In this document: one piece after another, positions 1 to 64,000 of the stretch
Layout of the letters: the number at the start of each line of letters is the position of its first letter
Numbering within the stretch: the first letter of the stretch is position 1
Assembly (NCBI GenBank): GCA_051530055.1
Contig: CM121341.1
Coordinates: 7,790,784-7,854,783, forward strand
DNA length: 64,000 bases
Reading direction: 5' to 3'
Source of the DNA: Neoechinorhynchus agilis
Lineage: Eukaryota; Animalia; Acanthocephala
Program-made: the position numbers and the translations under genes
The notes under the pieces: model-generated
What the model was told of the DNA's origin: nothing
The model's input: the letters and a program-made list of their open reading frames with translations, nothing else
The model's database searches: none

Positions 1-476
1 AACGTCTTTTATGTCACGTCTTAATTTAAAAATCAATAATCGATCAATAAAGGTGAATTTGGAAACTTTACATTGGGTTTTTCTGAAATTTTAAGTCTTT
101 CTGGGGGCAATATTTATTAATACGTTTTGGAATTTATAATTTTTGATCCAAATTGGTAGATCCCATTATCGATTTTTCATCGATCGTCGATTTCTTCTCT
201 TGTAGACCTTTTCAAAACGTCGTTTATGTCACGTCTTTTTTAAAAATCAATAATCGATCAATATAGGTGAATTTGGAAACTTTACATTGGGTTTTTCTGA
301 GAATCAAAGTCTTTCTGGGGGCAATATTTATTGATACGTTCTAGAATTTATAATCTTTGATCCAAATTAGTTGATACCATTATCGATTTTTCATCGATCG
401 TCGATTTCTTCTCTTGTAGACCTTTTCAAGAAAGGTTTTTTATGTCACGTCTTTGAAAAAATCAATAATCGATCGC
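1..476. repeat. Tandem repeat family A (~215 bp unit, ~2 copies, cut by window start)
   Basis: ATGTCACGTC recurs at 11, 226 and 442. The reverse complement array lies at 56647-57775. Confidence 0.9.
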
Positions 477-1532
477 TAATAAATTGATTATGGCAATCAA
501 GTCCTTCAATTTAGCCTTTCGTTGATTGGGTTGCGTAACCTGAAGAAATTTTGGCTGATCTTCAAATTTTGATCACTGACCAAAGGATCGGAAAATGCGT
601 TAATTGCCGAATGCTCATCTTTGTAGTCAAGATTAAAGAGTGTTTCCACTTTTAATCCACGCAAACAGATCAAAAGTACGAACGGATCATTAAAACGATC
701 ATAGATTTTTGAATTATGGTCGTCCTGGCGATTCTTAAAGTTTAAAATTGAAAATTGATTTTTTAATGCATGCGATGACTAATCTTTAACATGATTTTAA
801 ATTGATTTTTTTCCATTTAAAAATTCAGTACAATTTGGTATTCTGCCAAAAGTCCATTATGTTCCTCACGTTTTCGTGAAAGTGGCAACTTTAAGTAAAT
901 CAGATGAGAATTTAGCGAATGTGAAAGCTTAATTTATCTTATGAGTGTGAAATGGACTTATTATCTTAATTTTCCTTGAGAACATAATGGAAAAGCTTTA
1001 GTTTTTTTGCACTGTAAAATCTTCTCATATTTTCATAGACTGTGAAAGCTTTGGATGATAATTTGATTTTTCGTAATTCACACCAAGACTTGTCTATGTT
1101 CGATATTAAAGATTTTATCAATGACTTCCTTCTTAGTTGCTCAATTAATTCGATTTTTTATCGAGATCACAATCATAAACTCAAAGTAAAGCTAACACCG
1201 AGCCGTGATTAATTTCGCAATGTGCCATCGTTTTCTTATGGAAAACTGATCCAGATACGATCTAATGGTCAGCGGTCTCATGTTTCCACATTTGAACTGC
1301 GCTGTTTGGGATCCAAAAACTTACGATTTTGATGTGCGTTATCGATTTTAAAAGAAATTAGTCGGCTTTTTTATTTGAACGAATCGGTTTATCAAATGTG
1401 ACAAACTGAAAAAAAAGAAGGAATTTATGGGAAGGATTCGTAACCTTTAAGATTTATAGTTTGTGATATGATTAAAGAATTTATAAATTTTTATTACACA
1501 TCCTCAGATTTACAAAATAATCCCATTTGAAA

Positions 1533-1958
1533 TCATCGCTGTACAAGAATGAGAGGTTTAAAGTATTTCGGAGCTTTTAAAAACTTAAAGTTGAATGTCG
1601 ATTTCGTTGAAGTATTCTTGAAGCATTGCTGCGTTGCTTTCACTGAATAATCGTTTGCCAAAATTTGTTCAATCGAAAACGACAAACGTTCCTTCTTTGT
1701 TCGGACTCTTCGCTGGCAAGGTTCAATGTTTTCTTTGAAACTTTTTGATTTTGAACGTTCTCTTTTATTAGCCAACCATTTGGTTATTTGTCCTCGTCGA
1801 AGTCCTGTTGTGCTTGAAGCCGTTTCAAGGTCGAACGATGTCATGTAAGGACATTGGCGATTTTCTTCAAACCATTTGTTAAGATAAGAAATTGCTTCAT
1901 TGCTAAAACGAATGTTTCGTCTGTTCGAAAGCATCGCGTTCAAGTTGTTGGTTTGCAT
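1533..1958 (-). CDS. Divergent TALE-class homeodomain protein with eh1 motif (copy 1)
   Basis: RRNIRFSNEAISYLNKWFEENRQCPYM...GLRRGQITKWLANKRER has a 3-aa loop extension (F-x7-Y) and W48/N51/R53. FSIEQIL follows downstream. Confidence 0.8.
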   Translation of the reverse strand: MQTNNLNAMLSNRRNIRFSNEAISYLNKWFEENRQCPYMTSFDLETASSTTGLRRGQITKWLANKRERSKSKSFKENIEPCQRRVRTKKERLSFSIEQILANDYSVKATQQCFKNTSTKSTFNFKFLKAPKYFKPLILVQR

Positions 1959-3599
1959 TGGTTTTCTCTATTTCTGGAAACGATCAACGAGTAGCCTTTC
2001 GTTTGCTTAGTAGTAAATTAATCAGATAATGATCCAGCCAATCAGATTTCAGTATCGTTTTCTTGATCATGGAGATACCGAGATCGATGCTATAATTAGT
2101 TTTCGTGTTCAAGTGTGAACATTATGCAATCGCAAAAATTAAGGAAGTCGTCATGCTCATTTTAGTGGCCGATAATGAATTCAAATTTCTACTCTTTCAT
2201 AAGCGAATTCATTATAGTGATTAAAGATTTTATCAGTTTTTTTTTGGCATCTCAGCAATCGGATTTTATTAAGGCTTTCAAATTCACATTTTTTGTTAAA
2301 ATTTAAAAAACATGGGAATTTCGTCCATATAAATCTTTTGTTTGACGGATGCTTTGGATGCAAGAATGAAATTAATGTGCAATATTGGTTTTGTTTGTAG
2401 ACAATCGATTGAGCAGATCCAACAGGGAATCTAATTTCGATTCTCATTATATTGACGGGAAGCATTTTGAATTTCCAGGCGTGTACTCTATTGCAATGCA
2501 AGATCTCGGATAAAAATTTTAGGAAGTAAATCACAAATTTATATTAGGAATTTTCTTTTGTATAATAATTGTTGCTTTTTGATGGAATTTACTGGAATTT
2601 CAAATTTTTTTGTAAAGAAATTATTATAGTTTCAGCTTCAATTAGCGATGTTTGATTAAGAAAATAGATTTATCTTGAAACTTTTCGGCCTTTTCGTTGG
2701 CCTTCTTCAGTCAATTGCTTGTAAGTATTTTCAAATTTTGTATTTTTTTAGAGTTTACTTGATTTTGACCATGTAATTTAAGTAAATTCAATAGTTCACT
2801 TTCCCATGTCGATTCATCTACTTCTCAATGATCTTCTCGATTCCGAAAATTCAGCTAATTTTTAACATTGCAAGTTCATTGCTCCTTGAGATCATTACGC
2901 ACTGCGACCGTGAATCTTAAGTGCACTGAGCACTTTAATTCAACCGTTCGCTTGTCCATTTATTAATTATGAAAATTGAGTGCGTGTTTTAAAAAGGTCG
3001 CTTAACTAATGAAGATATTTCAGAGGCCTTTTTCATGTTTTGCTTTGAAGAAATCCTCTTCTTTGATTATATTATCTCCGAAAACAAAAGAAAAAGCAAG
3101 TCCAAAAGCAATTGCATAATGAAGCTGTGTACTAACTTAGACCCCGAACTATTCTTTAAAGTGTTTATGGCGGAAAAATTGAAGGAATTTATCAAGCCTG
3201 ATATTTCGGCGCTTTATCAAAGTCACACAAAGATTTTCAAATTTCTACTTTCTGGCAACCTAAGATTGTGCGTAGAAATATGGAATTTAATAAATTCCTA
3301 CAATTTTTCCGCCTTCAAAAATGCTTTTAAGTGAAATGACTTTACGAATCGGACAAGATTCAATCAAGAGATTATTGTAATACCCCTTTTGAGTTTAGAT
3401 GAACCTCGGTCATAATCCATCCTTTTGAATTCGATTTGTGTTAGAATAAAATTAAGCTGCTGTATTTAGCACACCATTTGTTGAAATACCGAGTGGAAAT
3501 TCCGATATTGGCAAACTCATATCAGTTTGTGAACGAAACTTTAAAAAATGGAGGTTAAAGTCGATTGTTTAGGTTTTTTGAAACCATTAAATTAGTACA

Positions 3600-3790
3600 A
3601 AACGCGCAATCACCACCGTCCGCAAAAATTGGAGCTTCTCTCCTTCCTCGGCTGTCGCTATCACGTTAGCAGCATTGCCGCGTTGTACTGCAAACGAGAT
3701 ATTTTGTCTTCATCGCCGATCGTTTCTCTCAACTTCACTGGTTTACTTGGCATCTTTCGCTGTAATGTTTGATTAATTTTAGATTAATGT
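3600..3790 (-). mobile_element. 3' end relic of CRE-clade (RLE) non-LTR retrotransposon
   Basis: Minus strand translates KLRETIGD...[25 protein letters not shown]. Shares the 3' tail GGACGGTGGTGATTG with the copy ending near 5056. Confidence 0.75.
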
Positions 3791-3899
3791 GTCCATTGCT
3801 TTGATACTTTAGTTAAGCGTAGCGACATTGAAGTGTCGAAAGTTCGTCTCGATTGTCTTTAAAAGCTGATGTCCAGTTTCGTATAGATCGCTTCAGGAA

Positions 3900-5060
3900 T
3901 GGAATTCCCAACTATTGACTCTTCAACATCGCCATGTAATTTGTGGCTCTATTTCTGATCAAGAATACCCTCTTCATTCCGAAACTACTTTATAAACTGC
4001 GCACGGCTTCCTTCTCAAGCACATCGATAAGTTAAAGAAGTTCGATGACATTGTGAAGGCGTGTCTTGAGCACATTTTAAATATCCAGCTATCAGACGAG
4101 CCCTGGCGACAAGCTTCATTGCCTGTATCGTCCGGTGCCTTGGGTATTCGAGAAACAGTAGAATGTGTCGTTGCCCACGTATTTGGGATCATTCGAAGGG
4201 AGTCGGGATCTGGTAAAACGTATACTGGGACCGAAGTTCTGTTTAACGGACGAATTTCTAGTAGCGGTCCAAGAATGGTAGGAGCAAACGGGTTACAACC
4301 AAGTTCCCGTGAATGAAGCAGTCTAACGGGGATTAACCTTTAGTCGCCCTAGCTCATAGTTCTCTAATTTCAGGCTCTCGAGACGAGGTCGACCGGGCTA
4401 GATTGCTGGCAGTCTCTGCAAGAGAACCGGGAGCATGGTTAGAAGCCCTACTCCGTGGGAACGCTCTTCGTAGACGAAGCAGTTCGGATCGGAGTGTCCC
4501 TCAGATTAGGTCTACCGATTTGTGTCGAACATCGTTGCCGGTGTGGAATGATCGTGGATCCACTACATGGTCTTGTTTGCAACAAATCAGGGGGTCGTTT
4601 CTCACGGAATGCTGAAATGAACGACGTAATTTCGCGTGCCCTAAATACGGTCAACGTCCCAAACATTTTAGAGCCAAGAAACCTGTTCGGGTTGGATGGT
4701 CGTCGTCCGGATGGCTCCCGTGGCGAAAAGGCAAATGTCTTCTCCTGGACGTGTGGTGCAGTCCCCAGGGGAAGCGGCTGCTGCGGCGGAGGACCGAAAG
4801 GTGGCCAAATCTAAGGAATTAAGTAGATCTGACGTTTTTATACCCTTTGGAGTGGAGACTCTTGGTGCGCTCGGTAGCGCGGCACTTAGATTTACGAAGG
4901 AGTTATCGACTAGACTCCAGGCCAAGACATGAAATACAAGAGCCGATGCCTTCCTACGCCAAAATATTGTGTGGTCGCGATCCAAAGAGGAAACGCAGCG
5001 AGTGTGGTCGCGATCACTGAGGGGAGAGCGACGACTCTTCGTGGACGGTGGTGATTGTTT
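3900..5060 (+). mobile_element. Degraded, 5'-truncated CRE-clade non-LTR retrotransposon (RT C-terminus, zinc knuckle, restriction-like endonuclease)
   Basis: Frameshifted motifs in expected order: [101 protein letters not shown]. Confidence 0.85.
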
Positions 5061-5365
5061 AAACGTTTTTTGTAGTGTTTGTAACAAAAAGTATAATAAA
5101 ATTTCGACACATGTAATTGAAACTGAAAATAAAAAGGTCTCGTTCTGGTCGATTGTCAAAATATATAAAATAACGATTGCATTAAACATTTAAATAGGTA
5201 GTTGTTGGTTCGAGTATAAACGTGAACCGATTGGCCGTTTTAAAATAGTTATTTGAATCTTTTTCCACTTTATATAGGACCAAAAAACACATTCAGAAAC
5301 AACATTCTCCCCTCCAAAGTCAACTGGTTAATTCATACACTTCATTGTCATCCAAGTCCTTTTAG

Positions 5366-5638
5366 ATGAAGGTCAAAGTAAAGAAAGTTTATGCAGTTGC
5401 TCGTTGGAGATGGAACGTCGAAGAAGATGACTGTGGAATATGTCGTAATTCATTTAATGCCTGTTGCTCGGAATGTGCTGAGCCAGGAAGGAATTGTCCA
5501 GTCGTAAAAGGACAATGTTCCCATGTATTTCATGAACATTGTATCGCTGAATGGCTAACATCTAACCATACGATTGCCAATGATGCACGATATTGTCCAA
5601 TGTGCCGACAACCTTGGGTACAAAGAAGAAACCTTTAG
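5366..5638 (+). CDS. ANAPC11: Anaphase-promoting complex subunit 11 (RING-H2)
   Basis: MKVKVK..AV.RW.W....CGICR..F..CC..C..PG..CP.V.GQCSH.FH.HCI..WL...CPMCRQ.W signature; single exon. Confidence 0.93.
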   Translation: MKVKVKKVYAVARWRWNVEEDDCGICRNSFNACCSECAEPGRNCPVVKGQCSHVFHEHCIAEWLTSNHTIANDARYCPMCRQPWVQRRNL

Positions 5639-5799
5639 TATCAATAAAAATAATTCTAATGTGTCGGGCGAGTGTTTCCTTTAGTCCACAATAATCACTG
5701 TTCAAAATATCGAAAGATTTGCTAAAAAAACCCAATAATAACACTTTCATTTGTTTAGTCCTCGTTTGGATCCTCATATACATTCGAGTTCTACGGATT

Positions 5800-6330
5800 C
5801 CGTTGGGTGGGAAGGTCCGTTTTTGGTGGGGATTGGTGGTTATTGTTTGTAAGAGTTTGTGAGGTTTTTGTTACCTTCTTCAAGTTCATTTCGGTTCATG
5901 AAGTCCGAGAAGATTATGTAGTATGGAAAAAAAGAGCAGACGGAATTGGGATTACGAGTGTTGTGCTCAAAATTGTGATGGTAGGGTTGAGAAACGTTTT
6001 GATTGTTTGTTAAAAATCTTATAAAGACATTCAGTGAGAAAGGTTTTTTATGAAGAATTTCAAGACGACGGATTAGCGATTTGGAAAGGTTGCAAAATAC
6101 GAGGTAACCGTGGGTGAGAGAAGGTAGGATAAAGCAGAAAATTTGGAGAGATCGGATGAAGATACTCTTAAATGGCGGAGACGCTTGATGAGATAAATTT
6201 TAAAGGTGTTGATCTTTAGGTAAAGTGAAATGTGCGAGTCCCATTTCGGGTTTGATTGAAATTGGAGACCCAGAATTCTGAGGAGGAGGAGGTGACTCGT
6301 AAGATGTCATTTGGAAACTCGAAGTAGGAT
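5800..6330 (-). mobile_element. L2/CR1-clade LINE reverse-transcriptase C-terminal relic
   Basis: Minus strand: LRILGLQFQSNPKWDSHI...KIYLIKRLRHLRVSSSDL, then after a frameshift VFCNLSKSLIRRLEILHKK. Confidence 0.65.
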
Positions 6331-6390
6331 ATGAGATTGCGGGAGATTGAGGAAAATCTTTAGAATCAGAGACGGTAAGCTCAAAATTTA

Positions 6391-7465
6391 TTAAATAATA
6401 CGAATCGGATCATCGCCATCATTAAGTATGTCTATTTCTAGCTCAGGAAATAATGTTTTCAGTGCACCCAGCAACACATCTAAGAGATATCCTCGCTCAC
6501 AATTTGAATGTTCGGTCAAAACGACGATTATATCGCGATGGATGGCATCAAGCAGTTGGTGGTGACCCATTTCACCGGTTAAGAACATAGAATTCGACGG
6601 TACATGTTTTAATAGAGATCCACCAGATCCAGGACAAATAGCGATTGATCGAACTTTAGGATCTTCGACGTGATTAGAGGTTACTCGAAGGTGGTTCAGC
6701 TTCAGGAAATTCTTTATAAGTTGAACAATTCTCGATACTTCAATAGGACTTTTTAAGCTAACAAGTCGTCCATTGCCCATCCAATGATTCGACATTAAGA
6801 ATGAGAACCTTTGTTTTTGCGCCATAGCAATACTTGTGTCCATCAGGCCAGTGATTTCTTGTCGTTCAAGGGGTTCCAGTGTAAAATCCATCTTTGCTAA
6901 AAAGAAAGTTTATTCTTTTAAGCGAGTAGTTAAGCTTAAACCTGACCTATTTAAAGCGTTCGCATGACCTTAAAAAAACTTAAATTCGAAAAATTCAAAG
7001 ATTAACTTAGGGCAGTTTGTTTTTATGGAAACGGAACACTCTCCGACCTCTAGAAGGAAAAGCAACGATTTAAGGAAGATTACCTTCTTTGAACATCGAT
7101 GCTAGCCAATCATTTACTCCACCGTACATACTGTCAAGGGCAGTATGAGGAGAGTAAATTGAAAGATTATTTTGAATACACTTCAACATTATCTCCTTCT
7201 GCCAATCGGACTCGGTTATGATCGATTTTATCGATCGGAAAATGATTGGATGATAGGTTAAGATCAAGCAGTGTTCGTTGTTGCTCTTGTTGATAGCGTC
7301 CTGAAGGGCTTTTGAAGTTAGGTCGTTTGTTAGAAACATGCGATGAACGAGGCGTGACTGGTCGCCAACAAGAAGACCGACGTTGTCCCATTCAGCCGCA
7401 GATTGGATGGTGAACAAAGCCGATAAGCGATTTGAAAGTATCTTTAATGTCATTTGTGCTGACAT
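6391..7465 (-). CDS. NIF3L1: NIF3-like protein 1 (DUF34 family), spliced
   Basis: AAEWDNVGLLVG, LTNDLT, YHPIIF, YSPHTALD, GVNDWLA; AICPGSGG, LTGEMGHH, HSNCERGYL. Intron(s) lie between ~6896 and ~7083; exact exon structure unresolved. Confidence 0.93.
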
Positions 7466-7519
7466 ATCTGAAAAAAACTTGACGTGAATAAACGTAAAGT
7501 ACCATTGTTATTGTGATTT

Positions 7520-10500
7520 TATCGGTAGATGTTCAAAAATCACCATAGCCAAAGGATTGTCACTTCGGACGTTCATTGGCTGAATATTTACGGATTTTGG
7601 CGGAACCTTTTTTGGGGGGCGGAGGTATTGAGAAAACCACTTCAGTATTAAAAAAAAGGCGATTGAACCCTTCATTTCGGTGAGTCCGATTTTCGGTTAG
7701 ATGTTCAAAAATAACTATAGCCAAAGGATTGTCACTTCGGACGTTCATTCGCTGAATATTTACGGATTTTGGCGTAACCTTTTTTTGGGCGACGACGGAC
7801 GTATTGAGAAAACCACTTCAGTAATAAAAAAGCGATTGAATCCTTCGTTTCTCTGAGTCCGTTTTTCGGTTAGATGTTCAAAAATCACTATAGCCAAAGG
7901 ATTGTCACTTCGGACGTTCATTGGCTGAATATTTACGAATTTTGGCGTAACCTTTTTTGGAAGGCGGAGGTATTGAGAAAACCACTTCAGTAATAAAAAA
8001 GCGATTGAATCCTTCGTTTCTGTGAGTCCGTTTTTCGGTTAGATGTTCAAAAATCACTATAGCCAAAGGATTGTCGCTTCGGACGTTCATTCGCTGAATA
8101 TTTACGGATTTTGGCGTAACCTTTTTTTGGGGGGCGGAGGTATTGAGAAAACCACTTCAGTAATAAAAAAAGCGATTGAACCCTTCATTTCGGTGAGTCC
8201 GTTTTTCGGTTAGATGTTCAAAAATCACCATAGCCAAAGGATTGTCGCTTCGGACGTTCATTCGCTGAATATTTACGGATTTTGGCGTAACCTTTTTTTG
8301 GGCGACGACGGACGTATTGAGAAAACCACTTCAGTATTAAAAAAAGGCGATTGAACCCTTCGTTTCTGTGAGTCCGTTTTTCGGTTAGATGTTCAAAAAT
8401 CACCATAGCCAAAGGATTGTCACTTCGGACGTTCATTGGCTGAATATTTACGGATTTTGGCGGAACCTTTTTTGGAAGGCGGAGGTATTGAGAAAACCAC
8501 TTCAGTAATAAAAAAGCGATTGAATCCTTCGTTTCTGTGAGTCCGTTTTTCGGTTAGATGTTCAAAAATCACCATAGCCAAAGGATTGTCACTTCGGACG
8601 TTCATTCGCTGAATATTTACGGATTTTGGCGTAACCTTTTTTTGGGCGACGACGGACGTATTGAGAAAACCACTTCAGTATTAAAAAAAGGCGATTGAAC
8701 CCTTCGTTTCGGTGAGTCCGTTTTTCGGTTAGATGTTCAAAAATCACCATAGCCAAAGGATTGTCGCTTCGGACGTTCATTGGCTGAATATTTACGGATT
8801 TTGGCGGAACCTTTTTTTGGGGGGGGAGGTATTGAGAAAACCACTTCAGTATTAAAAAAAGGCGATTGAACCCTTCGTTTCTGTGAGTCCGTTTTTCGGT
8901 TAGATGTTCAAAAATCACTATAGCCAAAGGATTGTCGCTTCGGACGTTCATTCGCTGAATATTTACGGATTTTGGCGTAACCTTTTTTTGGGCGACGACG
9001 GACGTATTGAGAAAACCACTTCAGTATTAAAAAAGCGATTGAATCCTTCGTTTCTGTGAGTCCGTTTTTCGGTAGATGTTCAAAAATCACCATAGCCAAA
9101 GGATTGTCGCTTCGGACGTTCATTGGCTGAATATTTACGGATTTTGGCGGAACCTTTTTTTGGGGGGGCGGAGGTATTGAGAAAACCACTTCAGTATTAA
9201 AAAAGCGATTGAATCCTTCGTTTCGGTGAGTCCGTTTTTCGGTTGATGTTCAAAAATCACCATAGCCAAAGGATTGTCGCTTCGGACGTTCATTCGCTGA
9301 ATATTTACGGATTTTGGCGTAACCTTTTTGGGCGACGACGGACGTATTGAGAAAACCACTTCAGTAATAAAAAAGCGATTGAATCCTTCGTTTCGCTGAT
9401 TCCGTTTTTCGGTAGATGTTCAAAAATCACCATAGCCAAAGGATTGTCGCTTCGGACGTTCATTGGCTGAATATTTACGGATTTTGGCGGAACCTTTTTT
9501 TGGGCGACGACGGACGTATTGAGAAAACCACTTCAGTATTAAAAAAGCGATTGAATCCTTCGTTTCTGTGAGTCCGTTTTTCGGTAGATGTTCAAAAATC
9601 ACCATAGCCAAAGGATTGTCGCTTCGGACGTTCATTGGCTGAATATTTACGGATTTTGGCGGAACTTTTTTTTGGGGGGGAGGACGTATTGAGAAAACCA
9701 CTTCAGTATTAAAAAAGCGATTGAATCCTTCGTTTCGGTGAGTCCGTTTTTCGGTAGATGTTCAAAAATCACCATAGCCAAAGGATTGTCGCCTCGGACG
9801 TTCATTGGCTGAATATTTACGGATTTTGGCGTAACCTTTTTTGGGCGACGACGGACGTATTGAGAAAACCACTTCAGTAATAAAAAAGCGATTGAATCCT
9901 TCGTTTCGCTGATTCCGTTTTTTTCGGTAGATGTTCAAAAATCACCATAGCCAAAGGATTGTCGCTTCGGACGTTCATTCGCTGAATATTTACGGATTTT
10001 GGCGTAACCTTTTTTTGGGCGACGACGGACGTATTGAGAAAACCACTTCAGTATTAAAAAAAGGCGATTGAACCCTTCGTTTCGGTGAGTCCGTTTTTCG
10101 GTTAGATGTTCAAAAATCACCATAGCCAAAGGATTGTCGCTTCGGACGTTCATTGGCTGAATATTTACGGATTTTGGCGGAACCTTTTTTTGGGGGGGAG
10201 GTATTGAGAAAACCACTTCAGTATTAAAAAAGCGATTGAACCCTTCGTTTCGGTGAGTCCGTTTTTCGGTTAGATGTTCAAAAATCACTATAGCCAAAGG
10301 ATTGTCACTTCGGACGTTCATTGGCTGAATATTTACGGATTTTGGCGTAACCTTTTTGCGACGACGGACGTATTGAGAAAACCACTTCAGTATTAAAAAA
10401 GGCGATTGAATCCTTCGTTTCGCTGATTCCGTGTTTTTTTCGGTAGATGTTCAAAAATCACCATAGCCAAAGGATTGTCGCTTCGGACGTTCATTGGCTG

Positions 10501-11340
10501 AATATTTACGGATTTTGGCGGAACCTTTTTTTGGGGGGGAGGTATTGAGAAAACCACTTCAGTATTAAAAAAGCGATTGAATCCTTCGTTTCTGTGAGTC
10601 CGTTTTTCGGTTAGATGTTCAAAAATCACCATAGCCAAAGGATTGTCGCTTCGGACGTTCATTGGCTGAATATTTACGGATTTTGGCGGAACCTTTTTTT
10701 GGGGGGACGGACGTATTGAGAAAACCACTTCAGTATTAAAAAAGGCGATTGAATCCTTCGTTTCGGTGAGTCCGTTTTTCGGTAGATGTTCAAAAATCAC
10801 CATAGCCAAAGGATTGTCGCTTCGGACGTTCATTCGCTGAATATTTACGGATTTTGGCGTAACCTTTTTTTGGGCGACGACGGACGTATTGAGAAAACCA
10901 CTTCAGTAATAAAAAAGCGATTGAATCCTTCGTTTCTGTGAGTCCGTTTTTCGGTAGATATTCAAAAATCACCATAGCCAAAGGATTGTCGCCTCGGACG
11001 TTCATTGGCTGAATATTTACAGATTTTGGCGTAACCTTTTTTTGGGCGACGACGGACGTATTGAGAAAACCACTTCAGTAATAAAAAAACGATTGAATCC
11101 TTCGTTTCTGTGAGTCCGTTTTTCGGTAGATATTCAAAAATCACCATAGCCAAAGGATTGTCGCCTCGGACGATCATTGGCTGAATATTTACGAATTTTG
11201 GCGGAACCTTTTTTTGGGCGACGACGGACGTATTGAGAAAACCGCTTCAGTATTAAAAAAAGCGATTGAATCGTTCGTTGCCGTGGTTCCGTTTTTTTTC
11301 GGTTAAATGTTCAAAAATCACCATAGCCAAAGGATTGTGT
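7520..11340. repeat. Tandem satellite B (~172 bp unit, ~22 copies)
   Basis: GTTCAAAAATCACCATAGCCAAAGGATTGTC recurs every ~172 bp (7531, 7703, 7876...). ORFs here are repeat translations. Confidence 0.97.
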
Positions 11341-11560
11341 AAAAACGTTGAAAAAAGCGCCACAATCTCCCCGGACGTTTATTGGCTGAATACTTTTGAA
11401 TGTTGTATTTTCGATTCTTTCACTATCAAACGACGACGACGACGACGTACTGCTCGGTGTATCGATCCAAAATGCGTTTTCAAGTATTGACGAACATTGA
11501 AGATTCTTAAAGTGTAAGTCGATTTCTCTAACTTTTGTGCCTCCTTTAAAAGCGAACGCA

Positions 11561-12342
11561 ATGGAAACTGCCCCGAAAATGAGGATTGAATATCTTTACG
11601 CAAAGATGAGAACAAAAGTCAAATGTCATGAAAGGGAAGAAGTTCTCCTGATCACACCGACGAAATTCCGAGCTTACGCTGGAATTCGGTTTCGTCGGAA
11701 ATACTTTGAGCGTCGATCGATTGGGAATCGATTGTGGAAATGTGGTTGGATCCAGGCAGTGTGTAAAGTCTCAATCCGGAACTTTTACGGATCATTTGGA
11801 TGCACGACTTACGAAATGGCTCAAGGAGATGTGAGTGATTCTGACGGTTTCTCGCTTCCTTGGTACAGTGATGAACCAGGTTACGTTCATGAAAGGGATC
11901 TTGATTAAAAAAAAGAGGGAGACTTCATCACGATCACTTCAATAAACTCCTTAATTGTACAGAATATCGGTACAGTTTGAATCATATCGATAAACCGACA
12001 ATTGAAGTTGATTGGAGATTCCCAGGCATTGAAGAAGCAATGCTTCAAAGATGTTACCGTAATCAATCGTTCAAAACTTGGCTTTGCTTGCTGAATTGCC
12101 AATCACGAGTTGTGTATCCACTTTGCTGTATTCAATGGGGATTTAGGTACGACCTTGAAGTTGACTCAACTAAACCTCTGGGTCAACGAGTCATTAACAT
12201 CGATAGCAACAATGAATCACCTCGAGTGATCGATTGTGATCCTCCAACTGAAAACGTCCTGAATGGACCGTGTGCTAATGAAATGATGAGGTTGGTTGCC
12301 TATCCCTGTTTTGGATTCAAATCCTTCTCGGAAAATACCTAA
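11561..12342 (+). CDS. FAM78-family protein (frame break near 11880-11962: intron or indel)
   Basis: W.CGWIQA, SDSDGFSLPWY, RNQSFKTWL, I.W..R.DLEVD...PLGQR and P.ANE parallel FAM78A/B (GWIQAC, SDSDGVSYPWY, RDQSFTTWL, VDPLQLLGQR). Confidence 0.72.
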
Positions 12343-12459
12343 AATATTCTCACACGGACTAAATCCGACGCATTTATTAGTCGGATTGAACCGAGGCTCG
12401 TGTATTCCTCTTTTTTTGCAAATATAAATGTTATCTTTGGGCACGAAGCGATCTTTTAA

Positions 12460-14690
12460 AAGACTTTTAAAATGGATCACAGGATGCTATAAATTCGAGA
12501 CTTGAGATTATTGAGGCCATCTCGAATTTTGATTATTCGATTTTGTCCAAAAAAAACTTGAAATATTTGCGTCGTCGCTTGAACTCATGAGGACATTTTG
12601 TCGAATTATCGAGTTCTAGAATTTGAGTTTGGCGAGACTTTTTTTTCTTAGCCACCAAATCCGATTTTTCTCGTATCTTTACACGAACTTGTCACTTTTT
12701 ATCCTTAGTTTTTAAAACATTCACTCAAAGTTCTCACTTATTTGAGGGAGACTTTTAAAATGGATCACAGGATGCTATAAATTCGAGACTTGAGATTATT
12801 GAGGCCATCTCAAATTTTGATTATTCGATTTTGTCCAAAAAAACTTGAAATATTTGCGTCGTCGCTTGAACTCATGAGGACATTTTGTCGAATTATCGAG
12901 TTCAAGAATTTTAGTTTGGCGAGACTTTTTTTTCTTAGCCACCAAATCCGATTTTTCTCGTATCTTTACACGAAATTGTCACTTTTTATCCTTAGTTTTC
13001 AAAACATTCACTCAAAGTTCTCACTTATTTGAGGGAGACTTTTAAAATGGATCACAGGATGCTATAAATTCGAGACTTGAGATTATTGAGGCCATCTCGA
13101 ATTTTTATTATTCGATTTTGTCCAAAAAAACTTGAAATATTTGCGTCGTCGCTTGAACTCATGAGGACATTTTGTCGAATTATCGAGTTCTAGAATTTGA
13201 GTTTGGCGAGACTTTTTTTTCTTTAGCCACCAAATCCGATTTTTCTCGTATCTTTGCTCGAAATTGTCACTTTTTATCCTTAGTATTTTAAACATTCACT
13301 CAAAGTTCTCACTTATTTGAGGGAGACTTTTAAAATATAAAGATCACAGGATACTATAAATTCGAGACATGGATTCTTGAGATTATTGAGGCCATCGCGA
13401 ATTTTTATTATTCGATTTTGTCCAAAAAAACTTGAAATATTCAAATATTTGCGTCGTCGCTTGAACTCATGAGGACATTTTGTCGAATTATCGAGTTCTA
13501 GAATTTGAGTTTGGCGAGACTTTTTTCTTAGCCACCAAATCCGATTTTTCTCGTATCTTTGCTCGAAATTGTCACTTTTTATCCTTAGTATTTTAAACAT
13601 TCACTCAAAGTTCTCACTTATTTGAGGGAGACTTTTAAAATGGATCACAGGATGCTATAAATTCGAGACTTGAGATTATTGAGGCCATCTCGAATTTTTA
13701 TTATTCGATTTTGTCCAAAAAAACTTGAAATATTCAAATATTTGCGTCGTCGCTTGAACTCATGAGGACGTTTTGTCGAATTATCGAGTTCTAGAATTTG
13801 AGTTTGGCGAGACTTTTTTTTCTTAGCCACCAAATCCGATTTTTCTCGTATCTTTGCTCGAAATTGTCACTTTTTATCCTTAGTTTTTAAAACATTCACT
13901 CAAAGTTCTCACTTATTTGAGGGAGACTTTTAAAATGGATCACAGGATGCTATAAATTCGAGACTTGAGATTATTGAGGCCATCTCGAATTTTGATTATT
14001 CGATTTTGTCCAAAAAAACTTGAAATATTTGCGTCGTCGCTTGAACTCATGAGGACATTTTGTCGAATTATCGAGTTCTAGAATTTTAGTTTGGCGAGAC
14101 TTTTTTTTCTTAGCCACCAAATCCGATTTTTCTCGTATCTTTACACGAAATTGTCACTTTTTATCCTTAGTTTTTAAAACATTCACTCAAAGTTCTCACT
14201 TATTTGAGGGAGACTTTTAAAATGGATCACAGGATGCTATAAATTCGAGACATGGATTCTTGAGATTATTGAGGCCATCTCGAATTTTTATTATTCGATT
14301 TTGTCCAAAAAAACTTGAAATATTTGCGTCGTCGCTTGAACTCATGAGGACGTTTTGTCGAATTATCGAGTTCTAGAATTTGAGTTTGGCGAGACTTTTT
14401 TTTCTTAGCCACCAAATCAGATTTTTCTCGTATCTTTGCTCGAAATTGTCACTTTTTATCCTTAGTATTTTAAACATTCACTCAAAGTTCTCACTTATTT
14501 GAGGGAGACTTTTAAAATGGATCACAGGATGCTATAAATTCGAGATATGGATTCTTGAGATTATTAAGGCCATCTCGAATTTTTATTATTCGATTTTGTC
14601 CAAAAAAACTTGAAATATTCAAATATTTGCGTCGTCGCTTGAACTCATGAGGACATTTTGTCGAATTATCGAGTTCTAGAATTTGGGTTT
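12460..14690. repeat. Tandem satellite C (~290 bp unit, ~8 copies)
   Basis: ATGGATCACAGGATGCTATAAATTCGAGAC recurs every ~288-300 bp. Confidence 0.96.
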
Positions 14691-14823
14691 TGCGATACGA
14701 TAAAAAAACTCAATTTTTCTAAGCAAGAATTGGTGAATCCTTAAAAAATGCGGTTCATAATAATCTCAAAAAAAAAGAGTTTTACTACTACCAAACCTTT
14801 TTCACACACCGTCCCGGTGACAT

Positions 14824-16755
14824 TTAGACGGAATGTTCGTCTGTATTCGATTGTGGATGTGGATGTTCTTGATCGATTCGTTCATTTTTTAAATGAATCT
14901 CATTTCCGGACGCGAACAGGACGAAAAGTACAAAACCGACAACATGACAAGAGGCACACACATAAATCACGATTCTCCATCGATCTTTTAGCTGAATTTC
15001 GATCTTAGACAAAGGATATTTTTAAGGAAAACTCACATGTTGACGGATTTGGCCCATAGAAATTCCCGATATAATCCATAGAGCGACTGCTAATGTGTTT
15101 GCTACTCCCCAGAATGCATCCGGAAACAAAGGAGTCATATCAATTGGAGTGACGAACATCCCAGCACCATGGTTGGCTCCCCTTTTTTTAGCTCAATGAG
15201 AGATACTTTTCGAAAAGAAATCTTGTTTACATTGTCGCAAAAAGCAAAATAAGGATAATGGTTGAACTTGCGACATCTTCTTCGTTCAATTGAGCCCAAA
15301 TAAGTTCCATAATAGCCGGTATTATTGTACCTAAGTGAACTTTTGTTTCTTAACTAAATCGATATCCGCCGGTTGTACCTATGAAGACGAAAAGTCTCCG
15401 AGCGTTTGTTCGACTGAGAACGTCCCTACTCCTGATGTATCCAAACAATAAGCCTGCTATCGGTGCACTGATCATTTCTGAAAACCAGTAAGTTATAATT
15501 AAATAGTTTATCTAAACGTTTTTAGTCATTGAATTCAATTGCGGACGACGACTTACATCACGTATAGTTCGATATCCTTTGGCCTGATCGACTAACAGTA
15601 TATTGATGAAGTTTATAAGAGTGAATGCAGACAAATCATTGATCGCATGAGCTACAAAGAAACCGACGCAGTTCTTATTGGTGAGCATAGATTTCCACGG
15701 AATTGCCTATAACAAATAATCAGCGTGATTTAAATCAAATGCCATACCGCCGGATCATTGGGTTCATCGAGGTGACTGTTTATATAGTCACTTTCATTTT
15801 GACTCACATAAGGATGATTGTCCGCATGTGATCTCACGAATAATGTCCAGATAATGAATACGAGTAGACCACATCCTCCTGGATTCGATTATTTTTTTGG
15901 ATTAACATAATTGAACAAGATTATAAAATATGAATGTAGCGATAAGACTGAAATATCGAGGGGATTGTAAAACATTCATACCTGAAATATAGAATGCCAA
16001 TTGCCATGAAGTCGGCGATTCCAACAGACATGTTTCCACCGAAATCGGAATAGCAAGAATTATTCCAAGGAAAGGAGCTATACGAAGAAGTAGATTGTGG
16101 ATTTTTTAAAATATAAAAAAAAACTTCAAACCTAGTCCATAGATACCAAACAAAACGCCGTTTTCACTTGGAATAACCCATCGGGACAATATCCGAAGAA
16201 TAGCAGAAAACAGCAGACTCTGTGGATATGTATGAATTCCTCAAAATGGAATTATTTTAAAGCTTAGCTCACCGCAGCAATCCCCATAACGACTCTGGTC
16301 GATAAAGCAAAGTATGGATTCATGTTAGCCGCAATTGGGAGCATCAATGACATTGCTGTGATGAGAAGATGAGCAGTTGCACCGACAACAGTAGGACCGA
16401 CTGCTTGAACAATCATTGAAGCCGGAATATTTGATATAAGATGACCGACAGCGTAAGCAGTGAGTTGGTTCGTAGTATCCGACTTTTGCCAATACAAAGA
16501 TCCGGGCTAAAATCATGAACATTGTTCTGAAAAGTATACCGTTCGCCCTTGATTTACAATATATCTTGACGAATTATTTAAAGTGGTATTCAGCATACAT
16601 ATCGAGCTGTATGCGATGTTCAATCTTTGAATAAATAGTACACTAATCGATGAAGTGCAGATGATTGCAATGAATAGTCGCCAAGATGGAAACAGACGAA
16701 CTATTTTAAGGATATAAAGCTGAAACTATCTTGTCCACGAACCTTGATCTGACAT
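14824..16755 (-). CDS. SLC17-family (sialin/VGLUT-like) MFS anion transporter, ~10 exons
   Basis: Exons translate: SWRLFIAII..QRLNIAYSSICMLN; AVGHLISNIPAS..RVVMG; LSRWVIPSE..WQLAFYISG; HPYVSQNESDYI; IPWKSMLT..AHA; RTNARRLF; IDMTP..WGVANT; WRIV..FASG. Additional upstream exons are possible. Confidence 0.85.
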
Positions 16756-18114
16756 TATTCTTAGACAAACTTAGTTTGCGAATTAATGCTCGTTTAACGT
16801 GTACTCAGTGTCCGAAAATACGCCCTGGCGAATCCAAAACGATGATAACTCACTGTCATTTATCTGACACTTAAAGTCCTCAGTGGGGAAGTTGAGAAAA
16901 ATTTGAAACCTCTGTAGGAGCCGTCAAAAATCAACGACTTTATGGCAGCCGCGGCGACCTGGATAATATTTGCCCTATGAGTAATCCGCTAAAGGGTCAC
17001 GAGAAATATTTTTTCTTGAAGAAGTAGAATAATTTTCAGTCGTTTATAAGTCGTTCACTTATATGAATTTTTTGGTGATAAGAAAAATAGAGATTTATTC
17101 TAAAATATTTCGTCCGTTTCGTCGGGGAATACATTTTTAAAAATCTATATTTTTTCACGCAAACAGGTTCTTTTGTTGACAACAAAGCTGACTATAAACT
17201 CAGCCTGCGAGTCCCACCGGATAAACTATTTGACAATGCTTCTTTTAAATTGAAGAAGGCCAACGAAAAGGCCGGAAATTTTCAAGATAAATCTATTTTC
17301 TTAATCAAACATCGCTAATTGAAACTATAATGAATAATTTGTTTGTCACCGAAATTAATCGAAGACAGAAACTTGAAATATACATTTATAAATCTCATTA
17401 AGTTTACTGGAAATTATTGATTTAGCATACGATTAAATTGTTCATGTTTTTATGGTGGAAAATTGATAAATTAAACATTGAAGATTGCGTGCTAAATTAT
17501 CGCACTTAAGAAAATCCCTTAATTTTTCCACCAAGTCAATATTCCGTCTATTAAAAGAGTGCTACAGCCCATTGAAAAACCAAGCTCAAGTTTTATCAAT
17601 GAATTCATTGTAAAAAGAATGAAAAAGGTTCATACACGCGATTCGGCCTGTTCATCATTTTCAAGTTTATGTCTTTGATATGACTTATCCAAAGAAAATG
17701 GTGGTGGGGGCGGTGGAATGTACAACGGATTGCGTTTTGTATGAAGCACTTCAATTTGCTTGTTTCTTGGCGATTTGGTTTGTCTAAATCTTGAGCGTTG
17801 AACTAGTTTTTCTAAATCGAAACTCACGATGAACCCATTTGTATCTAGAAACGATAAGTGTCTCGCAGTTGTTCACACAGAGATATGTCAGCTTATTCGA
17901 GAAGACGGAAAAATGCAACAGAAGTTGCATAACAGGTCTTGGGATAGCTTCTATGATCCCAGTGTCATTGCTTCTATCAAAAATGACAGCTTTTATGCAG
18001 GTTGTAGTCGCCCTGAATCATCAGACAATCTCTCGGTTATGTACAAATAATGGATGCCTTGCAGACAGTTGGTTTAGAGCCAGGACAATAATTATGTGGC
18101 TCTAAAGCACTAAT

Positions 18115-19450
18115 TTTAGAACAATTCTGCACTATTCAAACAAAATTCTAACGATTTTAGACCTTGGCTTTTTTGGCGTAAAATCAAAGTATTTATAAAG
18201 GTATTTTAAATTTCTCTATGGATTTATACCTTGCACAAAAGCTGTCGGACCTATCAAATCGTAGAACAATTAACTTTTGTCTTCAACAAAATTCTAATGC
18301 TTTTCGACTTTTACATCCCAAAATTATTTGGCTTTTTTAGGCGTAAAATCAAAGTATTTATAAAGGTATTTTAAATTTCTCGCCATGCACAAAAAATGTC
18401 GGACTTATCAAATCGTAGAACAATTAACTTTTCTCTTCGACAAAATTCTAATGCTTTTCGACTTTTACATCCCAAAATTATTTGGCTTTTTTAGGCGTAA
18501 AATCAACGTATTTATAAAGGGTTTTTAATTTCTCGCCATGCACAAAAAATGTCGGACTTATCAAATTGTAGAACAATTCACTCTCCAAACAAAATTCTAA
18601 CGATTTCCGACTTTTACATCCCAAAATTATTTGGCTTTTTTTGGCGTAAAATCAAAGTATTTATAAAGGGTTTTAAATTTCTCTATGGATTTATACCTTG
18701 CACAAAAGCCGTCGGACTTATCAAATCGTAGAACAATTAACTTTTGTCTTCAACAAAATTCTAATGCTTTTCGACTTTTACATCCCAAAATTATTTGGCT
18801 TTTTTAGGCGTAAAATCAAAGTATTTATAAAGGTATTTTAAATTTCTCGCCATGCACAAAAAATGTCGGACTTATCAAATCGTAGAACAATTAACTTTTC
18901 TCTTCGACAAAATTCTAATGCTTTTCGACTTTTACATCCCAAAATTATTTGGCTTTTTTAGGCGTAAAATCAAGTATTTTGGTTTTTTTTGTGGTGGTTT
19001 GTTTCGACTTTTTGTAGAACAATTAACTTTTCTCTTCGACAAAATTCTAACGATTTCCGACTTATACATCCCAAAATTATTTGGCTTTTTTGGCGTAAAA
19101 TCAAAGTATTTATAAAGGGTTTTTAATTTCTCGCCATGCACAAAAGCTGTCGGACTTATCAAATCGTAGAACAATTCACTCTCCAAACAAAATTCTAACG
19201 ATTTCCGACTTATACATCCCAAAATTATTTTGCTTTTTTGGCGTAAAATCAAAGTATTTATAAAGGGTTTTAAATTTCTCTATGGATTTATACCTTGCAC
19301 AAAAGCTGTCGGACTTATCAAATCGTAGAACAATTAACTTTTGTCTTCGACAAAATTCTAACGATTTCCGACTTTTACATCCCAAAATTATTTGGCTTTT
19401 TTGGCGTAAAATCAAAGTATTTATAAAGGTATTTTAAATTTCGCTATGGA
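18115..19450. repeat. Tandem satellite D (~150-163 bp unit, ~8-9 copies)
   Basis: TAGAACAATT...TTTTACATCCCAAAATTATTTGGC...GGCGTAAAATCAAAGTATTT repeated. Confidence 0.93.
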
Positions 19451-20012
19451 TTTGTGCATAAAAACTTTCCAACTACCATTTTGCGGCTTTGTGAAGCCTA
19501 ATATAAATGAAGATTATCGATCTGCAGAAGTTGCTTAGTGGGAAATGTCACAAATTCTTGAGGACAATGCCAAAAAAATGGATTGACGAGTTGCCTGAAT
19601 TTTTAGAGAAGTATTACATAACCGATTTATAAATATTTTAAAAATAAATCTTTTAACTTTCCAGACAGTTTGATTTGCTAAAGTTAGGACGAACAGTCTG
19701 ATGCGTTTGTTTATGCCATGGTCTGCTGCTATTATAACCGAAACGAAATTGCGTTTAGTGGTCTCATAGTTGATAGACTGTTTTTTTTTGCTTTTAGGAT
19801 CTAGTAATTTTGAACAGTCTTTGATTTTCAAAGGAAATATATTAGATTTATAAGTCTCATCTGCATTATTTTAGTGAGAACTTCCCAATGTTTATTAAAT
19901 TGCACTTGCTTCGTCTTTTGGAACGACGGCAAATGATTTTCTAAGCAAAATCCACACTTTTGTGATACGCCATTAATGATTGCTTTTTTTTGTGTGAAGA
20001 TAAGAAAAAACC

Positions 20013-21570
20013 TTAAATAACAGTTTTAATTGATTGTGACTTATTATAGTTTAAAGTAAGATCGTCTGAGTCGCTTTTATGCAATGTATGGTTCCACAAA
20101 GCTCCACAATTAAAGTTTTGAACCAAAACGTCTTTTGTGATAGAGTCAGTCACTCTAACCTTCTTTTCATGATGAAACAACCATTTCACGTAACGATTGA
20201 ACTCATTTTCACTCAAATCAGGATCTAATGCAGCGAATGCATTCATCAAATCATTTACTGTCATGTCGCTAGAACGCTGAGTTTTAACTTTTAAACAAGA
20301 AAAAAAGGACTTACAGCATGCCTTGCAAATGATCCAACAACTGTTCGCAGTACGTTTTCCTTTCATTTTCGAATTGGACAAACAGTTTGTCGCAAAATGG
20401 AGTCCAATGGCTATAAATACTCTGCAGAAATTCGTTTATTTCCGCCGCTCGAGTTCACAAACCCTTGGCAAAATACTTGTATAATCCACTTGATTACCTT
20501 CATCGTTGACGCTCGAATTCGCAAAAGCAACGACCACAAGTTCGTTTATTTCAACCTCAGTTTTACCCTTGAAACAATCAGCCAACAGTCGTCGAAGCTC
20601 GCTTTTATTGAAATAAATTGACTAGAGTGCGAAAATTAGTGTGATTTCGGCAATTATTTTTCATCGGAGATCTAATTAAAATAAGCTTTCTAAAATTATA
20701 TCCTTTTATTACCTTTAAAAAAATTCTAAAACTTGTAATTTCAAAGATTAAAAAACGAGGTTCACAGTGCTCAAAAACGCATAAAATAATTAAGATTTCA
20801 CGACGATTTAACGTTAATAACCTCGATAACGATACCATTGACTCTATCCAAAATTTGATTATTTTTTCCTTTTTCAACATAATCAAGAAACACTTTTGTT
20901 AATCTACCCAACTCTCGAATAAAATGCAGGAAAATGTTTTCATCGTGCTAAAAGAGTATTTGATTGACATGTCACATATCAACTTACTCTGAAATTGATA
21001 ATTTCATGGAACAAAAAAATGTACTTATCATCCATAAATTTCTTACAAGCCTCGTCGATGCTGTAAGTCTTCTCAAATATTAATTCATCTGTTACGAATT
21101 TTTGCTCGTAATGATGATAAACATAATTCGAAAGTGGTTGCTCTCTTGTTTTCTAAAATTAAAACATCGATTTATTCTACACAATGTATTTTTATTCAAT
21201 TCAAACAATGGATTTCTAAATTATTTTTGTACCATTTTAAGCTTAAAACAAAAGTCTCTTGATGGCTACTGAAAAAAATTGCCGCCATTATTTTAAAAAC
21301 CCAAGTGATTCTATGAGTTCACCGTAATTTTGCAACAGAAATTGAAAAAAGAATTGTTTAAAAGCGAGCAATTAGTACCGATGTCATATTCTTAATTCTC
21401 GTTTGCCATATATTCGTGATTATTTCGCATAAAGTCTTTTTGTTTAGAACATACGATTGAACTTTCTTAAAGTATCGAAGGTGCTTCGGTATTCCGTCGA
21501 TTGTGTTCTTAGAGAATAATTGATAAAGAAAACAACCATTGAACCGAAATGAATTCACCGAAAAATTCAA
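20013..21570 (-). CDS. TSNAXIP1: TSNAXIP1-like (translin-associated factor X-interacting protein 1) 3' exons; 5' exons probably extend to ~22500
   Basis: IPKHLRYFKKVQSYVLNKKTLCEIITNIW; YEQKF...EKTYSIDEACKKFMDDKYIFLFHEII; MTVNDLMNAFAALDPDLSENEFNRYVKWLF match recalled TSNAXIP1 blocks in order. Confidence 0.65.
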
Positions 21571-23025
21571 TTTTGACTTGATGAGTTCGTTTCCGGACTC
21601 CAGTGCGATGTCCTGTTTTATAAGATCGAGAATCTCCTCACTGGATTTTCCATTTATTAAATTTTCCCATCTATCATTTCCTAAGGCGCAAACTTCGCCA
21701 AATCGTTCCCATTGGGGCCTTTTAAATGCAACGCTCGATTAATTTCAATGTATCGCGATTACCTCGGTGTAATACTGCCGGAAGTTTGGTTTAAAAAATC
21801 CAAGTTTTCATTATAAATTCGTATACATTTGGACGCCTTTTCATAAAGCGCACTAATTATGACATTAAAACGATTTGTTAAAAGCTTATCACTTACTGAT
21901 AATTCTCTTCGAGCATCCTCACTTGATCTTGTTTCCTATAAACCTGATTTTTTAAGTCCAAATACTCCTTGGTCGATTCCTGATGATCTTCATAAGTTAT
22001 AAGTTCCATCTCGTCCAAAGATCTAAGTGCCGAAATGATCGATTTACAGTATATTGTCTTCTCTTTCAATTGTCTTAAAGAGCCAGTTTATTATTAAAAA
22101 AAATTTGACGACGATTAACCTGGTCACATATTCAATTTTATTGCCACCGTTCAAATAATCCGTCGTATTGTCTATCTTTTTCAGACTATAGATTTATTAA
22201 TAGAAATATAGATGTAATGTAGACATATAAAGGAGACCTTTGAAATATATTGATCTCTTTTTGCATCTTCTCTTCCATTTTCGTCTAAAAATTCGATTGT
22301 TTTCTAAACATAACCGGGTAAGCATGGTAACAAAAATTTATACATTTTAAAAGAATATTTTATATTGTGGAAAATGCATCGCGTTGAGAATGAATATCAC
22401 AAACTTTTCGTTCGTTTCCTGTTCACTAAGATCTTTAGACTTTTTTGTATAGGTAAATGATTGTAGCCAATCAGAGTGGAATTTATTAAACACTTTAACA
22501 CGAGATTGTGCCTTCGAAACCAATCGGCATTAATAAATTCCTTTAATTTCTCACCGGCATAAACAAGCATAAATATAGTTCAATCTAAAAAACTTATCGT
22601 GGTAATTTTCGGCCTTCGCGTTGGCCGAAAATTCGCTGCATCCGTATTTTCGACCGTTACTGAGCCACAACGGTGGTTTGAATGATTTCATGACATTTAT
22701 AAAGTAAAATTTTAGATTTTAAAAACACTTTGCATTTAAATAATTAACTATTTATCATAAATTGGAGTGTCGTAAAATTTTAGAGCGTTTTTTCTTCACA
22801 AATGTGGTTGGTTTTTTTGCAATATCTGAAACTGTCTAAGATGTTCATCATTTTTTATAGCAAGTTAATTGCTTCTCAGTCTTCAAAAATCAATTATTTG
22901 ATAATTCGCTAAAATATCAGAAATTTAAAAAGGTGTTTGCATCGATTGTCGGTGAAACAAAGAATTTGTTGCAATTAGTTTATTCGCCGGACGACAAATA
23001 AGCCGGGAATAGCAAGCGAACAAGC

Positions 23026-23337
23026 TCATAACGTCCGTATCTTTTTTAGCCAATCATTAAGTTCTTCGAGTGAAGCTGAATCAGTGTAACCCAATATTGC
23101 ATCGTAAATAGCTCGAACATTAGCATTCAAAAGGCGTTCTGCATCAACGAAATGATGTAGTTGAGGCTCGCCAATCGAGCTTGCCATTTGAGTTGATGTT
23201 CGTGGTAATCGATGCAATTTTTTTCTCTTAGAGATTTTCCTGTATTGATCTTTATTTAATTCCATTTTGTTTATTCTTTGCGAACATGTACGATCCATCA
23301 GGCAGTCAATTACCCAATTTATGTACTCGTTGTCCAT
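23026..23337 (-). CDS. Hypothetical protein (103 aa)
   Basis: Clean ATG-to-stop ORF with protein-like composition; no family recognised. Confidence 0.35.
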   Translation of the reverse strand: MDNEYINWVIDCLMDRTCSQRINKMELNKDQYRKISKRKKLHRLPRTSTQMASSIGEPQLHHFVDAERLLNANVRAIYDAILGYTDSASLEELNDWLKKIRTL

Positions 23338-24299
23338 TTTTTTTAATTTTTTTGTCCTGATCTAAGGGTTTAGCGGCCTAAAACACTCACACAAAATTCG
23401 GGTTTATTGTGTAAAAATTACAAAAATCAATGAATCGCGTCAAAGTGACCATTTTGTGTTTTTGCCGTAGACTTGTCTCAGGCTTTTATTGTGGAAATTC
23501 TGGATTTTTAGCGTTCCTCATAATGTAATCTCTAGAATCTTCACTGTCGTATTCTTTTCCTTCTAAAAAGATATCTCGCCGCTTTATACATTTCTACTCG
23601 CTTTCCAATATTTAACACAAAACTTTAAAATTGGTGCCTAACATGAATTTTATAATTAAAACTCACAAGATGGCTAAAATGAAACTACGGATTAAATAAT
23701 GTATTTATTATCTGATTTCTTTTTTTTCTATTGTCCTTATTTTGGAAACAACTTATTCAAGGTCTTGAAAAACACATTTTCAACCGGTTGAGAAGTCAGT
23801 CGACAATCCACCAACTAATTTCAATTTTATCTAAAATGAACCTTTTCCTAAATACATCTGAAACCTCCTCTTTCGAAATATTTCAGAAAATAAAATGATT
23901 TTTAATCAGGCGAGTAAATTGACCACAAGTCAAAATATTCCTAAAATGTCCGCTAGAATTGGCTTCGTAAAGATCTTAAGCTTTTCTTCAATAATCTCAT
24001 GTCCTACAATTCGAAATCAAGTCAGAGTAAAACGCTTAAATATATCAATTCCACGATTATGAATTCATATTCGTGTTACAATCATTAAATAATTAGCATG
24101 CAATTAAAAACGTAAGAGATTTGTTTCGATAAGATTCTTGGAATCATCTTTAAAGCGTTTCAATTCCTGCTTTTAACTTTTTCCAGATTTATTATCGAAC
24201 GGAAAATGGGTGTTTTATTTGTTTATTGCTTCAAATTTTCGACGCCTTCCGTCTTCGTCAGGAAGCTTTTCTTCGGTTGTCTGAAAAGGAATCAGAGGA

Positions 24300-24930
24300 G
24301 GGCAATATCAGGAAAAAATGTTTTCAAAACTCAAGTTTCTCCTTTTTTTCAGGGATCATTTTACCTCTTATTTTGAATCTTAACTAAATCGGAACTATCA
24401 TGAAAGTATTGGTCTTCTCATGAGATTAAGTTTGCATTAATAAATTATCGAAGGTTTTCAGTCGTAATTTTGAATATTCAATAAGAAATACTTTACGAAT
24501 ACAGTTTACCGATTGATGATTCTCTTCAAAATAAGCCCGAAAATGAAAAATTTCAAATAAAAATCATTAAAAAATGTTCCATTCTGAGAATCATCTTTAA
24601 AGCCTTCAATTCATGCTTTTAACTTTTTAAGACGGTCTTTCAACTTCATTTTACCTCGATCTCGGGAGCAATATCAGGAAAAAATGTTTTCAAAACTCAA
24701 GTTTCTCCTTTTTTTCAAGGATCATTTTACCTCTTATTTTGAATCTTAACTAAATCGGAACTATCATGAAAGTATTGGTCTTCTCATGAGATTAAGTTTG
24801 TATGCTTTTCAGTCGTAATTTTGAATATTCAATAAGAAATACTTTACGAATACAGTTTACCGATTGATGATTCTCTTCAAAATAAGCCCGAAAATGAAAA
24901 ATTTCAAATAAAAATCATTAAAAAATATTC
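24300..24930. repeat. Local direct duplication (~265 bp x2, period ~365 bp)
   Basis: GCAATATCAGGAAAAAATGTTTTCAAAACTCAAG...AAAATCATTAAAAAAT occurs at ~24302 and ~24668. Confidence 0.85.
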
Positions 24931-26679
24931 GTTTTGCTCTAATTGATAAGAAAATGATTTTTTTCACCAAAAAACTATTTTTTAAATTGCTATTGACATT
25001 AAATGTTCGATTTGTAATAGTTTTGTGTCAGCAAAGACAAAAAATGTTCAAGTATGACATGAAGATCATCGAAATGTGGACATTTCAATTTTTTACTTTT
25101 CTGAGTGATTTTATCAAGTCTGAGATAGCTAAATTTATACACAAGAACGAATTTCTTTAATAAAAGTTTCGAATTTGTGCTTACTTTTTCTTGGACTTAA
25201 TGAACGTTGGAAGGGTAAACACAATCTCAACTAGCAATTTTAGTATATTTCCGTTTTTTTGCCGATTAATAATTTTTTAGGTGATTGATGTTTAGTACTC
25301 TAATTAAAGTTGATCAGCACTGGAATGAGAAACTGGCGAAGCCTCAATCTGCTTAGACGTCAACGAACGCTTTCCAATAATTATGCAAATATTCGAAGCC
25401 TTCAGACTCAGAACTTCCTATGCAAGGCCGATTATCGTTGCTTGAACCCGATCATATCTAAAGCTCAGTTCTTCGTAGATTTCGAGCATCATCGTTTTTT
25501 CTCTTTGGCATAAAGTGGTTATCTCCGTAAATCACCTAAATGTCACAAAAAATAAACATATAAAAAAGTATGCGATTCCGAGATAAAGCCACCATTTTTA
25601 CGATTTCTGATTAAGAGTGGCTTACGAGCTCAAGATAACTCTTGGCGTTTGTAGATACCTTCTATTTTCTAAAGAAAATATAATGCTATGCTGAAAATTC
25701 TCGGTTCGCTTGATAGCTCGGTTATTAAAGTTATACTAATTCCCAACTTGATGAATCCAAGTAAGAATAAACCGGCAAATGTTTGTATACTCTAAGAGTT
25801 GATTTTTTCACTCTTCTTGATGTAGTAAAATGAAAATTTTCGGTAATTTTGCTATGGAAGATGAACTAAGACGTTCTCGGGTTTCTATCGAATTAGGCAA
25901 CTAAAGCTTAAGATACGTTTTTTTCTCTGATAAAAGTCCTTTTAGGTCGCCAAGAGCATGCAAAATAACATAAGATCTTCAATAAATCCAACAAATGAGC
26001 TCACTTGTTAAACTTTATAACTTTACAACAAATCCTGCAATCTTTCTCACGTTCTAAAAAATATTTATTGAAATTTGAATTGTGGTGATGACAATCCCCT
26101 GGATAAAATACATATTTTATTGATTTGTTTTGTGTTGTATGGCTTGGGTTTAATGGGGATCGCCATTACCGAGGTTACCACAATTAAAAATTTATCATTC
26201 CGAGAAATTTTCTCTCTGTGATTTCTTAAAATCACATAAATTTCTAGTATTAAGTTTAGGTTTGAAGATTTAATTAGTTCTCGTTCGTTCAGAGGCAATT
26301 AAGATAGTTTTCAGCGATGTTTTTTTTTCGAATTTTCGGAATCATATGCGATCTAATTTCAAGAACCGTTTTTCTACAGCCATAATTGGATTCAAGCATT
26401 CCAAATTTAAGTCGACTCACTCAAAATTGAGTATCTAAGGCTGAAAAGCGTTCTTATTTCTCTAAATTTCGGCGTTCCGTGGCATTTAAGTGTATCAACA
26501 TAGTGGATTTCGAGACACAGTGCGACTCATGGTATGCCTCACTACCTCCAAAACACTTAGTTTAAAAAAGAGTGGCTGTACCTTTGGATTTCTGCTTCTT
26601 ATTGTTTAAATTATTCCAATTCAATTTTTTAATTTATATAGAAGCGCAAAAATGGACTTTATGCATAAAATACATCGCT

Positions 26680-27430
26680 ATTCTACATCCTAAATAATGA
26701 TTATTTTGCTAAAATTAAACTTTAATTCGATCGTTTTAGCTTTTATTTCCATAGATTTATTTAGATTCTTAAACGAAATGGAAACAAAGTCACGTTCAGA
26801 AAATTAGATTTCTACATCCTAAATAATGATTAGTTTGCTAAAATTAAACTTTAATTCGATCGTTTTAGCTTTTATTTCCATAGATTTATTTAGATTCTTA
26901 AACGAAATGGAAACAAAGTCACGTTCAGAAAATTAGATTTCTACATCCTAAATAATGATTAGTTTGCTAAAATTAAACTTTAATTCGATCGTTTTAGCTT
27001 TTATTTCCATAGATTTATTTAGATTCTTAAACGAAATGGAAACAAAGTCACGTTCAGAAAATTAGATTTCTACATCCTAAATAATGATTATTTTGCTAAA
27101 ATTAAACTTTAATTCGATCGTTTTAGCTTTTATTTCCATAGATTTATTTAGATTCTTAAACGAAATGGAAACAAAGTCACGTTCAGAAAATTAGATTTCT
27201 ACATCCTAAATAATGATTATTTTGCTAAAATTAAACTTTAATTCGATCGTTTTACCTTTTATTTCCATAGATTTATTTAGATTCTTAAACGAAATGGAAA
27301 CAAAGTCACGTTCAGAAAATTAGATTTCTACATCCTAAATAATGATTATTTTGCTAAAATTAAACTTTAATTCGATCATTTTACATTTTATTTCCATAGA
27401 TTTATTTAGATTCTTAAACGAAATGGAAAC
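26680..27430. repeat. Tandem satellite E (129 bp unit, ~6 copies)
   Basis: TTCTACATCCTAAATAATGA at 26681, 26810, ~26939, ~27067, ~27196, ~27325. Confidence 0.96.
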
Positions 27431-27547
27431 AAAATCAACCGAAATCTAAAGATCGGTCGTTCAGAAAATTAGATTAAATCAGCGATTTTCCGCTCAACCA
27501 AAACAACAATATTTATGTGTACCCTGAACCGAACGGTAAAGAGTTTG

Positions 27548-27615
27548 CACGAATCCGTCCGGATCCTCAGAGGATCCGAGACTCATCAGTGAGTTTCCTA
27601 TTCCGTTCAATCGTG
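27548..27615 (-). ncRNA. Degenerate hammerhead-ribozyme-like three-way junction (type III layout)
   Basis: Minus strand: CACGA-UU ... CUGAUGA-GUC-[CGGAUCCU cug AGGAUCCG]-GAC-GGAU-UCGUG. The GAAA core is altered to GGAU and stem I is weak. Confidence 0.35.
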
Positions 27616-28354
27616 ATTTTATGCCCTGACCAATAAATCAGTGGGTTGTGTGCTTAAAATAAAAATTATTGGCCCCATGAAAAATTCAAAAATAATGCTT
27701 CAAGTTTCCTTCTTCTTTTTTTATTATTGTTGTCAATCAAATCATTTGAACACTTCTTTATTTTTAAAGATTCTGTACATTTCCCGGTTTGTAGTTTCTA
27801 AAACCTACACAAATGCACTTTCGGAAAGGTACAAGAAAAACTTTATTAACTAATGATCATCAATGAAACTTTGGACGCAAAAAAAAGAATTCATCAAATG
27901 GACACTTCCAAATGGTTAACCAGTTGACAAAACGATCTCAAAATAGACAGACGCCGTCTATCCAAATATCGTATTTACGTTACCGTAAATGGACGGTACT
28001 TAGGAGTATTTTTGTACCCGATCGCGATATGTCGATTGGGTCACCTAAGGAAATCGTTTGGTTAGAATACATTTGGAATTCGACACAATTTCAGGAATAT
28101 CATAAACATTTTGTGGTATTTCCAATGATTTTAAACATTTTAAGGTTCACATTTTTCGTGATTAAAAGTGCAATTTGTTTGATTAATCTTAAATTACTCA
28201 CAAATTTAAGTTTTTTGGGGCTATGAAAAGAACTCGAGCAACTGCTCTTTTTTTCTTGAAGTTTCCTTTCGTCGGAGATTATGCTTACAAAGTTTTTCTT
28301 AATTTTGATAACATTCTCATTGTTGTAATTTGGCTTCAGATTATTCAATCAGGG

Positions 28355-30125
28355 ATGAGACCTGAAGATTTGTTCCTTAGACTCCGAGAACGCTTGGCAA
28401 GAAGCGGACAAGTGCAGTTGCTCTCGTATTGGACTGAATTGAACGACAGCGAACGAACTAAGTTATATGAGCAATTAGAATCACTTGATATCGAACAGCT
28501 TCATGAGTAAGATCTCCACTTTAAGGCCTGTTCAATATCGATTTCTAAATTAAGTGATTTCTTAGCTGCTTATGAGGAGTATCTGCATCCGAGAGAGCGA
28601 GCTGTATGTAGCTGCGATTTATTTTTTTAACTAAAACGTTCAATGGTAGGACATTGAACCTGTCCCGGAGACAATTCGATCAGGAACTAATTTATGTTCA
28701 AGAAAAGATTACGATAAATATTGGACGATGGGTATGTTTTGAAATTGTTTTAATTTTGTTAGCTCTATCTCTTCGTCTCGTAGGTCTAAGAGCTATAAAA
28801 CAAAAAGAGGTGGCAGCGGTCGTCATGGCAGGAGGTCAGGGAACACGATTGGGGGTTTCATATCCAAAAGGGATGTACGATGTCGATTTGCCTTCTAAGA
28901 AGTCTTTATTTCAGCTTCAAGCCGAGCGAATAACTCGTCTTAAGGAGCTCGTGAAAAGGAACGAAGATGCTGAAAGTTGCGAGATACATTTGCCTTGGTA
29001 TGGGTTTTTTTAAGACTTTAGGATCTGTAAAGATTGATTTTAATAGGTTCATTATGACGAGCGATCATACAATGGCTGAGACGAGAACGTTCTTCGAAAA
29101 GCACAATTTCTTTGGCCACCCAAAAAGTGACATCTTCTTTTTTGAACAGGATGAAATGCCTTCATTTACTAAACATGGCAAAATTATTTTGTCCGATAAG
29201 TGCACTTTATTTAAAGCACCAGGTATGAACGCGGATGCTTCAAAATTCGATTTGAAACTTGTTTAGATGGCAATGGAGGACTATTTAAGGTTTTGAAATC
29301 AAGTGGAATGCTGGACGAAATGGCCAGACTTGGGATAAAATACGTTCATGCTTATTGTGTGGACAATATTTTAGTCCGTGTTGCAGATCCCGTATTTATC
29401 GGTTATTGTATTGATCAAGAGTCCGACTGTGCGGTCAAAGTAGTATTAAAAGAAGAGCCAAACGAGAGCGTCGGGGTTGTATGCCACTCTAAAGGAAAAT
29501 ATCAAATTGTTGAATACAGCGAACTGCCTGATTGTGAAGCTCACAAGCGCGAAACCTCGGGCCGACTAGCGTTTAGAGACGGGAATATCTGTAATCATTT
29601 TTTCACCGTTGATTTCCTGAACACAGTGGCTGATCGTCTACTCGCAAATGAATTCAAGATGACCAATCATCCTGCAATCAAGAACATCCCTAGTATAGAT
29701 GGAACAGTTCAAGGACTGAAATTAGAAAAATTCGTTTTTGACGTGATTCCATTGAGCCAGAAATTCGTTATATGGCAAGTAGAACGGAAAGATGAGTTCG
29801 CACCTCTTAAAAACGGTCCGAATTCTGGTAAAATTCATTGTACACCTCAGAGTTGTAAGGAAGCGATTTTCAATACTCATCGGAAATGGATTACCGAATC
29901 TCTGTCCACAAAGGAATTCAATAATGATATGGTCGAAGTTTCTCCACTTGTTTCCTATTGCGGAGAAGTATATTAACGTTCTATGGTGAAATGCGATCTG
30001 AGGCATAAATTTAGGGTCTCGATGAAGTCAACGAGTATTCTGCTAATATTAAGTTCTTTGATGGTCAACGGTACGTCGAGATTGAGCGTAATCCAGGCAA
30101 TGGGAATATTGAATTCCCGAAATAA
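28355..30125 (+). CDS. UAP1: UDP-N-acetylhexosamine pyrophosphorylase, 7 exons
   Basis: [86 protein letters not shown]. Six 44-55 nt GT-AG introns restore the frame. Confidence 0.96.
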
Positions 30126-30780
30126 AAGTAGTTTGTTTTTCGAAATTAGAAAAGAACACAAAACCTAAGCGTATTTCCCATATTCCCAAAATAAGAATCG
30201 AAGGAATCAACCATGATTTCGAGTTCCCAGACTGTAAACCAATTAATGGGAACCATCAAAACAAAAAACGAGAAACTTGCTTTTCTCGAAATATTTTCTA
30301 ATAGAACAAACATCCAAGAGTCAATAAACCATTACACTTTATAAAATTGTTTTAAGTCTCATAAATCTCGAAACTCATAAAAAAAGAGCATTTAGTAGAT
30401 CATTTAAAAGAGCAGCAAAACGATAACGAAAAAAATAAAGATCTGTATTGGTGGGTGTTCATGGATCACTGAGAAATGAGGTCTTATTGAACGTCACTAT
30501 CAAGATTGACTCAGTTGATGACTAAATCTGGAACATAAAATTTCTTGTCAGGCGTGTCGATTCGTGAAATTCCATCCTGGATTCGGTCACGATGAAATAG
30601 CGTGACTTAGATGGTGAAGTTCATTCTCAAAAGTCTATCGAGATGTATTCAAAATGCGGGTCTATTCGGTATAAAAACTTTTAAAATAATTAGCAAAAGA
30701 TTTTATCCCTAAATTGTTTTTTGGGTCAATGCGAAGTTTGTGGACTTCTTTAAAATCAATAATTGTTAAAATACGCTTTA

Positions 30781-31420
30781 CAATTCCGAAGAAATCTAAC
30801 GTGGAGAACGAAATCTTTAAATTAAAATTAACTTCGTCCTGACCAAAACAATTTGTGATTATAGTACAGTTTTTTATCGTGTTTCATTCATTTAAAATGA
30901 CCAAAATATTAGCAGTTTCCTTTTAGTTTTAAGTCCAGGAGAACAGCCAAACTGTTCAATTCCTTCAGCGTGAATAGGATTTAAGAATTAAAAACGATAA
31001 AGTGAGACTTTTTACCCTGCGGTCGGTTACTGAGCCGAATCCTCGTAGTTTCTCAAATCTCTTTTAAGTTTCTCTAAAGGCAAAAGTATGATTTGGAAAA
31101 TGAGATGTATTAAAACTTCACTAGAAGACGCCAATTCCGAAGAAATCTAACGTAGAGAACGAAATCTTTAAATTAAAATTGATTAATTTCGTCCTGACCA
31201 AAACAATTTGTGATTATAGTACAGTTTTTTATCGTGTTTCATTCATTTAAAATGACCAAAATATTAGCAGTTTCCTTTTAGTTTTAAGTCCAGGAGAACA
31301 GCCAAACTGTCCAATTCCTTCAGCGTGAATAGGATTTAAGAATTAAAAACGATAAAGTGAGACTTTTTACCCTGCGGTCGGTTACTGAGCCGAATCCTCG
31401 TAGTTTCTCAAATCTCCTTC
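30781..31420. repeat. Local tandem duplication (~290 bp x2)
   Basis: CAATTCCGAAGAAATCTAACGT...GAGCCGAATCCTCGTAGTTTCTCAAATCTC at 30781 and ~31132. Confidence 0.9.
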
Positions 31421-31519
31421 TCCAAAGGTCGATTTTCTTCGTCGAAATCACGATCCAAAAAATGAGATATATCTCAGCTTGATCCATATTCGCAAAAAAA
31501 CGAATAAACTTGCGGCTAC

Positions 31520-32137
31520 CTCACAGAATTCTATGTTTTGAATACATTGCGCGAACAAAATTGGGCCAAAAACAAGCCCGGACGAGCGCCACGTGAAACA
31601 TCTCGTACAAAACCTCGATCCGCATCACCCACATTTTTACAATCAAGGTAAGAAAAATCCCTGATTGCCATGACCAAATGTCCGGAACTTCTCGATACGA
31701 CTCATCTTCAGGAAGATCTGATATACCACGACCATTTGACGGGAGAAATCCGTCCAGTTAGAGATTTCTTTATGCGCCAGTGTTCCATGCTGGAATGGGC
31801 GTTGACTGGAAATGAAAACAATCCACCGGATACCTGCCTATGGCACTCTAAGAGGATTACTGAGAGAATCCTGAGGATTCGTCAGGAATTAGCACAGAAT
31901 AAAGTGATGGCTAATGAAGACTTGGAGCGTGAAAGCCGAGTTGATTTCCGTGGAGAAGAATGTGTTCGTGGTCAAAGTACTAATAAAACCATTCGGAAGT
32001 ACATTAGACGGAAAAAGGATGATCCTGTACCTGATAAATGGATGAAAGATTTGTTTAAGAAACCGAAGATCCCGAGAACCACAAATCGAAAGCCGAAAAC
32101 GAAGAAACTAAAAGCGAAGAACGTTATTTCCTTCTAA
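31520..32137 (+). CDS. Hypothetical protein with Lys-rich C-terminus, probably 2 exons
   Basis: 155-codon ORF; strong donor CAAG|GTAAGA near 31648. A plausible splice gives ...NLDPHHPHFYNQ|DLIYHDHLTG. No family recognised. Confidence 0.5.
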
Positions 32138-32889
32138 AAGGCGTTCTAGATTGTTACATCGTTGTTATAAATTTAAAGCTTTTCGTTTTGAATCCCTAAT
32201 TTTATCGTAAAAACTCTTTTTCCCTACTCAATCATTCTTTTGCAAATAAAAAGCGATAAAAATTGAAGGGAAAACCTTGTCTTAACTGATTGAAAATAAT
32301 CAACTCTAAGGTCTTAACTATCGCCTTCTCAGATAATCCGCCAAGATAAAGAACATGGGATTAGATCTTAATTCGTCTGATCCATTTGGCGAAAAATATT
32401 TTGATAAGTGTTTGCATCTAGCGTAAAAATTAAAAGGATTTCATTGATAAAATCCTTCGGGTTTGATTTATTTACCTTCCGTCCACTTCTGGTTCGGCTA
32501 CCTGTAATTTCTTAAGAATTGCCAAACTATTCACCGACTACAGATTCCGGTTAAATGATCAGTTCTGTGAGATATCAGTCATTTATCTAATCGTCGAATT
32601 CTGCATTGAACTAAACATGAATTTCAGTTTGTTTCTCGATCTCTATTCTGTGCATTCTGCTTCGAAGCTCAAAAATGTCGTCTCGGCCACTAATAAATGT
32701 TTTCTTGAATTTGGGAAATGCACCAAAAGAGAGCAATTCCATAAGTTAATATTTTAAAAATCGATTAACGTCCTTCTGCCATTATCGGTCTAATTTCTCC
32801 AATGGCCATCATCTTTTCAATATTTACCTTCTTAATGTTATTCCCGCGGCGATTTACGAGACGAATCTCTCAAAAATAGATATCGATTT

Positions 32890-33840
32890 ATCATCGACAG
32901 AAAAAATTATTTTGATTTATTGGAGATATTTCGCGCCTTATCAGTCATTGTTAAAGTGTTTTATTCGATGAGTCGACTTCCACGCGAAATATCTCCAATA
33001 AATCATGATCACCACAATTTTTAAAGATATTGATTTGTTTCGCAAGTTTACAAAGCAACAAACTTGCGAATTGTTTCGCAAAGTCCGACGAAACGGCGAA
33101 ATATTGAGAATAATAAATCAATATCTATTGCTCTCTCGCCACCAAATGAATAATCGACAGAAAAAATTATTTTGATTTATTGGAGATATTTCGCGCCTTA
33201 TCAATCATTGTTAAAGTGTTTTATTCGATGAGTCGACTTCCACGCGAAATATCTCCAATAAATCATGATCACCACAATTTTTAAAGATATTGATTTGTTT
33301 CCAAGGTTTCGCAAAGTCCGACGAAACGGCGAAATATTGAGAATAATAAATCAATATCTATTGCTCTCTCGCCACCAAATGAATAATCGACAGAAAAAAT
33401 TATTTTGATTTATTGGAGATATTTCGCGCCTTATCAGTCATTGTTAAAGTGTTTTATTCGATGAGTCGACTTCCACGCGAAATATCTCCAATAAATCATG
33501 ATCAAGCAACAAACTTGCGAATTGTTTCGCAAAGTCCGACGAAACGGCGAAATATTGAGAATAATAAATCAATATCTATTGCTCTCTCGCCACCAAATGA
33601 ATAATCGACAGAAAAAATTATTTTGATTTATTGGAGATATTTCGCGCCTTATCAGTCATTGTTAAAGTGTTTTATTCGATGAGTCGACTTCCACGCGAAA
33701 TATCTCCAATAAATCATGATCACCACAATTTTTAAAGATATTGATTTGTTTCTCAAGGTTTCGCAAAGTCCGACAAAACGGCGAAATATTGAGAATAATA
33801 AATCAATATCTATTGCTCTCTCGCCACCAAATGAATAATC
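32890..33840. repeat. Tandem satellite F (218-260 bp unit, 4 copies) with internal inverted repeats
   Basis: ATCGACAGAAAAAATT recurs 4 times. Each unit has a perfect 23 bp IR, TGATTTATTGGAGATATTTCGCG / CGCGAAATATCTCCAATAAATCA. Confidence 0.92.
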
Positions 33841-34163
33841 GAAGAAGCGAGCTTACCTCCTGGTTATCGGACTAATAGAAAAACCCGTTAAAAATCGATT
33901 ATTTTGGTCGATACGAGAAATCGGATTGATAATCCTAGAATTTTTCTGCTGAAGAGACCCGATCTTTACCGCTCTCGCATTTTCCTGTACCGAATTATGC
34001 AGAGCACTATTCTCAGCGAATAGCATACTCTAAAGCATCATTCCTAGCTTCGCAAGACCTATTTTTGTCGTAGAATCATAGTGTCTCAGTAGGATATATG
34101 CTCCGCGGTTCGGTTTATGCTTCCACCACAATCCGACATCTTCCCTCGCAATCATCTTCAGAA

Positions 34164-34673
34164 ATGGGTGAGAAAAAAGCTAGAAAGAGAGCTTCTCGTG
34201 CGGCCAGCAATGTATTTGCAATATTCGACCAGCGACAAGTGCAAGAATTCAAAGAAGCGTTCACTCTGATCGATCAGGATCGAGATGGTGTCATTGGACT
34301 TGAAGATCTAAAGGAAGTCTTCATTTCATTAGGCAGGCAACCAAAGGATTCCGAGCTAAAATCAATGCTCGAGGAAGCTCCTGGTCCAATCAATTTCACA
34401 ACACTTCTATCGATGTTCGGAGATAAACTCAGCGGAACCGACGCTGAAGATGTCATCTATAATGCTTTTAAATTGCTCGATGAACAGGGTACGGGGCATT
34501 TGAACGTCAAAGACCTAAGAAAGATTATGACAACGGAAGGAAGACCGGATGATCGTTTGACTGATGTCGAGTTTAATCAGATGCTTGAAGGAGCTCCAGT
34601 CGATCAGAAAGGACTCCTTGACTACGAGAACTTCTCGAAGCTCATAAAGAGAGGGAAACAGGAAGACGAGTAA
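34164..34673 (+). CDS. Myosin regulatory light chain (EF-hand), intronless
   Basis: RAASNVFAIFDQRQVQEFKEAFTLIDQDRDG, EAPGPINFT, FGDKLSGTD.EDVI.NAF. An in-frame upstream ATG exists at 34098. Confidence 0.95.
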   Translation: MGEKKARKRASRAASNVFAIFDQRQVQEFKEAFTLIDQDRDGVIGLEDLKEVFISLGRQPKDSELKSMLEEAPGPINFTTLLSMFGDKLSGTDAEDVIYNAFKLLDEQGTGHLNVKDLRKIMTTEGRPDDRLTDVEFNQMLEGAPVDQKGLLDYENFSKLIKRGKQEDE

Positions 34674-36112
34674 ATTTATAGGAGGACCAACTCGTGTGTC
34701 AGCACAAATAATCATTAGAACTTAATTAAGAGTGAAGGTTATGGTCACTGAGAAACATCCAAACGGTTTATCTTCTGAAGAACGATGAACTGTTCTTGGA
34801 TGTAGCAAAAAAATCATTAATTAACCACTTTTTTTCTTTTGCGAACAAAATCACCATATCATAATTTTCGAAATCAGAATTCTATGTTTTAAGTTTGTCT
34901 TTAAAACCCCAATCACACTTATCATCAATATTGGATTCTGATAAACGTTATAGAAACGTATTCGAAAATGATTTTTGCAACTATAAACTAACATCTTGCC
35001 ATCACTATATATTCGAGCAATTCGTTCAACGAGCAGATCTGCAACTAAGTTATCCGAAACGATAAAACATTTGAAAGAAAAACAGTCGTTCGAAGGATCT
35101 TTTATAAGTTTGTTGATGCGGTCAGGGCGAATTAAAGAAAATTTAATAGATCGTTTTATACGTGAAACTTCTTCAGAATTTTCTATAGAAAAAAATACGA
35201 ATAAGTAGTCGGGGAATAAAAGTGACAAAACTAAAAACCACTTCAAATAGATGCCAGAATCAGTTGTTTCCTGCAAGAACGGCGAAACCGGCAACTACGG
35301 CATAAGAATCGGACTAATCCTCTATACAATCAGCATCTAATTAAAAAAATTTGTTGCAAATTCGATAAAATACCCTTTAGTGTCCATAGTTTCGACGTGG
35401 ACCAATTCCATAATTGATTAAAATATTACAGTTCATTTTTGTTAGAGTTTCAACCTTGTCATTTTCTAGTTCGTCTTGAGATATCACGAAAGTTTAGTAA
35501 GTGCAAAACCTCATTTTTAACTGACTAGAAATTAAGGGAATGGAATTAATCGCGAGAAAATCGTTGTATGGGATTGCTCGTAAATTGTTTAATGGCTCAT
35601 TTGAGAATTCTACGTCAATGGCATGATTCTGCTCCTTTTAGTCGCCAATTTCTGGGAATATTCTTATTTGCACTCTCATTGAGCCAATTTCAAACTATTA
35701 AGAATGAAGACGGATAAAGTTACGCAGGGAAAACTCAATTGCTGGATCGTTTAGAGCTCTTATTTTCATTGACCTTCTCGAATTTGACTATCTTTTTCCG
35801 GACTAAAAGCCGATTGTTAGATCACGATTCGTTCATGCATTCGTTTGTTAACTCTATTCTTAGACTGACGGTTCATATAATCGATTACCAATCAAATTAA
35901 CTTTGAGAAAGGCATCATTTGGATTGAGGAATAGATTTTGAGGGATAATGTGGACGCGATTGCTAGCAAATTTCAGCGTCCGAGCGATCACCGAGCTTTG
36001 TAGACTTTATAAAAACATTGGCATTGTGTGTAAAAGATTACATTTAAAAACAGATCGATTTTTTTGAGTGAAAGTAAGTTCCCAATGATTGAGTTACTTT
36101 ATTCTAAAATAC

Positions 36113-37322
36113 TTAAAACGCACTGAATCCAGAGGCGTAGCTCACGCTGCTATCCGAAGGCTGAGTGATTTGTTCAGATTGTGAGTAATGAACAAACTCA
36201 AACTGAATTTGTGTACTCACGGATCCATTTTGTTCATTAACACAAGATAATAGCTGAATTTTCGTGTTTAGTAAGAATTGCGAAGTAAACACTTACCAGC
36301 ATAATCGCAATCAGCGGATTTCGTCCACATATTGTGTTCTTTGTTTCTTCAATGTATTGAATAAATTTTGCGTAGTCTAGGCGTGAAATGAGTTCCATTC
36401 CACGATGATCGAGTGCTTCGATTGATTTGTATATTGGAAGTTTTGGTTGATAATGATACTTGAAATCGAATCGATCGCCCCAGTGACAAAAATCAGTGGA
36501 TATTATGAACAAAACCGATGGATCCGAAATGTAGGGAACGAAAACGTCCAAATCATTTTTGACTTTGTTCGTCTCGTTGACTGATTTCATTGATCGAATA
36601 AAATCACCAATCAGTATTGGAACAATGGCCACGTCACGGCTACTTCAACATAAAGTTATGATTGTTAAAAGCTGAATACGAACCCGGAAAATATTCGTGC
36701 TATAAACGGGAACTGCATTTCCAAACTATGTTCTCGAATATCATCATTCTTTGGAATTTGATCAACAAATTTAGAATCCAATAGGTTTTTGATGACTTTG
36801 TTAAAGAAAATGTGTTGTGGATTAGTTTTAAAAATCAAGTTTACTTTTCTGGTCTATCTGTAAACGACCTAAAGGAGTATCACAAGCCTCAAATTGAGAA
36901 ACATGGATTCCATTGAAGTAGTAGGTATGCGATGGGCCCAAAATGAATATGGTCTTACTTAAATGATTATTCGATGAGATCGGTCACTCAGATCATCACT
37001 CACATTCGATCCACACAACTGGTCAGTTGTTTATAGGCGTAACCGGCAGTACGTCCCGAATATGCGATTCCTGCGTGACTAAATGGAAATGTTCATTTAA
37101 AAGATTGAAAATCAGACGTTTTACGGTGAAATGATAACTCGAGTTAGCGGGCTTTTCTCTTTTAATATCCCATCTGACAAATACAAGTCAAGCTCCTGCT
37201 CCAATACGACAGCTATAAAAAAAGTTTTGGATTGTGGATAAAAGGTTGGACTTACGGTCGGATGGATACCAAGTACCCGCATGAGATGCCGGACGAATTT
37301 TACCGGAACGATGCTTTATCAT
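36113..37322 (-). CDS. MEMO1: Protein MEMO1, multi-exon
   Basis: RPASHAGTWY, HAGIAYSG, IFILGPSH, TPLG.LQID, EHSLEMQFP, STDFCHWG.RF, NTICGRNP, DSSVSYASG. Confidence 0.93.
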
Positions 37323-37479
37323 CTTAAGAATAAGTTACTTTTGTGAGCTTTTCGTGAACAAATGACTAATCTAAGCGAAAATTGAGTCGATTCCGCGTCG
37401 GGACGTAATCCGATTTGATTGTATATTAAGCTAATGACAGTCTTTGGCAATTATTTCCAAAACAATCAATCAATCTTCA

Positions 37480-37700
37480 TCTCTCGACAATTAACACACC
37501 TCCCGCCGAATTCCAGCTTTTGTCCTTCCTCGACCGTCGCCATCACGCTGGCAGCATTGCCTCGTTGTACTGCCAGCGAGATATTTTGTCGAAGGACTGC
37601 TCTTGAGTCTCCGGTTCTCAATTTCTTCGAGAGATCCTGGAGCAGAGTGCCGAGCGCTCCATACGTCTCTACCCCAAAGGGGACAAAATAGTGAGCCCTC
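37480..37700 (-). mobile_element. 3' end relic of CRE-clade non-LTR retrotransposon
   Basis: Minus strand: [58 protein letters not shown]. Confidence 0.8.
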
Positions 37701-38737
37701 CATTTTGTCGAGAAATGAAGATTGATTGGTTGTCGAAATGCTCCGGAAATATCTCAATAAAATATCTATATTAAAAAAAACTAATAAAAGAATGACATTT
37801 GATTCGGATCTTTAGAATTTGGTCCTAATAAGAAAATGGTCCAATTAACCGAGCTAAATTTTATTTGATATGGAACCGAAACGTAAACGTTAAAAAATAT
37901 TGTGGCATGTTCACCGAAAGGCTTCTCGGAGGAAAAGTTGTTCAAATTGAGAGGAAATTGTTGGAGAATTAAATTTGAAATGATCTAAATGCTCAGAAGC
38001 AAAAAAAGTGGCTGAAAAAACACGTTGGTTTGCATGTTTTTTCCCGTATTATTGCCACCCTTCGACGAAGTTTCTATGTCTCACAAAAACAGATTTTCGT
38101 TTCTACTAGTCATAACAATTCTGATTGATTATTGGTAAATCAATTTTCAAAATGTTGTGATGTCTCCTTCAAAAATAAAGCAATAAAAAAATATTAAGAT
38201 CTATACCAAAAAAGTTTCATTTCGATCGACTAAATCGATGGTTTTAAGTTTTGACAAAAAATTTGGAACAGCATTTTATTACAATCTTTTCACTAATAAC
38301 AAGTGGATTCGGTGAATGTATTTTCAAAAAGAGTCGAAAAGGTAAAATATCTAAGATTTAAAGTGCGGTGTTTGATAAATCGTATTTTTATTTCTCCTTT
38401 AAAAGATGCAAATCCATTTCAACTGTAAGCTCGGAGATGAATTACTTAAATTAGGAAACAATGGAATATCATAAAACGCACAAACATCAGACGCAAGTGA
38501 AATAAGATTCCAATTAGCCGGTCCACATTCATTTACGATGAATTCCGATCTTAGGGCCACTTTTATTTACTATAATCGCGTTTTTTCCAATTTCAATATA
38601 CTGAAAAAGCTCGCAAACGTTAAAAAACCGCGAGATAGTTCATAAAAAAAACTCCGGGAAGTAGTTGTACCGAAATATTTAATTTTAAATGGCAAACACT
38701 TTACCCGATTGCTGCACATCTTTTTCTTATGTGAATT

Positions 38738-40346
38738 TCACCATGATTCAAATTGAAGTTTCTGTCCTTCGATTCTCGTTTTCCTCGCTTTTTTCTTAAT
38801 TTCATACTCATTTGTTTCGTCATGATCCGAATCTTCTGAACCCTGAGATTTGTCCGTGGTTTCCAAAGTAGTATTTAGATATCTACCAACACGATTGCCA
38901 AGTATTTCTCGATTTCTTTTCACTGTCGTTCTACAACTTTCTAGTTCCATTCGTAACTCCTCTTCCAACCGCAAGCGTTCATTGTCGAATGGATCAACAT
39001 AGATAATCGTCTCAACAATCTTAACATCAATTCTTGGTTTGTCCTTCTTATTCACATCCAAATCCTCAATCGTCTTAAGCACGCCAAGTCCTCCTACGAC
39101 CCTACCAAAGACACTGTGATTTCCGTCCAATTCCGGTCTCGGTCTATATAAAATAAAAAACTGTGAACGATTGGTGTTTGGACCGGAATTGGCCATACTT
39201 AAGACTCCCCTCGAATCATGCTTCAATTGTTTCGCAATCTCATCTCCAAACGGTTTTCCCCAAGCTGATTGACCACCTTTTCCGCTATTTGTAGGATCAC
39301 CCGTTTGCAATATAAAGTTTTTGATCGAACGAAAAAATAGACAGTCATCGTAGTAGTTCCGTCGGCACAAAAGCATGAAATTATGAACAGTCTTCGGAAC
39401 TATATCCGCATAGAGTTCTAGGTTCAAGTTACCCAATGAAGTCCGTATTTAAAAAAAGATCACCTATTCTCACCAAATGACCTTTTCTTGTCTTTAAACT
39501 AACATAAGCCTTTCGTTTTGTCTTTAATACTCTCGATTGAATGACCGTGTCCTTATCATTCTGCAAAGGTATCAATTCGGTCACTGGCTCAATGACTGTT
39601 GATGTGAGTGAAGCAGCCAATTGTCCCGTTGATATATGAGACGCCATTATCTTCGAAACAGGCCTTTTCTTAATGTCACAATCGTGCTTTTGTTCATTAG
39701 TTTCGTCTAATTGTTTCAATACACACAATGCTTCTACGCTAACGTTATTGAGACATGAAGATTTATCTAACGGTTCAATTTGATCATTTAAAACAAGTTC
39801 TTGTTTCACATGATAAAAATCGCCGATCTTCTCGTCCAGTTCGAGAGATCGTTTCGGGTCCTGAATCCGTATAATATCTTTCTTTCCCAAGAACGGTGTA
39901 TCACTCAGAAGATCCCGGTAATTCTGAGTCTTTATATTCAACTCATTTACAGCATCTTCGCTAAATACATTGCCACTCGATCGAATCGCAACGATCGGGG
40001 TGTGAGCGTTAAAGACTTTAAACGTGACTGGACAATGAAAATCCCCAGATTCATTTAAATGGAATTTCAAATCGATTATGTCATCTAAGGAGCATTTCTC
40101 TCCATTTATCGGATTTCGTTTATAGTTAGTGATAAACGATCGAACGGACTCTCGATCAAATACGTGTCCATCCGTGCCATAAATTGCGGCGGCTTCCTTA
40201 AATGGCTTAAAAGTGAGAGAACAAACGAAGAATGGTAGATGTGACCGAGGTTTCTTTGGATTTACTGGAGTGCGACCACCGTACACTTCACGCCATTCAG
40301 TACAGGTCAAGTAGAGTTTGTCCTTTTGATGCTGCTTTTTACCCAT
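38738..40346 (-). CDS. PPIL2: RING/U-box E3 ligase cyclophilin PPIL2 (Cyp60)
   Basis: MGKKQHQKDKLYLTCTEW start, Rtf2-like RING blocks and cyclophilin domain (PKTVHNF, RSIKNFILQTGDPT, LSMANSGPNTNRSQFFI). One short intron near 39418-39463. Confidence 0.96.
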
Positions 40347-40569
40347 CTAAAAAGAAAAGTCAATATAAAAGAAGGTTTTAAAAGTAAAAAAGACGTAAAT
40401 AGTGACTTAAAAGTACTAAAAAAAATTTTCTAACAAAGAAACAAGGCTTTAAAATCCAATTGTTTTCAGGGCCGCACAAGATTGTATCGCCGATAAATCG
40501 GATTAAAAAAATCAAACCTTTTTAACTTTTCTACGCCTAAGAAAACAATAAATATGAACAATTCAATAT

Positions 40570-43500
40570 TCAAACAGAAAACTATTCTTTTTTCTCGGTT
40601 AAATGTGAATAATTTCAAAAAAATCGATAAATAGAAGAAATCGAAAAGCGCTCAGGAAAATCATAGTGAATAATTTGAAAAATTAATCTCTTAAATCAAA
40701 ATTATTCTCTTTTTCTCGGCTAAAGATGAATAATTTCAAAAAAATCGATAAATAGAAGAAATCGAAAAGCGCTCAGGAAAATCATAGTGAATAATGTGAA
40801 AAATTAATATCTTAAATAAAAATTATTCTCTTTTTCTCGGTTGAAGATGAATAATTTCAAAAAATCGATTAATTGAAGAAATCGAGAAGCGCTCAGCAAA
40901 ATCATAGTGAATAATGTGAAAAATTAATCTCTTAAATCAAAATTATTCTCTTTTTCTCGGTTAAAGATGAATAATTTCAAAAAAATCGATTAATAGAAGA
41001 AATCGAAAAGCGCTCAGGAAAATCATAGTGAATAATGTGAAAAATTAATCTCTTAAATCAAAATTATTCTCTTTTTCTCGGTTAAAGATGAATAATTTCA
41101 AAAAAATCGATTAATTGAAGAAATCGAAAAGCGCTCAGGAAAATCATAGTGAATAATGTGAAAAATTAATCTCTTAAATCAAAATTATTCTCTTTTTCTC
41201 GGTTAAAGATGAATAATTTAAAAAAATCGATTAATTGAAGAAATCGAAAAGCGCTCAGGAAAATCATAGTGAATAATGTGAAAAATTAATCTCTTAAATC
41301 AAAATTATTCTCTTTTTCTCGGTTAAAGATGAATAATTTCAAAAAATCGATTAATAGAAGAAATCGAAAAGCGCTCAGGAAAATCATAGTGAATAATGTG
41401 AAAAATTAATCTCTTAAATCAAAATTATTCTCTTTTTCTCGGTTAAAGATGAATAATTTCAAAAAAATCGATTAATTGAAGAAATCGAAAAGCGCTCAGG
41501 AAAATCATAGTGAATAATGTGAAAAATTAATCTCTTAAATCAAAATTATTCTCTTTTTCTCGGTTAAAGATGAATAATTTCAAAAAAATCGATTAATAGA
41601 AGAAATCGAAAAGCGCTCAGGAAAATCATAGTGAATAATGTGAAAAATTAATCTCTTAAATCAAAATTATTCTCTTTTTCTCGGTTAAAGATGAATAATT
41701 TCAAAAAAATCGATTAATAGAAGAAATCGAAAAGCGCTCAGGAAAATCATAGTGAATAATGTGAAAAATTAATCTCTTAAATCAAAATTATTCTCTTTTT
41801 CTCGGTTAAAGATGAATAATTTCAAAAAAATCGATTAATTGAAGAAATCGAAAAGCGCTCAGAATATAGTGAATAATGTGAAAAATTAATTTTAAATAAA
41901 ATTATTTCTTCTCGTTAAAGATGAATAATTTCAAAAAATCGATTAATAGAAGAAATCGAAAAGCGCTCAGGAAAATCATAGTGAATAATGTGAAAAATTA
42001 ATCTCTTAAATCAAAATTATTCTCTTTTTCTCGGTTAAAGATGAATAATTTCAAAAAAATCGATTAATAGAAGAAATCGAAAAGCGCTCAGGAAAATCAT
42101 AGTGAATAATGTGAAAAATTAATCTCTTAAATCAAAATTATTCTCTTTTTCTCGGTTAAAGATGAATAATTTCAAAAAAATCGATTAATTGAAGAAATCG
42201 AAAAGCGCTCAGGAAAATCATAGTGAATAATGTGAAAAATTAATCTCTTAAATCAAAATTATTCTCTTTTTCTCGGTTAAAGATGAATAATTTCAAAAAA
42301 ACGATTAATTGAAGAAATCGAAAAGCGCTCAGGAAAATCATAGTGAATAATGTGAAAAATTAATCTCTTAAATCAAAATTATTCTCTTTTTCTCGGTTAA
42401 AGATGAATAATTTCAAAAAAATCGATTAATTGAAGAAATCGAAAAGCGCTCAGGAAAATCATAGTGAATAATGTGAAAAATTAATCTCTTAAATCAAAAT
42501 TATTCTCTTTTTCTCGGTTAAAGATGAATAATTTCAAAAAAATCGATTAATTGAAGAAATCGAAAAGCGCTCAGGAAAATCATAGTGAATAATGTGAAAA
42601 ATTAATCTCTTAAATCAAAATTATTCTCTTTTTCTCGGTTAAAGATGAATAATTTCAAAAAAATCGATTAATAGAAGAAATCGAAAAGCGCTCAGGAAAA
42701 TCATAGTGAATAATGTGAAAAATTAATCTCTTAAATCAAAATTATTCTCTTTTCTCGGTTAAAGATGAATAATTTCAAAAAATCGATTAATTGAAGAAAT
42801 CGAAAAGCGCTCAGGAAAATCATAGTGAATAATGTGAAAAATTAATCTCTTAAATCAAAATTATTCTCTTTTTCTCGGTTAAAGATGAATAATTTCAAAA
42901 AATCGATTAATAGAAGAAATCGAAAAGCGCTCAGGAAAATCATAGTGAATAATGTGAAAAATTAATCTCTTAAATCAAAATTATTCTCTTTTTCTCGGTT
43001 AAAGGTGAATAATTTCAAAAAATCGATTAATTGAAGAAATCGAAAAGCGCTCAGGAAAATCATAGTGAATAATGTGAAAAATTAATCTCTTAAATCAAAA
43101 TTATTCTCTTTTTCTCGGTTAAAGATGAATAATTTCAAAAAAATCGATTAATTGAAGAAATCGAAAAGCGCTCAGGAAAATCATAGTGAATAATGTGAAA
43201 AATTAATCTCTTAAATCAAAATTATTCTCTTTTTCTCGGTTAAAGATGAATAATTTCAAAAAAATCGATTAATTGAAGAAATCGAAAAGCGCTCAGGAAA
43301 ATCATAGTGAATAATGTGAAAAATTAATCTCTTAAATCAAAATTATTCTCTTTTTCTCGGTTAAAGATGAATAATTTCAAAAAAATCGATTAATTGAAGA
43401 AATCGAAAAGCGCTCAGGAAAATCATAGTGAATAATGTGAAAAATTAATCTCTTAAATCAAAATTATTCTCTTTTTCTCGGTTAAAGATGAATAATTTCA

Positions 43501-44400
43501 AAAAAATCGATTAATAGAAGAAATCGAAAAGCGCTCAGGAAAATCATAGTGAATAATGTTAAAAATTAATCTCTTAAATCAAAATTATTCTCTTTTTCTC
43601 GGTTAAAGATGAATAATTTCAAAAAAATCGATTAATTGAAGAAATCGAAAAGCGCTCAGGAAAATCATAGTGAATAATGTGAAAAATTAATCTCTTAAAT
43701 CAAAATTATTCTCTTTTTCTCGGTTAAAGATGAATAATTTCAAAAAAATCGATTAATAGAAGAAATCGAAAAGCGCTCAGGAAAATCATAGTGAATAATG
43801 TGAAAAATTAATCTCTTAAATCAAAATTATTCTCTTTTTCTCGGTTAAATGTGAATAATTTAAAAAAATCGATTAATTGAAGAAATCGAAAAGCGCTCAG
43901 GAAAATCATAGTGAATAATGTGAAAAATTAATCTCTTAAATCAAAATTATTCTCTTTTTCTCGGTTAAAGATGAATAATTTCAAAAAAATCGATTAATAG
44001 AAGAAATCGAAAAGCGCTCAGGAAAATCATAGTGAATAATGTGAAAAATTAATCTCTTAAATCAAAATTATTCTCTTTTTCTCGGTTAAAGATGAATAAT
44101 TTCAAAAAAATCGATTAATTGAAGAATTCGAAAAGCGCTCAGGAAAATCATAGTGAATAATGTTAAAAATTAATCTCTTAAATCAAAATTATTCTCTTTT
44201 TCTCGGTTAAAGATGAATAATTTCAAAAAAATCGATTAATTGAAGAAATCGAAAAGCGCTCAGGAAAATCATAGTGAATAATGTTAAAAATTAATCTCTT
44301 AAATCAAAATTATTCTCCTTTTCTCGGTTAAAGATGAATAATTTCAAAAAAATCGATTAATTGAAGAATTCGAAAAGCGCTCATGGAAATCATAGTGAAT
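40570..44400. repeat. Tandem satellite G (~120 bp unit, ~31 copies, highly homogeneous)
   Basis: GAAATCGAAAAGCGCTCAGGAAAATCATAGTGAATAATGTG recurs every ~120-121 bp. Confidence 0.98.
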
Positions 44401-44569
44401 AATCGAGCAAAAAGCGGATATTGATCAGGTCTTCCGTGCTTTTACGATTCTCGTTTGATCTTTTGAACGTCGATGAAAAACTGCATTGAATTTCCGTCTT
44501 TATTGTGTATTTCGATTTCCCTATCGATCTTTATTCTATTAATAATGAATTTCGGATGAACATTTTAAT

Positions 44570-44740
44570 CCTCCATTGCCTAGAGGATGCAGCATTCCCT
44601 TTCTGAATCGCTGATTTTCTGATAAAAACAGTTGGCTGCTTTGTGGTCCTTTGTTGCTGTTGCTAACAACCAAACATTTTAAGCGAACCGAAAACACCAG
44701 GAGAGGATCCGAAACAAAGGGAAATTGTTCGCTTGATAGA
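44570..44740 (-). mobile_element. Highly degraded CRE-clade RLE relic
   Basis: Minus strand contains SAIQKGNAAS and PGVFGSLKMF, resembling VAIQRGNAAS and ETLGALG. Confidence 0.4.
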
Positions 44741-44770
44741 CCGATTGACCGATAGAGATTATCTCATTGA

Positions 44771-45115
44771 GTCATTGGCGATATTCTTCATCTCTTTAAG
44801 TGTTTCCTCTTCACATCTTTCCTCAGTGTATGAACAATCCGCTCCGTAGCCCACAAGGATTAATTTGTCCGGTTTTTTCTTCAAAATCCTTTACTCGCTT
44901 GTCTCTGATGCCGCATAACCTTTTCAGAAAATCTTTATCCTCATCGCGAATGATTTCTTTAATCTTTTCTAAGATTTCCTCGCAATCAGCAGATTTCAAA
45001 TGATCGGGGCTTTCCGAACAAATTAATCCTTGTGGGCTACGGAGCGGATTGTTCATACACTGAGGAAAGATGTGAAGAGGAAACACTTAAAGAGATGAAG
45101 AATATCGCCAATGAC
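44771..45115. repeat. Perfect 98 bp inverted repeat (44771-44868 / 45018-45115) with 149 bp spacer
   Basis: GTCATTGGCGATATTCTTC...GGATTAATTTGT is the exact reverse complement of ACAAATTAATCC...GAATATCGCCAATGAC. Confidence 0.95.
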
Positions 45116-45367
45116 CAAAAATACAACGGAACTATCGGAGTTTATGAAGTCAACGATGAAAAGTTAAAGAATAAATATTTTATCGGAGCTTTGGATATCA
45201 AATCGAAAATCGGCAAGCCGATATATCGTGGTCCAAAGGAATATAATAAGACGGAATTTGTGAACGATGTTGATTATTTCTACGATCTTTATCGTCAAGG
45301 ACTTCTTTCTAATCAAACGGACAGAGCCTTAGCGCCATTAAGTTTCGATAGCCGTTTAAATCGATAG
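44771..45367. pseudogene. Rearranged coding fragment with thioredoxin-like character
   Basis: Spacer (minus) encodes ADCEEILEKIKEI...FEEK. Arm plus tail (plus) encodes KLILVGYGADC..RCEEETLKEMKNIA..GTIGVYEVNDEKL..KPIYRG. Confidence 0.4.
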
Positions 45368-45649
45368 TAAAAAATAGTTTGGCATTCATTTTGTTTTGAA
45401 TGGTAATTTTAAAATGATCACTAACACATAAAATGTTCTCAAAGAAGCAGAAATCTTTTCTTTAGTCCCACCGAAAAAAAGGTTTTATCTTCTTTTATGG
45501 ATTTTTTTCATAAAACATCGACGAGATTGCAACTTTTATAAATTTTAAACATTATTAAATAAAATTTTTTAGGTTGAACGCAAAGTAGCAAAATTCTAAA
45601 ATACCAATAATTTATTTCTACACAAAAAAAGAGCACCTAAAAAACGATT

Positions 45650-46190
45650 TCATTTACCCTCTCAAAAACAAACCCTCGTCTTTATCTTCTCAAACTCCTC
45701 CGGCGTCTCGGCGTATCCCCTAAACACCTTGCCCACTTTTATCCTTCTGCCATACTCCCTTTCCTTACACTTTCCCCACTTTTCTCACCGCCAATGCTCT
45801 CCATTCCCTCGAAAGCTTTTACAAGAGAGCAGCGAGAATATGCGGGATTTCACTTTCTCCCCTCGACGCCCACCTCCACCCCATTCTCTCCAAAAACGCC
45901 CTCCGTCTTCTTCAAACCCCTCCACCCCGGAACCCCAACCTTTATCATACCCCCTCGCTCGTACCACCCTCTACCAAAAATCTTTCCTTCCCCAAACCCA
46001 ATCTTTCCTTAACAACCGGGGAACAAGGAAAGACTCCCAATCGGTCATTCTCCTGTAAAACTCCTTCAAAGACAAGTCCCACCTCCCTTGTCTCCAACAT
46101 TCGACAACCAGACACCGTTCAGCAAAGATAGATGCTGGCAAGTGTATGGATCGTTCTTCTTAATTAATAAAACGTTTTTATATAACCCCC
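45650..46190 (+). mobile_element. L2/CR1-clade LINE 3' fragment
   Basis: SKTNPRLYLLKLLRRLGVSPKHLAHFY, LHSLESFYKRAARICG and PRSRTTLYQKSFLP, with frameshifts; C-rich plus strand. Confidence 0.75.
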
Positions 46191-47232
46191 CTCCGCCGGA
46201 TACAAAAATGTTTCATTGAGATATTTCGAAAGAAGAAGCCTCGTCAGTTATTGTTTCGGAAATTTTTGCACAATACGTACAAAATATTTGGTCCGGAAAT
46301 TATGATCACTACATCTTTCTAAACTCAATAGAGTTCAACCCCTCCCTCTTAAAGAAAACATTGAGTAGTGTAATTATTGCTCATCTTTTAACATTCGATT
46401 TTGACACATACAAGCAGATCATTGATTGAAAATGTTAGTGCCGCAGTTGCAAATGACGGCTCTGCTGGGTTTCGATCCCCTCGCTCGTACCACCCTCTAC
46501 CAAAAATCTTTCCTCCCCCCAAGCCCAATCTTTCCTTAATAACCGGAGAACAAGGAAAAACTCCCAATCGGTCATTCTCCTGTAAAACTCCTTCAAAGAC
46601 AAGTCCCACCTCCCTTGTCTCCAACATTCGACATCCAGACACCGTTCAGCAAAGATAGATGCTGGCAAGTGTATGGATCGTTCTTCTTAATTAATAAAAC
46701 GTTTTTATATAATCCCCCTCCGCCGGATACAAAAATGTTTCATTGAGATATTTCGAAAGAAGAAGCCTCGTCAGTTATTGTTTCGGAAATTTTTGCACAA
46801 TACGTACAAAATATTTGGTCCGGAAATTATGATCACTACATCTTTCTAAACTCAATAGAGTTCAACCCCTCCCTCTTAAAGAAAACATTGAGTAGTGTAA
46901 TTATTGCTCATCTTTTAACATTCGATTTTGACACATACAAGCAGATCATTGATTGAAAATGTTAGTGCCGCAGTTGCAAATGACGGCTCTGCTGGGTTTC
47001 GATCCCCTCGCTCGTACCACCCTCTACCAAAAATCTTTCCTTCCCCAAACCCAATCTTTCCTTAACAACCGGGGAACAAGGAAAGACTCCCAATCGGTCA
47101 TTCTCCTGTAAAACTCCTTCAAAGACAAGTCCCACCTCCCTTGTCTCCAACATTCGACAACCAGACACCGTTCAGCAAAGATAGATGCTGGCAAGTGTAT
47201 GGATCCTGCCTTTTCTTAAATTAATAAAACGT
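45950..47232. repeat. Tandem triplication (~527 bp period, ~2.5 copies) including the LINE 3' end
   Basis: CCCCTCGCTCGTACCACCCTCTACC at ~45952, ~46478 and ~47005. AGTGTATGGATC recurs with 527 and 526 bp spacing. Confidence 0.92.
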
Positions 47233-47289
47233 CCGAACGAACATCCCTCGACTGGATATTCCCATCCCAACGGATACAGATTTATTATC

Positions 47290-47425
47290 GAACGAAAAAT
47301 GGGTGTTTTATTTCTTACTTCAAATTCTCGACGCCTTTTCGTCTGGAAGTTTTTCTTCGGTTATCTGAAAAGGAATCAGAGGAGGACAGCAAGGCGTCGA
47401 AAAATTGAAACACCCATTTTTGGAA
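47290..47425. mobile_element. Short dispersed MITE-like element (relative at ~24200-24300)
   Basis: AAAAATGGGTGTTT ... AAACACCCATTTTT inverted ends. The core CTGAAAAGGAATCAGAGGAGG is shared with ~24282. Confidence 0.5.
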
Positions 47426-48578
47426 CAAAGAATCTTGGATATTTTTCCAAATAAAGTAGTTTAAAACTAACAGGAAAAGTATTGATGTACCAAAATCGCT
47501 TGTTTTTTTAACGCTTCATAGGCGTTGAATTGTGTAAAAGTTCATTCGGTGGAATTTCCATGACTCAGACCTTATAAAAACAACTTCAATTCGTTTCAAA
47601 AGTGCCTAAAATGGATTAATTTCTCACTATTGAAGCCTAGAGATCATTAGAGACTTGTTTAAACAAAAAATAAGTAATAATCGATCAGAGCGTATTTATT
47701 TGGGTTTCACTGGAATTTTTCCGAGTGGTGTTGGTTACATTTTGTGCCACATATCGTTGATTCGATTTCAGCTTCCATACGTTCATTTTCGCAAATATTA
47801 GAGGATATCGCCGACCGCATTATATCGACCAGAATATGTGATACCTTGGCATGATTCTTCAATGTACATTGTTGGCTCTTATTTCTTGGCTTTTTTCCTC
47901 TTTTTCTTCGTGCCACAATTTGAACACTTGTCGACTTAATGGTTTTTATTGCTTTTGTTTGCCTTAAAACGGTCCTAGACGATTGCGATTCGTTCAAATG
48001 ACGCTCTGATTCCACTGTTGGCATTGTCCTCGCCACAGTCTTTTTCCTGACAAAAATATTCATTATGACCCAAAAGTGATGTTCAATTGCAAATTAGTGA
48101 CTAATTTGTACATCGAAAAGGAGACAATGAGAAGGCAGAGGACCCAAAAAAAGAAACCATTAGTCAGTTCTTTTTCTGGATCTTCAACATTAGTCGCTCA
48201 TGCTGCTTCAACGAGATGTCTCCGCCTTTTGAACACATACGCTAAAAACAAATTTTTTTAAAAAAAAGTACTTTCACATCTGAATTTGTTCCATTGTGAT
48301 TTTTAAAACAAGAGTACTTATGCTTTATAAATTAAATCTTGCCGTTTTATTTTAAATAAGAATTTCTTAACAACCCCATGAGTCGGTTAAATCCGCGAAA
48401 TTTAAATTAATCTTCTGGGAGTAATTTTACGCTTACAAATCTCGATTTAATCATTAAATCTTTCAATACTCAAGCGGACGAGGATAACTCTTCAAAAGAG
48501 CTTCACAGGATTCGAGTGCTTAAACTTAAATATAATAAATAGAATTTTTATTGATAACTAAAACCTTTTTAGAAGACT

Positions 48579-49135
48579 GAGGAAGCTTCCAATTTTGAAA
48601 TATCTAAATAAACGATTTCTTATCCAAGAGGAATTAAGATTCTAACATCTGAGTCCAGCTTCCAGCCAGGCGCCGGACTCCTTCGAGGAAGCTTCCAATT
48701 TTGAAATATCTAAATAAACGATTTCTTATCCAAGAGGAATTAAGATTCTAACATCTGAGTCCAGCTTCCAGCCAGGCGCCGGACTCCTTCGAGGAAGCTT
48801 CCAATTTTGAAATATCTAAATAAACGATTTCTTATCCAAGAGGAATTAAGATTCTAACATCTGAGTCCAGCTTCCAGCCAGGCGCCGGACTCCTTCGAGG
48901 AAGCTTCCAATTTTGAAATATCTAAATAAACGATTTCTTATCCAAGAGGAATTAAGATTCTAACATCTGAGTCCAGCTTCCAGCCAGGCGCCGGACTCCT
49001 TCGAGGAAGCTTCCAATTTTGAAATATCTAAATAAACGATTTCTTATCCAAGAGGAATTAAGATTCTAACATCTGAGTCCAGCTTCCAGCCAGGCGCCGG
49101 GCTCCTTCGAGGAAGCTTCCAATTTTGAAATATCT
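48579..49135. repeat. Near-perfect tandem repeat H (106 bp x5.3) containing a CRE-like coding fragment
   Basis: GAGGAAGCTTCC at 48579, 48685, 48791, 48897, 49003 and 49109. Minus strand reads SKLEASSKE(S/P)GAWLEA. Confidence 0.95.
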
Positions 49136-49851
49136 TACCTGACTGAGGGGGTTTACCCGACGTCTGTCCAAGAAGACCATCTTTCCTGAAATCAATAAAG
49201 TATAAAAGCCCTGGTCGATGTAGTTTCATACGGCATCTCGATATATTGGCCATAAACAAATCGTCATTTCATTGAGCTTTAAATGAAAAAAATATTTAAC
49301 ATTGGGTGCTTATTAATCCGACACAAACCTTCATTCGTTATTTGTTACAAATTGATTGTTTCTTGATCTCGCAATAACAAACATTAAAATGAGACGATCC
49401 GCTGAACCGACGTTATTTGTCAATAAACAGTTGGGTTTTTTTGTGCAGTATCTATTCGTGGATCCACTGAGTTTAATGCTGTCAAACTCATGATAAATCC
49501 AAAAAATCCTAGTATTCTCACCTTCCGCGTCAAATTTAAAGAAGCACTATACATACTAATCAAAATTTATTATTTTGAGAAAAAGAGTTCAGCTTTGACA
49601 CATTGACGGGATAGTTTTTAAACTTTGATGTTTGTGCTTGTTTGAGAAGAGTCATAGAAATGAGTGTCAGCAACGAGATGTTAGTGAGCCCAGTGGGTTG
49701 AGACTACAGAATCGAAGCGAGTTTGTGAGATATCACATGAAATAGCTTCACATATCCGACGATCTATGATCACAACCGCATCTCCATTAATATTTCTATT
49801 GTTATTGATAACACCAAACGCATCCATGTAACCTAAGATTGTCCGGGGGCA

Positions 49852-49967
49852 ATAAAGATATTGATTTATTGCGATATTTCGCTGGGCTTTTGAAGTTTAA
49901 TTTTGGATTAATGCTTTAGAATGCCAGATTTGCCCAGCGAAATATCGCAATAAATCAATATCTTTAT
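49852..49967. mobile_element. MITE-like hairpin (perfect 36 bp inverted repeats, 44 bp spacer)
   Basis: ATAAAGATATTGATTTATTGCGATATTTCGCTGGGC (49852-49887) / exact complement (49932-49967). Confidence 0.7.
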
Positions 49968-50312
49968 CGTCCGGAGAGTAAAAGAATCAATAATACCTCC
50001 GAGGAACCTTTTACATTGTTTTTTCTGTCGGTATGTGAGATACCTAGGTGTTCTCTTTATTTTTAGAGACATTTCCAAAAAGCGAATAATTGCCATGAGG
50101 ATTGGTCCCAGATTTTTTTAGAGAAAAGTGTCAATATTACTTTCATTAAGAAATTGATTCGATTGAATTTGAAATGTGTTATTATCACTTATCAAACAAA
50201 TAAAAAGACATAGACTTACAAAAAAATGGAAATCTAAGATTATCTCAACAATCTGTTACTATAGTGAACTCTTTTGATGGTCACGTTTTGCGGCCGCCCT
50301 GTAACTTTCTAG

Positions 50313-52170
50313 ATGAAGGATGCCAAATGTTTAAGAAATGAAGATGAAACCATTGAACAACTTAACCGATTGATCGGGAGCGGTCAAGCATTGAGAAATG
50401 GACACCTTGAATGGTTGAGTACACGAACTGACCTTATGAGGGTATTTACTTGCTGTTGTCGACTTTGGGATAGTTTTTATGAGCCATTATTGGAAGCATG
50501 TTCAAAAATAAAGTTCGAGAAACACTTTGATTTACGAATGAAGATTGAGCGAGTGATCGACGAAGGAGTTGAGCTATTTCACGAATTCCATAAAATGGTA
50601 TCAGATCGTTCATGTGAGGAACAAAAAAGAGAGATTGTACTTATGGACTTACTTCTCAAAACCGGCGATCTTCTTAGCCTCAAGTATAATCTTCAAACTC
50701 CACATTCGCTATATAAGACGTCTATTAAAGATGTTATGAACGTTTACTTAAGCATCGAAGGTAGCAAATACCAATCTGCTAGGGCGTTGGAATATGAAAA
50801 GCTTTCGAGGTTATTAATGAATGAACGTGGACAACCTTATTTGTTGGGATCTGTGTATTATGGATTATTGTCCTTAGAAATGGCAAATGGATCCAAAGAA
50901 GTAGCCGAAGATTCAAGGAAAGACATAAAAAGTAGGATTCGTACTCTTGTGTCGGATATAATTGTTAAAAGTGGAGCCATAGAAAAAGTAGAGATTTATG
51001 TCGGACTTCAAAAGGATTCATTCTTCACATGAAAGGAATGCTTAATTCAGAGGATGGGGTGAAACCTTTTCTAGAAAACAATCATTAAGAATTCCTTCTA
51101 TAGTTGAAATGAGAAGCCAAAAAATCCAATGCCGTCTCAAAAAAACATCGCTAAACAAATCGGACGGATTCGTTCATATATTCTTAAGCGACCTTTATAG
51201 TTGCCATGAAACATCATCGGGAGCAATAACGGCTGAAATTACAAGATCGTTTTGCGACTCGATAATGGATGCAATGGAATCCGGCGTCCGTAGAGATGTT
51301 GAAAAGACAGTGTTTGTGATGGCTTCCATTATGAGCAAATGTATGAGAGGCAAAGGAGAAGAATTCCATCAGTTTATGGCAATGTCCGACTTTTGCGAAC
51401 CTATTTTAAGAGCATCTCTTGTACTTTCCAAAGACAAGGGTTCTGAAATCGCATTGGCTGCATTTGGGATAATGGCCGATTTGTGGATAGATGTTGGCTT
51501 CAACGACAAAACCATGACTCGAGACCTATTGGAAGCAACAAATGATTTTCCCGATAAATTCGATATTGATTTCAAAATCGAGACAATATTGGGACCATGG
51601 GCTGTACACCAGGTATTACATGATATTTTGCCATTAAACCAAACTTCACTCAAGTTCAAAATTCGGCAAATTGTACGATGTTTAAAAGTTGAAAACAGTG
51701 GAGATTTTATAGAGCCTATTTATAGACTTCTGAATATTGTACTCGATACCAATGCCATTCTGTACGATCGGCGAAAGATCGACGAAGTTAAGCGTTTGAT
51801 TGATGTGAAGTGTGTTGTTCCAAGTGTGGTTTTAAAAGAATTGGATAATTTGGCGAAGAAGGGGAAAACGACAACGCAGGATGCGAGGGAATCTATAGAT
51901 TGGATTCTTGATCATAAAAGAAAAGGAAACTTAAGGATTTGTTACGACCACGAGCATAGTCGTGTACTTTCCCGAATCAATGATGAATCGATCCTTGATT
52001 GCGCTCGTTTCGCAGAACGCAGGCATCGATATTTGTACAAGGAAACACAGACTTCAGTTTTGGTGTCTAATGATTTAAATTTGAGAAATAAAGCTCGAGC
52101 TGATGATGTTGCAGCACTAAAGCCGGGATCACTTCTTGCATTTATAAACAGTGTCACAAAGCTCCATTAG
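50313..52170 (+). CDS. SMG6/EST1-like protein with C-terminal PIN nuclease domain (junction near 50950-51105 unresolved)
   Basis: N-terminal GDL...YQ.A.AL...GSVYYG..SL resembles the EST1 helical domain. PIN motifs: IVLDTN, VVPSVVLKELDNLAK, INDESILDC, LVSNDLNLRNKA. Confidence 0.72.
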
Positions 52171-53456
52171 AATAATTGAATCTACAGAACCAATATAAAA
52201 TCGAGTTCGTTCGAATGGATACAACTGAGCAAAATGAAATAGAAAAGGGAAATATGTCGAGAAAGGATACAAGATCATTTGAAACGAACGCTAGTCGTGT
52301 TTGCTAGTTATAGTCAAATAAAAAGAAAGACGCATTTCACAATCTAAACTATAAAGGAGATTATAAAAGATGCTACTCCAAATAGTTTTTTTATTACGCT
52401 CTCATTGGTAGAAAGTGTTTTTTTCTCGAATACAGTTTGTTTAAACTAAATTTTCTGAAGAGCATTTTAATCGACATAAAAAAAGGACAGAAAAACGAGT
52501 TAAACGGCGATATAAAGGAATCTGCGATCGATGAAGAGAATCGCCAATATTCCCGTAAGTTTTCATAGTGACCAATGTCCAGACGAAGCAAATAGAAAAG
52601 GACGAGCTCGATAAAATATCAGAATTCATTGAGATGTGGTGGTCATAATCCATTTAAAAATTTACTTTAGAAATGCCTGAAAAGAGGTGGATTTTGTCCA
52701 CGAAATATTATAAGACAAATCTAAAAAAATCATCATTATAACGCTAGTTTCGACAGTAGTTTGCTTTAATTTATGGCGATCAAATTTGGCGCTTTTGAAT
52801 CAATAGAAGATATTTCCGACAAGCATCAATAATAGATATTAAACTTCTTGATTTGAGCGACCGACATTCAATTGCCGAGAATCTACTTACGATAGGATTA
52901 AGTTATCCGTTTTATAAATGAAAAAGATTTGACTTGTGACGAGCGTTAAATTGTATCCATCCGAAAATGTACAAAAATAAACTAAAACAAATTTTTTTAC
53001 TTTTTAAAAAAAAGTAAAACTTAATTATTTGCTATCCTCATTGACTTTTTGAAAATTTGGAATCGGTTTACCGCTTTTACGTATGATATCTCTACATTTT
53101 GAAAGCCTTTTTGTCAATTGGATTTCGGAATTATTGTTTAAAAGTCTTCACCTGATAAATAATTTTTTTGTTAAAACCTTTAGAGCATCGTCGTGTTCAT
53201 CATCAGTAAGGAATAATTCTTATAATATAGCCCAGTTTCTCGTCACAAATCGATATCTTTGGATTTCAGTACAAACGGCAATTCAGCTCAGCTAAGAAAA
53301 TTTTGACGAGTGTAAAGTCTATAAAATGGAATTTATGCGTAAAACGTGCGATTTAACATTTCGGGCCAATAAACGTATAGATTTCTCTTAAAAGCGCAAG
53401 ATTATTCGTCGGCGAATTATGAAGTTTTTTCACGCCATTCCGAATTTTTTACAGCA

Positions 53457-53535
53457 CTGCCTCATCACCTATCGTTTCTCTCAATTTCTTCGAGAGATCC
53501 CTTTATTTTCGTACCTTCCGCTGCACCTCCAGCGA
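53457..53535 (-). mobile_element. Tiny internally deleted CRE-clade relic
   Basis: Minus strand: AGGAAEGTK and DLSKKLRETIGDE. AATTTCTTCGAGAGATCC is shared with ~37620. Confidence 0.45.
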
Positions 53536-54685
53536 TTTCAAGAGACTATGAAGTTGCAAACAAAACGACAGAAGGTTAAAATAATGCAAAAATTGTGATC
53601 GCACACTACTTCGAATTTTTTAATACCTTAAAAATGTAGATAAATAGTTAAATCGGTTTAATGAAACAACGATGATCGCACTGATGTGATCGTCTTAAAA
53701 CTAGAAATTAACTTTAAAGAAAAATTATCAGGAAAGATGTCAGTTCACTTGCTAAAGAGGCAAATCAATTCAAATTTTTTTAGGATTATATCAAAATCGG
53801 CTTTTCAAAAACTTATACCCTAGCAGTTCGCAGACGTCCAGCGTTTCTGCTCAAGAGAAGAAACTGATAACTGTTGATAGTTGCGTGAATTCCGAGATTC
53901 GTAGAAATTTGATGAGACCTCAGCATCTTGGTTTTGATTTTTCTATAGTAATTGGCGAAAGTGATAGCGTAAGCAGTTCAAATAGTGAGATAAAAGTGGA
54001 TCATGGCATGAGCGCTGATATTGTTCAAAAGATAGCCGAAACACTCAGTTCCAATATGACCGAATCAATGGCGAAACCCACCAAAGACGAGACTAATAAT
54101 TTAAAATAATTGTTGCTGGGACGTTTCTGTTGTGCTAATAGAACATTTCGCGGATCTGGATCCTTCTCGGATGTTATTTTGGTTCAGTTTGAAGAAGATT
54201 AATTTATCGTCACGTAATCACACTCGAACAACAAAAACGGTGTTAAAAGTGACTTATTATATTCATTGGCAAAAGTATTTCTATAGCAGATAAAATCAAT
54301 TAGTTCGTAGAGGAGAGCTATGCACAACAATGGAATTACCATCAAATCGTTCAAGAGATAAATTTTCATCTTCGTTGCATAAATCCATTGTACACCCTTC
54401 TTTTGTAAAGCGATAGAATGACCTTTCAAGAATGTACTTGGAAAACAAAAGTCTTATTTTATACACACAGAAAAAAACAAAGTATTTATGATTCACATCA
54501 TCGTGGTTTACGATTTTATTCGTTATATTTTCTCCGCGCTATGGAATATCCTAAATCCCAATGGGGAGGCCAAGAAATGTCTTTGTTCTAACCGAGAATA
54601 CGATTTTGTCGACAAAAAAAGTTAACTCACGATAAAAAAAATTTATGTTATATTTAATTATATCGCTCTTTATTATTAGAAGCTC

Positions 54686-57120
54686 AAATTAGATTCCCTG
54701 TTGGATCTGCTCAATCGATTGTCTACAAACAAAACCAATATTGCACATTAATTTCATTCTTGCATCCAAAGCATCCGCCAAACAAAAGATTTATAGGGAC
54801 GAAATTCCCATGTTTTTTAAATTTTAACAAAAAATGTGAATTTGTAAGCCTTAATAAAATCCGATTGCTGAGATGCCAAAAAAAACTGATAAAATCTTTA
54901 ATCACTATAATGAATTCGCTTATGAAAGAGTAGAAATTTGAATTCATTATCGGCCACTAAACTGAGCATGACGACTTCCTTAATTTATGCGATTGCATAA
55001 TGTTCACACTTGAACACGAAAACTAATTATAGCATCGATCTCGGTATCTCCATGATCAAGAAAACGATACTGAAATCTGATTGGCTGGATCATTATCTGA
55101 TTAATTTACTACTAAGCAAACGAAAGGCTACTCGTTGATCGTTTCCAGAAATAGAGAAAACCAATGCAAACCAACAACTTGAACGCGATGCTTTCGAACA
55201 GACGAAACATTCGTTTTAGCAATGAAGCAATTTCTTATCTTAACAAATGGTTTGAAGAAAATCGCCAATGTCCTTACATGACATCGTTCGACCTTGAAAC
55301 GGCTTCAAGCACAACAGGACTTCGACGAGGACAAATAACCAAATGGTTGGCTAATAAAAGAGAACGTTCAAAATCAAAAAGTTTCAAAGAAAACATTGAA
55401 CCTTGCCAGCGAAGAGTCCGAACAAAGAAGGAACGTTTGTCGTTTTCGATTGAACAAATTTTGGCAAACGATTATTCAGTGAAAGCAACGCAGCAATGCT
55501 TCAAGAATACTTCAACGAAATCGACATTCAACTTTAAGTTTTTAAAAGCTCCGAAATACTTTAAACCTCTCATTCTTGTACAGCGATGATTTCAAATGGG
55601 ATTATTTTGTAAATCTGAGGATGTGTAATAAAAATTTATAAATTCTTTAATCATATCACAAATTATAAATCTTAAAGGTTACGAATCCTTCCCATAAATT
55701 CCTTCTTTTTTTTCCGTTTGTCACATTTGATAAACCGATTCGTTCAAATAAAAAAGCCGACTCATTTCTTTTAAAATCGATAACGCACATCAAAATCGTA
55801 AGTTTTTGGATCCCAAACAGCGCAGTTCAAATGTGGAAACATGAGACCGCTGACCATTAGATCGTATCTGGATCAGTTTTCCATAAGAAAACGATGGCAC
55901 ATTGCGAAATTAATCACGGCTCGGTGTTAGCTTTACTTTGAGTTTATGATTGTGATCTCGATAAAAAATCGAATTAATTGAGCAACTAAGAAGGAAGTCA
56001 TTGATAAAATCTTTAATATCGAACATAGACAAGTCTTGGTGTGAATTACGAAAAATCAAATTATCATCCAAAGCTTTCACAGTCTATGAAAATATGAGAA
56101 GATTTTACAGTGCAAAAAAACTAAAGCTTTTCCATTATGTTCTCAAGGAAAATTAAGATAATAAGTCCATTTCACACTCATAAGATAAATTAAGCTTTCA
56201 CATTCGCTAAATTCTCATCTGATTTACTTAAAGTTGCCACTTTCACGAAAACGTGAGGAACATAATGGACTTTTGGCAGAATACCAAATTGTACTGAATT
56301 TTTAAATGGAAAAAAATCAATTTAAAATCATGTTAAAGATTAGTCATCGCATGCATTAAAAAATCAATTTTCAATTTTAAACTTTAAGAATCGCCAGGAC
56401 GACCATAATTCAAAAATCTATGATCGTTTTAATGATCCGTTCGTACTTTTGATCTGTTTGCGTGGATTAAAAGTGGAAACACTCTTTAATCTTGACTACA
56501 AAGATGAGCATTCGGCAATTAACGCATTTTCCGATCCTTTGGTCAGTGATCAAAATTTGAAGATCAGCCAAAATTTCTTCAGGTTACGCAACCCAATCAA
56601 CGAAAGGCTAAATTGAAGGACTTGATTGCCATAATCAATTTATTAGCGATCGATTATTGATTTTTTCAAAGACGTGACAAAAGACGTTTTTTGAAAAGGT
56701 CTACAAGAGAAGAAATCGACGATCGATGAAAAATCGATAATGGTATCAACTAATTTGGATCAAAGATTATAAATTCTAAAACGTATCAATAAATATTGCC
56801 CCCAGAAAGACTTTGATTCTCAGAAAAACCCAATGTAAAGTTTCCAAATTCACCTATATTGATCGATTATTGATTTTTAAAAAAGACGTGACATAAACGA
56901 CGTTTTGAAAAGGTCTACAAGAGAACAAATCGACGATCGATGAAAAATCGATAATGGAATCAACTAATTTGGATAAAAGATTATAAATTCCAAAACGTAT
57001 TAATAAATATTGCCCCAGAAAGACTGATTCTCAGAAAAACACATTGTAAACTTTCCAAATTCACCTCTATTGATCGATTATTGATTTTTTAGAGACGTTT
57101 TTTTGAAAAGGTCTACAAGA
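54686..57120 (+). repeat. Right arm of large inverted segmental duplication
   Basis: Begins CTC|AAATTAGATTCCCTG at 54686 and is colinear with the reverse complement of 2437..1. Confidence 0.95.
55164..55589 (+). CDS. Divergent TALE-class homeodomain protein with eh1 motif (copy 2)
   Basis: 141-aa translation identical to 1533-1958 (-). Confidence 0.8.
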   Translation: MQTNNLNAMLSNRRNIRFSNEAISYLNKWFEENRQCPYMTSFDLETASSTTGLRRGQITKWLANKRERSKSKSFKENIEPCQRRVRTKKERLSFSIEQILANDYSVKATQQCFKNTSTKSTFNFKFLKAPKYFKPLILVQR

Positions 57121-57775
57121 GAAGAAATCGACGATCGATGAAAAATCGATAATGGGATCAACTAATTTGGATCAAAGACTATAAATTCTAAAACGTTCCA
57201 ATAAATATTGCCCCAGAAAGACTTTGATTCTCAGAAAAACCCAACGTAAAGTTTCCAAATTCAGCTTTATTGATCGATTATTGATTTTTTTAAAGACGTG
57301 ACATAAACGACGTTTTTTTGAAAAGGTCTACAAGAGAAGAAATCGACGATCGATGAAAAATCGATAATGGGATCTACCAATTTGGATCAAAGATTATAAA
57401 TTCTAAAACTTGTCAATAAATTTTGCCCCCAGAAAGACTGATTCTCAGAAAAACCCAATGTAAAGTTTCCAAATTCACCTCTATTGATCGATTATTGATT
57501 TTTTAGAGACGTTTTTTTTAAAAAGGTCCACAAGAGAAGAAATCGACGATCGATGAAAAATCGATAATGGGATCAACTAATTTGGATCAAAGATTATAAA
57601 TTCTAGAACGTATCAATAAATATTGCCCCCAGAAAGACTTTGATTCTCAGAAAAACCCAAATGTAAAGTTTCCAAATTCACCTTTATTGATCGATTATTG
57701 ATTTTTTTAAAAGACGTGACATAAACGACGTTTTTTTGAAAAGGTCTACAAGAGAAGAAATCGAAGATCGATGAA
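56647..57775. repeat. Tandem repeat family A, reverse orientation (~200-218 bp unit, ~5.5 copies)
   Basis: AAAAGGTC(T/C)ACAAGAGAA recurs about 6 times. Confidence 0.93.
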
Positions 57776-57966
57776 TTTTGCGAAGATGAAATCGCTCTTT
57801 TATCGCAAGATATTTGAATTAAATCAGACCATTAAAAAAATTAAGTTTAAAAGCTAAGTGGAACAAAGTTTTATAGTCCTATTAAGATTTGAGGACATAA
57901 TGTGATTTGTACTAATGACAGAGTTTAAAAACACTTTAAAATTGGGCATTTCATTTATTTGACCAA

Positions 57967-58371
57967 TCAAATCGTAATGGACTCATCGTTACTGCTAGTG
58001 TCCGTGAATACACTCACAAGAGGAGATGGATCGTAAAAATAGCATGCCATCATGGAAGACAAAGCTAAAATGAGACAGGTACAAGCTTGTCTGGTTTGAT
58101 CGGAGATTCTTGAGTTAACAAAAGAGATGATAGAACTCATAAGAGATATCCAAGATAGCCATTTGAACTTGAACACAAGAGCAATCATTGCACTGATCAT
58201 GCTAACTAAAGTTAAATTGTCGGCAAACTCGAACTGGTCAGTTGGCGAAAACGAACATTCCGATTGACCAGCATTGTTCCCGGATGCCAAGGGATAGAAA
58301 AGACAACTTGGATCGTATTTAGAAATTCGATTCGATTGCTTTGGTGACGTGGATGATGATTGGTCAGTCAT
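57967..58371 (-). CDS. WDR83OS: PAT complex subunit Asterix
   Basis: NRISKYDP, LVSMISAMIALVFKFKWLSWISL..SIISFVNSR.SDQT.Q...LILAL.S...YFYDPSP parallels Asterix (YKP; KLKWCAW; ISFANSRSSEDTKQ; YLQNPQP). Confidence 0.85.
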   Translation of the reverse strand: MTDQSSSTSPKQSNRISKYDPSCLFYPLASGNNAGQSECSFSPTDQFEFADNLTLVSMISAMIALVFKFKWLSWISLMSSIISFVNSRISDQTRQACTCLILALSSMMACYFYDPSPLVSVFTDTSSNDESITI

Positions 58372-58399
58372 CTATAGTCAATGAAGAAGTTGAGCTAAC

Positions 58400-60780
58400 A
58401 CGAGAAATTCGAGTAAAGTCTTAAAAAAGAAGATTTATTTTTTTTAAGACGATTAAATCACGATTTAGTAATATAAAATCGATTTTTGCCGAATCTTAGA
58501 TGGGATCGATAAATGAAGAAAATCTTACCAAGGAATTCATACAATAAAAATACAAAAAAACATGAAAACGAGAAATTCGAGTAAAATCATAAAAAATAAA
58601 CAGAATTAAATTGAAACAATATAAAACGTTTTAACCGCAATTTAGTGATATAAAATCGATTTTTGCCGAATCTTAGATCAGGTCGATAAATGAAGAAAAT
58701 CTTACCAAGGAATTCATGCAATAAAAATACAAAAAAACATGAAAATGAGAAATTCGAGTAAAATCATAAAAAATAAACAGAATTAAATTGAAAAAATATA
58801 AAACGTTTTAACCGCAATTTAGTAATATAAAATCGATTTTTGCCGTATCTTAGATGGGATCGATAAATGAAGAAAATCTTACCAAGGAATTCATGCAATA
58901 AAAATACAAAAAAACATGAAAATGAGAAATTCGAGTAAAATCATAAAAAATAAACAGAATTAAATTGAAAAAATATAAAACGTTTTAACCGCAATTTAGT
59001 GATATAAAATCGATTTTTGCCGTATCTTAGATCAGGTCGATAAATGAAGAAAATCTTACCAAGGAATTCATGCAATAAAAATACAAAAAAACATGAAAAC
59101 GAGAAATTCGAGTAAAATAATAAAAAATAAACAGAATTAAATTGAAAAAATATAAAACGTTTTAACCGCAATTTAGTGATATAAAATCGATTTTTGCCGT
59201 ATCTTAGATGGGATCGATAAATGAAGAAAATCTTACCAAGGAATTCATGCAATAAAAATACAAAAAAACATGAAAACGAGAAATTCGAGTAAAATCATAA
59301 AAAATAAACAGAATTAAATTGAAAAAATATAAAACGTTTTAACCGCAATTTAGTAATATAAAATCGATTTTTGCCGAATCTTAGATGGGATCGATAAATG
59401 AAGAAAATCTTACCAAGGAATTCATGCAATAAAAATACAAAAAAACATGAAAACGAGAAATTCGAGTAAAATCATAAAAAATAAACAGAATTAAATTGAA
59501 AAAATATAAAACGTTTTAACCGCAATTTAGTGATATAAAATCGATTTTTGCCGAATCTTAGATGGGATCGATAAATGAAGAAAATCTTACCAAGGAATTC
59601 ATGCAATAAAAATACAAAAAAACATGAAAACGAGAAATTCGAGTAAAATCATAAAAAATAAACAGAATTAAATTGAAAAAATATAAAACGTTTTAACCGC
59701 AATTTAGTGATATAAAATCGATTTTTGCCGTATCTTAGATGGGATCGATAAATGAAGAAAATCTTACCAAGGAATTCATGCAATAAAAATACAAAAAAAC
59801 ATGAAAACGAGAAATTCGAGTAAAATCATAAAAAATAAACAGAATTAAATTGAAAAAATATAAAACGTTTTAACCGCAATTTAGTGATATAAAATCGATT
59901 TTTGCCGTATCTTAGATGGGATCGATAAATGAAGAAAATCTTACCAAGGAATTCATGCAATAAAAATACAAAAACATGAAAACGAGAAATTCGAGTAAAA
60001 TCATAAAAAATAAACAGAATTAAATTGAAAAAATATAAAACGTTTTAACCGCAATTTAGTGATATAAAATCGATTTTTGCCGTATCTTAGATCAGGTCGA
60101 TAAATGAAGAAAATCTTACCAAGGAATTCATGCAATAAAAATACAAAAAAACATGAAAACGAGAAATTCGAGTAAAATCATAAAAAATAAACAGAATTAA
60201 ATTGAAAAAATATAAAACGTTTTAACCGCAATTTAGTAATATAAAATCGATTTTTGCCGTATCTTAGATGGGATCGATAAATGAAGAAAATCTTACCAAG
60301 GAATTCATGCAATAAAAATACAAAAAAACATGAAAACGAGAAATTCGAGTAAAATCATAAAAAATAAACAGAATTAAATTGAAAAAATATAAAACGTTTT
60401 AACCGCAATTTAGTAATATAAAATCGATTTTTGCCGTATCTTAGATGGGATCGATAAATGAAGAAAATCTTACCAAGGAATTCATGTAATAAAAATACAA
60501 AAAAACATGAAAACGAGAAATTCGAAAAATCATAAAAAATAAACAGAATTAAATTGAAAAAATATAAAACGTTTTAACCGAAATTTAGTGATATAAAATC
60601 GATTTTTGCCGAATCTTAGATGGGATCGATAAATGAAGAAAATCTTACCAAGGAATTCATGCAATAAAAATACAAAAAAACATGAAAACGAGAAATTCGA
60701 GTAAAATAATAAAAAATAAACAGAATTAAATTGAAAAAACGGAAAATCTAAGACATTCCAACCGCAATTTAGTGACATCA
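58400..60780. repeat. Tandem satellite I (177 bp unit, ~13 copies)
   Basis: GAGAAATTCG at 58570, 58747, 58924, 59101, 59278... Confidence 0.97.
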
Positions 60781-61069
60781 CTCACTTTTTATCCTCAAAT
60801 ATCCAAGATTTGCCCTTAAAAATTCTTAAACTATGATGACGCAATCGTAGAATAAATAATTCTTTCGTAGGGTTACCGCAGCTACGAATCATGTGTTTAA
60901 TCTCAAAAATATTGATTTTCTCAATATGTTTTATAATGCTTATATTTTATTTTTTTAATGTTTTCACTCGCTAGTTTTAATGAGTTCTTAAACGTTTGTT
61001 TATATGAAGAGAAAATCCTTCAGGACGATAGTTGGAAATAATTCACGGACACGAAATTTTTTATTTACT

Positions 61070-63680
61070 TTTAATAAGCTTCCGCTCCCGATAGATTTTT
61101 TCTTGGTGGATAAATCGTTTAGAGCATTTCTTAAGCTCATCCGAACCTCGGGAATAGCGATCTCCCCGGATACCCGAGCCATACAAAACAATAGAAACCT
61201 TTTTTAGGTGGCTTGAGTGAGGCTTTTAACTCTTTCACCCTGATGGATTTTTTTCTCTTTGTGGATAAATCGTTTAGAGCATTTCTTAAGCTCGTGCGAA
61301 CCTCGGGAATAGCGAATCCCGGATACCCGAGCCATACAAAACAATAGAAACCTTTTTTTTAGTGACCTTGAGTGAGGCTTTTAACTCTTTTACCTGATGG
61401 ATTCTTTTTTCTTGGTGGATAAATCGTTTAGAGCATTTCTTAAGCTCATCCGAACCTCGGGAATAGCGATCTCCCCGGATACCCGAGCCATACAAAACAA
61501 TAGAAACCTTTTTCAGGTGACCCGAACGAGGCTTTTAACTCTTTTACCCTGATGGATTCTTTTCTCTTGGTGGATAAATCGTTTAGAGCATTTCTTAAGC
61601 TCGTCCGAACCTCGGGAATAGCGATCTCCTCGGATACCCGAGCCATACAAAACAATAGAAACCTTTTTTAGGTGGCCTGAGTGAGGCTTTTAACTCTTTT
61701 ACCCTGATGGATTCTTTTCTCTTGGTGGATAAATCGTTTAGAGCATTTCTTAAGCTCGTCCGAACCTCGGGAATAGCGATCTCCCCAGATACCCGAGCCA
61801 TACAAAACAATAGAAACCTTTTTTAGGTGGCTTGAGTGAGGCTTTTAACTCTTTTACCCTGATGGATTCTTTTCTCTTGGTGGATAAATCGTTTAGAGCA
61901 TTTCTTAAGCTTATCCGAACCTCGGGAATAGCGATCTCCCCGGATACCCGAGCCATACAAAACAATAGAAACCTTTTTTAGGTGGCCTGAGTGAGGCTTT
62001 TAACTCTTTTACCCTGATGGATTCTTTTCTCTTGGTGGATAAATCGTTTAGAGCATTTCTTAAGCTCGTCCGAACCTCGGGAATAGCGATCTCCCCAGAT
62101 ACCCGAGCCATACAAAACAATAGAAACCTTTTTAGGTGGCTTGAGTGAGGCTTTTAACTCTTTTACCCTGATGGATTCTTTTCTCTTGGTGAATAAATCG
62201 TTTAGAGCATTTCTTAAGCTCGTCCGAACCTCGGGAATAGCGATCTCCCCAGATACCCGAGCCATACAAAACAATAGGAAACCTTTTTTAGGTGGCTTGA
62301 GTGAGGCTTTTAACTCTTTTACCCTGATGGATTCTTTTCTCTTGGTGGATAAATCGTTTAGAGCATTTCTTAAGCTCGTCCGAACCTCGGGAATAGCGAT
62401 CTCCCCAGATACCCGAGCCATACAAAATAGAAACCTTTTTTAGGTGGCTTGAGTGAGGCTTTTAACTCTTTTACCCTGATGGATTCTTTTCTCTTTGTGG
62501 ATAAATCGTTTAGAGCATTTCTTAAGCTCGTCCGAACCTCGGGAATAGCGATCTCCCCGGATACCCGAGCCATACAAAACAATAGAAACCTTTTTTAGGT
62601 GGCTTGAGTGAGGCTTTTAACTCTTTTACCCTGATGGATTCTTTTCTCTTGGTGGATAAATCGTTTAGAGCATTTCTTAAGCTCGTCCGAACCTCGGGAA
62701 TAGCGATCTCCCCGGATACCCGAGCCATACAAAACAATAGAAACCTTTTTTAGGTGGCTTGAGTGAGGCTTTTAACTCTTTTACCCTGATGGATTCTTTT
62801 CTCTTGGTGGATAAATCGTTTAGAGCATTTCTTAAGCTCGTCCGAACCTCGGGAATAGCGATCTCCCCAGATACCCGAGCCATACAAAACAATAGAAACC
62901 TTTTTAGGTGGCTTGAGTGAGGCTTTTAACTCTTTTACCCTGATGGATTCTTTTCTCTTGGTGGATAAATCGTTTAGAGCATTTCTTAAGCTCGTCCGAA
63001 CCTCGGGAATAGCGATCTATCCGGATACCCGAGCCATAAAAAACAATAGAAACCTTTTTTAGGTGGCTTGAGTGAGGCTTTTAACTCTTTCACCCTGATG
63101 GATTTTTTTCTCTTTGTGGATAAATCGTTTAGAGCATTTCTTAAGCTCGTCCGAACCTCGGGAATAGCGATCTCCCGGATACCCGATCCATACAAAACAA
63201 TAGAAACCTTTTTTAGGTTGCCTGAGTGAGGCATTTAACTCTTTTACCCTGATGGATTCTTTTCTCTTGGTGGATAAATCGTTTAGAGCATTCCTTAAGC
63301 TCGTCCGAACCTCGGGAATAGCGATCTCCCCGGATACCCGAGCCACAAAAAACAATAGAAACCTTTTTAGGTGATTGAGGCTTTTAACTCTTTTACCCTG
63401 ATGGATTCTTTTCTCTTGGTGGGTAAATCGTTTAGAGCATTTCTTAAGCTCGTCCGAACCTCGGGAATAGCGATCTCCCGGATACCCGATCCATACAAAA
63501 CAATAGAAACCTTTTTTAGGTGGCTTGAGTGAGGCTTTTAACTCTTTCACCCTGATGGATTTTTTTCTCTTTGTGGATAAATCGTTTAGAGCATTTCTTA
63601 AGCTCGTGCGAACCTCGGGAATAGCGATCTCCCGGATACCCGATCCATACAAAACAATAGAAACCTTTTTTTATGTGGCT
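61070..63680. repeat. Tandem satellite J (~155 bp unit, ~17 copies)
   Basis: CCGAACCTCGGGAATAGCGATCTCCC..GATACCCGAGCCATACAAAAC recurs every ~155 bp. Confidence 0.97.
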
Positions 63681-63933
63681 CGAAATGGGTTTCCTCTTTC
63701 GAAATATTTTTGTCCGTTCGGTTTGGTGGGTGGACTATGAGTACCAAATCTCGTATTTGCAAAAAATTGATTTTAGAATGTATTAAAAGTAATATCATCG
63801 CGAGGAAATTCTTTTGATACGATAGAGTTTGAATGTATTTTCGTCCAAATGATTTTCACTAAAACTGCAAGTTTTTTGTTGATTGTTCAAAAATTCGATG
63901 AATCCTCGATGTATTTTTTAGATAAATAGAAAA

Positions 63934-64000
63934 ATGTTTTCGTTTTACCCTGTTCTTTACACTGGCGATGACACCGATGCTCTTGTATTCGATCCTGGAT
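63934..64000 (+). CDS. Probable N-terminus of actin-related protein ACTL6/ARP4 (cut by window end)
   Basis: MFSFYPVLYTGDDTDALVFDPG resembles the ACTL6A start YGGDEVGALVFDIGS; only 22 codons visible. Confidence 0.5.
   Translation, partial: MFSFYPVLYTGDDTDALVFDPG

Follow-up and report, generated by a model that had tools for sequence, protein, structure and literature searches.

A probable inverted duplication of a TALE homeobox gene around a 52-kb segment in the acanthocephalan Neoechinorhynchus agilis

Analysis of a 64,000-nucleotide stretch of the Neoechinorhynchus agilis (Acanthocephala) genome, hereafter the window, revealed a 52-kb segment bracketed by two nearly identical inverted arms, each carrying the same small homeobox gene. 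Sequence alignments and genome searches suggest that the locus is probably a genuine inverted segmental duplication, in which mirror copies stand 52 kb apart around housekeeping genes. Read in this way, the locus is a real but ordinary inverted duplication; nothing shows a genetic-switch function, and no new mechanism is revealed by the locus as it stands. It illustrates how a small regulator gene may be doubled and subsequently stay identical in a very compact parasite genome (46 Mb), and it flags a spot in a draft assembly of pooled worms where orientation needs care.

The DNA was derived from a pool of ~50 worms and was assembled with a hybrid assembler (MaSuRCA/Flye), purge_dups, a Hi-C scaffolder, manual curation, and a gap closer (PMC12690905). 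The locus is positioned at 7.8 Mb on a 19.4-Mb scaffold, away from the scaffold ends, and no runs of N were detected in the window, in the 20 kb before it, or in the 10 kb after it. Neither Rfam families nor tRNAs were found within the window. The copy number and orientation of the arms described below are read from this one assembly.

Structure and gene content of the locus

The features of the two arms are as follows (a negative position lies before the window start).
-849 to 474 (1 to 474 within the window): left satellite A array, 214-bp unit, beginning ~849 bp before the window start
475 to 2437: left arm, non-satellite part, 1963 bp, with 9 differences from the right arm and a sharp inner edge at 2437
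1533 to 1958, minus strand: TALE homeodomain gene, left copy, a single open reading frame (ORF) of 141 aa facing outward (leftward)
54686 to 56647: right arm, non-satellite part, the reverse complement of 475 to 2437
55164 to 55589, plus strand: TALE homeodomain gene, right copy, with a protein identical to that of the left copy, facing outward (rightward)
56648 to 57775: right satellite A array, in which full and 185-bp units alternate to give a 412-bp higher-order period

A repeat search recovered the arms as an inverted pair of 1805 nt (440-2244 and 54878-56682) with a complementarity that rounds to 100%, together with a second inverted pair (2238-2437 and 54686-54885) at 99%. Pairwise alignment and a three-way comparison of the non-satellite arms (475-2437 versus 54686-56647) identified 9 differences in 1963 bp, or 0.46%, comprising eight substitutions and one single-base indel. 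Depending on the stretch considered (2.0-2.2 kb), the arms are 99.3-99.5% identical, and two stretches, of 913 and 675 bp, match without interruption. The arm sequence and satellite A are otherwise unique in the genome and are inverted at both ends of the segment. According to the genome search, all four sides of the arms are flanked by unique DNA (the inner flanks being unique apart from dispersed repeats), and satellite A is private to the locus, occurring only beside the two arms and on a 14.7-kb unplaced contig (C67).

An earlier note on this DNA had described positions 1 to 2437 as one of two inverted copies that are ~99% identical. Their inverted and nearly identical character stands, but the exact correspondence holds only for about 218-2437, and the satellite arrays diverge farther out. 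The innermost satellite A monomers are 100% identical while the outer parts of the arrays are 85-97% alike, and the period is 214 bp on the left versus the 412-bp higher-order period on the right. Other elements of that description were borne out, namely satellite A at both outer ends, an identical outward-facing homeobox gene in each arm, and a sharp inner boundary, where alignment shows that similarity stops to the base at 2437 and 54686. The suggestion that the two genes have different upstream neighbourhoods beyond ~480 bp was also correct: 479 bp of upstream DNA is common to both TALE copies, after which similarity ends abruptly.

The homeodomain of the ORF was recognized by the Pfam family Homeobox_KN (3.2e-8; score 33.7 bits, cut-off 24). 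We assigned it to the TALE class, whose marks are a loop extended by three residues and W48/N51/R53 in the recognition helix. The domain aligned without gaps to the homeodomains of MAT alpha2 and PBX1/Exd, and its helix 3 reads KWLANKRER. An eh1-like motif (SFSIEQIL) is located near residue 93. Genome-wide, copies of the gene are limited to the two on the scaffold and a third on the unplaced contig. A paralogue located 84 kb away is 42-47% identical and retains both the KWLANKRER recognition helix and the eh1-like motif, which points to constraint on the gene family. When the ORF was used in a word-based protein search limited to 0.55-1.75 times its length, neither a relative nor an annotated copy was returned; the TALE gene is thus either unannotated or contained within a much longer gene model.

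The segment between the arms carries exons of the housekeeping genes listed here and at least seven satellite arrays.
2438 to 54685: enclosed segment, 52.2 kb
6391 to 6891, minus strand: NIF3-like gene
29293 to 29976, plus strand: UDPGP
34098 to 34673, plus strand: EF-hand
38738 to 40346, minus strand: PPIL2
51109 to 52170, plus strand: PIN-domain gene (PIN_4)

The NIF3-like gene is found at one end of the segment and the PIN-domain gene at the other. The outer flanks are also unlike, with ~6 kb of satellites on the right only and a gene on the left. The locus is not a giant transposon bounded by long terminal inverted repeats, a reading that we dismissed because the structure is single-copy, its interior is housekeeping, and it has no transposase.

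Origin of the duplication and homogenization of its arms

The duplicated unit comprises satellite A, ~1 kb of 3' flank, the single-exon TALE gene, and its 479 bp of shared upstream DNA. The practical effect is likely to be a doubled dose of the regulator, with distal upstream DNA that differs between the copies. The proposal in the earlier note of a recent duplication that places one regulator in two contexts is upheld as a description of what is present.

Differences between the arms are not evenly spread. All of them lie in 1359-1459 or 2135-2345; both 475-1358 and 1460-2134 are free of differences, and the ORF falls in an identical stretch. The differences at 1459, 1407, and 1359 are 74, 126, and 174 nt beyond the stop codon. 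A permutation test of the two clusters gave P = 0.0004 for what is one left/right pair of arms and a doubtful third copy, and six of the nine differences fall within the last 303 bp (P = 0.0007). This clustering fits gene conversion between the arms, which would hold long stretches and the whole ORF identical and leave short patches ~2-3% diverged. Uneven mutation or constraint could instead account for the pattern. The same pairing of arms could at times end in a crossover, by which homologous recombination would passively flip the 52-kb segment. An inversion of this kind would be a passive isomerization rather than a switch, since the gene is the same in each arm and has the same facing relative to the segment.

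How the unit came to lie at both ends of the segment may be explained by an inversion with staggered breaks, in which the DNA of one breakpoint would be duplicated, in inverted orientation, at both segment ends. It is plausible, judging from comparison with inversions in the Drosophila melanogaster group, that the repeat is possibly the scar of such an event. There, inverted duplications of once-unique genes flank 17 of 29 inversions and are one-sided in 12 of 18 cases (Ranz et al., 2007; PMC1885836). As in those cases, the N. agilis unit is a gene-containing and formerly unique stretch, inverted at the segment ends and not repetitive elsewhere, and its duplication would stem from one breakpoint only. 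A second inverted duplicate was looked for at the other two junctions and none was found; the duplication here is one-sided, as in most of the Drosophila cases, which we counted in favor of staggered breaks. Size counts against them. [quoted passage not shown] In contrast, the copies in N. agilis are >99% identical and both genes are intact. Furthermore, the Drosophila cases are actual inversions, whereas a past inversion in N. agilis is a candidate event.

Orientation of the segment and integrity of the assembly

Of the rival explanations, the one that survives best, although we regard it as doubtful, is that the 52 kb occurs in both orientations among wild worms through recurrent recombination between the arms. 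Arms of 2.2 kb at ~99.3% identity, with identical runs as long as those reported above, would be suited to such exchange, and the conversion-like patches imply that the arms pair. Human inversions of 5-226 kb mediated by inverted repeats are recurrent (PMC3961182). The HsInv inversions (PMC3961182) and the FLNA-EMD inversion at Xq28 resemble the present locus in that ordinary genes, over tens of kb, are enclosed by high-identity inverted repeats a few kb long. Genes may also sit within the human repeats, the arms undergo conversion, and flipping is passive and recurrent. The N. agilis arms lie at the short end of the human size range, and while both orientations have been demonstrated in people, the N. 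agilis segment is known from one assembled orientation.

The unplaced contig bears on this alternative. Over its body the contig follows the right arm and the right flank collinearly, the chief difference being satellite copy number. At the nine sites where the arms differ it matches the right arm at seven and the left arm at two, and its own arm has one private difference. However, the contig ends 2 bp beyond the inner edge of the repeat, and these two bases (cg) agree with the inner flank on the left but disagree with that on the right, as would be seen if the segment were inverted in some of the ~50 pooled worms. Its other end is away from any repeat edge. Two bases at the end of a contig are nonetheless very weak evidence, since polishing with reads from both arms or a single inserted base would suffice to produce them. 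The difference in satellite copy number would by itself be enough to spawn an alternative contig, and no contig of the assembly carries the reciprocal junction. Because Flye carries contigs onward through neighboring repeat edges, a contig would end at a repeat boundary even without an inversion. Given that only two bases favor the alternative junction in an otherwise collinear contig, we downgraded the unplaced contig as a candidate inverted haplotype.

Taken more broadly, the idea that the 52 kb is either naturally flipping, with both orientations coexisting, or the fresh scar of a very recent inversion that duplicated the regulator is one that we consider doubtful. Flipping would, as predicted from the sequence, proceed by recurrent recombination between intact copies of a lineage-specific TALE/eh1 gene that putatively encodes a repressor. 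If either form were true, the locus would be the first case of such a rearrangement described at the sequence level in Acanthocephala. If both orientations exist, they would provide a simple natural marker for acanthocephalan recombination and population structure.

It is improbable that the mirror copies are an artefact, whether through a falsely duplicated allele or through the merging of two arrangements from the pool into a chimeric scaffold, with one copy per haplotype in either case. The pooled, heterogeneous input and a long pipeline with Hi-C re-ordering and gap closing make such errors conceivable, an uncollapsed third copy does persist in the assembly as the unplaced contig, and the two bases at its end would suit a junction between an arm and the left inner flank. 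Yet the arms are 0.46% apart in a patchy manner. When unique DNA of the unplaced contig was compared with the scaffold, we observed 0 differences in 687 bp, 0 in 357 bp, 3 mismatches and 2 gaps in 4886 bp, and 3 differences in 1962 bp, or ~0.1%. Divergence between the arms is thus three to four times that between the main scaffold and this contig, the sole visible haplotig, which indicates a divergence greater than that of alleles. The false duplication of alleles that the earlier note had raised is accordingly unlikely, considering also that the satellite arrays differ in unit structure between the arms and that the unique flanks on four sides are free of N runs. In addition, the unplaced contig shows, as an independent sequence, the arm joined to satellite A and the right flank. 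Finally, a break in the assembly graph exactly at 2437/54686 requires two differing continuations from that base, and a single-copy locus, inverted or not, would not provide them.

Comparison with switchable and isomerizing loci

The earlier note had also proposed that the locus is an invertible, flip-flop region like those that control mating type in methylotrophic yeasts, in which regulated inversion would alter expression of the homeobox genes or of the genes at the segment ends. Recombination between the repeats is conceivable, but the two gene sets that define such a system are missing and the interior is housekeeping, such that we consider a programmed switch highly improbable. The resemblance to the loci of Ogataea polymorpha, Komagataella phaffii, and Ascoidea rubescens is one of architecture: tens of kb are enclosed by inverted repeats of ~2 kb, in association with a TALE-class homeodomain gene (PMC6692504). 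In A. rubescens, for example, 2-kb repeats surround 44 kb (PMC6692504). The unlike outer sides of the N. agilis locus also recall such systems.

Switching in these yeasts relies on distinct gene sets, one at each end of the segment, with one of these ends beside silencing chromatin at a centromere or telomere (PMC6692504). In N. agilis, the two genes are instead identical and lie within the arms, so an inversion recreates the same local arrangement, with outer neighbors and facing kept. No alternative cassettes are present at the segment ends, where the NIF3-like and PIN-domain genes are found, and the locus is not near a scaffold end. N. agilis is also a dioecious animal, unlike the flip-flop yeasts.

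The passive isomerization described above has a parallel in plastid genomes and the yeast 2-micron plasmid, where conversion maintains the identity of the inverted arms and flipping yields equivalent isomers whose gene content is unchanged. Those molecules are small, circular, and multicopy, with arms that are much longer or a dedicated recombinase, whereas the present case is a single locus on a chromosome and has no recombinase in its vicinity.

Among solved structures, the best match of the N. agilis homeodomain is yeast MAT alpha2 (E = 1e-7), with PBX/Exd and Engrailed also matching. We gave this match no weight as evidence for a mating-type role. The match reflects only features shared across the TALE class, and the nearest other homeodomains in the N. 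agilis genome belong to the paralogue and to an Iroquois gene.

Inverted arms and the duplicated unit

Comparison of the window (C1:7790784-7854783, C1 being the scaffold that holds it) with itself identified one long inverted pair in two blocks, with only weaker satellite matches further out than the arms. The larger block pairs 440-2244 with 54878-56682 over 1805 nt (complementarity rounded to 100%), and the smaller pairs 2238-2437 with 54686-54885 (99% complementary). Pairwise alignment and a three-way comparison place the non-satellite arm at 475-2437 (left) and 54686-56647 (right). Over 1963 bp the two copies differ at 9 positions, of which 8 are substitutions and one is a single-base indel, and their inner edge is sharp to a single base, with similarity ending at 2437 on the left and at 54686 on the right.

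Arm-linked features (window positions)
About -849 to 474: satellite A, left array; 214-bp unit in a plain 214-bp period
1533-1958, minus strand: left ORF, 141 aa, points outward
55164-55589, plus strand: right ORF, 141 aa, identical to the left ORF, points outward
56648-57775: satellite A, right array; full units alternate with 185-bp ones, for a period of 412 bp

The inverted arms thus carry two intact, identical, outward-facing homeobox copies. The earlier note had described this arrangement from the sequence alone, and its inverted arms with a sharp inner boundary, satellite A at both outer ends, identical outward-pointing TALE genes, and roughly 480 bp of common upstream DNA (479 bp as measured) were all confirmed. 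The innermost monomers of satellite A are the same on the left and right, and the outer parts of the two arrays are structurally unlike. Outside of the arm-linked arrays, satellite A was detected in the genome only as one 105-bp fragment, so that the duplicated unit comprises satellite A together with the 1963-bp arm. The inverted-arm structure is very likely real. Its most probable description is an inverted segmental duplication in which the unit is the satellite plus the homeobox gene, and it bears signs of gene conversion.

Assembly, allelic copies, and probable gene conversion

Orientation and copy number at such repeats are what the assembly pipeline can get wrong, and its details therefore matter. 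The input was ONT and Illumina data from about 50 pooled worms of both sexes, supplemented by a small amount of HiFi data from two females. Hybrid assembly used MaSuRCA with Flye and was followed by purge_dups, instaGRAAL scaffolding (Hi-C, one female), hand curation, and gap closing (PMC12690905). The assembly comprises 46.2 Mb in 102 scaffolds, and no runs of N were present in the window, in the 20 kb before it, or in the 10 kb after it. Three copies of the arm were identified in the genome, two on C1 and one on C67, an unplaced contig of 14,738 bp that is collinear with the right arm and right outer flank (C67:3-5518 corresponds to window 54686-60210, and C67:7262-14738 to 61096-68566). C67 and the scaffold are nearly identical in unique DNA (0/687, 0/357, and 3 mismatches plus 2 gaps in 4886; 3/1962 in the arm) and differ mainly in satellite copy number, the 177-bp satellite being shorter by about 3 units in C67 and the 155-bp satellite longer by about 9. 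Collectively, these observations indicate that C67 is an uncollapsed haplotig, that allelic divergence is about 0.1%, and that the number of satellite units varies within the sequenced pool.

At the 9 sites that distinguish the left and right arms, C67 matches the right arm at 7 and the left arm at 2, and it has one private difference. The left-right differences are confined to 1359-1459 (3 sites) and 2135-2345 (6 sites), with none in 475-1358 or in 1460-2134, the latter containing the whole ORF. Permutation indicated that such clustering into two patches is rarely expected by chance (P = 0.0004), and 6/9 differences fall within the last 303 bp (P = 0.0007). Divergence within the patches is 2-3%, resembling the 3% in the second satellite monomer. 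The simplest reading would be an older duplication in which gene conversion has homogenised part of the arms, less so close to the edge, although in the one arm pair compared the patchiness could also reflect uneven mutation or constraint.

Possible inversion and origin of the duplication

The arms probably pair and exchange sequence, and a crossover between them would invert the 52 kb enclosed segment. Following such an inversion, a homeobox copy would still lie next to either end of the segment, with its outer neighbour unchanged. Because both arms present the same gene to the segment in the same way, inversion gives no alternative output.

A population-level polymorphism in orientation of the 52 kb is possible but rather doubtful. 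C67 starts 2 bases past the inner edge of the repeat, and these bases (cg) hint at such a polymorphism in that they match the left inner flank (…tcg/aaattag, the slash marking the edge) and not the right (…ctc/aaattag), as an inverted haplotype would give, while C67 otherwise agrees with the right outer flank. However, the evidence from two bases at the end of a contig is very weak, since one inserted base suffices to produce them, and they could come from polishing with reads of both arms; moreover, the reciprocal junction is on no contig of the assembly. Flye runs contigs through adjacent repeat edges, which alone would put a contig end at the repeat boundary. The far end of C67 is not at a repeat edge.

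It is very unlikely that the duplicated arm is an artefact rather than two genuine paralogous copies. The left-right divergence of 0.46% is 3-4x the allelic figure, unique DNA flanks each arm on both sides, and the satellite arrays beside the arms are unlike one another. Furthermore, for the assembly to break precisely at the inner edge, two different sequences must continue from that base, which a single-copy locus, inverted or not, would not supply. These observations argue against the false duplication of alleles that the earlier note had considered.

That note had also proposed a flip-flop switch, but a programmed switch is extremely improbable since both arms carry the identical gene and inversion leaves the output unchanged. 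Flip-flop switching in yeast involves two different gene sets at opposite ends, one end being silenced by a centromere or telomere (PMC6692504). The decisive difference is that the N. agilis locus has the same gene in both arms. Plastid inverted repeats, which undergo passive isomerisation, are a better functional analogue. The same is true of the recurrent inversions that inverted repeats mediate in humans (PMC3961182).

The anatomy matches that which would be left by a staggered-break inversion, whereby a formerly unique, gene-bearing stretch becomes inverted duplicates at the segment ends. In the Drosophila melanogaster group, inverted duplicates flank 17/29 inversions and are one-sided in 12/18 (PMC1885836). 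The N. agilis locus likewise has only one unit duplicated, with no second inverted duplicate found at the other two junctions. A staggered-break origin would imply that the inversion made the repeats, instead of the repeats serving inversion. The inverted duplication is mainly useful as a locus for checking the draft assembly and as an illustration of how a regulator has been doubled in a parasite whose genome is very compact.

The homeobox family and the enclosed segment

The ORF belongs to the TALE class (Pfam Homeobox_KN, 3.2e-8), has the recognition helix KWLANKRER, and aligns gap-free with the TALE homeodomains of yeast MAT alpha2 (1e-7) and PBX1/Exd. The similarity to MAT alpha2 is at the level of the class and gives no evidence of a mating-type role in this dioecious animal. 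A paralogue (42-47% identical) is encoded 84 kb left of the window (C1:7706667-7706951; positions 1378-1851 of the extracted locus L008) on the minus strand, which is the strand of the left copy. It keeps the KWLANKRER helix and shares with the window ORF a C-terminal eh1-like motif, SFSI(E/D)xIL (SFSIDSIL in the paralogue), indicating that the family is constrained. The window gene and the paralogue make up a TALE+eh1 family that is probably lineage-specific. After the paralogue, a typical Iroquois homeobox is the closest gene in the genome, and a word-based protein search with the ORF recovered no relatives and no annotated copy among proteins 0.55-1.75x its length. Each homeobox copy lies downstream of the segment's last gene on its own side, in the same direction.

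Housekeeping genes of the enclosed segment
6391-6891, minus strand: NIF3-like protein exon
29293-29976, plus strand: UDP-sugar pyrophosphorylase exon
34098-34673, plus strand: EF-hand protein exon
38738-40346, minus strand: PPIL2 exons
51109-52170, plus strand: PIN_4-domain protein exon

At 39429-40346, the PPIL2 exon shows 100% identity to a protein of N. agilis at NCBI. PPIL2 (U-box/Rtf2-like domain plus cyclophilin) comprises two ORFs with an 8-nt overlap, whereas the NCBI model is one 520-aa protein, which implies that the two are joined either through an intron of very small size or by a change of frame. No Rfam families or tRNA were detected in the window.

Satellite arrays
7518-11338
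12461-14695
18164-19453
26681-27437
33073-33846
40578-44403
48579-49135
58463-60739
61096-63680

At least seven arrays lie inside the 52 kb. The arrays are unrelated (units of 106-362 bp, internal match 81-99%) and occupy about 19 kb of the 64-kb window, which is strikingly dense for an animal with a 46-Mb genome. Copies of a dispersed repeat of about 1.15 kb (3945-5100) number >50 across all three large scaffolds, at 77-89% identity; the repeat carries ORFs of 119 and 173 aa, the latter with no match in a Pfam scan, and is probably a transposable element. A shorter element, of about 80 nt (53128-53208), occurs in many genomic copies (78-86% identity), often as closely spaced inverted pairs with about 100 nt between them, and resembles a MITE-like family. 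Lastly, an inverted repeat at 44771-45115 (102 nt, 99% complementary, 141-nt spacer), with only two weak partial relatives elsewhere in the genome, is predicted to be a low-copy hairpin-forming element.
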